Of a DNA stretch of 64,000 bases, positions 1 to 64,000 are shown one piece after another. The position numbers and the translations under genes were made by a program. The notes under the pieces were generated by a model. It made no database searches. It worked only from the letters and a program-made list of their open reading frames with translations, and was not told the origin of the DNA. Within the stretch, counting starts at the first letter, position 1; each line of letters starts with the position of its first letter. The stretch is from a virus, in IMG/VR virus record IMGVR_UViG_3300028563_000018, positions 8,873-72,872 of that record; one strand, written 5' to 3'.

Positions 1-2
1 TC

Positions 3-590
3 CACCAGGGTCGCATCCCGAACCGACCTGGTTCGGTCATCGAGATGCCGCGCAACGAAGTCCAGCACGATCCGCGTCATGGGTGCTCGACGGGTCTGCA
101 CGTCGCCAACTGGATGTTCGCCAAGGACTTCGCTCGTGGTGGTGGCGTCGTAAAGGTGAAGGTGAACCCACGCGACGTCGTGAGTGTGCCGACCGAAAGC
201 AACGACGACAAGATGCGTGTCTGTCGCTACGTCGTGATCGAGGTCGCCACCAGCGAGGACAAGAGCCTGTTGTTGCGGTCCGCAGAACGCACGGCGCGTG
301 TCGTCGGCCAGGTCGACCCGAACGGCAAGAAGCTCAGCGAGCACGGACAAGCTCCTGCGAAAGCTCGCGTGCCCGGCAAGAAGAAGGCGCCCGCCAAGAA
401 GGCAAAGCCGGTCGCGAAACTGCCCGAGTACTACGAGCAGTTCAATCGCACCCACTTCAACGCGCTTCCGTTGGCCGAGGTGAAATGGCTCGCTGGCGAG
501 TGGGGGATCGTCGGTCGCTCAAAGATGTTCCCGTATGACCTCATCTCGGCGCTCATCAAAGAGGCACACGCTCGATTGAAGACCTGGTGA
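3..590 (+). CDS. RIIB-like protein (5' truncated by window)
   Basis: Frame is open from the window edge; CSTGLH...VKVNPRDVVSVP...KMRVCRY is the RIIB-family signature. Confidence 0.8.
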   Translation, partial: HQGRIPNRPGSVIEMPRNEVQHDPRHGCSTGLHVANWMFAKDFARGGGVVKVKVNPRDVVSVPTESNDDKMRVCRYVVIEVATSEDKSLLLRSAERTARVVGQVDPNGKKLSEHGQAPAKARVPGKKKAPAKKAKPVAKLPEYYEQFNRTHFNALPLAEVKWLAGEWGIVGRSKMFPYDLISALIKEAHARLKTW

Positions 591-856
591 TGAGCCAGCA
601 AGAGATCACTCGATGGACCTGCGATCGGTGCGGTCACACTGTGGATCAACCCGATCGGCCCGAGGTCTGGCAGACAGTCGGAGGTCGTGACGTTTGCTTC
701 ACGTGCATGCAAATCGTCAATCGGTTCGTGAACTCCGGGCCACCCGATGTCGCGAAGCTAGAGAAGTACCTCCAGACCATTCAGACCGTGACGCCCGCGG
801 TCGTTCGACGAGTGTTGAAGCTCACGACCGGCAGCGAGGAGGTCGGTCGTGGCTAA
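587..856 (+). CDS. hypothetical zinc-finger protein
   Basis: Two CxxC pairs (CDRC, CFTC); GTGA overlap with upstream stop. Confidence 0.65.
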   Translation: MMSQQEITRWTCDRCGHTVDQPDRPEVWQTVGGRDVCFTCMQIVNRFVNSGPPDVAKLEKYLQTIQTVTPAVVRRVLKLTTGSEEVGRG

Positions 857-1049
857 GAAGAAAGTGCCCCAGGAACGCTGCCTGGTGTGTCTCCAGAAGC
901 CGTGCGAGTGCAAGCGTGTGCCCGCGTCATCGTGGAAATCTGACGAGGAATATCTACCGCTCGACTACTTCGGACCGACCGCATCGTCAGTCGACGCCGT
1001 TCTCCAGATTCTAAACGCCGAGGAGGTGAGCGATGCCCCCGAAGGGTAG
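849..1049 (+). CDS. hypothetical protein
   Basis: GGAGG upstream, operon packing, CxxCxxxxCxC. Confidence 0.55.
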   Translation: MAKKKVPQERCLVCLQKPCECKRVPASSWKSDEEYLPLDYFGPTASSVDAVLQILNAEEVSDAPEG

Positions 1050-1299
1050 AACCCTGTACGACCCCGACAACAAGTTGGTGCGTGCGTTCGTCGAAGCGAG
1101 CGAAAAGACGAAGACGCCTGCCGAGCTGCGGGAGCTCGCACGCCGGCGCCCGCTGCTCGAGCTGACTTCGCCCGGTCTACTTCGGGTGCTCGATATGGTT
1201 GCCGGTCGGAGTTCCTACTCGGCACGTCGTGTCGGGAGATTGCGACGTGACCTGAAGTACGTGTACGACGAGGCGAAGCGCGCGGGGATCCTGCCGTGA
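1033..1299 (+). CDS. hypothetical protein
   Basis: AGGAGG RBS upstream; coupled to next gene. Confidence 0.6.
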   Translation: MPPKGRTLYDPDNKLVRAFVEASEKTKTPAELRELARRRPLLELTSPGLLRVLDMVAGRSSYSARRVGRLRRDLKYVYDEAKRAGILP

Positions 1300-1910
1300 A
1301 CAGCGCTCCCAAGGTGTCACTCGTCAACATGAACGACGACGCTCTCTACTGCATTGAGTGTTCAGACAGATTCGCCTGCGACCACGTCCTCAACTACATG
1401 CGTGAGAACAAGGATATTCATCTCCCGATCGGCTCTGTTTGGGTACCGATGTTCAAGACAGTAACGGTCGCCGCGTACGAACTTAAACCCTGGTCGATCC
1501 CCGTAATCGTCGGTCCCGAAGACTCCAACCACATCGGGACCGTCCACTACGCCGCACCTAGCGATCATCTCGCGATGGGTGATGTGCTCTGTCTCGTCGG
1601 TCAGTACGACGGCCGCTACGCGATCCGCACAGCGATCCTGAACGACCTGCACGCAATCGAGAAGGAGGGCCAGGGGCACTGTGGGGGCGAGTATCACGAT
1701 GGTCGGTTCGATGTGCAATACGCGGGATCCTCGATGGCACGCGCAAGACTGGTCGACACGTACTACCGCCGATACATCGGAGAGTGTTATCCGTGTCACC
1801 TCAGAAGCCAGTCCGGAAACGCGATCCCAGGAGGACTGAACGAGATTCAGCAGAACCTGCCGCCGAGGGCAGTCAAGTCAGTAAACCGGAAGACGGCGCG
1901 ACGAGTATGA
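1296..1910 (+). CDS. hypothetical Cys/His-rich protein
   Basis: 204-aa ORF with 4-nt start/stop overlaps at both ends. Confidence 0.65.
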   Translation: MNSAPKVSLVNMNDDALYCIECSDRFACDHVLNYMRENKDIHLPIGSVWVPMFKTVTVAAYELKPWSIPVIVGPEDSNHIGTVHYAAPSDHLAMGDVLCLVGQYDGRYAIRTAILNDLHAIEKEGQGHCGGEYHDGRFDVQYAGSSMARARLVDTYYRRYIGECYPCHLRSQSGNAIPGGLNEIQQNLPPRAVKSVNRKTARRV

Positions 1911-2221
1911 GCGCGTCCGACCTGATCAGCACGGAGGGGCGCGTTCGGGGTCGCGAGAACATCGACTACCGCTGCGACGAGTGCGGCACGCGCAAGAAGC
2001 GTGACGAACTCTTCGTGAAGCACATCCAGTGGCGCACGATGGGGAAAGGTCCACAGACGGTCCGAGCCCGCGTCGTCGCGTGGGTGTGCGGCGCGTGCAT
2101 GAAGAAGGACCCCGACTACAACCGCACCCGGTTCGCCGACGCGCATGGGCACGCCCACACGAGTATCGGCAGACGGGCGATCATGGAGAAACAACCCGAC
2201 AAGGAGAAATTCGATGGCTGA
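1907..2221 (+). CDS. hypothetical zinc-ribbon protein
   Basis: ATGA coupling at 1907; CDEC and CGAC pairs. Confidence 0.65.
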   Translation: MSASDLISTEGRVRGRENIDYRCDECGTRKKRDELFVKHIQWRTMGKGPQTVRARVVAWVCGACMKKDPDYNRTRFADAHGHAHTSIGRRAIMEKQPDKEKFDG

Positions 2222-2414
2222 GCGGCTTCCAGAGCCTCACAAGAGTACGTTCCAGGGCGCCTTAGAGCGCAACTACGAAGAGGCTATCGAACTACTTCAA
2301 CAGGTGGACCAGGCCGCACCAAAGAAGAAGAATACATACGCTCACAACGCCACCGTCCGCTGGACGATCATCGGCGAGATTCGCAAATACCTCCGCGAAG
2401 TTGGGCGTGGATGA
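2214..2414 (+). CDS. hypothetical protein
   Basis: AAGGAG RBS before ATG 2214. Confidence 0.6.
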   Translation: MAERLPEPHKSTFQGALERNYEEAIELLQQVDQAAPKKKNTYAHNATVRWTIIGEIRKYLREVGRG

Positions 2415-3061
2415 GAATGCCGCGCCGGATAGCTAAATCTTCACAGCCCGGCTACTACGCCAAGAAGGAGTGGAACAAGGGCCGCGACTCTTGGGCGCAA
2501 CTCAACGGAACAGAGTTCACCCTGTTCGTCGGCGACGGCGATCCCGAGAACGACGACCACATCGAGACGCCCGGCATCCCGTCCGTGCGAGTGCTCATCC
2601 GCAACGGGAACCGCGCTCCCACTCCGATCACCCTGTCGAACATGACGGCCAACGAACTAGAGGTAATGCGCCTCTTTTGGGAACGCGCCATCAGCACAGC
2701 CCGACCGATCTGCGCGGCACTCGATGAACGCGCTCAGGACAATCTTCAAGGAGGAACCGATGACGACGACTCTCTGCTCAGGCTCTATCGGCCAGTACCT
2801 CGACTCATTGTGCGCAATGGGCATGAGCCCACACACCGTGCGGGCTTACTCGTCGGACCTGAGAGCGATGGCGAGTTGGTTGGACCTGCACCCGGACGCC
2901 CAAGCGACTACCGAGACTCGGATAGCGACCTATTTGACGACCCACCGTTCGAGTTGGAGCGCGAACACGACCAACCGGAAGTTGACAGCGGTGCGGTCCT
3001 GGGCGCGCTTCCAGGGGGAGCCGACGTTCCTGGAGAACTACCGGGCGCCGAAGGCGGCTGA
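2411..3061 (+). CDS. hypothetical protein with acidic tail overlapping the recombinase gene
   Basis: ATGA coupling; last 302 nt overlap the next CDS in another frame. Confidence 0.6.
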   Translation: MRMPRRIAKSSQPGYYAKKEWNKGRDSWAQLNGTEFTLFVGDGDPENDDHIETPGIPSVRVLIRNGNRAPTPITLSNMTANELEVMRLFWERAISTARPICAALDERAQDNLQGGTDDDDSLLRLYRPVPRLIVRNGHEPTHRAGLLVGPESDGELVGPAPGRPSDYRDSDSDLFDDPPFELEREHDQPEVDSGAVLGALPGGADVPGELPGAEGG

Positions 3062-3590
3062 CCAAGAGCCCCACCCCATCAGGGAGGGAATACCAGGGAT
3101 CGACCGGATGCTCGAGATTCCGGTTACGCCATCCAAGAAAGCTCTTGTCGCCTTGTGTGGCCTGTGCGGATTGCGCGTTTCGGAAGCGTGCGCAGTACGT
3201 CCAGAAGATATCGACATCGACCGTTTACTCCTTCGTGTTCGTGGGAAGGGTGACAAGACGCGCTACGTTCCGATCTCACGCAAAGCATGGATGCACATCA
3301 TGCCTGCCGTCTTGGATGCGAGCATCGCGGGCGCTGTAGGGCGCTCTACGCTCGTCGGAACAGGTGAACGGTCCGCACGGGCGTCCATCACGTCGATTGC
3401 CCGGAGAGCGAAGCTCAGGCGGCGTGTGGCGTCGCATGATCTGCGCGCCACCTTCGCCACCGCGGCGCTCGACGCGACGAAGGATCTGCTCGCGGTCCAG
3501 CAGTTGTTGGGACACGCGGATCCGGCGACGACGCAGATTTACACGAGTGTCTCGGAAGCACGTCGGCGTGACGCGGTGGAGGCGTTGTGA
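2760..3590 (+). CDS. XerC/D-like tyrosine recombinase
   Basis: AGGAGG at 2749-2754; catalytic motifs GLRVSE, GKGDK, HDLR, LGH, TQIY. Confidence 0.92.
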   Translation: MTTTLCSGSIGQYLDSLCAMGMSPHTVRAYSSDLRAMASWLDLHPDAQATTETRIATYLTTHRSSWSANTTNRKLTAVRSWARFQGEPTFLENYRAPKAADQEPHPIREGIPGIDRMLEIPVTPSKKALVALCGLCGLRVSEACAVRPEDIDIDRLLLRVRGKGDKTRYVPISRKAWMHIMPAVLDASIAGAVGRSTLVGTGERSARASITSIARRAKLRRRVASHDLRATFATAALDATKDLLAVQQLLGHADPATTQIYTSVSEARRRDAVEAL

Positions 3591-3787
3591 TGGAATACGA
3601 GTGCGGCACATGCGGCTCGCGCATTCTTGTGTTCTACGCGCAACCAGATCACCCCGCTGGACGCGTGTTCTGTGCTGATGGGTCACCAGAAAAATCGCAC
3701 TGGGAGGTGATGTGCGGCGAGGGTCACCCGTTTGTGCCATACCCCGGTATGCGAATCGAGATCGATAGTCGAACGCAGCCGTTGTAA
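3587..3787 (+). CDS. small zinc-ribbon protein
   Basis: CGTC...CGEGH; GTGA coupling. Confidence 0.55.
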   Translation: MMEYECGTCGSRILVFYAQPDHPAGRVFCADGSPEKSHWEVMCGEGHPFVPYPGMRIEIDSRTQPL

Positions 3788-3790
3788 TAG

Positions 3791-3811
3791 ATAAAGATCC
3801 ATCCAGCAGCT
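3791..3811 (+). promoter_or_regulatory. ATAAAGATCC-N7-AGCT motif, copy A (candidate phage promoter/operator)
   Basis: Same bipartite motif and spacing at 15038, 60719(-) and 62355(-). Confidence 0.55.
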
Positions 3812-3829
3812 TGTAGAAGAGCATTCCCC

Positions 3830-3913
3830 TTCTTGTAGGGTCGGGCGGAACAGAAGTACCAGCCTCATCGGGACCTGCCGGCAAAGCGTCTCCCGAGCCG
3901 AACCCCACAGGAG
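3830..3913 (+). ncRNA. structured leader motif, copy 1
   Basis: UCGGGA/UCCCGA stem around CCUGCCGGCAAAGCG (3874-3888); AACCCCACAGGAG tail contains the RBS of 3924. Confidence 0.65.
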
Positions 3914-3923
3914 TTGCAGATCA

Positions 3924-4544
3924 ATGAGTATTTTCAATCGCGACCGCGATCAAGAGGAAGAGCAAGTCGAAGCTGGTGACGGGAGTGAGGGCATCGCAGC
4001 CCCGGTAGTCGCCGACCCGCCGGTCGAGGCCGTCGAAGCTGTCGAAGAGCAGCAGGACGAAATCGACGGTTGGGAAGACCCCGAGCCTGCGCACGCGAGC
4101 ACGGAGTCGCCCGAGGAACCGCCGACCGAGGAAGAGCAGCTCGACGACGACGAGCGTCGCCCTCGCGGGTGGCTCGAGTCCGACATCGAGAAGCTGATCA
4201 AGGCGATCCAGTCGGGTGAGGTGACGATCGATCCGGTCGGCGCTCCGCTCACGCCGCACCTTCTGTCCAAGACCCTCACTAACGTCGAGGGGCTCGCGAA
4301 GGCGCCGTCCACTGGTGCCGTCTCGGCGGTGCTCGACCGGTGGGTCAACGTCGGTGCGGCCGAGACGAGTTCCAGGCCGTACGCGTTTGTCGACTTCACC
4401 CCCCAGGCGAAGGAGCACGGTATCGCCGGTCTCAAGCAGGCAATCAAGGACCAGCGCAAGGCCGAGAAGCAGGCCCAGAAGGACGCCGACACCGAGGCAG
4501 CGAAGCAGGCCGCGATCGAGGCTGCGGCTGACGCGGCGGAGTAG
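3924..4544 (+). CDS. hypothetical protein with acidic N-terminus and possible winged-helix core
   Basis: 206-aa ORF, AGGAG RBS, strongly GC3-biased codons. Confidence 0.8.
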   Translation: MSIFNRDRDQEEEQVEAGDGSEGIAAPVVADPPVEAVEAVEEQQDEIDGWEDPEPAHASTESPEEPPTEEEQLDDDERRPRGWLESDIEKLIKAIQSGEVTIDPVGAPLTPHLLSKTLTNVEGLAKAPSTGAVSAVLDRWVNVGAAETSSRPYAFVDFTPQAKEHGIAGLKQAIKDQRKAEKQAQKDADTEAAKQAAIEAAADAAE

Positions 4545-4613
4545 TTACCAGGTGGAGCGGCCGGTGTACTACGCTTGGTGCCGTCTCCCTTACCTTGTCG
4601 GGTTGGTAGACAC

Positions 4614-4645
4614 GTGGAGGGCCTGGAGCGATCCAGGTCCTTCAC
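4614..4645 (+). terminator. 14-bp hairpin with GCGA tetraloop, no U-tract
   Basis: GTGGAGGGCCTGGA-GCGA-TCCAGGTCCTTCAC (includes G-U pairs), downstream of the 3924 gene. Confidence 0.5.
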
Positions 4646-4664
4646 CGCGTCAGGTTGCGATCTC

Positions 4665-4994
4665 GTGACGGACCTGATCGTCCAGGAAGACCCCGAGCCC
4701 GACCCCCTTCGCGGCGGCAAGCATTACGAGCACACGCCGGAGCTACCCCCGAGGCCGTTCCTCTACTCGATCGATCAGGTCGCCGCCCTTCTGTACGTCG
4801 ACCTGGGCTACCTGAAGAGCAGGTACCTCCACTACGAGGGACGCACGCTCGGGCCGCACTACCCCGACTACATCTTGGTTCGCAACATCGCACCGAAGGG
4901 CAACGCTCCCGACTGGCGATGCGCTGAGCAGGAGTTCGCGCGCTGGTTGAAGCACAAGGGGTTTCGACTGCACCAGCGCGGGTGGGTGTCCTAA
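4665..4994 (+). CDS. putative HTH DNA-binding protein
   Basis: FLYSIDQVAALL...WRCAEQEFARWL resembles an excisionase/MerR-type HTH with an insertion; start uncertain. Confidence 0.55.
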   Translation: MTDLIVQEDPEPDPLRGGKHYEHTPELPPRPFLYSIDQVAALLYVDLGYLKSRYLHYEGRTLGPHYPDYILVRNIAPKGNAPDWRCAEQEFARWLKHKGFRLHQRGWVS

Positions 4995-5129
4995 AACAAC
5001 ACGAGAACAACGGATACTGAGCACAAGACACTCGAATTTGCTCACGCCACAAGCAGAAATAAAGATTTTCTAGGAATGACGGTTACCAGCTTGAAGCGTG
5101 ATCTATCACGCAATAGCTTGCTTTCTTAC

Positions 5130-5195
5130 CAGGGGGCGGCGCGTCCTGCCGGCAAAGCGAACGCGCGCCACCTGCCTTTGCCGAACCCACAGGAG
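5130..5195 (+). ncRNA. structured leader motif, copy 2
   Basis: About 13-bp stem 5130-5144/5161-5174 around CCUGCCGGCAAAGCGA; AACCCACAGGAG tail is the RBS of 5205. Confidence 0.7.
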
Positions 5196-5204
5196 TACCT
5201 TCAG

Positions 5205-6026
5205 ATGGCCCTTGTTCCCAGCGCGCCCGGACTCGAGAACTACACCGGGATGGACGACCTCAGTCCTGAAGACCTGACGATGCCTCGGTTGGCAATCGGG
5301 TCGAACGAGAACGCAGGTGTGTTCATCGACAGCCAGACCTCGCAGAAGTTCAGCGAGGTCGACATCATCATCCTCGGGATCATCAAGCAGCGGATCTTGT
5401 GGCCCGCCACGATGGGCGACCAGAAGTCGAACCCGCTGTGCCGGTCGTACGACTTCGACCGCGGTCATCCCGACGAGGACAAGTTCCCCTGGAAGCAGAG
5501 CGGCTACGACAAGGCCGTCATCCTCGGAACCGAAGACAAGACGATCCCCTGCGACGCGTGTCCGTTGAAGGACTGGGGTTCGCACCCGGCGCGCGAGAAG
5601 GTGCCGTGGTGCAACGAGCAGATCGTGCTCGCGATCCTGTTGGCGCCGAGTTACTCCCCGGCGATCCTGACAGTGCAGGGATCGGGGCTCAAGCCGACCA
5701 GGGCGTACCTGACGAGCTTCACGCGTGATCGGCTCCCGCCCTTCAACTGCGTCACGCACGTCGAATTGGACGTGAACACGCGCGGCACCGTCACCTACAG
5801 CGTGCCGAGGTTCAGCAAGCCCGGCGAGCAGACCGACGTCGACAAGTACGGCGAGTACGTCACGACGTACGAGGGCATGCGCAGGTTCGTGCAGACGCCC
5901 AGGTCTCGTGATGACGAGAATACCGACGCGACTCCCGCTACGTCTACGGCGAAGAGCACGCCCGCACCAGCTCCCGTAGCTGCGAGTGATGTCGATGCCG
6001 ACGACGACGGGCCGCTTCCCTTTTAG
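5205..6026 (+). CDS. ssDNA-binding-like protein
   Basis: Acidic C-terminal tip DDDGPLPF (SSB-like), low-complexity linker, Cys cluster CRS...CDACP...PWC; start set by AGGAG RBS. Confidence 0.7.
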   Translation: MALVPSAPGLENYTGMDDLSPEDLTMPRLAIGSNENAGVFIDSQTSQKFSEVDIIILGIIKQRILWPATMGDQKSNPLCRSYDFDRGHPDEDKFPWKQSGYDKAVILGTEDKTIPCDACPLKDWGSHPAREKVPWCNEQIVLAILLAPSYSPAILTVQGSGLKPTRAYLTSFTRDRLPPFNCVTHVELDVNTRGTVTYSVPRFSKPGEQTDVDKYGEYVTTYEGMRRFVQTPRSRDDENTDATPATSTAKSTPAPAPVAASDVDADDDGPLPF

Positions 6027-6033
6027 TTCTTCG

Positions 6034-6130
6034 CGCGCGTCCGGCTCCCCCAATACGGACGTGCGTTGGGTCGGCCCCATCGCTCGCGAGGACCCCCAAC
6101 CTCGTTGAGCATCCCCGCTGGGGCCGACCC
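6034..6130 (+). ncRNA. twin hairpins with CCCCCAA loops (candidate sRNA or 3' element)
   Basis: 10-bp stem 6034-6043/6056-6065; perfect 12-bp stem 6068-6079/6119-6130 with an inner stem. Confidence 0.45.
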
Positions 6131-6177
6131 GCCGTTCTATCTCCGCGTGGAAACCCAACCCGATATCGAGGTACGGC

Positions 6178-6396
6178 ATGTGGTTCCTGAAGGCAGTTGC
6201 TAGAGGTAATGCCGGCAAGACCCTGGACGGCAACGGCTGTCTCGCCGTGATCATCGTCATCGCTTTGGTTTGGGTCATCTCTGCCTTCTGGTGGGGATGG
6301 CTCTTCATGGTCATCACTGGTGCGTGCGGATGGCACATCCCGTACTTCCCGACAGGCGTTGCGTTCGGGTTCCTTCTCTCAATGGTGCTCGGCTGA
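6178..6396 (+). CDS. small membrane protein
   Basis: Two to three hydrophobic segments; GAGG RBS. Confidence 0.7.
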   Translation: MWFLKAVARGNAGKTLDGNGCLAVIIVIALVWVISAFWWGWLFMVITGACGWHIPYFPTGVAFGFLLSMVLG

Positions 6397-6752
6397 TGGT
6401 CTGGGCCATGTTCGGCTACGGCAGCGAGGACGAGTACAACGCCGCCCGCGCTGAACGCGAGAAGCAGATGGACGAGGCCCAGGCGCAGAGCGACCTGACC
6501 AACCATCAAGTCGTGCGCGTGATGAACGAGCTCGACGAAGAGCACTGCACGGTGTTCTACAAGGTGCTCGCCCAGGTCCGTGATGCTGGGAACGTGAGTT
6601 CCCTGGAAGCAGTCACCGCGGCCTTCTGGATCGGCGTGCTCCGTGGGCGCCTCAATGCCGTGTTCGGCGTGTGCATGTCGTGCGGCAAGAAGCACGACGA
6701 CGAGTTCGCACGTCTCATCGAAAACCAACCCGACAAGGACACTCCCTCATGA
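6396..6752 (+). CDS. hypothetical protein
   Basis: TGATG coupling; C-terminal CMSCGKKH. Confidence 0.7.
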   Translation: MVWAMFGYGSEDEYNAARAEREKQMDEAQAQSDLTNHQVVRVMNELDEEHCTVFYKVLAQVRDAGNVSSLEAVTAAFWIGVLRGRLNAVFGVCMSCGKKHDDEFARLIENQPDKDTPS

Positions 6753-6940
6753 AGAAGCGCACCCTGCGCGTATGGCTCGCGAGCCATCCGTGGCACAAGG
6801 ACGACGTGCGTGGCGTGGCGATCTTCACCGTTTTGGCGGGGGCGCTCTACTGCTACGACCGTCCGTTGGACGACGACAATGCCGAGTGCGTGCACGTGTA
6901 CGCGCCGGGTGCGTGGGTCAGCGCGGAGTGGTTGGGATGA
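6749..6940 (+). CDS. hypothetical protein
   Basis: ATGA coupling, AAGGA RBS. Confidence 0.55.
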   Translation: MKKRTLRVWLASHPWHKDDVRGVAIFTVLAGALYCYDRPLDDDNAECVHVYAPGAWVSAEWLG

Positions 6941-7116
6941 AAATCAAGAGCCGAGTCGAGGCACGCAATCAGATCCTCGACGCCGCAAACCGAGCGCGTC
7001 GAGAACCGAGCCATCCGTGGCTGACGATGAAGCATCTTCAGCGCGCGGTATTTCGGTGTCGCCAGCGCGGGCTCGTCAGCGCTCAGACACTCGTCGACGC
7101 GGGATTCAGATCATGA
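6937..7116 (+). CDS. hypothetical protein
   Basis: ATGA coupling at both ends. Confidence 0.55.
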   Translation: MKIKSRVEARNQILDAANRARREPSHPWLTMKHLQRAVFRCRQRGLVSAQTLVDAGFRS

Positions 7117-8567
7117 CCCTCACGACGGCGACCCGCGGGTCGCTCAAGAAGATCCGTGATGATCTCGCGCTGTACCCCCACCAGATCGACGGGATCCGAA
7201 CCCTCGCGCGCCGCAGCAGCTTCCTTCTCGCCGACGAGATGGGGCTCGGCAAGAGCATCCAGGCGCTCACGGTCGCAGCGATCGACTTCGAGAAGAACCC
7301 GAACGCTCGCGTGCTCATTGTGGCGCCCGCCTCCCTGAAGTGGAACTGGCAAGCCGAGATCTTGGCCTTCACCTACTTCAACTGCCTGATCCTGGACGGC
7401 ACGCGCAAGCAACGCGACATGCAGTTGCTCCAGTTCTCCAGTAACGAGTTCGACATCCTGATCGTCAACTACGAACAAGTCGTCGCCCATCTCGACGACA
7501 TCAACGCTCTGCACTTCAACATCGTGATCGCCGATGAAGCGCACCTGATCAAGTCACCGAAAGCGAAGCGCACGAAGGCTCTCCAGGGCATCGAGGCTGA
7601 CCGGTTCTTCCTGCTGACCGGGTCGCCGTTGCTCAACCAGGCCAACGATCTCTGGTCGCTGATCTACCGGATCGACCCGAATCTGTTCCCCAAGTATTAC
7701 TCGTTCATCCAGAGATTTTGCGTCATGGGTGGCTACCAGGGCAAGCAGATCGTCGGTGTGAAGCACCACCGAGAGCTGTCCGAGAAGCTCAACTCCGTCA
7801 TGCTGCGGCGCGAGAAGAAGGACGTGCTCGATCTGCCCGACAAGATCCGCATCCCGATCGTAGTGGACCTTCATCCCGAGCAGGCGAAGCTCTACAAGCA
7901 GGCCGTCGAGGAACTCCAGATCACGTTGCCGGATCGCCCGGATGCGATGGAACTTGAGAACGCGCTCACGAAGATGCTGCGCCTCAAGATGATTTGCGGG
8001 ACGACGGCCTGCATTCCCGGCTACCCCGACCATTCTTCCAAACTCGATATTGCTGTCGAGAGAGCGTGCGAAGTGATTGCGGGGGGCGAGCCAGTCGTAA
8101 TCTTCACGCAGTTCCGCGAGGTACAGCGGTGCATGGTCGAGCGGCTCAAGAAGTTGGGTCACGAATCGTTCGTACTCAACGGCGATACGCCGATGAAGGA
8201 TCGCGTGCCGACCGTGCAGCGATGGGAGGCGACAGCGACGCGCCAGGGCCTCACCCCGAAGAACCCAAGCGCACTTGTCGCCATGCTGCAAGTCGCCGGC
8301 GTCGGGCTCAACATGACCGCTGCCTCGACTGCGATCTTCATCGACAAGCTCTGGGTGCCCGCGCTGAACATCCAGGCCGAAGATCGTCTGCACCGCATCG
8401 GGCAGAAGAGCACGGTGACCATCATCGAGGTCATCGCTCGTAAGACCGTCGAGCAGCGCGTGCTCCAGATCTTGCAACGCAAATCGAAGTTGTTCGGCAC
8501 GTTGATCGGAGACAACGACAAGTTCAAGCGCGCTCTCGTGGAGAGCCTGATGGATGAGGACTTCTGA
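7113..8567 (+). CDS. SNF2-family DNA helicase
   Basis: LADEMGLGKS (I), DEAH (II), LTGSP (III), GVGLN (V), QAEDRLHRIGQ (VI). Confidence 0.95.
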   Translation: MTLTTATRGSLKKIRDDLALYPHQIDGIRTLARRSSFLLADEMGLGKSIQALTVAAIDFEKNPNARVLIVAPASLKWNWQAEILAFTYFNCLILDGTRKQRDMQLLQFSSNEFDILIVNYEQVVAHLDDINALHFNIVIADEAHLIKSPKAKRTKALQGIEADRFFLLTGSPLLNQANDLWSLIYRIDPNLFPKYYSFIQRFCVMGGYQGKQIVGVKHHRELSEKLNSVMLRREKKDVLDLPDKIRIPIVVDLHPEQAKLYKQAVEELQITLPDRPDAMELENALTKMLRLKMICGTTACIPGYPDHSSKLDIAVERACEVIAGGEPVVIFTQFREVQRCMVERLKKLGHESFVLNGDTPMKDRVPTVQRWEATATRQGLTPKNPSALVAMLQVAGVGLNMTAASTAIFIDKLWVPALNIQAEDRLHRIGQKSTVTIIEVIARKTVEQRVLQILQRKSKLFGTLIGDNDKFKRALVESLMDEDF

Positions 8568-8776
8568 TGCCCCGCACGGCTGGCGAACTCACGCAGAAGG
8601 CAGAGACGCCCGAGCAGGTGTTCTACACGATCCAGCAGGTCGCCGTGATGTTCCAGGTGAGCGCCGAGACGATTCGGAAGTGGATCAAGGAAGACAAGCT
8701 CAACGCGAAGAAGTACGGCAAGAACTGGCGCATCACGCGGCAGAACATCACGGATTTTGTGGAGGCAAGCAAGTGA
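8567..8776 (+). CDS. excisionase-type HTH DNA-binding protein
   Basis: YTIQQVAVMFQVSAETIRKWIKEDKLNAKKYGKNWRI matches the HTH_17 pattern. Confidence 0.88.
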   Translation: MPRTAGELTQKAETPEQVFYTIQQVAVMFQVSAETIRKWIKEDKLNAKKYGKNWRITRQNITDFVEASK

Positions 8777-8883
8777 ATGAGATCGATGACCCACTGAGCC
8801 CCGCCAAGGGAATCATCCTCGGCGTGGTACTCGGGAGCGTGTTCTGGCTGGTCGTCGCGCTCGTCGCCTGGAGGGCACTGTGA
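8773..8883 (+). CDS. small membrane protein
   Basis: Single TM helix; GGAGG RBS; GTGA coupling. Confidence 0.55.
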   Translation: MNEIDDPLSPAKGIILGVVLGSVFWLVVALVAWRAL

Positions 8884-9509
8884 TCATCTTGGATTGCGAG
8901 ACAACAGGCCTTGACCCCAATGAAGATCTCATGCTCGAGATCGCGCTGCTGCACGTCACTGACGACCTGACGCGAGTGCTCAGTCGGTTCGACAGCCTCA
9001 TCAGGTTCGATTTCGCCTGGTGGGGTGGGCAGATCAACTCCCGCAAGACCGGCGAGCCGCATCCGGCACATGTCGTGATGGAGATGCACCAGAAGTCCGG
9101 CTTATGGGACGAGCTGGAGTTCACGAAGCACTCGGCGCCGCATCTGCGCACCGTCGAGGAGAGCATCTTCACCTGGTTAGACGACCAGGAGTCGCGCTTC
9201 GGCATCGAGGTCGCACAGGAACCACTCGTGGGTTCGACAATCTCGTTCGACCGGTCGTTCCTGAAGGTCCACATGCCTGATGTCGAGAAGCGGTTCCACT
9301 ACCGCAACATCGACGTGTCGAGCGTGAAGGAACTGACGCGCCGCTGGCGCGCGCCGGTGTACGCACACCTGCCGGAATCTCGCAAGATCCACCGAGCCGT
9401 GCCCGACTGTTACGACACGCTGAACGAACTTCTCTTCTACAAGCAGCGCGTGCTCGACCTACTGAGCACGCCGTACACGCCCTTCAAGCACGAATGGCCC
9501 GAGACGTGA
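8880..9509 (+). CDS. orn: oligoribonuclease (DEDDh exonuclease)
   Basis: LDCETTGLD, MHQKSGL, FHYRNIDVSSVKEL, HRA..D: Orn-type motifs. Confidence 0.88.
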   Translation: MIILDCETTGLDPNEDLMLEIALLHVTDDLTRVLSRFDSLIRFDFAWWGGQINSRKTGEPHPAHVVMEMHQKSGLWDELEFTKHSAPHLRTVEESIFTWLDDQESRFGIEVAQEPLVGSTISFDRSFLKVHMPDVEKRFHYRNIDVSSVKELTRRWRAPVYAHLPESRKIHRAVPDCYDTLNELLFYKQRVLDLLSTPYTPFKHEWPET

Positions 9510-9685
9510 GCGCGCCCTACGTCAATCGCATCGAGCACGTCGAGTGTGGTGTTGACGAGATCGACGCGAAGATTGCCGACTACCTGCGTGGCTGGCGACT
9601 GACGCACGTTGTGCCGCCGCTTGAAGGGCAGTCGACCGTCAGCAGGTGGCATCTTTTCTTTCAACGCGAGACGGAGGACGCGTGA
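9506..9685 (+). CDS. hypothetical protein
   Basis: GTGA coupling at both ends. Confidence 0.5.
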   Translation: MSAPYVNRIEHVECGVDEIDAKIADYLRGWRLTHVVPPLEGQSTVSRWHLFFQRETEDA

Positions 9686-9852
9686 CGACCGTCGCGGAAC
9701 TCATCCCCGGCCAAATCGTGTCGCACCTGTGGCCCGAGGTGCCGAATGGCATCAAGCGCGCAGTGTTCGTAGCGCGCACCGAACATCCGGTCTACCCGTC
9801 ACTGCAACTGCGACCTACAACGAATGGGCTCGCAGGAGACGCGTTCGCGTGA
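9682..9852 (+). CDS. hypothetical protein
   Basis: GGAGG RBS, GTGA coupling. Confidence 0.5.
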   Translation: MTTVAELIPGQIVSHLWPEVPNGIKRAVFVARTEHPVYPSLQLRPTTNGLAGDAFA

Positions 9853-10967
9853 AAACCGTCACCCTCGAAACGGCGACTCTCGCCGACGCGGTCATGCGGG
9901 CCGCGCGCGTTGCACCCACCAAGGGCGCGGCGTGGGACAAGGCCGCGGGCGTGCTCATTGAGGTCTACCCACAGAACGGTGGCACCTTGCGCGTCTCGGC
10001 CACCGACTTGGACGTCACCTACTACCAGCGCGTGCCCGTCGTCGAGGTGGGCGACGAGCCGGTGAAGTGGCGTGTGCCCTCTGCCCTTGCGTCTGGTTGG
10101 CTGTCGAACCTCCCGATGAGCGCGGGCAAGCAGATCGTGCTCACACAGACCGACGACGACAATCGATTGCAGATGAAGGCGGGAAGGTCCCGCACGAAGC
10201 TGCGCCTGCTCCCCGCAGAGTTCTTTCCCAAGATCACCCCCTTCGATCCGGCGCTTCTGGCCGACGTGCCGCATTTCGCACGACGGGTCGAGCAGGTCGA
10301 GTGGTGCACTCGCAAGGAACCCGGCGCTCTCGCTGGTGTGTATTTCGACGGCGACGAACTGATCGCCTGTGACGGTGTGCGGTTCGTGACGATGCCGCTG
10401 GTCTGTCCGGTGCCGAGCGACGACCAAGGCCGTCCTAGCCCGTTCAGCGTGCCCCTCGGCTCACTGGTGAACGTGATGCGGAACGCCGACGACGTGAAGC
10501 TGCGCGTCACCGACCGGCGACTGGAAATCATGCCGGATCCCGACATTCAACTCACGGCAAGTCTCTACGCCGAACCGTATCCAGATGTGCGACGGCTGAC
10601 CGCCGGCATTGTGCTCGAGCACGAGCTCACGTTCTCGCGGGAGCAACTTCTCGATGCGCTCCAGCGCATGCTGGTTCTCGTGAAGACCGAGCGTTACCCG
10701 AAGGTCACGTGCTCGTTCCACAAGGACACTCTCGAAATGAAGATGGTGCTTCCCGAAGTGGGGGAGACCGAAGACGAGATCGACGTGACCGACGGTCCCG
10801 AGACGCCGTTCCAGATCTTCTTCAACCCGACGAACCTTCTGGGCGTCGTGCAGAACGCCGCGCGCGAGAGCTTGCACCTGCATTTTGAACCCAACGCAGC
10901 GAAGCCAGTGAAGTTCACGGACGAGAGCGGGTTCACCGCCTGGCTGATGCCAATGGAGGTTGCGTGA
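9849..10967 (+). CDS. dnaN: DNA polymerase III beta sliding clamp
   Basis: About 372 aa; SATDLD, ACDGVR, YPDV, FNPTNL and terminal LMPM match the beta-clamp pattern. Confidence 0.88.
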   Translation: MKTVTLETATLADAVMRAARVAPTKGAAWDKAAGVLIEVYPQNGGTLRVSATDLDVTYYQRVPVVEVGDEPVKWRVPSALASGWLSNLPMSAGKQIVLTQTDDDNRLQMKAGRSRTKLRLLPAEFFPKITPFDPALLADVPHFARRVEQVEWCTRKEPGALAGVYFDGDELIACDGVRFVTMPLVCPVPSDDQGRPSPFSVPLGSLVNVMRNADDVKLRVTDRRLEIMPDPDIQLTASLYAEPYPDVRRLTAGIVLEHELTFSREQLLDALQRMLVLVKTERYPKVTCSFHKDTLEMKMVLPEVGETEDEIDVTDGPETPFQIFFNPTNLLGVVQNAARESLHLHFEPNAAKPVKFTDESGFTAWLMPMEVA

Positions 10968-11191
10968 TGGCCGCAATCAACCTCAATGCCGAAGACGAAC
11001 GTGTCATCGTTGCGGCCCTTGAAGGCTATGCGCGACACCTCGGGGCGCGCCGGGCGAAGCTGGAGCAAGACGCCACCGACGTGGCGCCGCTCACCGGCGT
11101 CCTGAACAACCTCGCGCGCGACCAGGAACGGTCAGCGCGGATCGCACGCGTGATTCGGGAGTGGCGTGCAAGCGCTGATCGCACGTCATGA
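10967..11191 (+). CDS. hypothetical protein
   Basis: GGAGG RBS; coupled start at 10964 or 10967. Confidence 0.55.
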   Translation: MAAINLNAEDERVIVAALEGYARHLGARRAKLEQDATDVAPLTGVLNNLARDQERSARIARVIREWRASADRTS

Positions 11192-11376
11192 ACGAACCGT
11201 CTCTCGCCGCAGCGAAAGCACGCGCCATCCGACGCGTGCAAGCCAACCACTGGGACGAGTTCCTACGCGAGATGCGTGTGCTCGGGTGGGAGTACACGCC
11301 CGACTTCACTGGGCCACCCGGAACAACCATGAAGCAGTGGCACAAGGTCGAGGAGCAGGAGCGAGTGAATGCCTGA
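11188..11376 (+). CDS. hypothetical protein
   Basis: ATGA coupling. Confidence 0.5.
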   Translation: MNEPSLAAAKARAIRRVQANHWDEFLREMRVLGWEYTPDFTGPPGTTMKQWHKVEEQERVNA

Positions 11377-11497
11377 CGAAATCCCGATGGTTGAGCAGAC
11401 CTGGGAACTCCCTTGCGGGTGTGTCGGCAGCTTCGGCCCCGACGCCCAGACATGCGATCACGAGTGCCACTGGATCCATCGGATGGTGTTCGCATGA
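11369..11497 (+). CDS. small Cys/His peptide
   Basis: 42-aa ORF (PCGC...CDHECH) fills the gap; AGGAG RBS; coupled to next gene. Confidence 0.4.
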   Translation: MPDEIPMVEQTWELPCGCVGSFGPDAQTCDHECHWIHRMVFA

Positions 11498-11688
11498 GGC
11501 ACTTGCAGTACGTCGAGCCGACGATCGCCCGCGCGCTCCTGACGCTCATGGAGAACGACGGGACCGTGATCAAGACCTACGACTCACCTCGTTCGTTCCT
11601 GCGCATCGAGCACGACGGTCGCATGTTCCGACTGAACGGTCAGGACCGCGAGACGTTGGAGCACGTGTATCTACCGGAGGTCGTGTGA
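11494..11688 (+). CDS. hypothetical protein
   Basis: ATGA coupling. Confidence 0.5.
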   Translation: MRHLQYVEPTIARALLTLMENDGTVIKTYDSPRSFLRIEHDGRMFRLNGQDRETLEHVYLPEVV

Positions 11689-11939
11689 TGCAGCCAGCGA
11701 AGTTCGGTCCGGTCGGTGACCGCAATGCTCCTGTCGACCTTCACTTCCACGTGACGCTCACGACGACAGCGACGCCCGAGAACCGACACAAGGTCATCGA
11801 GCGGTTCAACCGCGAGCTGGAACTCCAGTTCGGTTCAGCCATCACAGTCAAAGAGATGAAAGCAGCCCAAATCCAAGTGCCTATCGGGGGGAGCAGCCCA
11901 GACCATGCTGCAACAACTTCACGAAGAGATACTCACTGA
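11688..11939 (+). CDS. hypothetical protein
   Basis: GGAGG RBS, TGATG coupling. Confidence 0.55.
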   Translation: MQPAKFGPVGDRNAPVDLHFHVTLTTTATPENRHKVIERFNRELELQFGSAITVKEMKAAQIQVPIGGSSPDHAATTSRRDTH

Positions 11940-12288
11940 CCCTGACACAAACTCCTGGCAGCAGTACGGAGCCTGCCGCACGGTGACAACCCTTACCCTC
12001 GCTGATTTTTTCTTCGAGGGCCGGTTCAAGCCTGGATCTGAAAACGAGAAGGCTCACATCAGTCGACTGCGTGCTGTGTGCGCGTCGTGTCCGGTGAACG
12101 AAGAGTGCGACAACTGGGCGACCCGCAACCACGAGGCCGGGTACTGGGCGGGACTCACGGAAGACGATCGACGTAAGCGCAAGAGCCGACTCAAGCGTGA
12201 GCGGTGGCGAGCGTCCGACAAACAAAGGGAGAGAAGACGTGCTCAACGAGAAATGCTCGAGTTGTCGTTTCTTTCATCCGACGACTGA
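11905..12288 (+). CDS. whiB: WhiB-family transcription factor 1
   Basis: W...ACR...FF...CASCPV..EC...GYWAGLTEDDR. Confidence 0.88.
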   Translation: MLQQLHEEILTDPDTNSWQQYGACRTVTTLTLADFFFEGRFKPGSENEKAHISRLRAVCASCPVNEECDNWATRNHEAGYWAGLTEDDRRKRKSRLKRERWRASDKQRERRRAQREMLELSFLSSDD

Positions 12289-12472
12289 ACGACAGGGGGA
12301 GTGCCGGCTCGAGCCGCCGAGCGTGCACGTGATCATCCCGCCGGTTCCGGTCGGCGCGGCGGCGCTGATTCAGAACAGCCCTTCGCCGATCAACGTGTCG
12401 CAGTGGCCGATCGTGCAGCCCGACCAGTGGTGCGGGAAGTACGTCGTTCATCCCGACACGCCAGAGTTCTGA
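12239..12472 (+). CDS. hypothetical Cys-rich protein
   Basis: CSSCRFF...GECR..PP...WP.V...WCG, a common small phage pattern. Confidence 0.6.
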   Translation: MLNEKCSSCRFFHPTTERQGECRLEPPSVHVIIPPVPVGAAALIQNSPSPINVSQWPIVQPDQWCGKYVVHPDTPEF

Positions 12473-12870
12473 TGACCGTCGAAATCAAGGAGGAGGAACG
12501 ACGCACACTCGCCGAGCGTCTGCGCGAGCGCTACGGCGACGACATCGCGGATCGGATCCTGGCGCCAGGATGGATGGATGACGCGGTGCGGGAAGTACGG
12601 GATTCAAGCTCGACGGCGCGCGCTCGTTTCGACGACGCCGCGATGACGCGCACAGAAGCACTCCCTCGTCAGGAGATCGTGAAGCAGGTTGCGGCTGCAC
12701 GGTGGAAGTCACGGCGCGAGAACGAAGCGACGAGAGAGAAGACGCCTCTCCCGTCATGCCCGACGTGCGAGCCCGAGAAGTCTCAGGTTGTGCCGTGGAC
12801 TGGTGACGGCGTCGGCAACGTGACGACGTGGCACTGCATCTCGTGTCAGAGCTACTGGGAGGTGTCGTGA
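12472..12870 (+). CDS. hypothetical protein with C-terminal zinc ribbon
   Basis: TGATG coupling; CPTC...CISC. Confidence 0.6.
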   Translation: MTVEIKEEERRTLAERLRERYGDDIADRILAPGWMDDAVREVRDSSSTARARFDDAAMTRTEALPRQEIVKQVAAARWKSRRENEATREKTPLPSCPTCEPEKSQVVPWTGDGVGNVTTWHCISCQSYWEVS

Positions 12871-13008
12871 GGACAATCATGGCAACCGCAGAATCATTGG
12901 TCGCCACATCGTTACAGATGGTGCCGTCGCGATGATGATGCTCTCAATAGACGGCGACCGTCGCAAGTACATGATCGCACCGAGCGCCTACTTGAAGATG
13001 AAGATCGC

Positions 13009-13242
13009 ATGACGACGCGTCCCGAGAACGGTCACGACGATGGTCCCGACGGCGACAAGGTGCGGAACATCGTCTCTGGGTCCAACTGGACCGCGGTCTG
13101 TAGTCGCTGCCCATTCACGATCTCTCCGACCGATGAGCGCGGCCCTGCAATCGACGCCGCACAAACCCACGTCCGCGAAACCGGCCATGAGACGACATTC
13201 GTTGCCGAGATCACCTGGTCGTTGTCGAAGGTGGACCCGTGA
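13009..13242 (+). CDS. small zinc-binding protein
   Basis: CSRC...HxxxTGH. Confidence 0.55.
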   Translation: MTTRPENGHDDGPDGDKVRNIVSGSNWTAVCSRCPFTISPTDERGPAIDAAQTHVRETGHETTFVAEITWSLSKVDP

Positions 13243-13469
13243 CAACGACGTTCTTTGAGCGCGCCGCCTGCAAGGGTCTACCGACAGAAGTGTTCTTTCC
13301 TGAGCACGGACGCCGCGGCACAGAAGCCATCGCTGTGTGCAAGGTCTGCCCAGTGATCACCGACTGTCTTCGCTACCACGTCGCCGTCTCGGACGAAAGC
13401 AACGACGGCGGCGGCGTGTGGGGCGGCACGACCGAACGCGAGCGCAAGCGAATGAGGAGAAGCGCATGA
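13239..13469 (+). CDS. whiB: WhiB-family transcription factor 2
   Basis: AACKG...FFPE...CKVCPV..DC...GVWGGTTERER. Confidence 0.93.
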   Translation: MTTTFFERAACKGLPTEVFFPEHGRRGTEAIAVCKVCPVITDCLRYHVAVSDESNDGGGVWGGTTERERKRMRRSA

Positions 13470-13693
13470 CATTACGCGAGCCAGCCGAGGTCACAGTGCA
13501 GCACATCGCCTTTGGTTACACGTTGCGCTGGCGCAGGCTCAACAAAACTTATGATACTCCGTATTGGACTCCGTATTGGAAGTGGCTCCCCTCCAAGCGT
13601 TGGGCAAATTGGAGTGCACGACGTATCGCAGCGCGCCTCGATCGTCAGATCGATCGTCACTACAACGCGTTCTGGAAGGTTCGTGCATCATGA
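13466..13693 (+). CDS. hypothetical protein
   Basis: GAGGAG RBS; ATGA coupling at both ends. Confidence 0.55.
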   Translation: MTLREPAEVTVQHIAFGYTLRWRRLNKTYDTPYWTPYWKWLPSKRWANWSARRIAARLDRQIDRHYNAFWKVRAS

Positions 13694-14193
13694 TCACCCC
13701 GACGTTTTATCTCGTGAAGGGCGTTCAGCCTCAGCCGTGGACGGCGCCGACGTTTACGCGCGGTCGCAGTAAGACCGTCACGTTCAAGAATGGTCCGCTC
13801 GACATCTACCAACGTGCGCTCGCCGAGGCGATCCTCGACATCCGACCCGACGTCGTTCCCACCACCGAGGACATCGCGCTCGACCTGTGGATCTGGCGAG
13901 AGCTTGAGCAGTACGAAACCGAGAGCGGTCGCAAACAGACGACGCACCGCGCCGACCGGTCGAACATCCTGAAGGCCACCGAGGACGCGCTACAGAAGTC
14001 GAAAGAGGCGCTTCGTGGAATTCTCTTCTTGAATGACGTTCAAGTCGTGAGTGGAAACACCGTCATCGTTGAGCAGGAGATCGGCACAGAGCCGTGCGTG
14101 CTCGTCAAAATCGGACCACCCTCCTTCGGGATCGGACCCTTGGCGCGCGCGAACCTTGAAATTAACGGTAGATCGTGGGTAGAGATCTCATGA
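13690..14193 (+). CDS. rusA: RusA-like Holliday junction resolvase
   Basis: DRSNILKATEDAL...NDVQV matches the RusA D.DN..K...DAL...DD motif. Confidence 0.8.
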   Translation: MITPTFYLVKGVQPQPWTAPTFTRGRSKTVTFKNGPLDIYQRALAEAILDIRPDVVPTTEDIALDLWIWRELEQYETESGRKQTTHRADRSNILKATEDALQKSKEALRGILFLNDVQVVSGNTVIVEQEIGTEPCVLVKIGPPSFGIGPLARANLEINGRSWVEIS

Positions 14194-14888
14194 TCCAACA
14201 CGAGATTCGCCACGGCGACTGCCGTGAACTGATCAAGCGGATCGACGAGCCCGTTCAGTGCGTGATCACCGATCCGCCTTACGGCAAGAACTTCCTTTCG
14301 CACCGTGCCATCACTCCGCACGGCAAGACCTTCGCTCAGGAAATCGCCGGCGACGAAACGCTTGAGGGTGCCATCTCGCTGTTCAGCGAGACGATGGACC
14401 TGTTGCTCCCGAAGTGCAGTGACCCTTCCGAGCTCTACGTGTTCACGAACTACGACATCATCGACACGTGGCTGCCAGCAATCCGCGACCTCAAGCGGCA
14501 TGGATTCTCTTATAAAATGCTGCTTGTGTGGCAGAAGGGCGTCCCTGGTCAGGGAGATATCGATGCCTGCTGGGGATGCGGCCATGAGTTGATCATGTAC
14601 TGTAAGCGCGGGCGGCGCGACGTGCCGTTCCGACGCTCAGGCATCATCGCCGTGGACAAGGTTGCGAACATGCACCACATCCACAGTTCGGAAAAGCCCG
14701 TAGCTCTCATCGAGAAGCTCATCGAGATGAGCACCGATCCCGGCGACCTGGTGGTCGACCCGTTCAGCGGCTCGGGCAGCACGGTGCTTGCCGCTCGGAA
14801 CCTGGGCCGACGCGGACTCGGCATCGAACTCGACGAGAAGTATGTGCAGGGTTCGCGCAGGCGTCTAGAACAGAAGGTGTTTGGGTGA
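14190..14888 (+). CDS. DNA N6-adenine/N4-cytosine methyltransferase (beta class)
   Basis: TDPPY precedes HSSEKP and DPFSGSGST. Confidence 0.93.
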   Translation: MIQHEIRHGDCRELIKRIDEPVQCVITDPPYGKNFLSHRAITPHGKTFAQEIAGDETLEGAISLFSETMDLLLPKCSDPSELYVFTNYDIIDTWLPAIRDLKRHGFSYKMLLVWQKGVPGQGDIDACWGCGHELIMYCKRGRRDVPFRRSGIIAVDKVANMHHIHSSEKPVALIEKLIEMSTDPGDLVVDPFSGSGSTVLAARNLGRRGLGIELDEKYVQGSRRRLEQKVFG

Positions 14889-15040
14889 ATGAGGAACGCA
14901 AGCTCCTGATCGCCATCCTCAAAGAGATGGAAGCGACCAGGGGTTGGTACTTCCGATGCCTTCAGCCGCACAGCAAGTCCATCGCGGCTGCGCGGAAGTT
15001 CTTGAAGCGTCGCGCTGACCGGGAATACAGATACGAATAA
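14885..15040 (+). CDS. small hypothetical protein
   Basis: GTGA coupling; 51 aa. Confidence 0.45.
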   Translation: MNEERKLLIAILKEMEATRGWYFRCLQPHSKSIAAARKFLKRRADREYRYE

Positions 15041-15058
15041 AAGACCCCCCCACCAGCT
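15038..15058 (+). promoter_or_regulatory. AAAGAYCC-N7-AGCT motif, copy B
   Basis: TAAAAGACCC-CCCCACC-AGCT upstream of WhiB 3. Confidence 0.45.
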
Positions 15059-15094
15059 TCAAAGTCTAAACACGATTCTGACACGCTTTCTGCG

Positions 15095-15484
15095 GTGCCC
15101 CCGCAGGACCCGCAAAGACAGCAAATTGCGCGGTTCTTCACGTTCGACGACAAGGATCGCGAATGGCGAGAACGTGCGCTCTGTCGAACTCTCGACATGC
15201 CCGTTGCCGAAAGGGTGAGGCTCTTCTTTCCTGTACGCGGCTCAGCGCAGAAAGAAGCCAAGGCGATCTGCGCCGCGTGCCCGGTCAAACGCGAGTGCCG
15301 GGCGTACGCCGAAAAGTCGAAGTCCTACTACGGGATCTGGGGCGGCGAAGCTCGACCGCACTTCGTGCAGCGGGAAAAAGTTGCTTCCCCGTCGGAGACG
15401 CTGACACTGGTGTTCGGCGATGAGCCAGACAAGTCTGGACAATGGCGCCTGCCAGCACTTGAACGCTTCTACCGCGGCGAATGA
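15095..15484 (+). CDS. whiB: WhiB-family transcription factor 3
   Basis: WRERALCR...FFP...AKAICAACPVKRECR...YGIWGG. Confidence 0.9.
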   Translation: MPPQDPQRQQIARFFTFDDKDREWRERALCRTLDMPVAERVRLFFPVRGSAQKEAKAICAACPVKRECRAYAEKSKSYYGIWGGEARPHFVQREKVASPSETLTLVFGDEPDKSGQWRLPALERFYRGE

Positions 15485-15487
15485 GCA

Positions 15488-16642
15488 ATGAAGCTGCGAA
15501 CGCTTTCGGCTAGCGCGGCGGATTGCTATGAGTCGTGCCCGGCGCGCTACAAGGCGCAGTACCAGGGCGAACGCGTTCAGGAAGTCGCATCCGGCGCGGC
15601 GGATATCGGGACGGCCTGTCATGAAGCGCTCGAGCTGTTCGTCCAGGAGATGATCCACGCAGGCCAACCTGCCGGAGAACCGCGTCTGAAGGAACTTCTC
15701 GAGTACTTCAACACCGCCTACTGGAAGCTCTTCACAGATCGCGAACGCTACGACGAAGGCGTCGCCATGCTGAAGACCTGGCACGCCCGCATGGACTGGA
15801 CTGGGCGCACCGTCTTGTCGACCGAGACGAAAGAGTTCTTCCCACTCCCGACGTCGATAGGCGACGTGCGGGTGAACTACATCTACGACCGACTCGATCA
15901 ACACGCCGACGGCACGGTCGAAGTCATCGACTACAAGACGGTGTCGCAGCCGATTCAGCCGGGCGAGCTCAAGCACCGGATCCAACCGCGGCTCTATGCC
16001 CTGGCCGCAGCGATCAAGTTCCCCGACGCACCGAAGATCAAGGTCACGCTCGACCTCCTGCGCTACGACCAGGTCGGCACCGTGTTCACGCGCGACGACA
16101 ACGTCACGACGTGGAAGTACCTCAAACACCTGGCCGAGCGCATCATCGCCGACAACACCGCGAAGGAGCGCGTCAATGCTGACTGTCGTTGGTGCATCCG
16201 ACGTGATATCTGTGCGTCTCTTCGTAGGCACGTTGCCATCGGAGGACCCCTTTCCTTGGACGACCCCGTCGCAGCAGTCGATCTTCGCCGCGAGCTTGTC
16301 GATCAAAAGTCTGCCATCGGCAAAGTCCTCGACGACATCGACGACTACCTGATCGACTGGGCGCGCGAGCACGACACGCTCGTCCTGGAAACTGACCAGA
16401 CGGTCATGGAGATCGGGGCGCGCCAGACCCGCGGAATTGACGCCGAGCGCGCCGCCCAGGTCATCGGTGCCGAGATTGTTGCTCGCCACGGATCTTTGAC
16501 AATGACCGAAGTCGACCGTTTGCTCAAAGGGTCGGAACTGAGCGACGAGCAGAAGATGTCGTTGCGCGCACTGATCACGCGCAACTACGGCTCGCCAAGC
16601 GTCAAGACGAAGTCTAAGCCTGCTCACGAGAGGAATCCATGA
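15488..16642 (+). CDS. RecB-like PD-(D/E)XK exonuclease
   Basis: SAS...CP, GTACH, YDRLD...IDYKT, Q..LYAL, CRWC....IC. Confidence 0.88.
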   Translation: MKLRTLSASAADCYESCPARYKAQYQGERVQEVASGAADIGTACHEALELFVQEMIHAGQPAGEPRLKELLEYFNTAYWKLFTDRERYDEGVAMLKTWHARMDWTGRTVLSTETKEFFPLPTSIGDVRVNYIYDRLDQHADGTVEVIDYKTVSQPIQPGELKHRIQPRLYALAAAIKFPDAPKIKVTLDLLRYDQVGTVFTRDDNVTTWKYLKHLAERIIADNTAKERVNADCRWCIRRDICASLRRHVAIGGPLSLDDPVAAVDLRRELVDQKSAIGKVLDDIDDYLIDWAREHDTLVLETDQTVMEIGARQTRGIDAERAAQVIGAEIVARHGSLTMTEVDRLLKGSELSDEQKMSLRALITRNYGSPSVKTKSKPAHERNP

Positions 16643-17505
16643 GAGTCGCAGTCTCCGGTGGCGCAGGCTTCTTGGGCCGTGCCACCGTCAATCGCCTCCA
16701 CGGGCTGGGTCACGACACGCTCTCGATCGACCGATCTACTGACGGCCACAACGCCGAGGACCGGTGGGCCTTCGACGTACGCAACGCCGAGGCGATGATG
16801 AAGGCAATCGACGGCTGCGACGCCGTGATTCACCTGGCGGGCGTGCTCGGAACGTCGGAACTGTTCGACACGCCCGAACTCGCGATCGACGTGAACGTGC
16901 ACGGCACGCTGAACGTCCTACGTGCGTGCGTGGCTGCCGGAGCGACCTACACCGGCATCGCAATGCCGCCGGTCTTCCCGTCGATCTACACAGCCACCAA
17001 GGTCTGTGCGACACGACTGGCGTCGGCGTTCCACAACAAGTATGAGCTGCCGGTGTCGCACGTGAAGGCCTTCAACGCCTTCGGCCCCGGCCAGGCGCAC
17101 GGACACGGACACCCGCGCAAGATCGTTCCGGCGTTCTCGGTGGAAGCGTGGCAACGCAAGCCGTTGACGATCTGGGGTGATGGCGAGCAGACGGTCGACC
17201 TCATCCACACCGATGATCTTGCTCACCTGCTTGTCGACGCGATCGGCTTTGGCAACGACGAGACCTTCGACGGCGGTACCGGTACCTCGATGACGGTCAA
17301 CGAGGTGGCCCGCTGGGTGAACATGGTAGCGATGAACCAGCACAGCGGCGTGCAACACATGCCGATGCGCCCTGGCGAGATTCCGACGAAGATCCAAGCG
17401 CAGGGTGAGGGTTGGGATCTCCTCGACTGGCGACCGCGTCTTCAGATGCAGTCGTTCGCTGACGCGGTGTTGTCGTACAAAGAGCTTGCCGAGCGCAGCG
17501 CGTGA
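16639..17505 (+). CDS. NAD-dependent sugar-nucleotide epimerase/dehydratase
   Basis: GGAGFLG, IHLAG, YxxxK (YTATK), FNAFGPGQ, WGDGEQT. Confidence 0.93.
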   Translation: MRVAVSGGAGFLGRATVNRLHGLGHDTLSIDRSTDGHNAEDRWAFDVRNAEAMMKAIDGCDAVIHLAGVLGTSELFDTPELAIDVNVHGTLNVLRACVAAGATYTGIAMPPVFPSIYTATKVCATRLASAFHNKYELPVSHVKAFNAFGPGQAHGHGHPRKIVPAFSVEAWQRKPLTIWGDGEQTVDLIHTDDLAHLLVDAIGFGNDETFDGGTGTSMTVNEVARWVNMVAMNQHSGVQHMPMRPGEIPTKIQAQGEGWDLLDWRPRLQMQSFADAVLSYKELAERSA

Positions 17506-18170
17506 AGCTCGCCATCTACACCGCAAACTTCGGCGGCATCGACACGTTCCACACACTGGCTGACCTCCCGAAGAGTGACCTGTACGACCGGGTGCTCTTC
17601 ACTGATGACCAGACCTGTCGCTGGCGAGCAAACGAACTGGCCGACCACGTCTTCGTCGTCCCGCCACAAGCCAACCCGCGCCTCCAGGCCAAAGCCTTCA
17701 AATGTCAACTCCACTCGTTGCAGCATCACGTCTCGATCTGGGTCGACAGTTCGGCGGTCATTCCGGACGGGGAAGCGCTCGTCCGGATGGCGCTCGAGCA
17801 CCTGCCGTTCGGACTCTGGGCGCACCCGGATCGCACGAATATCTACGACGAACTCAAGCTCTCGGAGACCCTCCCGAAATACCAAGATCAAGTGCAGGAA
17901 ATGAAAGACATGGTCGCCGACTACGAACGCTACGGCTTTCCGGTGCACCGCGGCCCGCTCTATGCCTCGGGTGTGATCGTTCGCGATCACCGCGATCCCG
18001 TCGTGAACGCTGCGATAGCGCGTTGGTGGCGCGAGATCACCCACTGGGGCGTGACGCAAGATCAGCTTTCCCTTCCCGTCGCACTGGAAGATGTTTCCGT
18101 TTCGACCTTCCCGCAGAACCTCTGGACCAACGACTGGGTCCAGTGGGCCGGCCATAACCATCAGAGGTGA
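17502..18170 (+). CDS. glycosyltransferase, DUF616/TOD1-like
   Basis: IYTANFGG.D, SIWVD, HPDR.NIYDE, QDQLS. Confidence 0.8.
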   Translation: MKLAIYTANFGGIDTFHTLADLPKSDLYDRVLFTDDQTCRWRANELADHVFVVPPQANPRLQAKAFKCQLHSLQHHVSIWVDSSAVIPDGEALVRMALEHLPFGLWAHPDRTNIYDELKLSETLPKYQDQVQEMKDMVADYERYGFPVHRGPLYASGVIVRDHRDPVVNAAIARWWREITHWGVTQDQLSLPVALEDVSVSTFPQNLWTNDWVQWAGHNHQR

Positions 18171-18174
18171 GCAC

Positions 18175-18390
18175 TTGCGAAGATTCCAGCTAGAGCGAGA
18201 TGAGGATGAAACCGGTGTATCCGGCGAAGGCATCGTCGCTTGGGGTATCGAGTTCCCTGACGGCGTGTGCGTGACGCGCTGGTGCGTGACCGACATTCGT
18301 CAGACGTGCGTGTGGGCCTCGATGACCGACATCGAATACGTGCACGGTCACGGCGGCAAGACGCGCATCGTCTACTTGGATGTAGCATGA
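18175..18390 (+). CDS. hypothetical protein
   Basis: GAGGTG RBS plus TTG; DETGVSG.G.VA.G..F.DG...HGHGG pattern seen in actinophages. Confidence 0.65.
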   Translation: MRRFQLERDEDETGVSGEGIVAWGIEFPDGVCVTRWCVTDIRQTCVWASMTDIEYVHGHGGKTRIVYLDVA

Positions 18391-18821
18391 AACTCGAACT
18401 TGGCGGTGGGCATCTCTGCCCTCCTGACGCAGTGAATCTGGACCCCGTGCACGGGCAGAACGAGTGGCGTCGACTCGCCCAAAGCGCGCCCTGGCCTTGT
18501 GAGCCCGAGACTTTCGACTCCATCATGGCGAGTCACGTGATGGAGCACATCCCCGCCGGCCAGGACCGCATCAACGTGATGAACGAAGCCTGGCGCGTAA
18601 TCAAGCCTGGTGGGGTCTTCACGATCATCGTTCCCCTCATGCCTTCGTGGCAAGCCCTAGCGGATCCGACGCACGTCTCGTTCTGGTGCCCGCAAAGCCT
18701 GGAGTATTTCACCGGGCGGTTGAGCGCGCAGGCTGATTACGGAATCAAGTACTGGGACGCCGAAGCCATGATCGTCGAGGACGAGTGGCTTGGCACGTGG
18801 AAGGGAACGAAGCGCTCATGA
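18387..18821 (+). CDS. SAM-dependent methyltransferase (type 11)
   Basis: LELGGG, SHVMEHI, RVIKPGG, DPTH. Confidence 0.88.
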   Translation: MKLELGGGHLCPPDAVNLDPVHGQNEWRRLAQSAPWPCEPETFDSIMASHVMEHIPAGQDRINVMNEAWRVIKPGGVFTIIVPLMPSWQALADPTHVSFWCPQSLEYFTGRLSAQADYGIKYWDAEAMIVEDEWLGTWKGTKRS

Positions 18822-18979
18822 TCTCTACTTCTGATGACGAATTCGTCACACCACCAGAGAAACGAGCGGCCGTTCGTCGATGGAATGTCGAGAACCGTGA
18901 TCGCAAACGCGAGAACGATCGACGATACCGCGAGACCCATAAGGAAAAGAAGCGCGAAAACCTGGAGGCGCATTCATGA
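18818..18979 (+). CDS. small basic protein
   Basis: ATGA coupling at both ends; Arg/Lys-rich. Confidence 0.45.
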   Translation: MISTSDDEFVTPPEKRAAVRRWNVENRDRKRENDRRYRETHKEKKRENLEAHS

Positions 18980-19689
18980 TCGTTGTAGCAACGACGATGG
19001 CGCCTTGGAAGGCCAGACTCGGTCAGGTCAACACCTGGCTAGAGAACGCCGAGGAGATGGTCGATTCAGTCGATCCCACAGAGGTGCGATTCTTTGCCGC
19101 CATCGAGGTCGACGGCGAAGGACTGGACCCCTACGCGCACTTCCTCGATGATTACGAGGGCGTCTGTCGAGTGACTGAGACATCATGTGACTACTGGCGC
19201 TTCGCAATGGATGATGGTCATTCCGCCGTAACCGGAAATGACAGACTCTTGAGAATTTGCTGCGGACGCAACATGGCCCACGAGTACGCCCAACGTAACG
19301 GCGCGTCGCACATCTTGTTCGTGGACAGCGACGTGCGCGTGCCCGGCGACACGATCCCGAAGCTGCTGGAACTCGATCATCCGATCGTCGGCGGCTTCAT
19401 CGGCGCGTACGCAGGCGTGCACTGGTATGACGGGCCGAGCGTGCCGACGGCGCCGGGCGACACTCGCATCCACTGGGACAGCGCTGGCTGCCTGATGGTC
19501 GCGTCCGAAGTGTTCTCGCGCGTCGCGTGGAACTACGACCTGAGTGCTGGCAACACCGACGATCCGGCCTTCCAGCGCAACGTCGAAGAACTACTCGGCT
19601 ACCAGACCTGGGTGCGGCATGACTTGTTGTGCGAGCACGTCGGCCCCTGTGGCGTCGAAGGCCGCGGAGCGGAGCGCGTCCCGTGGTGA
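18976..19689 (+). CDS. GT-A fold glycosyltransferase
   Basis: GRN, HILFVDSD (DxD), GCLMV, DDPAF, CEH. Confidence 0.8.
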   Translation: MIVVATTMAPWKARLGQVNTWLENAEEMVDSVDPTEVRFFAAIEVDGEGLDPYAHFLDDYEGVCRVTETSCDYWRFAMDDGHSAVTGNDRLLRICCGRNMAHEYAQRNGASHILFVDSDVRVPGDTIPKLLELDHPIVGGFIGAYAGVHWYDGPSVPTAPGDTRIHWDSAGCLMVASEVFSRVAWNYDLSAGNTDDPAFQRNVEELLGYQTWVRHDLLCEHVGPCGVEGRGAERVPW

Positions 19690-20342
19690 GAACAGTCGTC
19701 GGCATCCCGACGCTCGGCGAGTCGGAGTTGCTCGGCCCGCTCGTCGATGAGCTCGTCCGGCAGGGCGGCTTCGACGACCTGTTGATCATGGACGACCGCA
19801 ACCGTGCCGGGTTGGGATCTTTCTACTCGACGTGGAATCGCTCATGGCGATATGCCGCGCACAAGATCTCTGAATTCGACAGCACGCCAATCGTTTGTGA
19901 CCCCGCGAACCTCGTTCTCCTCAACGACGACATCGTGATTCCGAAGCGCTTCGTAGAGCGGCTGTGTGACGCTCTGCGCTCACGCGAAGACGCGTGGCTC
20001 ACGTACCCCGATTACACGCTGGCGATCGAGCAGGACGGCAACGTGCCGTTCAGGCTGACACCTACGCTCGGGACGTACCGCCAAGGTGGGATGTGGGGGG
20101 CAGCCTTCGCTCTGCGCGCCGAACTGTTGAACGATCCGTTGCCGTCTATTGACGAGACCTACAAGATTTGGGCTGGCGATGACATGCTCGTGGAGGAAAT
20201 CAGACTACACGGCGGCAAGACGTACCGCGTCGAGGGACTCGCGCTCGAGCACGCTGCGAGCACGACATTCTCTAAGCACCCTGAACTTCAAGCGCCGGGT
20301 TGGGAAGACCTGGAACGGTTCCAGAAGAAGTACCACTCGTGA
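19686..20342 (+). CDS. GT2-like glycosyltransferase
   Basis: WN, LLNDDI, GAAFAL, IDE, WAGDD. Confidence 0.78.
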   Translation: MRTVVGIPTLGESELLGPLVDELVRQGGFDDLLIMDDRNRAGLGSFYSTWNRSWRYAAHKISEFDSTPIVCDPANLVLLNDDIVIPKRFVERLCDALRSREDAWLTYPDYTLAIEQDGNVPFRLTPTLGTYRQGGMWGAAFALRAELLNDPLPSIDETYKIWAGDDMLVEEIRLHGGKTYRVEGLALEHAASTTFSKHPELQAPGWEDLERFQKKYHS

Positions 20343-21439
20343 GAGTCGCCTACATCTCTCTCGATTGGTCGGGCATGCGTGATGAGAACGATCACCCGAC
20401 GCCAGGGGGTTCTGGTTGGTACCGGCTCGCGATGCCGGTGCAGTACCTCCAGGAGCACGCCGCCGAGCACGGACATACGTTCATCCTCGGCAACCGAGTC
20501 TGGTTCGACGTGAAGAAGGAAGTCTTCACGACGACAGACTGGGACGAGAACTCCTACGAGGATCTCGACTTCGTCGTCCTCTCTCGCTGGATGGACCACA
20601 TAGCTCCTGACGCAATTCGTGCAGCGCGCGCGTCGGGGCAGGTCGTGATCAACGACGTCGATGACTACTTCGACGGGCTGCATCCATCTAACGCCGCCTG
20701 GAAGGTGACACACCCGGCTTACAGCCCTCAGTCGAACCGCAACATCTACCGGCAGGTGCTCGGCGCCAGTTCGGGCATCACCGTCAGTACGCCGTTTCTG
20801 AAGACGAAGATGTCGGAGTTGAACGAGCGTGTTGTGTTATTACGCAATGCCATTGACCTGGAGAGATGGCAAGCGCGCGATGTCTCGGGTGATCCGATCG
20901 TCGGCTGGGTTGGCGCGACGCCGTATCGGTCTGAAGATCTACAGACCGTCGTGCATCCGGTGCAGGAATTCCTACGCTCGCATCCCGAGAGCGCGTTCTT
21001 CCACGGTGGAGCGATGCCAAATCAAGGAGTCGAGATCCCCGAGCTGATGGGTGCGTCGGGCCGGCGAGCTCGAGCCAGCTCCATGCGCTCGATCCTGACT
21101 TACCCGGAATTCTTTGCGAACTTCAACATCGGAGTCGTGCCGCTGAACAATATTCCCTTTAACGCAGCGAAGTCGGCTTGTAAGGGGCTCGAGTACGCAG
21201 CGTCAGGGATCCCGTTCATTTCGACTTGCACACCCGAGTATGAATGGCTCGCTCGAGCGCACCTGATCGGGCACGTTGTTCGGAAGCCTAAGTACTGGAA
21301 GCCAGCACTCAACTGCTTCGCCGACGCCGACTACCGCATCCAGGTCGGGCGTGACAATCGGGCTCGCGTCGAAGCCCTCGACATGGAACTGCACTGGCGG
21401 GACTGGCTCGACGCGATCCTAGAGATCGCCCGTGGTTAG
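20339..21439 (+). CDS. GT-B fold glycosyltransferase
   Basis: WYR..MP, DVDD, TVST..L, GWVG, VPL...FN..KS..K.LEYAASGIP. Confidence 0.85.
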   Translation: MRVAYISLDWSGMRDENDHPTPGGSGWYRLAMPVQYLQEHAAEHGHTFILGNRVWFDVKKEVFTTTDWDENSYEDLDFVVLSRWMDHIAPDAIRAARASGQVVINDVDDYFDGLHPSNAAWKVTHPAYSPQSNRNIYRQVLGASSGITVSTPFLKTKMSELNERVVLLRNAIDLERWQARDVSGDPIVGWVGATPYRSEDLQTVVHPVQEFLRSHPESAFFHGGAMPNQGVEIPELMGASGRRARASSMRSILTYPEFFANFNIGVVPLNNIPFNAAKSACKGLEYAASGIPFISTCTPEYEWLARAHLIGHVVRKPKYWKPALNCFADADYRIQVGRDNRARVEALDMELHWRDWLDAILEIARG

Positions 21440-21798
21440 GTCGATCCGCACTTCGCCTTGATGGTGTCGAACACGTTCGGCGCCGACTGAAGGTGTTTGG
21501 CCGAGGCCAGGGCTGACGCGTCGTCGCGGTTGAACGAAGCCAGGATGATCTTGCCGATGTCGATGCGGAACTGTTGCTCGGCATCGTCGGCGACCTTCGA
21601 CTTGCAGTCACCGTGCGACGACAGTGACGCAACCGCGTGCAGGCTGTTGTCGCTGCTGAACGAGACGAACATGGTCGTCATCGTCACGATCAGGATGATG
21701 AAGGCGAGTAAGAGCGCCGACCAGAGCGTGCGAGGTGACAGAAGGTGCACGGTGTCGGTACTCCGTTGCAGTGCGTCGTCGCGGTCGGGCTCAATCAT
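21436..21798 (-). CDS. membrane protein (possible lysis accessory)
   Basis: One TM helix; AGGAG RBS; end of tail operon. Confidence 0.65.
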   Translation of the reverse strand: MIEPDRDDALQRSTDTVHLLSPRTLWSALLLAFIILIVTMTTMFVSFSSDNSLHAVASLSSHGDCKSKVADDAEQQFRIDIGKIILASFNRDDASALASAKHLQSAPNVFDTIKAKCGST

Positions 21799-22042
21799 TG
21801 AAGAACTCCTGTGGGATCTGAATCCGACCGTCGCGGCGAATCGCCTCGACGAGCATTTCAAGTCGTCGATCGCACCGCGCGTTCTCGGCTTCCAAGGCTT
21901 CACATCTTTTTCTGAGCGGATCGATCAACTGCGTGCGGCTCATTCGGTTCGCACCGATGAGTTGGATAACGAGATACACAACGACGGCAAACAAGCCGAG
22001 TACGCCGCCGCCTGCAACCCACTGCGAAAGTTCCTGCGGCAC
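21791..22042 (-). CDS. membrane protein (TM plus coiled coil)
   Basis: GGGVLGLFAVVVYLVIQLIG followed by a heptad region; start uncertain. Confidence 0.6.
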   Translation of the reverse strand: MPQELSQWVAGGGVLGLFAVVVYLVIQLIGANRMSRTQLIDPLRKRCEALEAENARCDRRLEMLVEAIRRDGRIQIPQEFFND

Positions 22043-22191
22043 GGCAACCCCAACGCGACTTACGTGATACCCGCGACCGCCGAGGTCGAATCCGTTCTTC
22101 CCCGACGGCCCGCGAGCGCCGAACCGCCACAAGTGCGGTCCTGTGATTCTGTCAAGGACGCCACGCTCGGTGCGAGTGATCGCGCGCGTCT

Positions 22192-23178
22192 TTAGTGGGG
22201 TGCACCAAGTCTTCCGATGTCATGCACCGAGAACGAGAGGAACGTCGTCGCGTTCTGGATCCCCATCACTCCAGTCGCGCACGTGGCACGCAACTTGCGT
22301 GTGACCGCAGGGTTGCCGATGCCCGCCTCGATGTAGGTCCAGTTGAGCGTTTCGAAGTCACCAGCGTTGGGAACGCGCAGCACCGCGTGATCGAGCTCGA
22401 CGTTGGTGTCCGTGCAGAGTCGGATCACGCAGTCGCCATCGTTCGTGTTGTTCGACACGAGCGCCCTGATCCGGAACTCGTACACGCGATTCAGATACGA
22501 GGTGTAAGTCAATGCGGCCGGGACGGCTCCGTTCGCCAGGACATCGACCTCGGTGGTGATCGACCCCTGGTTGATGCCGTTGAAGAGCGAGTTGATGTAA
22601 CCCCAGGAGGTATTCCATGGCGGTGTCCAACCAATGATGGGGTCCTGGAAATAGAGGGTATTCCCGGTGTCAGTCTCGTAGATGCAGTCGCCCTCCACCG
22701 GGAACGCAGGGCGTGTGGTCGACGTGCAAATCGTGTAGTGCGTAATGGCGGGACTGCTCACTGCCAGTCGAGCGATGTCCTCGGTAGTCGTGCTGAAGAT
22801 TCCGCCCGCTTGGAGAATTTCAAGCTGTTCACCGCCGGTGAGGGGCGTCGCGGCGACGGTCAGACCAGAGATGTCAGTAGGCACAGTGATTGTCGTAGAC
22901 GAGTCTGCGCCGAGCCCGGCGATGTAGCGCGACCCAGAGCGCCCGACCACGCGCACCGTGTCGCCCGCGACGGGAGCGATCCCGAATCCGTAGGCGATTG
23001 AGACGGGGAGTGTCGCTCCGGTCATGAGGACGCTTGCGTGGCGCGACACGTCGTCGACCACCTGGACGACTCCAAACTCGTCGGGAGGTACGAGCTTGTT
23101 GACGGTGTCCGTCGCGATCTTTCGCATGTAGTCGCGCATGCGCGCTGCGACGTGAACATCCTTGAAGGTCGCGCTCAT
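22192..23178 (-). CDS. minor tail protein
   Basis: Last gene of the tail module; P.GD.V.V...G..Y motif; RP...EG..IYETDTG fibre motif. Confidence 0.8.
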   Translation of the reverse strand: MSATFKDVHVAARMRDYMRKIATDTVNKLVPPDEFGVVQVVDDVSRHASVLMTGATLPVSIAYGFGIAPVAGDTVRVVGRSGSRYIAGLGADSSTTITVPTDISGLTVAATPLTGGEQLEILQAGGIFSTTTEDIARLAVSSPAITHYTICTSTTRPAFPVEGDCIYETDTGNTLYFQDPIIGWTPPWNTSWGYINSLFNGINQGSITTEVDVLANGAVPAALTYTSYLNRVYEFRIRALVSNNTNDGDCVIRLCTDTNVELDHAVLRVPNAGDFETLNWTYIEAGIGNPAVTRKLRATCATGVMGIQNATTFLSFSVHDIGRLGAPH

Positions 23179-24953
23179 ACGACGGACACCACCCTCTTCA
23201 TCACGCCCGTCATTGGGTCGATCCCCATCGGGATCTCAAAACTCGACAACAGGTAGTTGGTCGGCTGACCGAGTTCGGGATCAGGATCGACGTACGAGAC
23301 GACATCGCCGCCGTCGAGCCAGGGGACAACGATGCTCGTGAAGTCAATTTCGTAGCTCTCGAGCGCCATGACTTTGAGGTAGGCCGCGGCGAGCGTGGCG
23401 GCTTCCTGGTCACTGGCGACCAGGCTCGACAGGAACGACCATGTCCGGTCGCCGATGCCGGGGTTACTTCCGTCACCCAGGCCAGATGTCGCGTCGCCGA
23501 CGTACACGGGCGAGCTCGGGTCGGTGACCAACGCCTCGGCGAAAACGAGGGAGTTACTCTGGCCCGATCCGCGCACGACGATGTGGTTGTAGAGGCTGGA
23601 GTCGTTCGTGCTGCGCACCGGTGGCGAATCGCCCGCGACCAAACTGCCATCGGGATCGCCACCCTTGAAGGTCCACACCGGAGCGAAGGTCGTGGGATCT
23701 TGGAACGGTCGCACAAGCAAGGTGCTCTGCGCCGTGAAGAAGATTTCGTAGCCCAGAGCGTTGAGAATGGTTTGCAAGGATGCCAGTCTCGTGCTGTCGG
23801 CTTGGAAGGTCTGGTCGAACGCCAGACGCGGCGCCGTACCCGCCGCCCACGGCACTGACACGTTCGTGATGCCGGCATCGGCAGCGACGGCTTGGACGAT
23901 CACTCCGACGTCTGTACCGGCCGTGAAAGTCACTGTGTTGGCGTACTGGGAAGTGATCAAGCGCTTCGTGAGATCTCGTCCAGTTACGTGGATGGTCGAC
24001 GGCACATGCGAGTCTTCGACGCGGTCGATCATGAAGTCGCCGATCGGCACCTCAAAGAGTTGCGAGTTCCCGTAGTAGAAGCCGTAGTAGGCGCGAATGA
24101 TCTTGTCGTACCAGAGTTGTCCGACACCGATCCGAAGACGGCTATCGGTGGGGACGAAGTTGATGTCGAGCGTGCGGCGCTCATCGCGTGTGATGTCGAC
24201 CGAAACGCTGCCACCAGCGTTCATCTCGATCGGGCACGCACTCGATGGCATCCAAAGCGTCGACTGATCAGCCTCGTAAATCTCCAACCGACGCGAAATC
24301 TGCACACGGCCGGCGAGCAGTCGCTTCGTTTGCGAGACGGTGGGCGGTCCACCGGTGCCGATGCCGCCGCCACCGACCGTGCCGGTTGGAGGTCCACCAG
24401 TGGAGGGTGGTCCACCGCCGCTCCCACCGCCGCCGGGAATGGTGCCGTACTCGAGGAGAAGATCCTGTCCGTTTTCGAGAAGTAGTTCGGCGCCGGATTC
24501 CAACAGAAGAGAAACGCCAGGGCCACCGGCGGTGCCACCGCCAGGGCCACTGCCACTGCCCCCGCCGCCCGACCCTCCACCTCCAGAGCCCCCGCCGCCG
24601 GTTGGGACCACAACCTCAAGTGCAAGCGGTTGACCCGATTCAAGAAGAAGTGAACCTCCCGACTCGGCCAAAAGTGCGACGGTGTCGCCGCCGCCCCCTG
24701 GAGCCGGAGTAGGTGGGTCGGTGATGGCAGCACCGAACGCATGCGCAGCAGGGGACGTTCCGTTGACGCCCCGGATTACATTCCAAAAGGTGAGATCGGA
24801 AGGATACGACAGCCCCGTCACCGTCATCTGTTCCGAGTCGATCAGAATGTTGAAAGGGAACGATGTCAGTGGAAAGGTACTGCTGAGCGCCTGGATGTTG
24901 AGTTGGATGCCGGGCGGTCCCGCAACGGTCTCGCCAAGGGTTGCGTGACTCAT
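23175..24953 (-). CDS. minor tail (hub-like) protein with Gly-rich N-terminal extension
   Basis: Second gene after the tape measure; GSVSVD...RRTL, G.F.I, YNHIVV, PWLDGGDV. Confidence 0.82.
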   Translation of the reverse strand: MSHATLGETVAGPPGIQLNIQALSSTFPLTSFPFNILIDSEQMTVTGLSYPSDLTFWNVIRGVNGTSPAAHAFGAAITDPPTPAPGGGGDTVALLAESGGSLLLESGQPLALEVVVPTGGGGSGGGGSGGGGSGSGPGGGTAGGPGVSLLLESGAELLLENGQDLLLEYGTIPGGGGSGGGPPSTGGPPTGTVGGGGIGTGGPPTVSQTKRLLAGRVQISRRLEIYEADQSTLWMPSSACPIEMNAGGSVSVDITRDERRTLDINFVPTDSRLRIGVGQLWYDKIIRAYYGFYYGNSQLFEVPIGDFMIDRVEDSHVPSTIHVTGRDLTKRLITSQYANTVTFTAGTDVGVIVQAVAADAGITNVSVPWAAGTAPRLAFDQTFQADSTRLASLQTILNALGYEIFFTAQSTLLVRPFQDPTTFAPVWTFKGGDPDGSLVAGDSPPVRSTNDSSLYNHIVVRGSGQSNSLVFAEALVTDPSSPVYVGDATSGLGDGSNPGIGDRTWSFLSSLVASDQEAATLAAAYLKVMALESYEIDFTSIVVPWLDGGDVVSYVDPDPELGQPTNYLLSSFEIPMGIDPMTGVMKRVVSVV

Positions 24954-26701
24954 AGTGTGCTCGTGTTCGGCAGGACGCCCATGTAGGGGATCGTCAGCAC
25001 GCCGTATTCACGGACACTCAACCCGGCCTCTCGCGCAAAGTTCATCTTGTCTACGTCGACCGTGTAGACATCGCCGAAGGGCGTGCGGATCATCAGGTCA
25101 AAGCTCTCGTTGATCGCGAGATCCTTGAGACCGGCGATGATTTGACGCTTCTCGCGCGCGGTTGCGTAGGCGGTGTCGGTCAGGTGCACGGTCAGCGAGC
25201 CGTTCACTCCTAGCTTCGTGCTGTACTCGACGCGTCGCCCACGCCCGAGCAGATGCAACTCGTTCGTGTCGTACTCGTCGTCGAAGGCGTCGCTTGTCAC
25301 GCCCTCTAGAAGAAAGAAGGAACCAACTGAACGAAGCACGTACGAGCTCGCCGGCGTGCTGTCCAGGTTCGACGCGAGGAACAGGCTGTAGTTGGAGTTG
25401 ATCGCAGCGATGTTCGTCTGGACGTTGGTAGGATCCGAGAGCACGTTCGCGCCGAACCGCGTCGCGACCTGCACAACCTTGTAGTCGTTCAGATCTCCTG
25501 CGGCGTAGTCGTGGAAGGTGTAATTCGACGAGTTGACCGTCTCGACGTCGATAAGTTCCCACTGATTCGGATCGACGATGCCGCCGAAGCCGGTGACCGT
25601 GGTATCCCAGCGACGACGACGGAACACCCACCAGGCGACCCATGTGCTGTCCTTGGAGGCGTTGGTCCACGCGACCGTCACGTAACCAAGAGTGGCGAAG
25701 GGGGAGGGGTCGACCGTGAACGACGGCGCCGCTGGCGACGACCAGGCAGTCGTGAACGCGTGCGTCCCGTCGCTGGTGAGACCAACTCCGTCAGTGACGT
25801 TGACCTGGACGGTGTAGCTGTTGCTGTTCTTGAGGATCCCGCTCGGCAACGCGAACGAGAGCGGGTTGCCCGCGAGCACGCCTGACAGGTAAACGACGGT
25901 GCCACCGGCGGTGACGTCGTAGATGATCACCTCATAGAACGCACCAGCCGTCGAATCCGAATACGTCCAGGTGACCGTCGGCGTCGGGTTGGTGATCGCT
26001 CCGGTGGGAGCGGTGACGGTGATGACCGGCGCGTCGGCCAACACGAACGGTACGAGGTCGGAGACTGGTCCTTGCTGGCCGTCCCGATCCCACAAGGTGA
26101 CAGACCAGTAGAGCTGCTCACCTTTGTGGCCGACAGCAATCGAGATGCCGCTGATCACGTTGTTGGGCGACGTGACCTTCGTGGTGTCAACGATCGGCGT
26201 CAACGTGTGGTCGTAGATGATGATCTGGTAGGCGGTCTGCGTGTCGCCGGGATCTGTGTCGTTGAACCCCCAAGCGAACACCTGCGAGCCATACAAGGTC
26301 GCCGTGCTCGCCAGACTCGACGGCGACATATTGATCGCCTTCGGTGGATGCGAGATCGGGAAGACAACATACGGCGACCAGTCACTCGCGACCCAAATGC
26401 CTCCGTTGGCGGCGGGTACTGCTCGAGCGCGCACGTACCAGGTGCCGACACTCAGGCGCTGCGCGTCGGGAATCGTCGCGTTGTGGATCGTGCCGACCTG
26501 AGCGAGTGCGCTGTCGGGCTCGACGTAGTTTCCGGTGTTGGTGGTGAAACCAGCGTCCGACGCCCACTGCCATTCGACCTTGATGAACGGGAACGGCGAG
26601 AAGGTCGAGTTGATGATGTTCGCGCTGAGCACCGGCGTGTCGGTACCCTGCTGCGTCGTGGGACCGATCGCGTGCGGTGGGACAGGCCAGGGATTGCTCA
26701 C
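24950..26701 (-). CDS. minor tail protein with Ig/FN3-like repeats
   Basis: Directly after the tape measure; WYVRARA, QTAYQIII, YTVQVNV beta-sandwich motifs. Confidence 0.82.
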   Translation of the reverse strand: MSNPWPVPPHAIGPTTQQGTDTPVLSANIINSTFSPFPFIKVEWQWASDAGFTTNTGNYVEPDSALAQVGTIHNATIPDAQRLSVGTWYVRARAVPAANGGIWVASDWSPYVVFPISHPPKAINMSPSSLASTATLYGSQVFAWGFNDTDPGDTQTAYQIIIYDHTLTPIVDTTKVTSPNNVISGISIAVGHKGEQLYWSVTLWDRDGQQGPVSDLVPFVLADAPVITVTAPTGAITNPTPTVTWTYSDSTAGAFYEVIIYDVTAGGTVVYLSGVLAGNPLSFALPSGILKNSNSYTVQVNVTDGVGLTSDGTHAFTTAWSSPAAPSFTVDPSPFATLGYVTVAWTNASKDSTWVAWWVFRRRRWDTTVTGFGGIVDPNQWELIDVETVNSSNYTFHDYAAGDLNDYKVVQVATRFGANVLSDPTNVQTNIAAINSNYSLFLASNLDSTPASSYVLRSVGSFFLLEGVTSDAFDDEYDTNELHLLGRGRRVEYSTKLGVNGSLTVHLTDTAYATAREKRQIIAGLKDLAINESFDLMIRTPFGDVYTVDVDKMNFAREAGLSVREYGVLTIPYMGVLPNTSTL

Positions 26702-29700
26702 GACATCGACTCCAGGTTCCGAATAAAGGCTTCCGCGTCGTCGCCGTTCTTGACATTCGGGAAGACGAGGTCGCCATGGAAATGATTCTCCGTCTTCGAG
26801 GAACCACTCGTCACGAGCGTGTTACCGCCCTTGTCGATGAACTTCTCCATGCGGTCCATCGTTCCGACGAGTCGAGACATTGAGAACCCAGACGGCAACG
26901 GTGCCACGAGCTCGGGACGGCCGGCTTCGGCGATTCGTGCGTGGATGCCGCCGGGTACCGGCTGCGCGATGCCACCTTCGGCCAGGTGGAACCCGAGCAC
27001 CGACTTCACGATCGGGCCGACGATTGGCAGACCTTCGATGACACCCACGCCGGGGATGTTCTTCGCTGCATTCTGCATGCCCGTGAGCAATCCACCGAAC
27101 AGGCTCTTGCCAGTGTCCAGCAGCCACGTAGACGTGTCGCCAAGCGCACCAAGGATCGTGTTCTTCAAGCCCGAGAAGAAGGGCGAGACGAAGTTGTTCC
27201 ACACGCTCTGGATGCCGTTCCACGCGTCGTTCATGAGGTTCGATCCCCACGTCAGGAACCGACCACCGGTGCCTGCGACGGCGCCTGAGATCCGATCCCA
27301 GGTCCGAGCGAAGAACGGTTGGATGTACTGATTCCAGACCTGGCCGATGCCGCCGAACATCTGCACCATGAGGCCTTCGCCCCAGTTGAAAAGGTCACGT
27401 CCGATGTTGCCGAGCGCGTGCACGATCTTCGACGGCAGCTTCTTGAACCAGGTCTCGATCCCGTTGACGATGTCGGGGATGATCGAGTGACCGAGGAGCT
27501 TGTCGTACGCCCACACAAATGGATGGATGATCGCTTCGCCGACGCCGATGAGACCTTCCCAAAGATTCCTCCCCAAGCTCTTGAACCCGTCCACCATCGC
27601 ACCAGGGAGACTCTTGATCCAAGGGAATGCGGTCTTGTCCCACCAGTCCTGGAATGAGTGCCAGTTCTGCTTGAACTCGTCGAAGCTTGGGCTCGGCATG
27701 TGGATGTTCAGGATGTCGAGCTTCGTCTGGACGTGCTGCTGCCACCAGCCGCCGGGGCCAGCGAACTCGTTCCAGGAGTCCTTGAAAGGCTTCGTAAAGA
27801 TGTCGCCGAACTTCACCCTGCCGAATGCCTTCTTGACTCCGTTCTGGTATGAGTCGACGAGCTTCTGAAGATCCTCGGGGTCGGACGGCACGGATGTCGG
27901 CAAACCCGGTACCTTGATGTTCCCGGCGCCAGCAGCGTCGGCGAGCGCGCTGTTGAAGTCTCCTGCGCTCGATGCTGCGTTCTTGAACGTCTGGTCGATC
28001 GCCTGGATCATCGACTGGATCGTGTCGTAGGTATCGCCGAGCGCAGAGAGCTTGTCGTTCTGCGTCTCGTACGTCGCGTTCAGCTTGTCGTGCGCGACCT
28101 GGGCGTTCTTGACGACGACCTCCTGATCCTTCACGCGGTCGTTCGCGAAGCGGTAGCTCGTCGTGAGGGCGTCGACCTTGCGCTTCTCGAATTCGACGCC
28201 TGCGATGATGCGGTCGAACGGCATCGCCTTCATGGCGGTCGCGGCCTGGTTGATCTGGCGAGTCAGCGGATCGAACTCGATCGACTGCTGGAGGTTGAGT
28301 TCGTCGCCCTTCTTCTGGAGGTTCGTGATTTCCTGCTCGAGCTTCGTCATCTGGTCGACGGCGTCCGACAGACCCGAACCCGAACCAGTGATCGCGTTGA
28401 TCTGGTCGTTGAACGGCGCGAGCACATCGGACCCTGCGCCCTGGAGTCGGAGCGCGTTGCGTTGACCTGTGAGCAGCTCGAGTTGGCCGTGGATGTCGTC
28501 GAGGTTGCCCTTGGCGTCTTGGAGCTTGTCGAGCTTAAGTTGGAGTTTGTCAATCGCGATCCCGTTGTTGAAGATCGCGTTGGACATCTTCGTTTGGCCG
28601 GGCAACGGGGTGTTCGACCATTTGTCGAGGGCGGTCTGCGCGTCGTTCAGCTTGGAACTGAACCCGTCAGCGACGGCCTGCAAATTCGTGAGCTTCGTCT
28701 GCTCGACGTCGAGGATCTTCTGCGAGGCAGTGAGCTTCGCGTTCAGCTTGTCGACGACAATCTCCTGGCGACCGTAGGCCGCGGTAACGCGATCGAGGTC
28801 TGTGTAGAGCGTGCCCTCGATGCCAAGACCGCGAGCCGCGGCGTTCCCCGCAGCGGACCCTCCTTGTGAGCCGATCGCCTTGATGGCCTGAGCGTTCTCA
28901 AGCGCGCGCTGGCCCGCGATGACGTCCGTCATGGCGCCGTTGAAGGCCTTGATGTCGGAGACGGCAGCCCGGAATGCCGTCCCGAGGTTCCCAAGCGACT
29001 TGTACTTCGCAGAGATGACGTCCACGCCAGCGACAACCAGGTCGACCAGAGAGGGACTGTGTCGCTGGAAGGGGTTCAAGTAATCCTGGAGCGCCTGCCA
29101 GATCGCCTGGCCGAACTGGACGACGACTCGCAGAACGCCGAGGAGTGCGTTGCCGACGTAGCCCGGAAGTTTTCCGAGAGCCGATACGACCGATTGAATC
29201 CCGTCGTTGATCTGGCTGCTGAAAACTGCGAGCAGTGCGATGACGCCTGCCGCGAGCGCGCCGATCGCGATCTCGGGGCCAGCGGCGAGCGCTGCGGCAA
29301 AAGCCTCCGCGGCGAATGCTCCGATCGCAGGAAGCGTGATGCCGATCCCAGCGAACGCCGCCTCGAAAACGGCCGCTGCTGCGGCTCCGATCGGCGCCAT
29401 GGCGGGGACGATGACGCCATCCCAGATGATCAACATCGCTACGGCCAGCGCAGCCAAGGTCTCCTTCGTGGCTTCAAACGCTGTGATGAACGCGACTCCG
29501 GCCGCGGTCCCGATCGTTGCCATCGCAGGAACGATCGTGTCTTCCCAGAGGACCAACAGGGGAAGTGCGATTGCTGAAAACACCTTTTGGGCGACCGTGA
29601 ACGCGGTCTCGAATGCGAGTGCGGCAGCGGCGCCGATGTCACCCATGATCGGAAGAATCACGTCTTCCCAGGCGACAAGCGCAGCGGTAGCCGCAGTCTC

Positions 29701-31287
29701 GAATGCACCCATCACGGCGGTGCCCGCCGCAGCGAAGACCGGCTCGAGCGCGAGCAACGCCTCCTGGAAACCGCCTACGAGAATTCCCACAGTGGCGGCG
29801 ATGAGTTGAATCACACCCCCGAGCACAGCATCGAGGCCCATGAAAAGTGCCTGAACGCTCCCGCTCAGGATCGACATGATCCCTTCGGAACCAAGGACCT
29901 TCGCGAACGTGTCAGCGAGTAGACCAAGAGCCTTGATGGGCAGCAAAAGCGCCTTGCCGACGCCACCCAACACGACGATGAGACCGCCGACGATGCGAAC
30001 GACTGGCCCAAGTACCGCAAGCAGTCCCAGCCAGTAGAGAATTTGCTTCTGCGTCTGGGGGCTCAGGTTGGTGAATGACTTCACGAGTTGAGTCACCATC
30101 TGGGCGAGCTCGAACAGCGCCGGCAACGCCGGGATGATGGCGTCAGCCAGGGCGTTCTCAAGCGACGTCTTGATGATCTGGAAGCGCTGCGGGTTCGACG
30201 ACAGGATCGTGTTCAAGTCCTGCGTCATGCGCTTGAGTGCGTCGGTCTGGTTGCCCGTCTCGTGGAGCACCTTGTTGTAGTTGGAGAGCGGGTCGACGAT
30301 GGCGCGTAGGAGGGTGTCCAGACCGTTGACCTGAATCTTGCTGGCAGCCGTTGTGCCAATCAAAGCCTGCTGGGCCGGATTCAGCTTGTTGAACTTCTGG
30401 GCGAGAAGTTCCAGCCGTTGGGCACCGTTCAAACTTTGGTAGCTGGCGTCCAGCACGTTGATGCCGAACTCCTTCATCAAGTCGGAAGTCGCCTTCGTTG
30501 GAGTGAAGAGCTTCTCCAGGATTCTCGAAAGAACGGTTCCGGCGTTCTGTGCGGATCCTGACGCCGGCACGAGCGCAGCCACCATGGCGCCGTAGTGCTG
30601 GAGGTCGACTCCGACCGTGCGCGCCGTTCCTGCGCCCTTGGTCATCGAGTCGAACAGATCGGCGAGCGAGACCTGCGTCGTATCCGAGATCAAGTTGAGT
30701 TCGGCGATGGCCTTGTGCAGTCCGTCGGCGGTGAGCCCCCACTGCTGACGGAGCGCGATCACGGCCGACGCGGCATCGGATGCGCTCTGCCCTGACAGCA
30801 ACATTGCCTGCGCAGTGAGGTCGGTCAGCTTGAGTAGTGCTGAGCCCTGAGCGCCCGCCTTGGCCCACGCTGTGCCGATGTTGATGATGTCGGACTGCTG
30901 GATACCGTAGAGCGAGGACAGGGCTTCAAAACCCTGTCGAAGAAGCGTGATGTCTTTGATCGGCCCTTGGTACACGCGCTGCAACTGCGCGCCCGCCGTC
31001 TCGTTCTGGAGAGCGAAATGGGTCGCGGCTGCACCCGCGATAACTATCGGGAGGGTGAACGTGTTGGTCAGTTGTCGACCGGCCGTCTGGAGTCGCTGAC
31101 CGAACTTTTCGACGGTGCTGATCGCAGACGAGACCTTGGCGATTGCCTGGTCGATCGCAGAGGTGTTCGTGATCGATCCGCTGCCGAGCCCACGACCAAT
31201 AGAACTGAGGCGCTTGTTGATTGCTGCAACTTGCGCGTCGAGGTTCTGGGCTCGTACCACCACCTGGATGTTGAGAACCGAGTCCAT
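26698..31287 (-). CDS. tape measure protein
   Basis: 1529 aa, Ala/Gly-rich helical; TP901-like core, Trp/Phe periodic repeats, AEGG...AEAGRPE C-terminus. Confidence 0.95.
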   Translation of the reverse strand: MDSVLNIQVVVRAQNLDAQVAAINKRLSSIGRGLGSGSITNTSAIDQAIAKVSSAISTVEKFGQRLQTAGRQLTNTFTLPIVIAGAAATHFALQNETAGAQLQRVYQGPIKDITLLRQGFEALSSLYGIQQSDIINIGTAWAKAGAQGSALLKLTDLTAQAMLLSGQSASDAASAVIALRQQWGLTADGLHKAIAELNLISDTTQVSLADLFDSMTKGAGTARTVGVDLQHYGAMVAALVPASGSAQNAGTVLSRILEKLFTPTKATSDLMKEFGINVLDASYQSLNGAQRLELLAQKFNKLNPAQQALIGTTAASKIQVNGLDTLLRAIVDPLSNYNKVLHETGNQTDALKRMTQDLNTILSSNPQRFQIIKTSLENALADAIIPALPALFELAQMVTQLVKSFTNLSPQTQKQILYWLGLLAVLGPVVRIVGGLIVVLGGVGKALLLPIKALGLLADTFAKVLGSEGIMSILSGSVQALFMGLDAVLGGVIQLIAATVGILVGGFQEALLALEPVFAAAGTAVMGAFETAATAALVAWEDVILPIMGDIGAAAALAFETAFTVAQKVFSAIALPLLVLWEDTIVPAMATIGTAAGVAFITAFEATKETLAALAVAMLIIWDGVIVPAMAPIGAAAAAVFEAAFAGIGITLPAIGAFAAEAFAAALAAGPEIAIGALAAGVIALLAVFSSQINDGIQSVVSALGKLPGYVGNALLGVLRVVVQFGQAIWQALQDYLNPFQRHSPSLVDLVVAGVDVISAKYKSLGNLGTAFRAAVSDIKAFNGAMTDVIAGQRALENAQAIKAIGSQGGSAAGNAAARGLGIEGTLYTDLDRVTAAYGRQEIVVDKLNAKLTASQKILDVEQTKLTNLQAVADGFSSKLNDAQTALDKWSNTPLPGQTKMSNAIFNNGIAIDKLQLKLDKLQDAKGNLDDIHGQLELLTGQRNALRLQGAGSDVLAPFNDQINAITGSGSGLSDAVDQMTKLEQEITNLQKKGDELNLQQSIEFDPLTRQINQAATAMKAMPFDRIIAGVEFEKRKVDALTTSYRFANDRVKDQEVVVKNAQVAHDKLNATYETQNDKLSALGDTYDTIQSMIQAIDQTFKNAASSAGDFNSALADAAGAGNIKVPGLPTSVPSDPEDLQKLVDSYQNGVKKAFGRVKFGDIFTKPFKDSWNEFAGPGGWWQQHVQTKLDILNIHMPSPSFDEFKQNWHSFQDWWDKTAFPWIKSLPGAMVDGFKSLGRNLWEGLIGVGEAIIHPFVWAYDKLLGHSIIPDIVNGIETWFKKLPSKIVHALGNIGRDLFNWGEGLMVQMFGGIGQVWNQYIQPFFARTWDRISGAVAGTGGRFLTWGSNLMNDAWNGIQSVWNNFVSPFFSGLKNTILGALGDTSTWLLDTGKSLFGGLLTGMQNAAKNIPGVGVIEGLPIVGPIVKSVLGFHLAEGGIAQPVPGGIHARIAEAGRPELVAPLPSGFSMSRLVGTMDRMEKFIDKGGNTLVTSGSSKTENHFHGDLVFPNVKNGDDAEAFIRNLESMS

Positions 31288-31569
31288 CTACCGACCGCCG
31301 CGCTGTTTGTACGCCTGCTTCTCTGCTTCGATTGCTTGCTTGTTGCGCTCGTAAATGGCTCGGCGGCTGAATATGAGGGTGATGTCCTCGAGAAATTGAG
31401 GGTGCTGGTCGTACAGCCCTCCGGTATTCGGCAGGTGCGCCCAGCTCATCGCTTCACACAGGGCGAACAGCCGAATGGACTCCGGAAGCCAGGGAAGTGG
31501 TTGCGGATCCGCCTTGGAGTCGCCCGCTTCGATCCAGCTATCGACTAGCTCGAGGAACGCGCTTTTCCC
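31288..31569 (-). CDS. tail assembly chaperone, -1 frameshift extension
   Basis: -1 frame after GGGAAAA reads SAFLELVDSW...LPNTGGLYDQ and stops next to the tape measure start. Confidence 0.8.
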   Translation of the reverse strand, partial: GKSAFLELVDSWIEAGDSKADPQPLPWLPESIRLFALCEAMSWAHLPNTGGLYDQHPQFLEDITLIFSRRAIYERNKQAIEAEKQAYKQRGGR

Positions 31570-32099
31570 TCCTCCTCCTCGACCTTCTTGGCTCGGAGTT
31601 CGTTCAGGTTCTCGATCTCTTGGTCGATCCCCTCGACGGTGACCTCGGAGAGCAACCAGGGGTTGTGCTTGCGGATGTCCTTCTCGACGATGTCGAGTTC
31701 CTTCGGTGGGAACTTCTCCAGAATGAGGTTCAAGTTCTGCGGCGTGAAGGGGAATGCCGCGCCATCCTTGAGAAGGTTCCAACCGACGATCGCGAGCTTG
31801 AGCAACTCGGTACGGTCGTCGCCGGGCGCCAGCTTCATGCGAGCGTCTTCGGTCTTGCGGTTGATGACGAGGTCGCGGTTGACCGCGTTCATGTACTTGC
31901 GCTTCTCACCCTCCATGAGGGTGCGGTGCGTGATCGTCGAAACCCCATCCGAAAGCGTGACGGTGTTCTCGTCGGCAGCACCGAAGAAGTCGACCTGGAT
32001 GTGATCCTCTGCGCGACCGTGGCCTGGCGTCGGCATCGCATCCAGCACGGCCTGACGCTTCGCCTTGAGCTCGTCGTCCAGTTCCTTTACGTCGGTCAT
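31545..32099 (-). CDS. tail assembly chaperone
   Basis: Between major tail and tape measure; IVGWNL; ends EEEGKARSSS. Confidence 0.88.
   Translation of the reverse strand: MTDVKELDDELKAKRQAVLDAMPTPGHGRAEDHIQVDFFGAADENTVTLSDGVSTITHRTLMEGEKRKYMNAVNRDLVINRKTEDARMKLAPGDDRTELLKLAIVGWNLLKDGAAFPFTPQNLNLILEKFPPKELDIVEKDIRKHNPWLLSEVTVEGIDQEIENLNELRAKKVEEEEGKARSSS
31563..31569 (-). other. programmed -1 frameshift site G-GGA-AAA
   Basis: XXXYYYZ heptamer in the correct phase (Gly-Lys). Confidence 0.85.
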
Positions 32100-32143
32100 G
32101 ATGAGCCTCCTGTGCTCTGTTGGGACCTTGTTGACTTGCGGGA

Positions 32144-33163
32144 TTACGCGACAGCGGCGAGGTCGTTGTAGAGGGTCGCGGTGAGGATCGGCGTCGCTGC
32201 GACCGGGCGCACGGCCTGGATCTCGATGTCGAACTCGATGACGTCGTCACCGCTGGGCTGCAAACCGAACGGCTTGATGACGGCCGACCCAATGTCGAAC
32301 GAGCACGAATACAACGTCGCCGCGGTACCCGTGATGAACTCGTAGGTCTGGACCGTGATGACGACGTGCTCGTGTGTGACGAGCCCGCCAGCGGCAGTGG
32401 CGGAAGACGTGCCGAACACGGCCTCCCGGTAGAACGCCGCCGACGCGGGACGCACCTTGGCGCCACAGGTGACCAGGCGCCGCTTCTCGGTAGTGTCCCC
32501 GAGGAACAGTGAGCCGATTCGGAAGTCGTTATCCTCGAGCTGGTTGTTGATGTCGAAGCTGAACGTCTTCGCCGGAAGCGCAACACCGCCGAGGGTGATC
32601 GTGCAGTTCGACGCCACCACTGCGGGCGTGTTGTCGAAGCTCGGGCTCGCCGTCGCCGACGCGGTGGGAACTGCGATCTGCGAGAGAGCGACGAGGTCGC
32701 AGGTGCCCATGAGCAAGCCAGTGGCGTCGGCCTCCAGGTGAAGCGCGTTCACCTTGGCGTCGGTGTACCGGAAGTGGTCGAAGTTATTGCCGATGTTCTC
32801 TTCGACGGAGAGCCAAGGAAGGTTGCTCACGTCGACCGGAGTCATGACGTGCTTCATGGCGCCGGACTCGGGGTTGTTGTTGGTGTCAGTGTTCGTCCCG
32901 AGTGCTCCGTAGAGCAGCGTCGCGAACGAATCCATGCGGGGGTAGAAGGCGTACTGCCCCTTGAATGCGATCGGGCCGAGGTACGCGTCCACCACGTCGC
33001 GACCGCCACCGATTTCGGCGTCGGGGATGATCAGGTCGCGCGTGCCTGCAAGCGCACCACTGCGCGTCTTCATGAACACGCCACCGCTGCCGGGGCTGCG
33101 GTAGGTGCCCTTGGACACCTGGGTGCGGAAACCAACGCTGCCCGACTGAGCGGTGAACCCCAT
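32144..33163 (-). CDS. major tail protein
   Basis: 339 aa from MGFTAQ; tail-tube position; F..DINNQLE motif. Confidence 0.85.
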   Translation of the reverse strand: MGFTAQSGSVGFRTQVSKGTYRSPGSGGVFMKTRSGALAGTRDLIIPDAEIGGGRDVVDAYLGPIAFKGQYAFYPRMDSFATLLYGALGTNTDTNNNPESGAMKHVMTPVDVSNLPWLSVEENIGNNFDHFRYTDAKVNALHLEADATGLLMGTCDLVALSQIAVPTASATASPSFDNTPAVVASNCTITLGGVALPAKTFSFDINNQLEDNDFRIGSLFLGDTTEKRRLVTCGAKVRPASAAFYREAVFGTSSATAAGGLVTHEHVVITVQTYEFITGTAATLYSCSFDIGSAVIKPFGLQPSGDDVIEFDIEIQAVRPVAATPILTATLYNDLAAVA

Positions 33164-33171
33164 GATCTGCC

Positions 33172-33219
33172 TCGCTGTGGGTTTGTGCGGCCCGTTCGCT
33201 TTGCCGGCAGTGGGCCTGC
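33172..33219 (-). ncRNA. structured leader motif, copy 3
   Basis: GCAGGCCC/GGGCCGC stem, loop CUGCCGGCAAAGCGAA, tail AAACCCACAGCGAGGCAGAUC-AUG. Confidence 0.7.
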
Positions 33220-33230
33220 GGTTTAACTTC

Positions 33231-33719
33231 TTATGATGAGATTTCTGTCTCGAACCAACACTGCGTGACACTTGCAAAGACGAACGCACCATTGATGCGA
33301 TTGTCTTGGTATCGCTGGCCTTGAACTCCCCAGCGAAGGACTCGCTCAGTCACTCCGAGAATCGTCTCATTCAGACCGCCCAAAGCTAGTTTCAATGCGG
33401 AGTCCCTGTATAGGGTCGCCCGCAATGACTTTACGAATTTGCTCGAAATAGCAGCACCTTCGTCGCGCTTTGCGTGCTTCATCAAAGTCTGGATATAGAC
33501 GTAGTACCTGCCGCGCGGCTCACCCGCGCCGATCTCCCAGTCGAGAGGCACCCAGTTGTCGGTGAACACGCCAATGGCGCCGTTCGCGGAAGTATCTGCG
33601 AGCGCGTTCTTCTCGATCGTTTTCACATCAGCGAGAGTCCAGAGCCCTGTGGGCGTCGGAGTCTTCACACCGACGAGGGTGTCGACGATGTTGGCCGGAA
33701 AGGCAGCGTCAGAGGGCAT
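33231..33719 (-). CDS. tail terminator-like protein
   Basis: Size and position immediately before the major tail gene. Confidence 0.7.
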   Translation of the reverse strand: MPSDAAFPANIVDTLVGVKTPTPTGLWTLADVKTIEKNALADTSANGAIGVFTDNWVPLDWEIGAGEPRGRYYVYIQTLMKHAKRDEGAAISSKFVKSLRATLYRDSALKLALGGLNETILGVTERVLRWGVQGQRYQDNRINGAFVFASVTQCWFETEISS

Positions 33720-34242
33720 GAGCGTTACCTCGCGCCATCTCTGTCGTGAACCACTGCATCAGGTCTTCCAGGATGAGGGCTGCGTCGGTCTCGTCGACTG
33801 CGACAACGGGGCGCGGAACGGTCGCTCCGAAGTTGGCCTGCTTCGGCTTGCCGCGCTGTGCCGTGTTGAGTTTCTCGAATAGTTCTCCGCCGGGACTGGA
33901 CGGCCACACGAGGATGGCGCCATCGCCATCAGACATCGTGACGCCAGTGCTGGATGTCATGAACGACTCCAACTCGCCCGTACGCTTGTTGATCGGGTTC
34001 GCGCCGGGAAAGCCCGCGCGATCGCGGATGGCGACAGTGCTGAATCGCAGAGGCGCCCACTTGCCTGACGCCTGGTCCCCCTCGGCGTCGAAGCGTGCTT
34101 GTGCTCGAGCTTGCAGCGTCTTCGTTGGGCCGACGCGCAGGAACTCTTGTAGTGTCACGGGTTGGAAGATCGACCGCATACGGTCAAGGACCGCGACGAC
34201 ATCCTCCTTCTCGACCTCGATATTGATCAGTGCTTCGGCCAT
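33709..34242 (-). CDS. virion morphogenesis/neck protein
   Basis: RF..EG....WAPL..ST, RTG.L, PRP: Mu gpG/tail-completion-like pattern. Confidence 0.75.
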   Translation of the reverse strand: MAEALINIEVEKEDVVAVLDRMRSIFQPVTLQEFLRVGPTKTLQARAQARFDAEGDQASGKWAPLRFSTVAIRDRAGFPGANPINKRTGELESFMTSSTGVTMSDGDGAILVWPSSPGGELFEKLNTAQRGKPKQANFGATVPRPVVAVDETDAALILEDLMQWFTTEMARGNAHAL

Positions 34243-34243
34243 A

Positions 34244-35632
34244 TCACGCAGCCGTGGTGACGTTCGTCCAGCCGGTCGTGCCGTTGGTGTTTACATAGAG
34301 GCGCGTCGAGGACGACGATCCGTCCAGCCGGATGTAGACCGAACCCTTCGCCGCAGAGAACGAAGGCACGCCGGTCCCCTGAGAAATGCTTGGCCCAGCG
34401 GCACCCCCGAGAGAGATCTTGGCGGTCGCATCGGGCGTTCCGTAACCCTCACCAATGATGAGGTTGTGCATGACGAAAACGTCGTTGTAGATCCCGAGAG
34501 CGCCGGTGGCGTACTCTTGGATCACGGCGGTGTTCATGTGTAACTCGGCACCCTTGTCCCAGACGGTGTTCGTGCCAGCATTGCTGACCGGAGTCGAGAC
34601 GGCGACAAAGTTGTTGTTCCGGATAAGTGTTCCGTCGGCGGTCGAAAGAACCGAGACTCCCGTCGCAGTGCCACCCATCGCAGAGGCATTGAAGGTGTTA
34701 TTCGAGATGATGTCGTAGTCGCCAGCAGTCTTTACGCCGACGAAGCAACCTTCGAACCGGCAGCCGATCACCGTTGACTGTGAGTTGCCAGCGTTCTGGT
34801 TGTCGACCCCGATGGCCGCGCCCTGGATGATCGTCCCAAGCACCTTCAGGGTGTCGCCGATCGTGTTGCGGATCCCTGTCGTGCTCGCCGCGTATGCAGT
34901 CGTGTCGTTGAAGTGGGCGTCGATGTATCCGCCGATGACCTTCAACCCATTGGTGTCGTTGTTGTCGATGCCGATGAGGCAGTTGGCAGCGAGGAAGTTG
35001 CGCACTTCGGGGTACTGCGACAGCGGATTGCCAGTGCCAGTACCGTCCGAGCGGAGGCCGTAGCCGGCATTGAAGTCGACCGCTGCGCAGTCCTCGACAA
35101 TCCAGCCATTCGCACGCTTGATGAGGATGGCGCCGGTGGCAGTCCCAGCCGTGTCGTGGAAACAGAGACCTCGAAGGACGGGTCCCTGGAAGATCGTTGA
35201 CGCAGCGGCCGAGTTGAAGGTGAAACCGACAACACTCGCTGGCACCTGAATCACGACAGCACCGAGCCCGACCGCAGCCCAGCCGCCGTTACCGGCGTCT
35301 TCGCCGATCAGGGCGATGTTCGGCGTCGAACTGGTGAGCCCCGACGTGATCTTGTAACCACCGACAGGGAAGACAACCGTGCCGCCCACACTGGGACATG
35401 CGTTGAGGGCGTTCTGGATCGCGGTGGTGTCGTTGGTGTTGCCATCACCCTTAGCACCAAACGCCATCACATTGAGGCGAATCCCGAGCTGACGAGGGTT
35501 CGCCTTGAGGTCGGTTCCAGTTGTCGCCATCGAAGTGTTCGACACATCGACCATAGGAATGAGGTCGTTCGTCGGGTCGATGCCCTGAGCAACGGCGCTG
35601 AGTCCACTCGTTCGGATCGGTATTGCCGTCAT
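34244..35632 (-). CDS. beta-helix (pectate-lyase-like) fibre/spike protein
   Basis: NVMAFGAKGDGNTNDTTAIQNAL...VVFP.G.Y followed by parallel beta-helix repeats. Confidence 0.85.
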   Translation of the reverse strand: MTAIPIRTSGLSAVAQGIDPTNDLIPMVDVSNTSMATTGTDLKANPRQLGIRLNVMAFGAKGDGNTNDTTAIQNALNACPSVGGTVVFPVGGYKITSGLTSSTPNIALIGEDAGNGGWAAVGLGAVVIQVPASVVGFTFNSAAASTIFQGPVLRGLCFHDTAGTATGAILIKRANGWIVEDCAAVDFNAGYGLRSDGTGTGNPLSQYPEVRNFLAANCLIGIDNNDTNGLKVIGGYIDAHFNDTTAYAASTTGIRNTIGDTLKVLGTIIQGAAIGVDNQNAGNSQSTVIGCRFEGCFVGVKTAGDYDIISNNTFNASAMGGTATGVSVLSTADGTLIRNNNFVAVSTPVSNAGTNTVWDKGAELHMNTAVIQEYATGALGIYNDVFVMHNLIIGEGYGTPDATAKISLGGAAGPSISQGTGVPSFSAAKGSVYIRLDGSSSSTRLYVNTNGTTGWTNVTTAA

Positions 35633-36477
35633 AATGTGCTCTCTGTCTCGAGTGGCGGCACAGAAACGGGAGCACCAGGACGCCACACCGTTTTGCTGAT
35701 CCGCGGCGGGAACTGCGGGCGCATGAATGCCTGCTCAAAAGCGTCCACTGCGCTGTAGGTGTCGTGGTTGGTGATGCTCGGCGCGTTCGCTTGGAAGCTC
35801 GTCGGCTCGATCGTCAGGCCGGGGAGCGCGGTGCCACCGTTCAGGATGGAGTTGAGGTCGGTGATGGCTCCGTCGATGAGCTTCTGGCCGTAGTCGTGCA
35901 CCGAGTTGTCCTCGTGCGCGATGGCGAGGCTCTGAATCAGACGACCGGTGGCGAGCTTGCTATTGATCGTCTTGAGCTTGAGCGTCACCCAAGCGGGAGC
36001 CGAGTCGAGGGCGAGTGGCAACACGTACCGCTGACCCAGCATTCCGTTCATCTCGTCAGCAGTGCCGTTGATGTAGTCGTAGTGGTTGATGTCGGGCGAG
36101 AGCGTCATGTCTCCAAGGAGAAGGTCACTGATTTCGCAGTAGCCGAAGTTCGGCGCGTTGACCCGGAAGATCAACTCGCCGTATTGCTCGTTGTTGTGGT
36201 CGTCCGTGAACTTCAGGACGTACGAGCCAGGCTCTAAGCCGTCGAGCTCGTCGCCCGGAGTCGTCGACCAACTCACCACGAGATTCGGCGACTGCACAAC
36301 GCTGTCGACGAGCGGCGGGATCGTAAAGCCCGTCGTCTTTGTGAACAGGACCGGACCGCCAAAGGCGAAGCAGTCGAGTTGAATCACGTGCCCGGTCAGG
36401 TCAAGCAGGTACCCAGAGTTGTCCCATTGGACCTCAAGATCAAAGTACTTGCCTTTACTGTAAACGGCGCGATTCAT
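35629..36477 (-). CDS. head-tail adaptor with extra N-terminal beta domain
   Basis: C-half GYCEISDL...YI..TADEMN.MLG.RY.LPL (Mu gp36-like); N-half LDLTG BppU-like. Confidence 0.7.
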   Translation of the reverse strand: MNRAVYSKGKYFDLEVQWDNSGYLLDLTGHVIQLDCFAFGGPVLFTKTTGFTIPPLVDSVVQSPNLVVSWSTTPGDELDGLEPGSYVLKFTDDHNNEQYGELIFRVNAPNFGYCEISDLLLGDMTLSPDINHYDYINGTADEMNGMLGQRYVLPLALDSAPAWVTLKLKTINSKLATGRLIQSLAIAHEDNSVHDYGQKLIDGAITDLNSILNGGTALPGLTIEPTSFQANAPSITNHDTYSAVDAFEQAFMRPQFPPRISKTVWRPGAPVSVPPLETESTL

Positions 36478-36485
36478 GGTCGTCT

Positions 36486-38231
36486 TTAGATCGGCGTGGA
36501 CGGCACGAAGGTCGGACCACGTAAGCGTATATGCGTCTTTTCCTGAACGACCATCGATACGGGTAGCTCTTTACGAACGTATTCAATCTTTGTTGCCCCG
36601 ACACGAACAAGGCACGCCACTCCAAACGCATTGAGATAGGCAGTGGACTTCAAAGTCACATCACCTACGGTCAGCGAAGCTGACGCGCCTGTTGCGCTGA
36701 TGACGCGCTTTCCCACGAAGGGCACTCCTACGTGTGCCGAGAATGGATTACCCGGAACATGAAGTGTGTAGTGAAGCGTGAACCCAGGAGACCCAACACC
36801 AACCGTGCATGAGACCCCCGTCGTATCGATGATGCGCGTTCCCATACGAAGGAAAGACGCCCCCACCAACACGCCACAGGCGATTCCTGTGACCGAACGA
36901 GATACCGGACCGGGGTGAAGCGCGAGAAAACCAGCGGCAGCGACACACGTCACGCCAGTTGGCAACAGATGATTCGTCGAAGTCGCCGAGACGGTGCCGA
37001 AAATCGCAGACCCCGCGACGCCACCGGTCGTGATGTGCGCTGTCGACTTGACGCCAGGAGCGCCAATAGAACACGTCACAGCCTTGCCGGTGGGAAGAAT
37101 GCGAGTGATCTTCTTGGCAACGGAGGATCCAACCGTAACCGTGCAACTCACGCCAGACAACGAAAGTGTCTGCGTCGGCGGGATGAGGAAGGTCGCAAGC
37201 GCAGAGGCGATCGTGGCGTGACCCGTCGAATTGGCATGAACGGTGTCGCTCATCGAGATCGTCCCGATGGTCCGTAGATCAAGGAACGCGACGTTGCTCG
37301 GATCCGCAGCGGCGATTGCGGCCAGAGCGGTGTTGTAGGGACCGATGTCGGGATGACCCGAGGCTGACGAGATGTCGTAGGGACCAAGCAACAGGAACGA
37401 TGGATTTTGAGAACACATCGACTTCACATTTGCGATGATCTGCGTGATGTTCGCCTGATACGTCGCCGTCGACACGCCGAGTACGCAGTCGTTGATCCCG
37501 AGAAAAATGATGCAGAGCGCCGGGTTCACGCAGAGGGTCGCCGAGAGCGGATCTGTCAGTCCAGCGACGCTGAACATATCGGCCACACCACCCGACACCT
37601 GACCAACGCGGCCATGATTGAAGACCCGAATACCTTTGCCCTCATCGCTGTCGAAAATTTGGGCACCACAGATGAAAGGAGTCTTACCGGAGGACGGGGT
37701 GACAACGGAGGTGTGGGTCCCATGCGAGTAGAGAGCGGAGGTATAGCTACCTTGATAGTCGAGACCTCCTGTCGAGGCGGGAGTGATCGTGTCAGCGGAT
37801 CCCCCGTCAGTGACTACCGACAATGTGCCGAGTCCACTGATCCCGCGTTGGTGTTGGAATTTGATCGAAGTGCCAGTCCAGTGCAGTGTGACCGTTTCGT
37901 TCGCAGCGATAGTCTCAATCTCGCCATTAAAGTTTCGTGAGTCGGTAGTGCCGCTATCGCCGCTCGACCAGGTCCAATACGCCGATCCAGCAGGACTGTT
38001 GTTGCTTAACTCGGAGCCGTTGACATACCCGAGGCCACCCACACCGGCCTGATAGTGGGCCTGAAGGTTGCGCGCCAGCTTGGCCGAGTATCGAGAGTCG
38101 ACGATCGGAAACGCCGCTCCAGGATTGTTCGATCCAAACCCCTGCGAGACGCTGTCCCCGAAGACAATGATGTTGCAAGGCGAAGTGCCAGCGGCACTAA
38201 GCGCCGATCGAACTCGGTCCAGTGCGGCCAT
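36486..38231 (-). CDS. fibre protein with SGNH/GDSL esterase domain and repeat stalk
   Basis: GDSVSQG, N.G..G, LGIND, DTVH; C-terminal ~21-24-aa repeats. Confidence 0.85.
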   Translation of the reverse strand: MAALDRVRSALSAAGTSPCNIIVFGDSVSQGFGSNNPGAAFPIVDSRYSAKLARNLQAHYQAGVGGLGYVNGSELSNNSPAGSAYWTWSSGDSGTTDSRNFNGEIETIAANETVTLHWTGTSIKFQHQRGISGLGTLSVVTDGGSADTITPASTGGLDYQGSYTSALYSHGTHTSVVTPSSGKTPFICGAQIFDSDEGKGIRVFNHGRVGQVSGGVADMFSVAGLTDPLSATLCVNPALCIIFLGINDCVLGVSTATYQANITQIIANVKSMCSQNPSFLLLGPYDISSASGHPDIGPYNTALAAIAAADPSNVAFLDLRTIGTISMSDTVHANSTGHATIASALATFLIPPTQTLSLSGVSCTVTVGSSVAKKITRILPTGKAVTCSIGAPGVKSTAHITTGGVAGSAIFGTVSATSTNHLLPTGVTCVAAAGFLALHPGPVSRSVTGIACGVLVGASFLRMGTRIIDTTGVSCTVGVGSPGFTLHYTLHVPGNPFSAHVGVPFVGKRVISATGASASLTVGDVTLKSTAYLNAFGVACLVRVGATKIEYVRKELPVSMVVQEKTHIRLRGPTFVPSTPI

Positions 38232-38232
38232 C

Positions 38233-40083
38233 TCAGGCGTCCCGCAACGACCAGGAGTTCTGCTTCGTCACATAGAAGGTGCTCAAGCGAACGTGCCCTT
38301 TCTCGTGCAGGGCAATTCGCACGCCTGGAGGCGTGACTGTGTGCATCGCCACGGCGTGACCCGGTGTCATCGAAACGCCGACACCAGTCAGGAACAGCGT
38401 CCTTGAGGCGTAGTCGGCGAAGGACACCCCAAAATGGACGGAACACACCGCGCCAGATGGCAACACCGTCACGTGTGTATGAAGATTCGGAACTCCGACG
38501 TGGATCACACAAGACGCACCGGTTGCCATGATTCCGTTCGAGCTCACCAGCGGCGAACCAGCGGCAGCGGCACTCGCCAATCCAGAGGGCAAGATCACGT
38601 AACGACTATGAAGAGTGCACGAGCCAGCACTCGCGGACGACGCAACACCCGAAGGATGAATCTTTATCGTGCTAAGGAGCGTCACGGAGCCAGGGGTGGC
38701 AGCAACCGCCAGACTAGGGACCGCGATCGAGCCAGCTCGCGAAATAACGGTGTTGCCGGCCGTCACAGAAACGGCCTTCCCTGCGGGATGCATCGCGTAG
38801 CTCGGCGTCACGCTCGTTGATCCGGCGGTACAGGAAATCGACTTCCCTGTGGTGCTGATGTGCGCAATCGACTTCACACCCGGCGCGCCTGGCGTAACAG
38901 AGCAAACGAACCCCGTCGAAGAAATCGATACGGCGCCGGGATGCAGCACGACAGATCCACATGTCACCGAGCACGCGAGTCCAGACGGAAGGACGTGTGC
39001 GATCGACTTGACGGCAGGGGTCCCGGTGGCAACCGAACACGAGAACCCAGTCGTCGAGACAGTAACGGCGCCTGCGTGCATTGAGATGGATCCCGCGGTG
39101 ACGCTGCATGAAGCGCCCGTCACGGCAACAGTGTTACGTCCCTTGACGGTCGGCGAACCCACATTGACCGAGCACGAGAACCCAGTCAGCGACCTCGAAA
39201 CGGACCCCGGATGCAAGATCGGCGCACCACACGCGACCGAACAGGAGAAACCAGTAGCCGAGATATATGAAATACCTTTCACAGTTGCGGATCCCGCCGT
39301 GACCGTGATGGCTTTTCCGGTTGTCGAAAGAGTGTTCTTGCTCTTTACGCTGACTGATCCTGGAGTCACCGTGCAAGCGACGCCAGTCGGGCTGATCGTT
39401 TGGAGCGGAGGTGCCGCCTTCCAGAGGGCGACACAAGCCGCCCACGTACCCGAGACGCTGAGCGTGGCCTGGTAAGTCTGTGCAGTCGCCGAAGAGAGAA
39501 TGGCAGACCCAGTGATGGCGTTGTTCGATGACGCCGTCAGCGCTCCATGCGTGACTTCGGTCCCAGCGCCGAACGGTGAAAACTGTCGCGACGACACGGT
39601 GGTCGCACTACCACTGCCAGACAGAAACGCTATGCAGCCGATCGCCAGGTCCGCAGATCCGGCAGGAGTACCCGACGACCCAGAGGACGGAGACGTACTC
39701 GAAGCAGGCGTTCCTGCGTGAGAAACGTCAAGCGCCCCGGCGCCAGCGACCTCATAGAACTGCGATTGAACACCAGTCGAGTCGGCGAGCGCGATCGTAA
39801 AACTCGTGATGGATGCGGCGTTGGTGGTTGCCCAAATCGACGCTTCGCGATTGAACGCCGCGGTCGAAGAGACAATGCGCGTCCAAGTGTTGCCGGCGCT
39901 GTCGGTGACGCCCGTGACTTCCGGGTTGCCCGAGAAGTCAAACTTACTCAGCGTTGCGATCGCAAGGATCAGAAGCGCTCCTGCGGCAGTTGCCGTCAGT
40001 CCAGTCTTCTGATGTGAGGTTGCATTGGTCGCATCGTCGTAGGTGACGCCTGCGCCGCTACCATTCGTGATCGTGATTGCCAC
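38233..40083 (-). CDS. fibre protein with N-terminal beta domain and repeat stalk
   Basis: VTDSAGNTWT domain, then many (P/T)xG(F/V)(S/A)CSVxxGxxxV repeats. Confidence 0.8.
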   Translation of the reverse strand: MAITITNGSGAGVTYDDATNATSHQKTGLTATAAGALLILAIATLSKFDFSGNPEVTGVTDSAGNTWTRIVSSTAAFNREASIWATTNAASITSFTIALADSTGVQSQFYEVAGAGALDVSHAGTPASSTSPSSGSSGTPAGSADLAIGCIAFLSGSGSATTVSSRQFSPFGAGTEVTHGALTASSNNAITGSAILSSATAQTYQATLSVSGTWAACVALWKAAPPLQTISPTGVACTVTPGSVSVKSKNTLSTTGKAITVTAGSATVKGISYISATGFSCSVACGAPILHPGSVSRSLTGFSCSVNVGSPTVKGRNTVAVTGASCSVTAGSISMHAGAVTVSTTGFSCSVATGTPAVKSIAHVLPSGLACSVTCGSVVLHPGAVSISSTGFVCSVTPGAPGVKSIAHISTTGKSISCTAGSTSVTPSYAMHPAGKAVSVTAGNTVISRAGSIAVPSLAVAATPGSVTLLSTIKIHPSGVASSASAGSCTLHSRYVILPSGLASAAAAGSPLVSSNGIMATGASCVIHVGVPNLHTHVTVLPSGAVCSVHFGVSFADYASRTLFLTGVGVSMTPGHAVAMHTVTPPGVRIALHEKGHVRLSTFYVTKQNSWSLRDA

Positions 40084-40111
40084 CGTGTTACCTCCCGGCG
40101 GATAACCCCGA

Positions 40112-40540
40112 TCAGTTCAGGCTGAAGATGCGGTTGTTCCCGTTGTCGAAGGACACTGCGATGTCGCCGCCGTTGGGCGTGACGGCCGTGAAACCATCGA
40201 TGTAGAGAATCGGCGTCGACCCGGCGTCGTTCGTCACGAACTTGTAGACGACGAGCGCAGCAACGGTCTTCGATCCGGATACCGAAACGGCCGTGAAGGT
40301 CGCGTCAGCCGCGTCGAATGCGATGACGTGCGAGTTGGTCACGATCGACAATGAACCGAGGGTCTGGTCTGTCGTCGATGCGTACCGAGTGATCGGCGTC
40401 ATCGACGTCTGAGTGAGGTCAACCGTGTAGTCGGTGGCGACGTTGATCAGACCGATCTTGATCGTGTCCGAGTCGAGGTCGATGCGCGTTCCGGTCCCAA
40501 GGAACGCCTGCTTCGCAACGTCGTACAGGGCGGATGCCAT
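40112..40540 (-). CDS. structural protein (putative fibre base)
   Basis: DLDSDTIK...FDAAD.TF...NGGDI.V; lies between capsid and fibre genes. Confidence 0.7.
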   Translation of the reverse strand: MASALYDVAKQAFLGTGTRIDLDSDTIKIGLINVATDYTVDLTQTSMTPITRYASTTDQTLGSLSIVTNSHVIAFDAADATFTAVSVSGSKTVAALVVYKFVTNDAGSTPILYIDGFTAVTPNGGDIAVSFDNGNNRIFSLN

Positions 40541-40541
40541 G

Positions 40542-40844
40542 TCAACTCACTTCCCCGGCGGTGACTTCGGCCACTACGCCATCGGCTTCGATCGCCTGTG
40601 CTGCTGGTTGCACAGCGCCGCAGTTCTTGCAGAAGTTCTCTCCGCCTGACTGCGAACCACAGCTCGCGCAGATCGCGGGTCCACCAAGTGCCGACTGCAA
40701 CGCCGCGTCGGCCTTGCGATACGCGTCGTTTACTGCGACACGCTTGGCCTTCCACTCGGTTTCGACGACTGCGTACTCGGCCTCGAACGCGCCGATCGCT
40801 TCGGCCGCTGCGTCGTGCTGGGCTTGCAGTTCTGCGAGTTCCAC
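40542..40844 (-). CDS. coiled-coil plus zinc-ribbon protein
   Basis: AAGGAG RBS plus GTG; CASCG...FCKNCG. Confidence 0.65.
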   Translation of the reverse strand: MELAELQAQHDAAAEAIGAFEAEYAVVETEWKAKRVAVNDAYRKADAALQSALGGPAICASCGSQSGGENFCKNCGAVQPAAQAIEADGVVAEVTAGEVS

Positions 40845-40871
40845 GAGAATTTCTCCTTGGTTGGGATGACC

Positions 40872-40909
40872 CGCCTCCGACCGTGACCGCAAAACCACGG
40901 TCGGAGGCG
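40872..40909 (-). terminator. perfect 14-bp hairpin after the major capsid gene
   Basis: CGCCTCCGACCGTG-N10-CACGGTCGGAGGCG; no U-tract. Confidence 0.6.
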
Positions 40910-40927
40910 TCTCTCAGCCCCCCGAGA

Positions 40928-42100
40928 TCAGGTAGCAAGCACCTCGAGCACATAGGACAGGTCGAGGTGAGGGAACACCGGGAACGCCTTGATGCCGGTG
41001 CCTGCGTCGATGCCCCACGGGTCTTGCGAGGGCGGCGTCTCCCACTCGTAGTACCCGGAGGTCCAGTTGCCCTCGGGGTGTGGCGAGGTGAGCGTCTTGC
41101 CCCAACCCATCGCGTCGTCGAGCGCGTCGACCGACTGCTGCGAAGGCAGGAACAGGATCTTGTTGTCCGGCGAGAAGCGGTGCATGGTCCGCGTCGTCGC
41201 ACCGTGCGCCCGAGTGAAGAACACCGAGTCGTACGGCTGAATCGAGATGCCTGTCGCTCGCTGGAACACGGCGAGTGCGGCTTGGATGCCGTCGCCCCAG
41301 TCGGGCAGCACGTACCGAGGGTCGATGACCCCCGACGACGGACCACCAGCGACCGCCATGCCGGTGAGCGCAGCGAACTTGGAGCTCGTGACGATGTTGC
41401 GGATGACCTTCTCGGAAGCGAGAGCACGAGTGATCTCGACGCCGTAGTTGTCACGCATGAACTGCTTGACGGTGAGAGCGTTGCCGATTGGGTCGGCAGA
41501 GGTGCTGTCCCACGGCGTCACCGACGCGCCAGCCGAAGTCGTGGACAACGGAGCGCCACCGGTCTGCTGACCCGCCGGACGCTTGTAGTCGACGCTCAGG
41601 ATGACCTTGCCGTCGTTGTAGGCGATCACGCCTTCCCACATGGCCTGCATGATCAGCCACTCGAGACGGTTGTCGAGCTTCTTGCGCCGAAGGACCGCGT
41701 CACGCGCGTACCGACGATTGAAGTCGTCGAGGATGCCCGTCGTGATGGTGAGCGGAAGCGCGGACGGAAGCAGACCGTTGAGGTAGATCGCCTCCTGATA
41801 CTTCGACACGTCGCTCGCCTGGTAGTGGTCCTTGATCGCCCAGTCGATGAGCGACGCCTGCCCCGTACCGAAGGTGTCTTCCTTCGCTGCGAGTTCGGAC
41901 TCAGCGTCCTCTGCGCGAGCAGAGGCCAGACCGTCGGCCGTGTTCTGCACGTACTGGAAGATCACGTCATCGCTGTTGACGCTCTCAAACGGTGCGTACA
42001 GGTTGAGCCCGATGTGATCCTCAGGGAAGGAGCGCTCGCGGATGAGCCCGAGCATCTCTTCCTTGCGAACCAAACGATCCTGTGACGGGAACGTCGCCAT
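40928..42100 (-). CDS. major capsid protein (gpE-like)
   Basis: 390 aa after the decoration gene; RLEWLIMQAM..G, DPI, terminal DP......G..AFP. Confidence 0.9.
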   Translation of the reverse strand: MATFPSQDRLVRKEEMLGLIRERSFPEDHIGLNLYAPFESVNSDDVIFQYVQNTADGLASARAEDAESELAAKEDTFGTGQASLIDWAIKDHYQASDVSKYQEAIYLNGLLPSALPLTITTGILDDFNRRYARDAVLRRKKLDNRLEWLIMQAMWEGVIAYNDGKVILSVDYKRPAGQQTGGAPLSTTSAGASVTPWDSTSADPIGNALTVKQFMRDNYGVEITRALASEKVIRNIVTSSKFAALTGMAVAGGPSSGVIDPRYVLPDWGDGIQAALAVFQRATGISIQPYDSVFFTRAHGATTRTMHRFSPDNKILFLPSQQSVDALDDAMGWGKTLTSPHPEGNWTSGYYEWETPPSQDPWGIDAGTGIKAFPVFPHLDLSYVLEVLAT

Positions 42101-42109
42101 CTTCCGAAT

Positions 42110-42160
42110 CTCCTCGTACCGTGGGTTTGTGACGGAGTCGCTTTGCCGGCAGGCCCGTCA
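42110..42160 (-). ncRNA. structured leader motif, copy 4
   Basis: UGACGGG/UCCGUCA stem, loop CCUGCCGGCAAAGCGAC, tail AAACCCACGGUACGAGGAG (capsid RBS). Confidence 0.7.
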
Positions 42161-42177
42161 GGGATTGATCTTGCGTG

Positions 42178-42717
42178 TTACGACGGCAGCGGGAACTGGC
42201 CGTAGTCGGGCCCGAGGACCGCGGTTGCGGCCTGGCGGAAGATGATCTGCATCTTGGCGCCCTGAAAATCGGTGAGCGCCAAAATCGAGTCGGTCACGAG
42301 CTGGTCGAGCGTCTTCTGCACGCCGGACTCGTATCCGTGGACATTGGCGGAGTTGCCAACCCCTTCGTAGACGATCGCGATGTCCACATCGCGCTCGTTC
42401 AACTGCCAGGGCAGGAACGTGTTGTTGATGCCGATGATGTTCGCCTTCGTCTGGCGGCCATCCGAGGCACCACTGTCGAAGGGACCGACCTTGCCGACGT
42501 CGGCTGCGACGGTCCCACCAGCGGCGCTGGTGATCTTCGCCATGATCTGGCCGGTGTCGAGAATCACCATCGCGTTGCCGTCGATCGTGACACTCGGGCA
42601 AACCGCACACGCGACAGTCCACGACTCGAAGCGCAGACCCTTCGTGCTGCCGAGCCACTCGTTCTTGCCGAACGGCGTGCGGTAGTTCGGTCCCTTTTGG
42701 AAGCGGCCGGTGGTCAT
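42178..42717 (-). CDS. head decoration protein
   Basis: G..MAKIT...GP.D..ASDGRQ; between protease/scaffold and capsid genes. Confidence 0.8.
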   Translation of the reverse strand: MTTGRFQKGPNYRTPFGKNEWLGSTKGLRFESWTVACAVCPSVTIDGNAMVILDTGQIMAKITSAAGGTVAADVGKVGPFDSGASDGRQTKANIIGINNTFLPWQLNERDVDIAIVYEGVGNSANVHGYESGVQKTLDQLVTDSILALTDFQGAKMQIIFRQAATAVLGPDYGQFPLPS

Positions 42718-42763
42718 GCTGACTCCTCGTGATCTCTTTCAGGAAACTGGTGGAAACGCGAAC

Positions 42764-43828
42764 TCAGACGATCGCGTCGGCCGGACTGAGGACGATCAAC
42801 CGCTGATAGCCAGCGGTCTTCTTGATCGCTTCGTCGCTCATGTTGGTGGAGCGGTGCATCGAGATCGTCTTGCGAAGACTCGCGATCTCCTGCTCCTGAG
42901 CATTGGCGCCCCCGTTGTTGTCGGTGTTGCCGTCGCCGGAGCTGGTCTGCTTCTTGAAGAGCGTCGGCGCGTTGTCGTAGGTCTTGCACCACGCCGCATA
43001 CGCCGCGTCGTCGAGGGACTTGGCGAAGGTCTTGAGGTCATCCGCTTGCGGAGCGCCAACCTTGTTGTCGGTGACGAGCTTGTCGACGAAGGCTTCGCGA
43101 CCGGCCGTCAGTTGCTCCGAGCGGAAGGTCTGGAGAGCCATGTTCTCGGTCTCCAGTGAAGCGATGTGCTCCTGCACCTTCGCGTAGTCGGCGACGTCGG
43201 CACCGGCGATGCGGAACGTCTGCCCAGCTTCGGGGCGCTTTTCGAGCTCGGCGATGTACGCCTGCACGTCCTCGACGTTAGAAGTCTCGACGCCGCGGAT
43301 GCGAAAGGTCGTGGTCACTGGATCCTCCGTTGATTCACGGCGAAAGCCCAAGCCTTCGACCGCCGAAATGTCGACAAACGCCATCCCGAGTAGTGCCGGG
43401 TACAGCGTTTCGGGGGTTGCTCCGTTGGTCTCGTACGGGCCAACTTCGATGGAGCGGTTGCGGTACGTCTTGCGGGCGTACTTCTCGGCGCCGTCGGGTT
43501 CGGTGAACTCGATGTCACCAGTGAGGAACTCGCCGTCGACGCGAACGCCGGTGAAGTAACCCTTGACCTTCTCGACCGAGAACCCGTGGTCAGCGCGCAC
43601 GGGCGGGCTCGGGAACACGGGCTGCAACTTCTGGAAGTTGGCAACGATGTTCTGAAGGTCGTCAGTCGTCCAGGTGCGCTGGACACCGCGCGAGTCCTTG
43701 AAGGTCCCGGCGCGGAAGATCTTCAAGCCACGAACGATCTTCGTCCCTCGATCCGTATCTTCCAGAGGCGGCATACCCTCGGAGATTGCGAAGAGGTGGC
43801 TCGTGTGCTCGAGCTCGGTAACGGTCAC
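42764..43828 (-). CDS. capsid maturation protease-scaffold
   Basis: IFRAG.F, PV..DH, G, Y..RS.E, L.G.AF...AVEGL (Mu gpI-like) plus helical C-half. Confidence 0.82.
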   Translation of the reverse strand: MTVTELEHTSHLFAISEGMPPLEDTDRGTKIVRGLKIFRAGTFKDSRGVQRTWTTDDLQNIVANFQKLQPVFPSPPVRADHGFSVEKVKGYFTGVRVDGEFLTGDIEFTEPDGAEKYARKTYRNRSIEVGPYETNGATPETLYPALLGMAFVDISAVEGLGFRRESTEDPVTTTFRIRGVETSNVEDVQAYIAELEKRPEAGQTFRIAGADVADYAKVQEHIASLETENMALQTFRSEQLTAGREAFVDKLVTDNKVGAPQADDLKTFAKSLDDAAYAAWCKTYDNAPTLFKKQTSSGDGNTDNNGGANAQEQEIASLRKTISMHRSTNMSDEAIKKTAGYQRLIVLSPADAIV

Positions 43829-43887
43829 GAGTGAGCACGATAAATGGACGTCTTACGAGTGCGCCACGGTTGCACGCAAATCTTTAT

Positions 43888-44157
43888 CTAAATAACGCGC
43901 GCCAGCACTCTCGGGATAGGTTCATCAGGTTGAACCTCGACGCGGTCTTTGCCAACAATGACCTGCGTCCACCTGAGACATTCCCGGCATGCGACGTCCA
44001 CAGTGCCGGCCGTCACGACGACTTCACCGAACACGCGACCCTGCTTGAACACCTTCAGGTGGACATACGCCTCACCGCGTTCGGTGATACCGTAGACCGC
44101 GAGTTTGGGATGGCGCGAACAGAAGCAGCGCAAGTCGTGCTCTGTGCGCGCGGGCAT
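43888..44157 (-). CDS. zinc-finger protein, Mu Com-like pattern
   Basis: DLRCFCSRHPKLA...VDVACREC; coupled to the portal stop. Confidence 0.6.
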   Translation of the reverse strand: MPARTEHDLRCFCSRHPKLAVYGITERGEAYVHLKVFKQGRVFGEVVVTAGTVDVACRECLRWTQVIVGKDRVEVQPDEPIPRVLARVI

Positions 44158-45926
44158 CAGACCAGCTCGCCCTCAAGCACCGTCTCGAACATGCTTCGGA
44201 ACTCCGACGTGAGGTCCACGACCGGGAACACATCCGTCGCCCACACCTCAAGCCGGTACAAGATCTCATCGGCCTCGTCGGCGTCGCCCACCACGTCGGC
44301 GAACTGACGACGGAATCCCAGGTCGGGATCGAACTGCTCGACGCCGTCGTACTTCGCCTTTTGGAACTGCGCTGTGATGCGCTCGGCGAGCTTGTGTCGA
44401 ATGACGCCAGCGTCGCCAGACTTCGGGACCTTGCGGTCCTGGTGCGACCCACGCGAGATCCGCTTGTCGCGTTGACGCGTAGTGGCTGGCGTGCTCGACG
44501 GGGGCGTGCTCGACGTGGGAATCGTTGGCGCTTCGGGGATCGGGCCACTCGGATTCGCTGTCGGATGGTCCGGATCCTCGCCCAGCACATTCGTCGGACG
44601 CACGAGCATCGAGATGTCTTCCAGGGTGATCCCGATGGCTTCACCGAGCTCGAATGCCGACGGCTTCACGTCGCCGACACGAACCGACTCCATCACAAGA
44701 GCGCGCAGCGTCTCCTGGTTGTCCTTCCCGAACTTCTTCGGAACCCACTGGGCCGGCGGAGCATTCACGCCGAAGTTCAGGTCCTTGATGCGCTTGATGA
44801 GATAGCGATCGATGTACTCTTTCCAGTCTCCAGAGAAGGCGTTGAGACTCCACATGTAGACCATCATGTGGACCTGCACCTGGTTGAGACTGCCGTTCTC
44901 GCCAAGTCGCATGCTGGACAGCGGCGTGAACATCCCAAGCGAGATCTCCTCGTCGAGACGCATCAAGTACCGCTCCCAGTCGGCACCGCGCATCTGGGAC
45001 TCAAGAAACTCGATATCGAAGTCGTATTCGCTCGCCCCACCGTTGCCGACCGGCGTGCGCGAACTCGGCAGCACGACGACGCCACGGTTCCTCAAGTTCA
45101 TGAGGATGTCTTCCATTGCAGTCTTGCCGTTGACGGTGTTGCCGTTAGCGTCGACCACTTCGCTCTCGAAATCGGCACGTCCTACCGGCACGGGCTCGCC
45201 GAACCGTTCGTAGTACCGATTTGAGAACAAGTGGATCAACTGCGAGAAGAACCAAGGGATGAAGGCGGGCTTGAGGAGCTTGCGACCGTAGTAGTCGCCG
45301 TTCCGCATGAGGCACGGGTACCAGAGCGTGTAGTCAGCCGGAATCACATTGGCGCCACCGGCACGCCCGAACGCCGTCTGCCAGATGCCGTCGTACTCGT
45401 AGAGTTTCACTGGAGCAAAGCCGCCGGGGAGCGACGGCGACCCCTGAACCTCTTTCCAGTTGACGCGACACTCTTCGGGAAGAAGATCTTTGATCTTGGA
45501 GACGATGATGCTCTTACTGGGACCGTCGTTGTCGTACTCGACTACGTTGGGCGAGAAGCCGAGCGTGAACGCCTGCGAGAGCCCGCGCACGAGTCGCGTC
45601 CAAACTGGACGTAGGATGTCGTCGATCTTCTTGGCGATGCGCGCGTCGTCGCACTGAATTTGCCAATCATTCTGGTGCATCATGAACATCAGGATCGACG
45701 TGGACGCGTTCACCTGGTAATGCGGCTCCATCGCTCGGTAATCGGCGAGCGTCAGCTTCGACAGGTCGAATGCGAGGGTCGCACCCCCCGGGAAGTTCAA
45801 GTAGGTGAGATCGCGCCCCGCCCATGCGCCGTACTGTGGACCGAGCTTCGGCGCTGGAGCCTTCGTGTAAGTCGCGTCAGCTCGCGCACTCTGTGGGATC
45901 CAGAGCGAGGACGCAGCACTCATCAA
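44157..45926 (-). CDS. portal protein (DUF935/Mu gp29-like)
   Basis: Follows terminase; YGR.LL...F.PW, YERFGEP, I..LNFG. Confidence 0.88.
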   Translation of the reverse strand: MMSAASSLWIPQSARADATYTKAPAPKLGPQYGAWAGRDLTYLNFPGGATLAFDLSKLTLADYRAMEPHYQVNASTSILMFMMHQNDWQIQCDDARIAKKIDDILRPVWTRLVRGLSQAFTLGFSPNVVEYDNDGPSKSIIVSKIKDLLPEECRVNWKEVQGSPSLPGGFAPVKLYEYDGIWQTAFGRAGGANVIPADYTLWYPCLMRNGDYYGRKLLKPAFIPWFFSQLIHLFSNRYYERFGEPVPVGRADFESEVVDANGNTVNGKTAMEDILMNLRNRGVVVLPSSRTPVGNGGASEYDFDIEFLESQMRGADWERYLMRLDEEISLGMFTPLSSMRLGENGSLNQVQVHMMVYMWSLNAFSGDWKEYIDRYLIKRIKDLNFGVNAPPAQWVPKKFGKDNQETLRALVMESVRVGDVKPSAFELGEAIGITLEDISMLVRPTNVLGEDPDHPTANPSGPIPEAPTIPTSSTPPSSTPATTRQRDKRISRGSHQDRKVPKSGDAGVIRHKLAERITAQFQKAKYDGVEQFDPDLGFRRQFADVVGDADEADEILYRLEVWATDVFPVVDLTSEFRSMFETVLEGELV

Positions 45927-47794
45927 GGTCTCCAGGTCGTAGGAGGCAACGGAGCACGGACACCCGAAGCCCCCATAAATGCGGGGTGCGAGAGGCCGGA
46001 TCCGCCAACTGCAACTTGTTGTTCCTGTCGCTCTTGCCGACGGTTCTCAAACGAGACGACTTTGCGTCGAAAGGCTCGATCGCCCATCAGCTTGTAAGTG
46101 ACAGCCGCTACAGCATCGGCTACGTCCTTGGAGCCGCGCAAGGCTGGGTGGTCGATCTTCTTGCCCTGATCGACGAGTTCAGACATCTCTTTCAAGATGA
46201 TCGGCACCAACTCCGTCGAGCCATGATCGATGTGAACCATGTAAGGAGGCAATTCGATGCGGTCTTCGTACAGAGCGTCGCGCAGGTCGTAGTAAGGCAC
46301 GAGATCCTTGTCGACCGAAACAACCTCACTGAAGATTCGACGCGCCTGCAACTGCTGGCGCGTGTCGACGCCCTGGAAGCCGTCGAGGCTCACGAACTTC
46401 AACTTGAACTTTCGATAGTCCTTCAACGAATAGATGAACTGGCGAACAGCTTGCAGGTATACCTCGCCACCTGCGGGAGCCTTCACGCGGTAGCAGAGGT
46501 CGATGACGATGTAGGGCTTGAGTTCGCCGCCGACTTCCTCGACGCCCTGAACGTGACCCATCGCGAACCCAAGGCTGTCGCCCTTGGCGCTGTAGGCGAT
46601 GTCGATGTGACCGACACGCGGGATCGAATCCGTCGCCATGAAATCGCGATCGAGAATTCCCTCCGGCGACACCGGCGACACCGGGCCGTATCGTTGCTGC
46701 CAGCGATCGATCGCTTCCTCGATCTTGTGCGGCATGCTGATGAATGGATCGCCGACCGCCGGCGGGATGCCAGCGAGGTCTTTCAGTGCCTTCTCGGGCG
46801 CCGAGTCGAACTCGCGCTTGTAGAGCGTCGGGATTCTGATGATCGTGTCGCTCGAGCCGAGCACCGTCGCGAGCTGTTCGGTGATGACCTGCTTGCGCTT
46901 CGTGTCGTACGGAAAGGTGTGGTACTCGCCACACGTAGCGCCGACAGCAAGCGCCTCATTCTCGGGGTGCGGGCCAACCTTCTTGCACTGATACTGCTCA
47001 TGCTTGAGCCCGTACGACTCCCAAATCGTCATACGCTTCGCGTAGGCGTCGTCCCGATCGCTGAACTCTTCAAACATCCGGTGAGCGAACCCGTCCCCGC
47101 TCTTCATCTGCCCGATGACGAGCACGAAACCCTTGTCGCCGAACCGGGAATCGACACGGTTGGCGATGGTCTCGTAACCGATCTGCGCGTAGTCCTTGGT
47201 CGCCGTGACGATGTGCGAGTCGGCCTCGTCGAGGATGCCGCCCAGGATGTTGTAGCCCTCAAAGGTCGTCTCGTGACTGTCGCCAGGAAGGATCCAGATC
47301 TCTTTCGGAAATCGAAGTTGGTTCTTGAAGATCGGATCGTACGGGAAGTTCTGAAACCACCGCGAGTGCTTGATCCGTGCCTTAATATCGCCGAAGACGA
47401 CTTCCTTGGCTTGCGTCTCACTCGTCGACATCTGCATGAAGGCGATGCGCGAACCGGGCAGCAGGTTGTAGTACTCCTGCGGATCTTCCATGCAGAGCAC
47501 GTAGTGGGAGAGATAACTCAGAATCACCGATGCAATTGTCGTCTTGCCGATCCCAATCGCGCCGGTCAAGATCCCGCGCGCGACCTCCGTGATGTGGTCG
47601 CCTGAGGTCTCCTCGCCAAACAGATCAACGAGACACTCCTTGATGGAGGTGCGGATCCGAGCGGCGACATCGAGGTAGCCGACATCGAGAAACTCTAGGA
47701 TCGTTGCCGGCCGTTGCTCAAACTGGGAATTCTTCTTCAGCCAGTTGAGTTCGTAGACCTGGTCAAAACTCGGAGTCGTCAGGCTCTTCGCCAT
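45923..47794 (-). CDS. terL: terminase large subunit
   Basis: Walker A GAIGIGKT, Walker B ILDEAD, nuclease HIDIA...D and KDVADAVA; start chosen by RBS. Confidence 0.92.
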   Translation of the reverse strand: MAKSLTTPSFDQVYELNWLKKNSQFEQRPATILEFLDVGYLDVAARIRTSIKECLVDLFGEETSGDHITEVARGILTGAIGIGKTTIASVILSYLSHYVLCMEDPQEYYNLLPGSRIAFMQMSTSETQAKEVVFGDIKARIKHSRWFQNFPYDPIFKNQLRFPKEIWILPGDSHETTFEGYNILGGILDEADSHIVTATKDYAQIGYETIANRVDSRFGDKGFVLVIGQMKSGDGFAHRMFEEFSDRDDAYAKRMTIWESYGLKHEQYQCKKVGPHPENEALAVGATCGEYHTFPYDTKRKQVITEQLATVLGSSDTIIRIPTLYKREFDSAPEKALKDLAGIPPAVGDPFISMPHKIEEAIDRWQQRYGPVSPVSPEGILDRDFMATDSIPRVGHIDIAYSAKGDSLGFAMGHVQGVEEVGGELKPYIVIDLCYRVKAPAGGEVYLQAVRQFIYSLKDYRKFKLKFVSLDGFQGVDTRQQLQARRIFSEVVSVDKDLVPYYDLRDALYEDRIELPPYMVHIDHGSTELVPIILKEMSELVDQGKKIDHPALRGSKDVADAVAAVTYKLMGDRAFRRKVVSFENRRQERQEQQVAVGGSGLSHPAFMGASGVRAPLPPTTWRP

Positions 47795-49145
47795 CGTCCT
47801 CAACCTCGATGACGACATCTGGGGGTGCCGGAAGTGCAACCTGCGGGTTGAACGACGCGATCAACTCAGGTGTGATCTGGTCGATCGTGTAACCCTGGCC
47901 TTTGAGTTCCTGAATCGTCCGGGCCATCTGAACCTGGGGTGTCTCGACAGCCTGTGCACTGCCACCGACACTGATTGCCACCTTTGGCCCAGTGAATCGA
48001 CCTGGAGCGAGGAGCTTCGCCATCGTCACGCCCCGGTCGAACAGGCTGTTGGCGAGCCTCGTCACTTCCGGGTCGAGAGGAGTGCCGTCTTTGCCGCCGA
48101 ACTCCACCTCAACATCAAGGGCGTGCTCGAGCCGTTCGGTGTGCACAGACAAGACCGCGCCCAGGCCGTCGATGACCTGGTCAGCGTCACGAGACCGAAA
48201 CAGCTTGGCGAGCGAGGCCGTCTCAGATTGAGGCAAGGAACACACCTGTCCGTCACGGAAGTACTTGCAACTTGGCGCCAAAGAGCACGTGTCGCAGTGG
48301 ACTTTGTCGCCGACGGTAGCATTGACTTGTTTGCTCATGGGACTCAATGTCGTCGGAATCACATGATCTTTTGCGTCAGGATCCACGACAATCTTGCCGC
48401 GCGAGCGGAATGGAATGTCCTCCTTGAAATGTTCAGCCGCCCATTCGGCACTCCGCATGTTGTAGAGCGTCCGGTTGCGTGGAACCTTCAGGTCCGCGTT
48501 CTTGAATCCGAGCAGCGCGATCCACTTGGCCCAGCGACCTACGTCCTTCTCGTGAATGCGTTTGCCGTTCGGCAGCATCACCATGTCGCCGCGACCGAGC
48601 TCGAAAGGATCCAGATCAATCGACTTGAAATCGAGCCCAAACATCACACGGAAACTCGCGAGACCCGTCATGTGCAATGTCGCCGTCGGGTATTCAGCTT
48701 GAAGATCGCGGATGGTCGAAGCAAACCGACGACCGATGCCAAGTTGCATACCGGGAGCGCTGGTGATGACGACCCGGTGTTCCTGTCCGTAAACCGGACG
48801 TTCGTGCAGCCCACAACGAGTGTCGTTGCACGCAGCCCAATCGGCGCCCACGGGGGTTGCGATCAATTCCTCCAACGTGGCGATGTCGTCGAGCTTGTAA
48901 TCCCACGTGGGATACACGGCTTTCGGCCTCGCTCGCGTCCAACCACGGCGTAGCTCGGCGGTCCCGTCAGGAGCGATGACGAGCATTCGATAGTCAAGGG
49001 GGGGCGCTAGAAAGAGATCGGCGAAGCGATCGATGTCAACGCTGCGTCGCTCAAGAAAGCTCGCGTTGAACGCGAAGAGCGTTGCCCCGTGTTCCAGTGC
49101 CTCACGCACGTACGGTTCCGCGTTGCGGTACCAGACTTCCACCAT
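47763..49145 (-). CDS. multidomain protein at the terminase-small-subunit position
   Basis: 460 aa; LHMTG...SIDLD segment, CxxCx5Cx8C cluster, helical C-terminus; overlaps terL start. Confidence 0.6.
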   Translation of the reverse strand: MVEVWYRNAEPYVREALEHGATLFAFNASFLERRSVDIDRFADLFLAPPLDYRMLVIAPDGTAELRRGWTRARPKAVYPTWDYKLDDIATLEELIATPVGADWAACNDTRCGLHERPVYGQEHRVVITSAPGMQLGIGRRFASTIRDLQAEYPTATLHMTGLASFRVMFGLDFKSIDLDPFELGRGDMVMLPNGKRIHEKDVGRWAKWIALLGFKNADLKVPRNRTLYNMRSAEWAAEHFKEDIPFRSRGKIVVDPDAKDHVIPTTLSPMSKQVNATVGDKVHCDTCSLAPSCKYFRDGQVCSLPQSETASLAKLFRSRDADQVIDGLGAVLSVHTERLEHALDVEVEFGGKDGTPLDPEVTRLANSLFDRGVTMAKLLAPGRFTGPKVAISVGGSAQAVETPQVQMARTIQELKGQGYTIDQITPELIASFNPQVALPAPPDVVIEVEDDGEEPDDSEF

Positions 49146-49284
49146 TGCGACATTGTCGCGGGCTTGCGCTCTGTCTCGGAAACGTGCAGGGCGATCCAGA
49201 ATAAAGATGTACCCCAGGCAGTTCCAGATACAACGGTGCAGTGGTTACGTTGTGAACCCGGCATGCACGCTGGGTGAGGTTCGG

Positions 49285-49336
49285 AAAAAGAAAAGGGGCC
49301 AGGGGTGCCTGCCGGCAAGCGAACCACCCCTGGCCC
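49285..49336 (-). terminator. intrinsic terminator (minus strand)
   Basis: Perfect 12-bp GC stem followed by UUUUCUUUUU on the minus strand. Confidence 0.6.
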
Positions 49337-49356
49337 AACCCACAGCGAGCAGATCC
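49296..49356 (+). ncRNA. structured leader motif, copy 5
   Basis: GGGCCAGGGGUG/CACCCCUGGCCC stem, loop CCUGCCGGCAAGCGAAC, tail AACCCACAGCGAGCAGAUC. Confidence 0.65.
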
Positions 49357-49460
49357 GTAGATCCTCCTGCCGTGTCCACGCAATCATATTCTCAAGATGA
49401 TGCCGTGACTAGCCAAGGATCTGTTACCAAACCACTCAACGTGGTCAACTAGGAACAGCC

Positions 49461-50189
49461 TTGAGTAATGATCTGGTCAACGCTCTGGCCCGCAGGTTCA
49501 TTCATCGAACCGACGTGAAGGCTTGGCAACACACCGATGGTGCGTACTACCCAGATCGCACCCCAATCACACGTGCCGATCTGAACGCGCACGTTGCAGG
49601 CACAAAGACTCTCGGCCACTACCTGCTCGGTACAGACAACAAGTGTAAATTCGCCTGCTTTGACATCGACCTGAACGTCGATGGTCTCTGGGACGGCGAA
49701 CCCTACAAACCACGCGAAGAGTTCGCGAACCCGGACAGTCCCTACCGAGAGGGCTTAATCGGTCAGCTCGCTTCGACGGCCGAAGTCTTGGCGCGCCATG
49801 CACACAAGATACTTGGTGTCGATGTAGCCATCTCGTTTTCCGGGGCGAAGGGCTGTCATGTTTACCTTTTGACCGGCCTGGACATCGCCGCCGACGTACG
49901 TGCTGCCGCGGTAACCGTGCTCGAAGCTGTCGGGCTTTGGCATCCCACGCGCGGCCAGAACTTCTACGGGAGTGACAACCCCGAGTCGGCATACACGATC
50001 GAGGTCTTTCCCAAGCAAGACACACTCGATTCCAAGGATCTCGGAAACCTGCTCAGGTTGGCTCTCGGGATAAACCGTAAGTCTGGCAAGCCAGGACTCT
50101 TCCTGCGCGTCGGCGGCGGAAAGCGCGCCTCGTTCCACGCGATGGATCCCATTGCGGCGCTGAGCGGGGAACTGCCGTGGAAGAACTAA
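49461..50189 (+). CDS. AEP-family primase-polymerase domain
   Basis: FDID (motif I), FSGAKGCH (motif II), EVFPKQ...GN..RL. Confidence 0.85.
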   Translation: MSNDLVNALARRFIHRTDVKAWQHTDGAYYPDRTPITRADLNAHVAGTKTLGHYLLGTDNKCKFACFDIDLNVDGLWDGEPYKPREEFANPDSPYREGLIGQLASTAEVLARHAHKILGVDVAISFSGAKGCHVYLLTGLDIAADVRAAAVTVLEAVGLWHPTRGQNFYGSDNPESAYTIEVFPKQDTLDSKDLGNLLRLALGINRKSGKPGLFLRVGGGKRASFHAMDPIAALSGELPWKN

Positions 50190-52039
50190 CCGTCGCGCAG
50201 CGTCTAGCGCGAGCTCGCGAGCGAGGGCTCATCAAGGCTGTCCCTGAACCGACACCAGAGGTTCCCGACACTCTCGCTGACCTCGCCAAGACGGATCACG
50301 CCCGAGATGACGTCGATGTCGAGATCGACGGCATCCTGAACATCGGCATCGACGAGGCCTACCGCAAATGGTGCGGCAAGTCTGAGCCGAACCTGACGGG
50401 CAAGCGCGAGTCGATCATGGTCTCGTGCCCGAAGCCCGACCATCTCGACAAGAACCCGTCGGCGTGGCTGAACCTCGACAAGGGCACGTGGTTCTGTGGG
50501 GGTTGCCAGGAGGGTGGGGACGGCTACGACATCGCGGCCTACCACTTCGGCTACGCCGTGCCGGGCTACAAGCAGGGCGAGTCGTTCCGGAAACTGCGCG
50601 TCGACATGGCCAAGTCGCTCGGTTACAGAGTCAAGACGACCATCAGCGGCACAAGCTATGTCGACAACGAGCCAGAAGCGCGCCGTGACGACACGCCAGC
50701 CGCGCCGGCGCAGCTCGAGCAGGACTCCGACCAACAGCCTTCGGCGCAGATCATCGAGTTTCCACTACCACAGGAACTTCAGCCGCTTTCAATCGACTGG
50801 AAGAGCATCCTTCCGGCCGAGACGTTCCTCGCTCAATGGATGCAAGCCACCTCAGAGGACGACTTGCCCGAGGAGTATTACTTCTGGCTCGGCTTGATGG
50901 CGGTAGGGCTCGCTGCTGGCGACCAGGCGGTGCTCACCGACGACCCCTGGATCAAAGGCAACCTCTTCGTCTGTCTGTACGGCCCATCAGGAATCGGCAA
51001 GACCCGAGCAGCCTCGCGCCTCGTGCGCCTTTTGTCGAAGGCGCTACCTCACGACGATCAGGATCCCGCTAGCACAGGCACAATGCTTGTACCGATGCCC
51101 GGTTCTGCCGAAGCCCTCATTGACGCCTTCTCGAAACCCATCTTCGACCCGGCTGACCCTAAGAAGATCATCGGGTACGCAGGAGTTAGGGGTCTCGTTC
51201 GTTTCGACGAACTGTCATCTCTGATCGCTCGTTCCAATCGCGTCGGCAGTGCCATCAAGCCGACGCTCATGGAGTTCTTCGACAGCTACACCGCCGTTGA
51301 CATCGTGAGCCGAGGAGCGGGCCGCGTCCGCGCCGAGCACCACTTCGCAGCCTCGGTCGCTTCTACCCAGCCAGGAGCGATTCGTGATCTCCTCGTTCAA
51401 ACCGATGCTGACTCTGGATTCATCAACCGATGGGTCTTTGCTTCGGGACCGCTCAAGCCGCTCCGCTCATACCGAACCACGTCTATCGACATCGACCACT
51501 TGAAACAACCCCTCAATGAACTGCGTCAATGGAGTTCATTGAGACATCACGAAATCAAGCTCGAGGGACCTGCGCTGAGCGTGTGGACTTCGTTCTTTCA
51601 ATCAACGATCGAGCCGATCAGAGTCTCCAGCGATAAGCCACTCCTCACGAGGATTGACCTCCTGCTCAAGAAGATCATCCTTCTGTTCTGTATCAACGAG
51701 AAGAGCGATGCCCCCGACGCCGCGCTCGTCGAACGCGCGATCAGCCTGTTTCCGTACCTGGAGCGCAGCTACAACCTCCTTGTCGGCGAAATCGGAGTCG
51801 GCCCTCAACAGGACTGTCGCACGAAGATTCTCGCCGCCGTCGAAACGATCCAAGCCAAGACAGGGAAGGGTGCAACCGTGCGACAGATACATCAACGCCT
51901 CGGGAAAAGATTCGCTCCCGACATGATCGTGCGAACGATCCGAGCGATGGAAGATCTCCGAGATATTCAAGAGGTCATTCAACAAGGAGCACGCGGCCCC
52001 AAGACGGTCGCCTACATGCTGGTCGGTAACGATGCCTGA
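50177..52039 (+). CDS. zinc-finger plus P-loop helicase (DUF3987-like)
   Basis: CP..DH.D.NPS...WFCGGC..GGD; GPSGIGKT; FDEL; STQP; GFINR. Confidence 0.85.
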   Translation: MEELTVAQRLARARERGLIKAVPEPTPEVPDTLADLAKTDHARDDVDVEIDGILNIGIDEAYRKWCGKSEPNLTGKRESIMVSCPKPDHLDKNPSAWLNLDKGTWFCGGCQEGGDGYDIAAYHFGYAVPGYKQGESFRKLRVDMAKSLGYRVKTTISGTSYVDNEPEARRDDTPAAPAQLEQDSDQQPSAQIIEFPLPQELQPLSIDWKSILPAETFLAQWMQATSEDDLPEEYYFWLGLMAVGLAAGDQAVLTDDPWIKGNLFVCLYGPSGIGKTRAASRLVRLLSKALPHDDQDPASTGTMLVPMPGSAEALIDAFSKPIFDPADPKKIIGYAGVRGLVRFDELSSLIARSNRVGSAIKPTLMEFFDSYTAVDIVSRGAGRVRAEHHFAASVASTQPGAIRDLLVQTDADSGFINRWVFASGPLKPLRSYRTTSIDIDHLKQPLNELRQWSSLRHHEIKLEGPALSVWTSFFQSTIEPIRVSSDKPLLTRIDLLLKKIILLFCINEKSDAPDAALVERAISLFPYLERSYNLLVGEIGVGPQQDCRTKILAAVETIQAKTGKGATVRQIHQRLGKRFAPDMIVRTIRAMEDLRDIQEVIQQGARGPKTVAYMLVGNDA

Positions 52040-52253
52040 GTACCTAGACATCCCCCAAGTAGCCGAGATGTTCGGCGTCAACCCACGCACCGTCTACAAG
52101 TGGACAGTCGAACGCAAGATTCCATTCTTCAAGCTGAACAAGATGATCCGGTTCAGCCGAACCGAGATCGAGGCGTGGCTCGAGCAGCATCATCACCGCG
52201 TGATCGATGAGACTACGTTGGCGGAACGTACAGACGTCCGACTCGATCACTGA
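52032..52253 (+). CDS. xis: excisionase
   Basis: HTH_17 pattern (YLDIPQVAEMFGV...IP.FK...IRF...IEAW); convergent with integrase. Confidence 0.82.
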   Translation: MPEYLDIPQVAEMFGVNPRTVYKWTVERKIPFFKLNKMIRFSRTEIEAWLEQHHHRVIDETTLAERTDVRLDH

Positions 52254-53319
52254 ACGCTTCGTCTCCATGTGGGAACAGGTGCCCGTAGCGGTCGAGCACG
52301 AACGCCGCCGACGCATGCCCGGCACGCAGTGCGATCTCCGCTGGTGACACGTTGGCGGATATCCAGATCGACACCGCGGTGTGACGCAGAGCGTGCGGCG
52401 TGAGGGGCGCTAGGCCAGCCCTCACGGCTGCGGGGTTGAACGTCCGCGCTCGCCATGCGCTCGGCGTGATCCAGCCGCCCTGCGAGGCGTGAAAGACTAG
52501 ATCGTCAGTGCCGCCGTGTTGCTCCTGGTGGGCTCGCAGGAGGTCGGTGACGGCCGAGGGGATCGGCACGCGTCGAGTCGAGCGTCTCGTCTTCGGAGGA
52601 CCGAACGCTACGCGCCCTTTCACCTCTACGAGGATCTCGCTCACCTGCACCGCGCTGGCATTGAAGTCGACCCGCGACCATTTGAGGCCGGCGAGTTCAC
52701 TGATTCGCAGCCCTCCGTATGCGCCCAACATGACGAGTGCGCTGTACTGCGGCTCGATGACACCTGCGAGCTTCGACACCTCCTCGGGCGTCAGGAATCG
52801 CATGTCCCGGTGCACGCGCTCGGGAAGCATGATGTCTCGACAGGGATTTCGACTGAGCATCTGCGCCTGCACGGCGCCAGCAAGTGTCTTGTTGAGAATC
52901 TGGTAGCACAGTCGGACCGTATTCGCCGACAACCCTTTCGCTACCAGGTCGTCGACTGCCGTCTGGATCGAACGCTGCGTGATCTCATCCAACCGCAGCT
53001 TGCCCAGCGCGGGCACCAGATGGTTCTTAAAGATGTGTGCGTGCTGAGCGCGCGTGTTTCCTCGCAGCGAGGGCGCCTGACTCACCTGGAACGCTGCGGC
53101 CCACGCGTCGAACTTCATGCGCGTGTTGCGCGGATCGGTCGCGGTGCCACGCTCGACGGCAAGCACGAGCTCGTGCTGCCAGTCGTCAGCGGAGCGCTTC
53201 GCCTCGCGGAGCCCGAACTTGCTCACAGAGAACCGCTTGGATCGTCTCGAGCCATCCGGCATACGAACGACACCCTTGAAGGCGCCGCGATCGTTCTCCA
53301 CCCAACCGGAAGCTCGCAC
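52213..53319 (-). CDS. int: tyrosine integrase
   Basis: N-terminal arm-binding region; GLRISEL, PKT, HALRH, GH, RYGH; start uncertain (53319-53352). Confidence 0.95.
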   Translation of the reverse strand: MRASGWVENDRGAFKGVVRMPDGSRRSKRFSVSKFGLREAKRSADDWQHELVLAVERGTATDPRNTRMKFDAWAAAFQVSQAPSLRGNTRAQHAHIFKNHLVPALGKLRLDEITQRSIQTAVDDLVAKGLSANTVRLCYQILNKTLAGAVQAQMLSRNPCRDIMLPERVHRDMRFLTPEEVSKLAGVIEPQYSALVMLGAYGGLRISELAGLKWSRVDFNASAVQVSEILVEVKGRVAFGPPKTRRSTRRVPIPSAVTDLLRAHQEQHGGTDDLVFHASQGGWITPSAWRARTFNPAAVRAGLAPLTPHALRHTAVSIWISANVSPAEIALRAGHASAAFVLDRYGHLFPHGDEAFSDRVGRLYVPPT

Positions 53320-53331
53320 GGTCGCATCGTA

Positions 53332-53596
53332 GTGGGGGCAGAGTGGGGGCAAATCGCGTCGCGTGTAAATGCGGCGCGTTGTGCTACATCGTGCTCGGGT
53401 ATCAAAAAGATCCGAGAAACACGGGATTTTTGTGCGCTAGATCGTGCAAGATCGTTTCATTCCGTGTGTCTGGAATGGGCGATATTCGATTGCATGTACT
53501 AACACTCCCCAAATCTCGGGATCGAGCCCTTGACCAGGGCTTTTACTGCCCTTTTACGGGTTCCACGGGGGATGTGGGGACAGAAATAGGGGCAGA
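53332..53596. other. putative attP
   Basis: Two pairs of direct arm-type repeats (GTGGGGGCAGA 53332, GTGGGGGCAAA 53343, GTGGGGACAGA 53574, ATAGGGGCAGA 53586) flank an AT-richer segment next to int. Confidence 0.7.
53525..53544 (+). terminator. small hairpin plus T-tract inside attP
   Basis: AGCCCT-TGACC-AGGGCT-TTT. Confidence 0.4.
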
Positions 53597-53622
53597 CTTG
53601 ACGCGGTTCATACATTTTCCTC

Positions 53623-53997
53623 ATGGGAATGGACACGGCGAGGGAATGCCAGCGATGCCAGTACCGGTGGTGGGGCCAGCGTACGGCGTGGTCGCCGAAG
53701 CCCAGCGCCATCCTGCACGGAGCGCGAGCGAACACCGGGCTCGACTACCAGCGGCGCCAGTACGACGCGTTCAAGACCTGCCCCAACTGCGGCGCCACGA
53801 AGGTGCGGACGGTAGACAAAGAGGGTTTCATGCCGACCGGAGCGATCACACAGACACCAACCATCACCGCGACAGTTAGTAACGATGAATCCTTCATCGA
53901 TCCTGCGCTCATCGAGAAGGCGATCGTCAAGCCCCGCAAGATGGGACGCCTGGAACGTCGCCTCTACGAGGCAGGCCGTCGCTCAGCTCGCGGTTAG
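53623..53997 (+). CDS. zinc-ribbon protein
   Basis: CQRC and CPNCG; lone + strand gene after attP. Confidence 0.6.
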   Translation: MGMDTARECQRCQYRWWGQRTAWSPKPSAILHGARANTGLDYQRRQYDAFKTCPNCGATKVRTVDKEGFMPTGAITQTPTITATVSNDESFIDPALIEKAIVKPRKMGRLERRLYEAGRRSARG

Positions 53998-54954
53998 GCG
54001 CGCCGTCACTGCCTGAACCCACTCGCGCAACGCGTACGGGATCAAGTGGTGATACGCCTCGACTAGCTGAGCGAGAACGACAAGCTCGTCGGGTTCAGGA
54101 GTAGGTTCCGGTGGCACCGGGTCGGGAACGGGCGGTACGGGATCCGGCGCAGGCGGCTCGGGCGTCGGCTCGGGCTCGGGCGTGGGTGCCGGTGGAACGG
54201 GGCTCGGTTCGGGCGCAGGTGGCTCGACGGGCGCCGGAGGAGCAACGGGCGGCGGCACGTCCGTCGCATGCGGCAGCGCGCTCAGGTCGGCAAGCAGCGC
54301 AGCGTAGGCCGCGTCGCCCATGTCGTCCTTCGTGACGATGGCCCACGCTTCGTCGATACATGCCTTCCCCCACTCAAGCGTGTACTCCTGATCTGCGCCC
54401 CACGTGACGACCGTCTTCGGGCCATCGACCGACTGCGACTTCACGAGTAAGATGCCGTGACCCTCACTCGGGTCAGCGGTCTCGCCGTTCGCGACGGTCC
54501 ACGGCTTGCCGTCGGTGAAGAGTTGCTCAGCGTCGTCGGTCAGGCTCACGCCGAGCAAGATGCCGCGGTTGAACTCGGCCATGATCGGATCGACGGTTGC
54601 CGGCGCCACCGGTGCGAAGCCCTCGATGAGCTTCTGGTGGAACAGCCACAGCAAGAAGTCGGCGATGACGACGCCCTCGTCTTGATTCTTGTCGTACTTC
54701 ATGTAGAGCGCGACGACTTCGTCGGTCGTCGGCGCCGCGCCAGCGAGCATGCGGTCGTGTGCGATGGCCGCAGGGACGCAGTCGCCGACCTGGTCGTTGC
54801 CGAGCATCCCCCAGTCGGTGATGCCCTTCGACACGTCGATCGGGTACGCCGGCGTCGGTGTCGCCTCCAGGTACTCGTGCATCCACTTGATCGCGAAGCG
54901 ATCTTCGCCTTGGCGCTGCGGCTTGCGACCCCTGAGACCTGGTGTGCGTGACAT
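53983..54954 (-). CDS. papain/C39-like cysteine peptidase with Pro-rich tail
   Basis: WGMLGND.VGDC, GH.ILL, VTWG; PEP repeats. Confidence 0.7.
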   Translation of the reverse strand: MSRTPGLRGRKPQRQGEDRFAIKWMHEYLEATPTPAYPIDVSKGITDWGMLGNDQVGDCVPAAIAHDRMLAGAAPTTDEVVALYMKYDKNQDEGVVIADFLLWLFHQKLIEGFAPVAPATVDPIMAEFNRGILLGVSLTDDAEQLFTDGKPWTVANGETADPSEGHGILLVKSQSVDGPKTVVTWGADQEYTLEWGKACIDEAWAIVTKDDMGDAAYAALLADLSALPHATDVPPPVAPPAPVEPPAPEPSPVPPAPTPEPEPTPEPPAPDPVPPVPDPVPPEPTPEPDELVVLAQLVEAYHHLIPYALREWVQAVTARLTAS

Positions 54955-54987
54955 GCGAATCAGGTTGCCCTTCCTGCGCGCGCGTCT

Positions 54988-55299
54988 TCAAGCGTCTGCG
55001 TCGACCTTTTCGTTTGCTTCACGGAAGAGCACAACAGCAATAGCCGCGAGCACTGCGATGTCGAGCACGGAATCGTCAGCGCTCTCATTCGCAAGCTCGC
55101 CCTTCAGTGAGAACTGCCTCAGACGTTGCAGCTTCTCTTCGATGCGCAAGTACACGTGCTTCCATGCCGGGACGCCCCAAGTATCAGCAGCTCGGAAGTT
55201 GGCGAATGGATCGGCGTCGGCGCCGTAGTCGTTGTTCTTGCGATCATGAAGTGCAAGCATCTCCTGCACGACCTGATGAAACTTGGGACTCGGCGCCAT
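54988..55299 (-). CDS. nucleotide-modification-associated domain protein (DUF1599/MazG-like)
   Basis: KNNDYG..DPFANF...RI.EK..RL...ES..DS..D.A. Confidence 0.78.
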   Translation of the reverse strand: MAPSPKFHQVVQEMLALHDRKNNDYGADADPFANFRAADTWGVPAWKHVYLRIEEKLQRLRQFSLKGELANESADDSVLDIAVLAAIAVVLFREANEKVDADA

Positions 55300-55682
55300 C
55301 AGTCGATCTCCTGGTTGCTGGCATAACTGAACCCGCGCTGCGTCACGCCACCCATGACGTTCGCTTTGGGCTTCAAGGCGCGACCAGGAGATTCCGTCGA
55401 GTCGGTCGGTCGATAGTGCGCCTCGGGATGCTGCGGATGATGAAACTCCATCATCACCATGTTCGCGACGTCGGCGAGCCATTCGGTATTGCCCGTCTCG
55501 CGGTACCGCTCAATGCGCTTCAAGGCGCTTTCGATCTGGTCGACACCAGCTTCCGCCGCTCCAGCCATCGTGCCGTACTTGAAGTACGACGTCGCCATGC
55601 GGTCGAGCATCGCCTGATGGAACTCGCGACCCGCTTCGGTCGTCGGAACGTCATCCGGCCAGCGCAGTTCGATCGTGCTCAC
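55299..55682 (-). CDS. all-alpha protein, possible NTP pyrophosphohydrolase
   Basis: KYG...Y.ETGN.E.LADVAN..M.EF. Confidence 0.6.
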   Translation of the reverse strand: MSTIELRWPDDVPTTEAGREFHQAMLDRMATSYFKYGTMAGAAEAGVDQIESALKRIERYRETGNTEWLADVANMVMMEFHHPQHPEAHYRPTDSTESPGRALKPKANVMGGVTQRGFSYASNQEID

Positions 55683-56743
55683 CAACCACCACACGGTGTG
55701 TACGTCGACCCGTCGAGGTCGAGGTTGAATGCGGCGCCGTTGATGTGCTTGGCGATGTCGCTGGCGCAGAAGCCGGTGCCACCGCCGTACTCGGCGTTAA
55801 AGATCGCCTTGTTGTCGGCCGTGAACGACGACAGCGTGCCACACTCGGAGTACTGATTGCACTGCTCGTTGATGGCGAAGTCGAAGTTCGGCTCGAGCTG
55901 GCTCGCCTGGTCGACATCGTTTTTCAGAGCGACGCTCAGACCGAGCGAGTGTGCCGTCGTCGCGATCCACGTGTTGTAATTCGCCTGGTCGGTGGCGGTG
56001 AGCGGGAACCCGGTCGAGTTCGTGTAGCCGTCGATGTTGTCGGGCTCCAGGGCATCGAAGCCCTTCGACACGCACATCTGCATGCGAGTGAGCATGATCG
56101 GCCGGATCGCTGGGTTTCGGATGTCCAGCCACTTCTCGCCGGGCCAACCGTTCGTGTTGCCCTGTTCAGCAGCGGTGAACTGATTGAAGTCGCTGCGAAA
56201 GTTCTCAGATGTTCCGAAGTCGATGTAGCAAACGACCTTGGCACCCGTGGCTTGCAGACTCGCGACTGTCGCGGCCGTGTTGTCGAAGCCGTCGATGTCA
56301 TAGACCTTCACACCTGCGTGCGCCGAGACGCTGCCCTGGAGTTGCCAGTACCACTGGAGCCCCGAACTCGCAGCCGGATGCCAGATCGTGCCCGCGGGTT
56401 GGGTCGTCGTCGTTGTTCCGGGTTGAGTTGTTGAAGATGCAACGATCGTTGAAGTGGTAGTCGAAGCTCCAACAGTCGTGCTGGTTCCGTTGGAGCTTGT
56501 CGTTGTCGTGGACACCGGTGGCGGCGCATTGACCCGCGAGACCTGCCACGTATACATCGGGTCGTTCTTGTTGCCGCACGTCGGGATGTTCGTGCCGCCG
56601 CGCGCCGTTTCGACGGTGCCCGCCGTGTTCGTGCACTGATACCAAGGCACCGTGGACGACGAGGATGCAAAGGCAGAGAACGCGACGGCGACGAGCGCGA
56701 CGACGATCCCGGCAACGATCAGGCGACTGCCGTATCTCTTCAT
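55679..56743 (-). CDS. secreted/anchored GH114 endo-alpha-1,4-polygalactosaminidase
   Basis: Signal/TM segment, Thr-rich linker, WQLQG, DIDGFD, VVCY, GWPGEKWLDIR, KGFD..EPDNIDGY, NEQC. Confidence 0.9.
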   Translation of the reverse strand: MKRYGSRLIVAGIVVALVAVAFSAFASSSSTVPWYQCTNTAGTVETARGGTNIPTCGNKNDPMYTWQVSRVNAPPPVSTTTTSSNGTSTTVGASTTTSTIVASSTTQPGTTTTTQPAGTIWHPAASSGLQWYWQLQGSVSAHAGVKVYDIDGFDNTAATVASLQATGAKVVCYIDFGTSENFRSDFNQFTAAEQGNTNGWPGEKWLDIRNPAIRPIMLTRMQMCVSKGFDALEPDNIDGYTNSTGFPLTATDQANYNTWIATTAHSLGLSVALKNDVDQASQLEPNFDFAINEQCNQYSECGTLSSFTADNKAIFNAEYGGGTGFCASDIAKHINGAAFNLDLDGSTYTPCGGW

Positions 56744-57195
56744 GACGTGCCCTCCTTGGGCTCGTACTGCGAGTGGGGAACCCACTTCATCTTCTTGTTC
56801 TGCGATTGCCAGAAACCCCAGCGACGTCGGATCGGCCCACGGAACACGAGTGTCCAAACGCCGTTCTTGGAAACGTCGGTGATGACGTGCGAGGTCTCGG
56901 CCTTGCGGTAGTGCGGCCTACCGAAGCCGTGCATGACGCGCTGCGGCGCGTCCATCAACTTCTCGATATACCAGCCCTTCAGAACGATCGAGACGAAGTC
57001 GAAGGGGTGATCGTGCAGCTCGCGCCCGTAGTCGGGGAGGCGGATGTGGTGCAACCGGATCCCGAACTTGCGATTGTTGATGAGGTGATACCGACGCATG
57101 TAGGTCTCGCCGAAGATCACGATGTCGTCGACGCGCGGGCGCTTCACGACGAACTCGCTGTTGGGCGTAGCGCCGCGGTTCGTTACGGAGACCAC
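56740..57195 (-). CDS. cupin-like hypothetical protein
   Basis: LHDHPFDF.SIVLKGWY.E...H...WTLVF.GP..R.WGF. Confidence 0.75.
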   Translation of the reverse strand: MVSVTNRGATPNSEFVVKRPRVDDIVIFGETYMRRYHLINNRKFGIRLHHIRLPDYGRELHDHPFDFVSIVLKGWYIEKLMDAPQRVMHGFGRPHYRKAETSHVITDVSKNGVWTLVFRGPIRRRWGFWQSQNKKMKWVPHSQYEPKEGTS

Positions 57196-57710
57196 GGTTT
57201 CCCGCTGTGCAGAAGTGCAAGACCGTCAGTGACCTTGCCTTCGATGTCGACGATCTCGACGCCCGCCTCGCGGAGCATCATGTCGGCGGTGGAGATGGTG
57301 TCGGTCCAGTCCTTGCCGGGCATCGTGGCGCGCTTCGTCGCGTCGGCGTGGCGAACGAGCTTGATGATCCCGGCCTGGATGATGGCGCGCGCGCAGTCGC
57401 TGCACGCTGCCCACGCCGCGTACATCGTGGCGCCCTTGCAGCGGCGCCCGTGATACGCAGCGTCGAAGATGGCGTTGCGCTCGGCGTGTTCGATGATCTC
57501 GTACTTGAGGGGACGTTCCCAACGCTCGGGGTAGTACTCCACGCCACGCGGGAACTGGTTGCAGCCTCGACCGAGGATCAGTGTTCCGGCGCGGTCGGTG
57601 ATGATCGCTCCGTTCTGTGTACTCGGATCAGGGCTGTTGAGTGCGATCTTGTACGCCTGTGCGAGACGTCGCCGGTTCACATCCTGTTCGACATCTACGT
57701 CAAGTGTCAT
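57183..57710 (-). CDS. dCMP deaminase
   Basis: SPDPSTQ.GA, HAERNAI, CSDCARAIIQAGI. Confidence 0.92.
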   Translation of the reverse strand: MTLDVDVEQDVNRRRLAQAYKIALNSPDPSTQNGAIITDRAGTLILGRGCNQFPRGVEYYPERWERPLKYEIIEHAERNAIFDAAYHGRRCKGATMYAAWAACSDCARAIIQAGIIKLVRHADATKRATMPGKDWTDTISTADMMLREAGVEIVDIEGKVTDGLALLHSGKPWSP

Positions 57711-58804
57711 GCGACCTCTTCGTCGGGGTAGCTCGGCGCGCCGACCTCGAGCCCGGCGTCCAGCCACAGGATTCGTTCGCTCGTCACGCGACCCTTCGCG
57801 GGATCGACGTAGTGCAATCGCTGCGCTGGCGTGCCCGCGCTCGCGACGAACTCCTTCGCGTAGTCGTTGTCGCTCTCGGGCGACGGCGTGATGAAGGCGC
57901 GCCAGCCGTTCGGAAGCTGGATGACGTCCGCGATGTGGAAGTGTCCGAGATACACATCGCCGAAGAAGTCGTTGATCGCCCCTGCGGCCCAGCTTGTGGT
58001 CTTGCGGCGGATCCCGAAGCTCGGCAGGTTCCCTCCGAAGCTCTTGATCTCGTCGCCGTGCGCAAGCATCGCCCGGTAGTTCCCGGCCTTGACGATGTTG
58101 TAGAAGTCCTCAGTCTCGTGCCAGACCAGCCGACCGTCGTCGATGTACTTCTGGAGCACGCCTCGCGCGATCCGGTATGCCATCAAGTCGAGGTTGTCGC
58201 GCGACGGCAGCTCGCCCTTGCGCCCGATGCGACCGTGGTTGCCGTACTCCTCGTAGGCGTGCACGACATCGAAGTTCGCGAGCAGGCGCCGGATCACTTC
58301 TTCGACGATGCGCGCGGCATTGAACAACTGCACGAAGAGGGTGCTATCGACCTGGTACGCCTGGCCCGGAAAGATCGTGATACCTTCGACCATGTCGCCA
58401 CCGAGCAAACAGTGCGCTTCGCGAACCGGGTGGTCCGAGCGTTCGATCTCAGTGATCTGGTCGACCTTGTCCATCATCTGCACAGCGATGCGCTCGTGAG
58501 CGACCTCGCTGTTGTAGGACTTCGTCTCTTTCCCGACCTGCCAATCGGTCGTGTGGAGGAGAGCAACCTCCTCGGACTTCTGTCGGCGGTCACGCACTGG
58601 TCGCGGAACCACCGGCGCGCGTCCCATCGCCATGGCAGCATCCCGAGCGGCCGAGTACACAGCGTGCACAAAGTGCTGAGCTCGCCGCTTCTGGATGGCA
58701 AGTTCTTGCTGTGATCGCCTGAGCGCGTCGCGCAGTTCTGCGACCTCTGGTGATTCCGCCGCCAGACTGCGCGCCAGATCACTCTGCTTTTGTCTCCCCG
58801 CCAC
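57707..58804 (-). CDS. calcineurin-like metallophosphoesterase
   Basis: TDWQVG, GDMVEG, GNHG, HGD, GHFH. Confidence 0.88.
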   Translation of the reverse strand: MAGRQKQSDLARSLAAESPEVAELRDALRRSQQELAIQKRRAQHFVHAVYSAARDAAMAMGRAPVVPRPVRDRRQKSEEVALLHTTDWQVGKETKSYNSEVAHERIAVQMMDKVDQITEIERSDHPVREAHCLLGGDMVEGITIFPGQAYQVDSTLFVQLFNAARIVEEVIRRLLANFDVVHAYEEYGNHGRIGRKGELPSRDNLDLMAYRIARGVLQKYIDDGRLVWHETEDFYNIVKAGNYRAMLAHGDEIKSFGGNLPSFGIRRKTTSWAAGAINDFFGDVYLGHFHIADVIQLPNGWRAFITPSPESDNDYAKEFVASAGTPAQRLHYVDPAKGRVTSERILWLDAGLEVGAPSYPDEEVA

Positions 58805-59061
58805 TACCCCGCCTTTGGCTTGAGGTTCCTTCGTCTCCAGGTGCCGATGGCACCGTCGCTGATCCCATGGCCGGCCGCGGACAGCACATCGGACAGAGCG
58901 CGTTGTGACACGCGATCGGTGTCCTGAAGAGCTTTCTTCAGCTCACGTGCTGCTTCGGGGTCGTCCTGCTCGAGCTTCGCGACGACACGGTCAACGGCAA
59001 GTTCGCCGGTTCCTGCGGCGGTGCGCTTGATTGACTTGAGGCTGTTCGCGATGTCGCTCAT
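58804..59061 (-). CDS. small HTH-like protein
   Basis: ATGA-type coupling; SQRALSDVL...G..IS...I..WRR. Confidence 0.6.
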   Translation of the reverse strand: MSDIANSLKSIKRTAAGTGELAVDRVVAKLEQDDPEAARELKKALQDTDRVSQRALSDVLSAAGHGISDGAIGTWRRRNLKPKAG

Positions 59062-59429
59062 GTCCCAACCTTTTCGTCGTCGGTGTCGTCCCAGACGAAC
59101 TCGCCGTCGGCGCCCACTGGGCGGTGCATCCCGCAGTGCACGCAGTACGTAGACCCGTAGAACCCTGGGTCGCGCGCGTACGTCTCTGCGATCACTTGGT
59201 TCATCGTCGTCAGTGGTCCAAAGAGTCGACCGAGCGCGTCCCGCCTGCCGTGATTGGCCGAGTCGACGGAGCACGCAATGTGCATGTAGGCGCGGCGCAC
59301 TGGACGAACGAAACCCTTCGCTCGCTCCTCTTCAGAAAGAACGAGATACGTCTCGTTCTGTGGGACTGGCGCATCATTCGAGCCATACCCGAGGCGCGGG
59401 TCGCGCGGATCGTCAGTAACGCCGCTCAT
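59058..59429 (-). CDS. hypothetical protein
   Basis: YLVLSEEERAKGFVRPVRR.Y.H...AETYARDP.FYG.TYC..C; GAGG RBS. Confidence 0.75.
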   Translation of the reverse strand: MSGVTDDPRDPRLGYGSNDAPVPQNETYLVLSEEERAKGFVRPVRRAYMHIACSVDSANHGRRDALGRLFGPLTTMNQVIAETYARDPGFYGSTYCVHCGMHRPVGADGEFVWDDTDDEKVGT

Positions 59430-60331
59430 ACCTCTTGCTCCGGCACGTAGCCGACCTTGCCGCCGTCCGTCGCGAAGATGCGGTAACCGGCGTCGCCGTT
59501 CTTGCGCGTGTACGGCTGAAGGCTCGCCACGTGACGGTTGCCCCACGCGGTCCGGTCAGCAGGCGAGGTCATGCCGCCGAAGATCGGTGGGCCACTCGTC
59601 GGGCGCCACACGACGATCGCACTGTCGAGGGCGATCCACGAGCCTTTCCCTTGCGGGTGGGGAAGCACGTCACGGACAGTGTCGAGCGCAGGATCGAACA
59701 TGGGCTTCACCTTGAACGGGGGTTCGGGCGGGACGTAGAGAACTCCGGGAATCTTGTAAGCCGCATTCCAGCCGCGGTTATCCCAGTCGGCGATGAGGCA
59801 TCCCCACGCGCGCCCCATCGCTTCCATGGTTTCGGCGCGCCCGTTGACGATGCCACGACCATCGACGATGTGACCGCCGTCTCGCGTGCCGGGCTCAGCA
59901 CCACGCCCAAGGTTGGAACCTTTCACGGCCCAGTGGGACTGGGTACCGCGCGCGACGTCGAGCGGCAACAGGAGACCGTTGTCGTAGCAGAGACTCGACA
60001 TCACGAACGAGGTCAGGCAGCCGATACTGATCCCCAAGATGTCGAGGCAGTGGCACTGAAGACCTGAGCAGTCGAACGAGTGACACGTACCGCCGCACCT
60101 GTCGCACGTCTGGCTGTATCTCCAGCCGACGAACTGAATCGCCGTGGCGTCGTACTCCTGGGGAGTGACGATCGCCGTACGGGACACCACCGACGCGAAC
60201 GCACGAACATGAGCTCGCGTCGGACGGTGCTCACGCTTCTTGAAGGCAAGGTTGACCGGGTTGCGAGGCCGGTACCTGCCTTGCGGCGACGTGTGACCGA
60301 CGCCAGGGTTTACGAGAAGCTCAGGCCGCAC
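59426..60331 (-). CDS. NlpC/P60 peptidase (putative endolysin)
   Basis: SFDCSGL, GHI, MEA; immediately after the holin-like gene. Confidence 0.75.
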   Translation of the reverse strand: MRPELLVNPGVGHTSPQGRYRPRNPVNLAFKKREHRPTRAHVRAFASVVSRTAIVTPQEYDATAIQFVGWRYSQTCDRCGGTCHSFDCSGLQCHCLDILGISIGCLTSFVMSSLCYDNGLLLPLDVARGTQSHWAVKGSNLGRGAEPGTRDGGHIVDGRGIVNGRAETMEAMGRAWGCLIADWDNRGWNAAYKIPGVLYVPPEPPFKVKPMFDPALDTVRDVLPHPQGKGSWIALDSAIVVWRPTSGPPIFGGMTSPADRTAWGNRHVASLQPYTRKNGDAGYRIFATDGGKVGYVPEQEV

Positions 60332-60335
60332 GTAC

Positions 60336-60656
60336 TCAACCGATGCCGAACCGTGCGCTGGCCTTGTTCACGCCACCTGTGACTCCGGTGGGCTTGAGCA
60401 GGCCGTAGTAGGTCGCGATGGCGATGATGTATGTCACAACGAAGGTGCTTGCGGCGGTCTTCAGGTTCACGACGCCGTTGGCGGTGATGATCCGCTGAAT
60501 CGCTGTAGCGACCAGAGCGAGCGTGAGCGTCAGCACAGACTTCACCGAAGATGAAGCGCTCGACTTGGTGAGCAGTGCGGTCAGGATCGGGATGGCGGTG
60601 GCGACGATGAACGTGAGCACTCCCACGTTCAGGGTGGCGAGGTTCGCTGCGAGCAT
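60336..60656 (-). CDS. holin
   Basis: 106 aa, three TM segments, ..YG..KPTGV tail; GGAG RBS. Confidence 0.75.
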   Translation of the reverse strand: MLAANLATLNVGVLTFIVATAIPILTALLTKSSASSSVKSVLTLTLALVATAIQRIITANGVVNLKTAASTFVVTYIIAIATYYGLLKPTGVTGGVNKASARFGIG

Positions 60657-60718
60657 GTGTGGTCTCCAGTGATCGGGTTGACGATCACCAGCCTGACCAG
60701 CACAGACAGTTATCTTCC

Positions 60719-60739
60719 AGCTCTCAGGTGGATCTTTAT
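60719..60739 (-). promoter_or_regulatory. ATAAAGATCC-N7-AGCT motif, copy C
   Basis: Exact match, upstream of holin/endolysin. Confidence 0.55.
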
Positions 60740-61143
60740 CCGAATTCGGTCGATTGGCTCGCCAACTTCAAGCCAATCTCCTGAATAACCGCCTCAACGG
60801 GCTCGCGTCGACCCTCGGCTGCGTGCTCCAGGAAGCCGTACACGACGCTCAGCGACATCTTGAGCAGGATCGCCAGGTCGAGCGAGGCGAAGTCGGCCAG
60901 TCGGTCGGCGAGAGCATCAAGACCCTCTTCGCTCATTTCAGCTTCGTGCCGAAGCGTGATGAGCTCGACGATGATCCCGGCATACTCGTCAGGCGAGCGC
61001 AGCCCGTCGTTCCAATCGAGTTCATCAGCTATCTCGTCGAGCGCGACCTCGAGTTCATCAGCTATCTCGTCGAGCGCGACCTCAGAGCACTTGCCGTCGC
61101 GGTGTGCGAGCATCAGTTCGCCACACGCGGGGCAGGTGATCAC
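60736..61143 (-). CDS. hypothetical protein with internal 11-aa duplication
   Basis: GTGA coupling; CPAC; EVALDEIADEL twice. Confidence 0.65.
   Translation of the reverse strand: MITCPACGELMLAHRDGKCSEVALDEIADELEVALDEIADELDWNDGLRSPDEYAGIIVELITLRHEAEMSEEGLDALADRLADFASLDLAILLKMSLSVVYGFLEHAAEGRREPVEAVIQEIGLKLASQSTEFG
61018..61083. repeat. perfect 33-bp tandem duplication
   Basis: GAGTTCATCAGCTATCTCGTCGAGCGCGACCTC twice. Confidence 0.95.
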
Positions 61144-61697
61144 GTGACCCCCGAACATCTGAGCGTGCCGCCGGCCCAAGCTGTGATGCCGAACCGTGTT
61201 GCGATGCGCTCTGCAAGTTTCAACTGGACGATCGGTTGAGACTTGCCCGACAAGATGAGTAACGCCACGTCGTGCGGGGCGTTCTCCCAGACGGCCTGGT
61301 CGAGGATGCCGTACGCGGTGGAGTACTCGGAACCCGCGAGCCCGAAATTTCCGCTCGTCTCGCAGGTCGCAATCCTGTCCCACGGGTAACTCTGCGCCAA
61401 CGGCGAGATGTAGTTCAGTTCCCACTGCGCGTAGAAGATCTGGATGTCCCGCAGGTACATGAGGTCGCGCTGGTACTGCGTGAGCGGAGGCGCGACAGGC
61501 CGCGGCTTGTGGTGGTGATGATGCTCGACAGGCCGCGACTTGTGGTGCGCTCTCACAAGCACAGGCCGGAAAGCAACCAACACCCCCGGTGTCGCTCCGG
61601 GCACCTTCCGACCTGCGCTCGCGAACGGTACATCAGAACACGCCGTTGTGATGCCCAAAATCAGGAGAACCAGAACAAGTCTCTTGAGATAGCGCAC
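61140..61697 (-). CDS. Rpf/transglycosylase-like lipoprotein
   Basis: GGAGGT RBS; signal with ITTAC lipobox; WDRIATCETSGN...Q...AER....G..AW. Confidence 0.8.
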   Translation of the reverse strand: MRYLKRLVLVLLILGITTACSDVPFASAGRKVPGATPGVLVAFRPVLVRAHHKSRPVEHHHHHKPRPVAPPLTQYQRDLMYLRDIQIFYAQWELNYISPLAQSYPWDRIATCETSGNFGLAGSEYSTAYGILDQAVWENAPHDVALLILSGKSQPIVQLKLAERIATRFGITAWAGGTLRCSGVT

Positions 61698-61756
61698 ATC
61701 TTTACCTCCGATAGATGAATAGAACCCGCGCAAAAGTCACGCGGTATTGCAGATTT

Positions 61757-62305
61757 CTAGAGAGAAATCACCTTGAACGGCCCAACAACCCGCGAAGAGA
61801 TCCTTTCGGCGATCTCGAGCGCCTTTCGCAGGCGAGTGACTGGGCTCATCGATTTCGGGAGTGCGTACAGCGCCGCGCGCGCCGGCATGCCGCCGGTGCC
61901 GCAAGTGGAGATGCCGTCAGCGTCCTGGTTCATCTGAAGGTCACTCTCGATGCTGTAAAGCTCGCCGTGGTACGCCATGAGCATCTGCGTGCCCGGCATC
62001 TCGTCGACTCCGCTGTCATTTTTCAGGAACCCCGCCTCGCCAAGCTGCGCGCGCAGGTGCGTCATGAAGATGGTGACGAGGAACTGTCGATCCGGCATCG
62101 AGGACGGCTGCTCGGGCGGCACGAACGCGTAGCGCATCAAGTCACCGATACGACCATGACCAGCGCAGCCGAACCCGAACTCGCCATTGCGAAATACCTT
62201 CGGGTCTTTCAGGTGCCAGTGCTCGTCGTTGTCGGTGTCGAACGTGTGAGAGTCGGCGCCCAGCCAGACCCGACCGCCCTGAGCGATGCCAGCGATGCAA
62301 GTCAC
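61757..62305 (-). CDS. HslV/proteasome-like Ntn protease
   Basis: Start M-TCIAG exposes Thr1; GADS, K.F, GCAG, CGTGG. Confidence 0.8.
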   Translation of the reverse strand: MTCIAGIAQGGRVWLGADSHTFDTDNDEHWHLKDPKVFRNGEFGFGCAGHGRIGDLMRYAFVPPEQPSSMPDRQFLVTIFMTHLRAQLGEAGFLKNDSGVDEMPGTQMLMAYHGELYSIESDLQMNQDADGISTCGTGGMPARAALYALPKSMSPVTRLRKALEIAERISSRVVGPFKVISL

Positions 62306-62354
62306 GACAGCGCCCTCATGGATCCAGGGTTGCGCGCGGCTCAAGCATCTCGCT

Positions 62355-62375
62355 AGCTCGTGGGCGGATCTTTAT
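62355..62375 (-). promoter_or_regulatory. ATAAAGATCC-N7-AGCT motif, copy D
   Basis: Exact match, upstream of the Ntn protease gene. Confidence 0.55.
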
Positions 62376-62650
62376 CGCGAGTCGGCGTTTACGAGTCTTT
62401 TACCGATCCACTCGATGACCGGTACCGCGACGGCATTGCCGAGCATCTTGTAGCGAGTGCTATCCGCGAAGCCTGCCGTCCAGTTGTCCGGAAAGCCCTG
62501 GAGCCGTTCGCACTCCAGGGGTGTGAGACGGCGTACGCCCCACGAGTCCATCACGGCGCACCCACCGGACTTTGCGCCAAGAGGAAGACTCGCCTCGTCG
62601 GAAGAAACCGGATCCTGGATGTGGTTGAACGCGATCGCGTGCGCCCGCAT
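62372..62650 (-). pseudogene. C-terminal fragment of a C5-cytosine methyltransferase
   Basis: RRLTPLECERLQGFPD...YKMLGNAVAVPV (motifs IX-X) only; no motif I or IV upstream. Confidence 0.7.
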
Positions 62651-62850
62651 CTTTCTGAACCCCGGATCGTCTCCTCAAGCCCAGCGAGTCTCTCCTTCAT
62701 TGGAATCTTGGCTTTTCGATTGGGAGGTGACGTGTGCTTTCGACAAAGGTCGGGGATCGGGCCGCGAGCGCCAACCGTCACCCAGACTTGACATGTCCGA
62801 CACTGCACCCGATTTGGACGATCCGCTCCCATCCTGGGCCCTTCCCTGAA

Positions 62851-63115
62851 ACCCGTAGATTTTTATCTACGGGTAATCTGCATGTTTTAACGCACAAGCC
62901 GCCACCATGGCGGATCGTAGAAAACTAATTACCTGTAGAACGCGTAGTCTATAGGTACCCCCAACACCCCCATTATCTCTAAGTGTTTCAAAAGGGGGGT
63001 AGTCAAAATCCTCTACAGGTTCTACTAGTTAGTAGTAGTAGTAGGTATATAGGGGGTTATAGGGAAAATAACCCGTAGAAAAACCTGTAGAAACCCGTAG
63101 AAACTTCTTACGGGT
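62851..63115. repeat. ACCYGTAGA iterated and inverted repeat array in an AT-rich region
   Basis: + copies 62851, 62931, 63071, 63083, 63093; - copies 62866, 63012; imperfect 62948 and about 63106. Confidence 0.85.
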
Positions 63116-63354
63116 TCCTTGCTCCTGGATGTCTTTAAAACGGGGCCCCGATCCGGAAATTTTGGTGTGCATCGACGGCCCAAAGAGAGCGCCGGCCTCG
63201 CCGGGGGTGCGCGAAAAAGTGCTCCCAGGTGGTGCTCGAGTCGTCGGATGTGGCGAAAGTTATGCCAAAAATGGGGCGAAGGCGCGCCGATAATCCGACC
63301 TATCGGCGCGATGTCCGGATTTGAGCCCGGGGACCATCGGTGGCGGGGTGCCGA

Positions 63355-63482
63355 TGTCATGTCTTTGACTTGTGCGGGCCGTCGTTTGTCACATCAGGTT
63401 GTGTCATGTTGTGTTAGATAGCTCGAGACATCGTCATGATGTGACAATGTGACAAATGTTGTGTCATCGTTCCATGCGTCAT
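63355..63482. repeat. cluster of YGTCAY/GTGACA boxes
   Basis: Copies at 63355, 63387, 63402, 63432, 63441(-), 63449(-), 63462, 63477. Confidence 0.6.
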
Positions 63483-63515
63483 TTTTCAAGACATCGCCGA
63501 TCGGCCGATTTTCGG

Positions 63516-63547
63516 TATTGACACGGTAGGCCTACCGTGTTTCAATA
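63516..63547 (+). promoter_or_regulatory. SigA-like promoter with a 20-bp palindrome
   Basis: TTGACA 63518, 17-nt spacer, imperfect -10 TTCAAT; ACACGGTAGGCCTACCGTGT 63521-63540. Confidence 0.6.
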
Positions 63548-63552
63548 TCTTT

Positions 63553-63753
63553 ATGAGCACCGCACCGCACCTAATCATCCCCACCGGATGGCCGCGCACG
63601 CACCCCGCACGCGTGCTGGCCGACGCCATTGCGACCGATGACGCCACCGCGATCACCTACGTGTGGGCAGGGATGGCGCCATCAGCACGCAACCGTATGG
63701 TCGCGCTGAACCCCGCCGTACTGGCCGACCGCGACCGATTCCCGACCCGCTGA
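63553..63753 (+). CDS. hypothetical protein, probably leaderless
   Basis: ATG 6 nt after the putative -10; no RBS. Confidence 0.55.
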   Translation: MSTAPHLIIPTGWPRTHPARVLADAIATDDATAITYVWAGMAPSARNRMVALNPAVLADRDRFPTR

Positions 63754-63850
63754 GCGCTCAGCGTTGCCGACCTACACCACGTAGATCGGCACCGGTGCGC
63801 ACATCAGCACACCACTACCCAAACCCGACCTGAACAGGGAGCAACACACA

Positions 63851-64000
63851 ATGAGCAACCGCCGAAATCAAACCCGCGACCCGCAAACGCCCGACACGCC
63901 TAGCGCGGCCGATCAACTGGCCGCGGCGCCCGAGCAGGAAATGCCCGCGACCGCGGGAGCGATCACTGTCGAATCCCGCGACGAAAACGCCGCGGTGGAA
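63851..64000 (+). CDS. hypothetical protein (3' truncated)
   Basis: GGGAG RBS; open to the window end. Confidence 0.55.
   Translation, partial: MSNRRNQTRDPQTPDTPSAADQLAAAPEQEMPATAGAITVESRDENAAVE

What the first reader, a model, noticed from the sequence alone, without database searches (positions are those of the whole stretch)
3830..49356. Five-copy structured RNA leader on the RBS of capsid, tail-tube and SSB-like genes
Seen: five intergenic copies at 3868-3913(+), 5130-5195(+), 33172-33219(-), 42110-42160(-) and 49296-49356(+). Each has a stem, the loop CUGCCGGCAA(A)GCG, the partner strand, then AACCC(C)AC(A/G)G..GAG..AGAU. The stems differ in sequence but all pair: UCGGGA/UCCCGA, CAGGGGGCGGCGCGU/ACGCGCGCCACCUG, GGCCC/GGGCC, UGACGG/CCGUCA, GGGCCAGGGGUG/CACCCCUGGCCC. 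This is covariation around a fixed loop. All five are on the sense strand. Four run straight into the RBS and ATG of the major capsid, major tail, SSB-like and 3924 genes; the fifth is about 105 nt before the primase. The loop contains the self-complementary UGCCGGCA, and its CUG could pair with the tail's CAG/CGG as an H-type pseudoknot beside the SD. Inference: a phage-wide translational control element (protein operator, riboswitch-like switch or processing site) for high-copy proteins. I do not recognise it as a described family.
Basis: partly seen in the sequence, partly recalled or inferred. Interest (0 to 1): 0.88.

Follow-up and report, generated by a model that had tools for sequence, protein, structure and literature searches.

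The report
Repeated hairpin leader before phage genes
An uncultured Gordonia-like phage puts the same small folded RNA signal, a hairpin whose stem differs in every copy but whose loop never changes, in front of its capsid, tail-tube and three other gene units; the signal matches no catalogued RNA family, and what it does is untested.

Summary
The window holds exactly five copies, and a covariance model separates them cleanly (47-59 bits; next hit 10.6 bits). All five are on the sense strand and lie outside any gene I could assign to a family. A sixth, orthologous copy sits before the tail-tube gene of a metagenome relative (L040).

Each copy has a different stem of 5-12 uninterrupted pairs. 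Stem arms pair only with their own partner. The 13/14-nt loop and the AACCCAC box are fixed.

No Rfam family matches, even at E up to 10. The element was not found in:
- 50,697 GenBank phage records (blastn with copy 3)
- IMG/VR (exact loop-plus-box pattern)
- 99 loci of relatives
- 151 Mycobacteriales genomes
- four literature searches

New here: the 3' box is a variant of a hairpin-less start-associated box, CCAACCCGACA, found before six other early genes of the same phage. The nearest published analogue is therefore the SAS/ESAS repeats of cluster K mycobacteriophages, but here the stems co-vary and the loop is fixed, the reverse of ESAS.

Best reading (0.5): an mRNA leader whose loop is read by a trans-acting factor and which controls translation or stability. 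The proposed pseudoknot and the 'high-copy regulon' idea remain unproven.

The parts
3868..3926 (+). Copy 1. Stem 3868-3873 / 3891-3896 (UCGGGA/UCCCGA), loop 3875-3888, box AACCCCACA 3901-3909, SD GGAG 3910-3913, ATG 3924. The downstream gene 3924-4544 (206 aa) matches a PHROG named 'HTH DNA binding protein'.
   Evidence: (55.4 bits)
5130..5207 (+). Copy 2. Stem 5130-5144 / 5161-5174 (13 pairs with one mismatch and one bulge), loop 5146-5159, linker 5175-5183, box 5184-5191, SD 5192-5195, ATG 5205. In the linker, CUUUGCCG is complementary to the loop's CGGCAAAG. The downstream gene 5205-6026 encodes a predicted OB-fold protein with four invariant Cys.
   Evidence: (47.3 bits)
33161..33219 (-). 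Copy 3. Stem 33212-33219 / 33187-33193 (GC-A-GGCCC / GGGCC-GC), loop 33197-33210, box 33176-33183, ATG 33163-33161 of the tail tube gene 32144-33163.
   Evidence: (58.2 bits)
42098..42160 (-). Copy 4. Stem 42155-42160 / 42130-42135 (UGACGG/CCGUCA, with an optional inner G.U pair), loop 42139-42152, box 42120-42127, ATG 42100-42098 of the major capsid gene 40928-42100.
   Evidence: (58.7 bits)
49296..49349 (+). Copy 5. 12-pair stem 49296-49307 / 49325-49336, 13-nt loop 49309-49321, box 49337-49344. No start codon follows; the AEP primase ORF starts at 49461. The copy lies in the divergent region between the terminase-small-subunit-like gene (-) and the primase gene (+).
   Evidence: 58.2 bits; z -2.9
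2192..2201 (+). Hairpin-less start-associated box CAACCCGACA, followed by AGGAG and an ATG 12 nt after the box.
6156..6165 (+). Hairpin-less start-associated box CAACCCGATA, followed by GAGG and an ATG 12 nt after the box.
6726..6735 (+). Hairpin-less start-associated box CAACCCGACA, followed by an ATG 13 nt after the box.
4595..4604 (-). The only antisense-oriented copy of the box. On the + strand, downstream of gene 3924-4544, the RNA would read CCUUGUCGGGUUGG, the complement of the box. It is a possible trans-acting partner and was not followed up.
3791..3840 (+). Promoter-like stretch upstream of copy 1, found by eye: ATAAAGAT 3791-3798, TTGTAG 3811-3816, 18-nt spacer, TAGGGT 3835-3840. 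The consensus scan did not call it.
   Evidence: one search found 0 sigma-70-type sites in 3500-5300
5059..5119 (+). Promoter-like stretch upstream of copy 2, found by eye: ATAAAGAT 5059-5066, TTGAAG 5091-5096, 17-nt spacer, TAGCTT 5114-5119. The hairpin starts 10 nt after it. The consensus scan did not call it.
49201..49280 (+). Promoter-like stretch upstream of copy 5, found by eye: ATAAAGAT 49201-49208, TTGTGA 49250-49255, 19-nt spacer, TGAGGT 49275-49280.

Best explanation
The element is a duplicated leader cassette that works on the mRNA and is private to this phage lineage. It has two modules.

Module 1 is a hairpin. Its stem can be any sequence of 5-13 pairs, and it presents a fixed 13/14-nt loop, CUGCCGGCAA(A)GCG. 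The loop may close on itself as UGC/GCG around CGGCAA(A).

Module 2 is a single-stranded A/C-rich box, AACCCACA, just 5' of the SD. It is a variant of the phage's hairpin-less start-associated box CCAACCCGACA.

Most likely mechanism, by inference:
- The hairpin sits at or near the 5' end of the message. This holds for copies 1, 2 and 5 if the promoter-like stretches upstream are real. Copies 3 and 4 sit between cistrons of the late operon.
- There it shields the message and insulates the ribosome-binding site from upstream sequence.
- Its fixed loop is an address read by a sequence-specific trans factor, most likely a phage-encoded RNA-binding protein.
- That factor sets how well 30S subunits load on the open box-SD stretch.
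- The result is co-ordinated output of capsid, tail tube, an OB-fold SSB-like protein, an HTH-like protein and the primase unit.

Shown here: the repeats, the copy-specific complementary stems, the sense orientation, the position next to the SD, and conservation in one orthologue.

Inferred: that the element acts as RNA, that a factor binds it, and the direction of the effect.
For: - The window holds exactly five copies and L040 holds one, at 47-59 bits; the next hit scores 10.6 bits.
- Stems are unrelated in sequence but each pairs with its own partner. Own arms give 5-12 uninterrupted pairs; cross arms average 2.2; the true assignment is the best of 720 permutations.
- On the model alignment, 75% of cells pair against 44% in shuffles (0 of 500 shuffles reach it). 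All 4 scored pairs show changes on both sides. The covariation score is 0.767 against 0.280 (0 of 500).
- Among 120 chance loop-plus-box matches in bacterial genomes, a stem of 5 or more occurs in 11, of 6 or more in 5, and of 7 or more in 1. All 6 real copies have 5 or more.
- In the orthologous comparison, flanks are about 70% identical. The loop forms the longest run of identical columns, 15, and the AACCCAC box is also kept, although that alignment offsets it by a few columns. The stem is replaced: GCAGGCCC/GGGCCGC becomes GCGCCCU/AGGGCGC.
- All 6 copies are sense to the downstream gene. In 5 of 6 the SD and ATG follow within 13-20 nt of the box.
- The SD lies outside the hairpin.
- The box recurs without a hairpin before six other start codons: CAACCCGA[CT]A is seen 7 times against 0.23 expected, with a maximum of 2 in 100 simulations.
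- Spacing between loop and box varies from 11 to 24 nt with stem length. That argues against a two-box DNA site read at fixed spacing.
Against: - No RNA data exist. No RNA run holding the phage was listed, so transcription through the element, 5' ends and structure are all unobserved.
- Single-sequence folding gives the proposed hairpin as the minimum-energy fold in only 3 of 6 copies (3, 5, L040). Z-scores are +0.4 to +1.4 for five copies and -2.9 only for copy 5.
- Only two phages carry the element, so the covariation rests on six sequences, five of them paralogues.
- The stems are nearly all Watson-Crick, so nothing separates an RNA hairpin from a hairpin in single-stranded DNA except orientation and position.
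- Copy 5 has no start codon behind it.
- The genes served belong to different temporal classes (next to the integrase, replication, late structural). That is awkward for a single regulator.
- No partner was identified.
- The loop contains the 8-nt palindrome UGCCGGCA, which could also be a dimeric DNA-binding site.
Confidence: 0.5

Rival explanations
1. RNA processing and stability element. The hairpin followed by the C-rich single strand is a cleavage and protection module. A host endonuclease (RNase E type) cuts in the AACCCAC stretch. The upstream message keeps a protective 3' hairpin, and the downstream cistron (capsid, tail tube) gains its own short leader. In primary transcripts, the 5'-proximal hairpin slows 5'-end-dependent decay (RNase J/E). 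No specific trans factor is needed.
For: Copies 3 and 4 lie 11-17 nt after the stop codon of the preceding cistron inside the long late operon. Copies 1, 2 and 5 begin 10-27 nt after -10-like hexamers found by eye, which would place them near the 5' end. The hairpin never covers the SD. From recall, with no call behind it: mycobacterial RNase E prefers single-stranded sites with C just after the cut.
Against: A simple stabiliser or terminator-like hairpin has no need for a 14-nt loop that stays invariant across 70%-identity orthologues. The stems are weak in copies 1, 3 and 4 (5-7 pairs with a 16-nt loop) and the fold energies are not better than shuffles. The box also occurs without any hairpin before six genes.
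Confidence: 0.2
2. DNA-level site. The palindrome TGCCGGCA in the loop is an operator for a dimeric DNA-binding protein, or the inverted repeat is used as a hairpin or cruciform in single-stranded DNA (replication priming, recombination). The position next to start codons only reflects where intergenic space exists.
For: The loop holds a perfect 8-bp palindrome, and 5 of its 8 occurrences in the genome are in the elements. The stems are almost purely Watson-Crick, so they would form in DNA as well. Copy 5 lies in a divergent promoter region next to the primase gene.
Against: Flanks that vary yet stay complementary have no role for a protein reading an 8-bp duplex site. The palindrome's centre is not the centre of the inverted repeat. 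All six copies are sense to the gene, and the conserved 3' box merges into the SD. The loop's conserved 3' half (AAAGCG) is not palindromic. Loop-to-box spacing varies from 11 to 24 nt.
Confidence: 0.1
3. Selfish or neutral mobile leader cassette. A hairpin-plus-RBS unit has spread by recombination within this lineage, comparable to the promoter-stem-loop cassettes of T4-type phages. It persists without a regulatory role of its own.
For: Relatives lack the element at the same positions and have shorter spacers: 19 of 19 capsid relatives and 13 of 13 relatives of gene 5205. The copies fall into pairs that share the whole tail, SD and spacer: copies 1 and 2 share GCCGAACCC(C)ACAGGAGU, and copies 3 and 5 share AACCCACAGCGAG(G)CAGAUC. 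This looks like cassette duplication. Copy 5 looks like a copy that lost its ATG.
Against: Recent duplicates would also share their stems, but the stems are completely different and compensated while loop and box stay identical. That pattern means long-term selection on both. The orthologous copy in L040 shows the same pattern.
Confidence: 0.1
4. Small riboswitch-like sensor. The loop and tail fold into a compact pseudoknot that binds a metabolite and opens or closes the adjacent SD.
For: The size and layout (hairpin, conserved loop, conserved 3' tail merging into the SD) recall the smallest pseudoknot riboswitches; this resemblance is from recall. In copy 2 the linker CUUUGCCG is complementary to 8 nt of the loop.
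Against: No Rfam family matches, even at E up to 10. Loop-tail complementarity common to all copies is only CUG/CAG. The copy 2 pairing is absent from copies 3, 4, 5 and L040. In copy 2 it cannot coexist with the full 13-pair stem, because only one nucleotide links them. The element was not found in the 151 Mycobacteriales genomes sampled, where a metabolite sensor would be expected.
Confidence: 0.05

Closest known systems
[quoted passage not shown]
   Same: Both are short asymmetric repeats in an actinophage genome. Nearly all copies are in one orientation and lie a few to about 25 nt before start codons of a subset of genes. A fraction of copies carries an extra inverted repeat just upstream. 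The repeats are specific to a lineage, and their function had not been tested as of the 2025 paper.
   Different: - The sequence is unrelated: GGGATAGGAGCCC there, (CC)AACCC(G)ACA here.
- The SAS contains the SD itself; here the box lies 5' of the SD.
- ESAS arms are conserved in sequence, have a variable spacer, and their departures are not compensated, so the authors doubted an RNA hairpin. Here the arms are free in sequence and fully compensated, and the spacer (loop) is fixed.
- SAS sites are confined to non-structural genes; here capsid and tail tube carry the element.
T4 gene 32 autogenous translational operator (recalled; the review PMC3014915 was seen only in the search listing)
   Same: Both have a folded 5' element followed by an unstructured stretch that runs into the RBS. 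One copy here (copy 2) precedes a gene whose predicted fold resembles gp32 (Z 6.4 and 5.9).
   Different: The T4 element is a single-copy pseudoknot on the regulator's own mRNA. Here there are five copies on unrelated genes, no general pseudoknot, and no evidence that the OB-fold protein binds RNA.
Phage Mu Com / mom mRNA
   Same: A phage hairpin next to a start site is read by a small zinc-finger protein that changes translation.
   Different: In Mu the neighbouring structure hides the start site. Here the SD and ATG lie outside the hairpin. The candidate four-Cys protein at 43888-44157 has no Pfam match. It has homologues in 118 GenBank phage records, a collection in which blastn with copy 3 found no copy of the element.
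Lambda nut sites (boxA + boxB) and other processive antitermination leaders (recalled)
   Same: Both combine a hairpin with a free stem and a fixed loop with a conserved single-stranded box. Both are promoter-proximal, if the promoter-like stretches before copies 1, 2 and 5 are real.
   Different: The order of the modules is reversed and the loop is 13-14 nt rather than 5. There are five copies, two of them deep inside an operon, and the box is fused to the SD. No N-like protein was looked for.
Promoter-early stem-loop (PeSL) cassettes of T4-type phages (recalled; not retrieved)
   Same: Both are repeated intergenic cassettes that combine an expression signal with a stem-loop and appear to move within a phage lineage.
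   Different: PeSLs carry a promoter and are thought to act as recombination substrates. They have no fixed loop with co-varying stems.

Membership tests
Any Rfam 15 family (riboswitches, ribozymes and phage RNA motifs included) | Covariance-model score at or above the family's gathering threshold | tested here: not met
   0 matches in the whole window at gathering thresholds; at E up to 10, on loci covering copies 1-4 and L040, 5 weak hits, none at an element.
Cluster K SAS | 13-bp consensus GGGATAGGAGCCC (2 mismatches or fewer) next to start codons | tested here: not met
   The box here is AACCC(N)ACA and the sequence is unrelated.
Cluster K SAS | Asymmetric repeat, nearly all copies in the sense orientation and within a few nt to tens of nt of a start codon | tested here: met
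   The AACCC(N)ACA pattern has 12 hits in the genome, and copy 4 (AACCCACGG) does not match it. Of the 12, ten lie on the sense strand in a leader: the 6 hairpin-less boxes of the form AACCCGA[CT]A, less the GATA copy which this pattern misses, plus element copies 1, 2, 3 and 5. Nine of those ten are 12-26 nt before a start codon. Counting copy 4 and the GATA copy as well, 11 of 12 leader boxes precede a start codon; copy 5 is the exception.
Cluster K ESAS | Pair of 17-bp inverted repeats with a conserved sequence and a variable spacer; departures not compensated | tested here: not met
   Here the arms share no sequence and are compensated, and the spacer (loop) is invariant.
Intrinsic terminator | G+C-rich hairpin with a short loop, followed by a U run | tested here: not met
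   The loop is 13-16 nt and no T run follows any copy. The scan of 3500-5300 found no terminator-like site at copies 1 or 2.
H-type pseudoknot leader (gene 32 type or small riboswitch type) | Loop-to-3'-tail helix present in all members | tested here: inconclusive
   Only CUG/CAG (3 pairs, invariant bases) is shared by all copies. An 8-nt complement exists in copy 2 and a 4-nt complement in copy 1 only. No pseudoknot-aware folding was run.
Mu Com-type translational activation | The start site is occluded by structure that the bound protein relieves | tested here: not met
   The SD and ATG lie 3' of the hairpin. Predicted folds do not consistently pair them.
Sigma-70-type promoter (as a DNA-level reading of loop plus box) | Two hexamers at a fixed spacing of 16-19 bp | tested here: not met
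   Loop-to-box distance varies from 11 to 24 nt with stem length. One search found 0 promoter-like sites in 3500-5300.

The most novel reading that the evidence does not exclude
The fixed loop is the operator of a phage-private translational regulon. A phage-encoded nucleic-acid-binding protein binds the loop on five mRNAs. The best candidate is the gp32/PhiC31-gp3-like OB-fold protein, whose own message carries copy 2 and an extra loop-complementary linker. Binding would tie the synthesis of capsid, tail tube and replication proteins to the amount of free binding protein, and so to the state of phage DNA replication. This would be gene-32-style autoregulation extended to structural genes. A variant of the idea: the 8-nt self-complementary loop lets the leaders, or the free-standing copy 5 RNA, kiss each other.
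Probability: 0.12. Interest if true: 0.75.

Novelty: new variant of a known kind. Interest (0 to 1): 0.55.

Why it matters
Repeated start-associated motifs have been known in actinophages since 2011. The two papers read here (passages only) report no tested function, and the 2011 authors doubted an RNA structure because changes in the repeat arms were not compensated.

This phage offers a cleaner case. The stems are free in sequence and fully compensated, the loop is fixed, and the element sits in front of the two most abundant virion proteins. That makes an RNA-level mechanism directly testable with a handful of stem, compensatory and loop mutants. It also gives a bait (the loop) for fishing out the factor that reads it.

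If a phage-encoded factor is found, this would be a compact, portable hairpin-address system for co-ordinating gene expression in high-G+C actinobacteria. Few such tools exist for these hosts.

The limits are real. Only two phages are known to carry the element, the host is unknown, and nothing has been measured.

Tried and rejected
Searches for further members that found none:
- IMG/VR, exact loop-plus-box pattern: 1 stretch, L005. It has no stem and looks coding, so I took it as chance.
- JGI metagenomes: 16 stretches, of which only L040 is real. L030 and L039 have a 7-pair stem, but the site lies inside a 235-aa ORF on the other strand and the contigs show no similarity to the phage. I dropped them as chance.
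- GTDB genome contigs: 120 stretches. None has the SD/ATG context, and I used them as a null set for stems.
- GenBank phages, blastn with copy 3: only 18-27-nt chance matches inside genes.
- R1 on 99 loci of relatives plus the rest of the genome (1.15 Mb): best hit 16.2 bits.
- R1 on 3 and then 151 Mycobacteriales genomes: 15 of 151 had hits of 21-28 bits. I read the best 8, and all are unrelated G+C-rich stretches.
- A substitution-tolerant regular-expression scan found nothing further.

Relatives that lack the element:
- 19 of 19 capsid relatives (43-55% identity) have none before the capsid gene.
- The 80 tail-tube loci have none.
- 13 of 13 relatives of gene 5205 whose upstream region I could read have none. 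L264, the 14th locus, was cut at its start and left out. Their leaders are simply A/C-rich.
- 5 near-complete relatives show no excess of AACCCNACA: 0-2 per genome, the same as the reversed-pattern control.

Closer relatives exist as proteins only (P0002 at 81%, P0003 at 74%, and a 75,026-base contig of the same phage).

Sequencing runs: no RNA holder was listed. The contigs of four runs that I laid were the same phage at low cover, with no variant at copies 3 or 4. This gave no information on variation or expression.

Pairing with 16S rRNA: AACCCACA is complementary to 8 nt of a Prescottella 16S rRNA. However, duplex energies for loop and tail are no better than shuffles (121 and 122 of 200 shuffles do as well), so I rejected this as support.

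It is therefore not specific to phages that carry the element.

The 65-aa four-Cys ORF at 3590-3787 has no relative anywhere, so nothing can be said about it.

Sequence-level SSB assignment for gene 5205: none from Pfam, PHROGs, PDB sequences or the protein atlas. Foldseek gave no PDB match at E of 0.001 or better.

Literature: searches found no description of this element. One search returned 0 papers. Supplementary tables of the two SAS papers were not opened and may hold site lists relevant to the comparison.

ORFs that overlap the elements (49033-49452+, 49007-49387-, 3276-3908-, 3683-3937-, 32738-33226+, 42175-42732+) match no PHROG. I treated them as non-coding, which is not proof.

Full report
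**What is there.**
The window is bases 8873-72872 of a 72,872-base IMG/VR virus record, estimated 92% complete. G+C is about 57-63%. Its capsid is at most about 46% identical to those of 118 GenBank phage records of Gordonia (105), Tsukamurella (6), Rhodococcus (6) and Nocardia (1). A megablast of 6 kb against GenBank phages finds nothing.

Each has:
- a stem
- one or two unpaired bases
- the loop CUGCCGGCAAAGCG (copy 5: CUGCCGGCAAGCG)
- one to three unpaired bases
- the partner strand
- a short linker
- AACCC(C)AC(A/G)G
- an SD-like GGAG, GAGG or GAGC
- in four copies, an ATG

**More than chance.**
The 14-mer occurs four times exactly. At up to 2 mismatches 0.77 matches are expected, and 0 of 100 shuffles reach four.

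I built a covariance model from the five copies plus one orthologue and ran it with filters off. It finds six hits at 47.3-59.3 bits and nothing else above 10.6 bits. The 8.9 kb of the genome outside the window holds no copy.

**The stems are selected as pairs, not as sequences.**
- Uninterrupted pairs are 6, 7, 5, 7 and 12 in copies 1-5, and 7 in L040. Copy 2 reaches 13 pairs with one mismatch and one bulge, and copy 3 reaches 7 with a bulge.
- When the 5' arm of one copy is offered the 3' arm of another, the mean is 2.2 pairs, and 2 of 30 combinations reach 5. The true assignment is the single best of 720 permutations.
- On the model-fitted alignment, 75% of 24 cells pair, against 44% in shuffles (0 of 500). 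All four scored pairs change on both sides. The covariation score is 0.767 against 0.280 (0 of 500). The unpaired cells come from copies 2 and 3, which sit one column out of register, as the +1 and -1 slides show. That alignment was fitted to the structure, so it leans towards it.
- An outside null set: among 120 chance matches to loop plus box in bacterial genomes, a stem of 5 or more occurs in 11, of 6 or more in 5, and of 7 or more in 1.

**An orthologue.**
A 2.5-kb metagenome contig (L040) is syntenic with window 32.9-36.4 kb, with DNA about 70% identical where it aligns. It carries the element before its tail-tube gene.
- In the pairwise alignment, the loop with its flanking A is the longest run of identical columns (15).
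- The box AACCCAC is also present in both sequences, though the alignment places the two copies a few columns apart.
- The stem is a different sequence.

This is the only evidence from outside the genome.

**Against a robust fold.**
RNAfold returns the proposed hairpin as the minimum-energy structure for copies 3, 5 and L040 only. In those it adds a 3-pair UGC/GCG helix that closes a 6-7-nt apical loop. Copies 1, 2 and 4 get other weak folds. Z-scores against shuffles are +0.4 to +1.4, except -2.9 for copy 5. The case for structure therefore rests on the compensation pattern, not on stability.

**Context.**
- 40928-42100(-) is the major capsid gene (Phage_cap_E, phrog_29).
- 32144-33163(-) is the tail tube gene (Phage_tube_2).
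- 49461-50189 is an AEP primase, followed by a helicase-primase.
- Copies 3 and 4 lie 11-17 nt after the stop of the preceding cistron, inside the leftward structural operon. That operon runs from the terminase genes near 49.1 kb to about 22 kb.
- Copy 5 lies in the 315-nt divergent region between the terminase-small-subunit-like gene and the primase gene. It is about 110 nt before the primase ORF, and no start codon follows it.
- Copies 1 and 2 lie downstream of a tyrosine integrase (2724-3590), in spacers of about 135 and 210 nt.

Upstream of copies 1, 2 and 5, I see by eye a shared ATAAAGAT box. It is followed by TTGTAG, TTGAAG or TTGTGA, then a 17-19-nt spacer, then TAGGGT, TAGCTT or TGAGGT. 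If these are promoters, the hairpins start about 4-20 nt into the transcripts. The consensus scan called none of them, so this is inference.

**The downstream genes.**
Gene 5205-6026 has no Pfam family, no PDB sequence match and only a function-unknown PHROG. A model built from 25 homologues has mean pLDDT 81.9. It is an OB fold with four invariant cysteines.
- Foldseek gives no match at E of 0.001 or better.
- VIA-align gives PhiC31 RDF gp3 at Z 8.4 (153 aligned, rmsd 4.1), RB69 gp32 at Z 6.4, T4 gp32 at Z 5.9, and many other OB-fold proteins that bind single-stranded DNA at Z about 5.

'SSB-like' is thus plausible at fold level only, and these Z values are in the range the tool itself calls middling. 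Gene 3924-4544 matches a PHROG named 'HTH DNA binding protein' (E 2e-11) and nothing else.

**A second, related repeat.**
Six early genes on the + strand are preceded by (C)CAACCCGACA, or GATA in one case. The box lies 12-26 nt before their start codons, follows an A-rich stretch, and has no hairpin. Three of these are in the window, at 2192, 6156 and 6726.

CAACCCGA[CT]A occurs 7 times against 0.23 expected, with a maximum of 2 in 100 first-order Markov simulations. The seventh copy is antisense, at 4595-4604. It places the complement of the box in the RNA just downstream of gene 3924-4544.

The hairpin-linked tails are the same box without the G (AACCCACA; copy 1 has C in its place). The element is therefore two modules: a start-associated box shared with other leaders, and a hairpin add-on. 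Five near-complete relatives show no excess of the box.

**Distribution.**
The element was not found in:
- IMG/VR, by exact pattern
- 19 capsid-relative loci, 80 tail-tube-relative loci and 13 loci of relatives of gene 5205
- GenBank phages
- 151 sampled Mycobacteriales genomes

Relatives have short spacers at the same junctions, or plainly A/C-rich ones. The element is therefore a recent, lineage-private acquisition. Even so, its stems have had time to be completely rewritten.

The copies group in pairs that share tail, SD and spacer (1 with 2; 3 with 5). This suggests duplication of the whole cassette. Copy 5 looks like a copy 3-type cassette without its ATG.

**Known families.**
Rfam 15 gives nothing at gathering thresholds over the window. 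At E up to 10 it gives nothing at the elements, over loci covering copies 1-4 and L040. Four full-text searches found no description.

The nearest thing in print is the SAS/ESAS system of cluster K mycobacteriophages (passages read, supplements not opened). It has the same logic: sense-oriented boxes at start codons, some with an upstream inverted repeat. Its sequence is different. Its conservation pattern is the opposite, with arms conserved, spacer variable and changes uncompensated. It is also restricted to non-structural genes.

**Mechanism.**
The following argue for action on the sense-strand RNA at the ribosome-binding site:
- the sense orientation of 6 of 6 copies
- the fusion of the box to the SD
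- the compensated stems
- the loop-to-box spacing that varies with stem length

An invariant 14-nt loop is not needed for a mere stabilising hairpin, so something sequence-specific probably reads it.

The hairpin does not cover the SD. A Com-like unmasking mechanism is therefore unlikely, and the loop and box, separated by stems of 5-13 pairs, are probably read separately.

I commit to a leader that presents an address loop to a trans factor and keeps an open A/C-rich landing stretch for the ribosome (confidence 0.5). Processing or stability (0.2), a DNA site (0.1), a neutral mobile cassette (0.1) and a riboswitch (0.05) are the rivals.

Candidate partners were examined only superficially:
- The conserved 89-aa four-Cys protein is not specific to element-bearing phages.
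- A 65-aa four-Cys ORFan sits just upstream of copy 1.
- The OB-fold protein is encoded behind copy 2, whose linker is complementary to 8 nt of the loop.
- The self-complementary UGCCGGCA could also mediate loop-loop contacts.

None of this has been tested.

**Verdict.**
This is a real, statistically solid, uncatalogued repeated leader element with good though thin evidence for a selected hairpin. It is a new variant of the start-associated repeats of actinophages. Its function is unknown but directly testable.

Noticed in passing
genome 3945, 6007, 8315 (outside the window); window 2192-2201, 6156-6165, 6726-6735: A hairpin-less start-associated box (C)CAACCCGA(C/T)A lies 12-26 nt before six early-gene start codons. 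It is seen 7 times against 0.23 expected. Five near-complete relatives show no excess of it.
   Followed up: partly
window 4545-4645 (+): Just after gene 3924-4544, the + strand reads UCUCCCUUACCUUGUCGGGUUGG. This is the complement of the start-associated box plus AAGG, with a CU-rich stretch beside it, and a GC-rich inverted repeat follows.
   Followed up: no
window 3791-3840, 5059-5119, 49201-49280: There is a shared ATAAAGAT box, followed by -35-like TTGNNN and -10-like TAGNNT/TGAGGT hexamers, upstream of copies 1, 2 and 5. A related motif, AAGAYCC-N7-AGCT, has 6 matches in the window against 1.25 expected.
   Followed up: partly
window 5205-6026 (+): A 273-aa protein with four invariant Cys and a predicted OB fold. 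Its best structural matches are PhiC31 recombination directionality factor gp3 (Z 8.4) and RB69/T4 gp32 (Z 6.4, 5.9). It lies 1.6 kb downstream of a tyrosine-type integrase.
   Followed up: partly
window 3590-3787 (+): A 65-aa ORF with CxxC...C...C whose ATG overlaps the integrase stop codon (TGATG). It has no relative in GenBank phages or in the 5.8-billion-protein set, apart from itself on 6 contigs.
   Followed up: partly
window 43888-44157 (-): An 89-aa four-Cys protein between the portal gene and the next head gene. It has homologues in 118 GenBank records of Gordonia, Rhodococcus, Tsukamurella and Nocardia phages and no Pfam family.
   Followed up: partly
window 5175-5183 against 5150-5157: In copy 2 only, the linker CUUUGCCG is a perfect complement of the loop's CGGCAAAG. 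It cannot coexist with the full 13-pair stem because only 1 nt links them, so it could be an alternative fold.
   Followed up: no
window 33176-33183 and the other tails, against L250 (16S rRNA of a Prescottella genome): AACCCACA is complementary to 8 nt (805-812) of that 16S rRNA. Duplex energies are no better than shuffles, so I treat this as chance.
   Followed up: yes
L252, L254, L257, L259 (upstream of homologues of gene 5205): The leaders of this gene in relatives are markedly A/C-rich. L257, for example, has CAACAACCCACGAGAGG. None has a hairpin. An unstructured A/C-rich leader may be the ancestral state.
   Followed up: no
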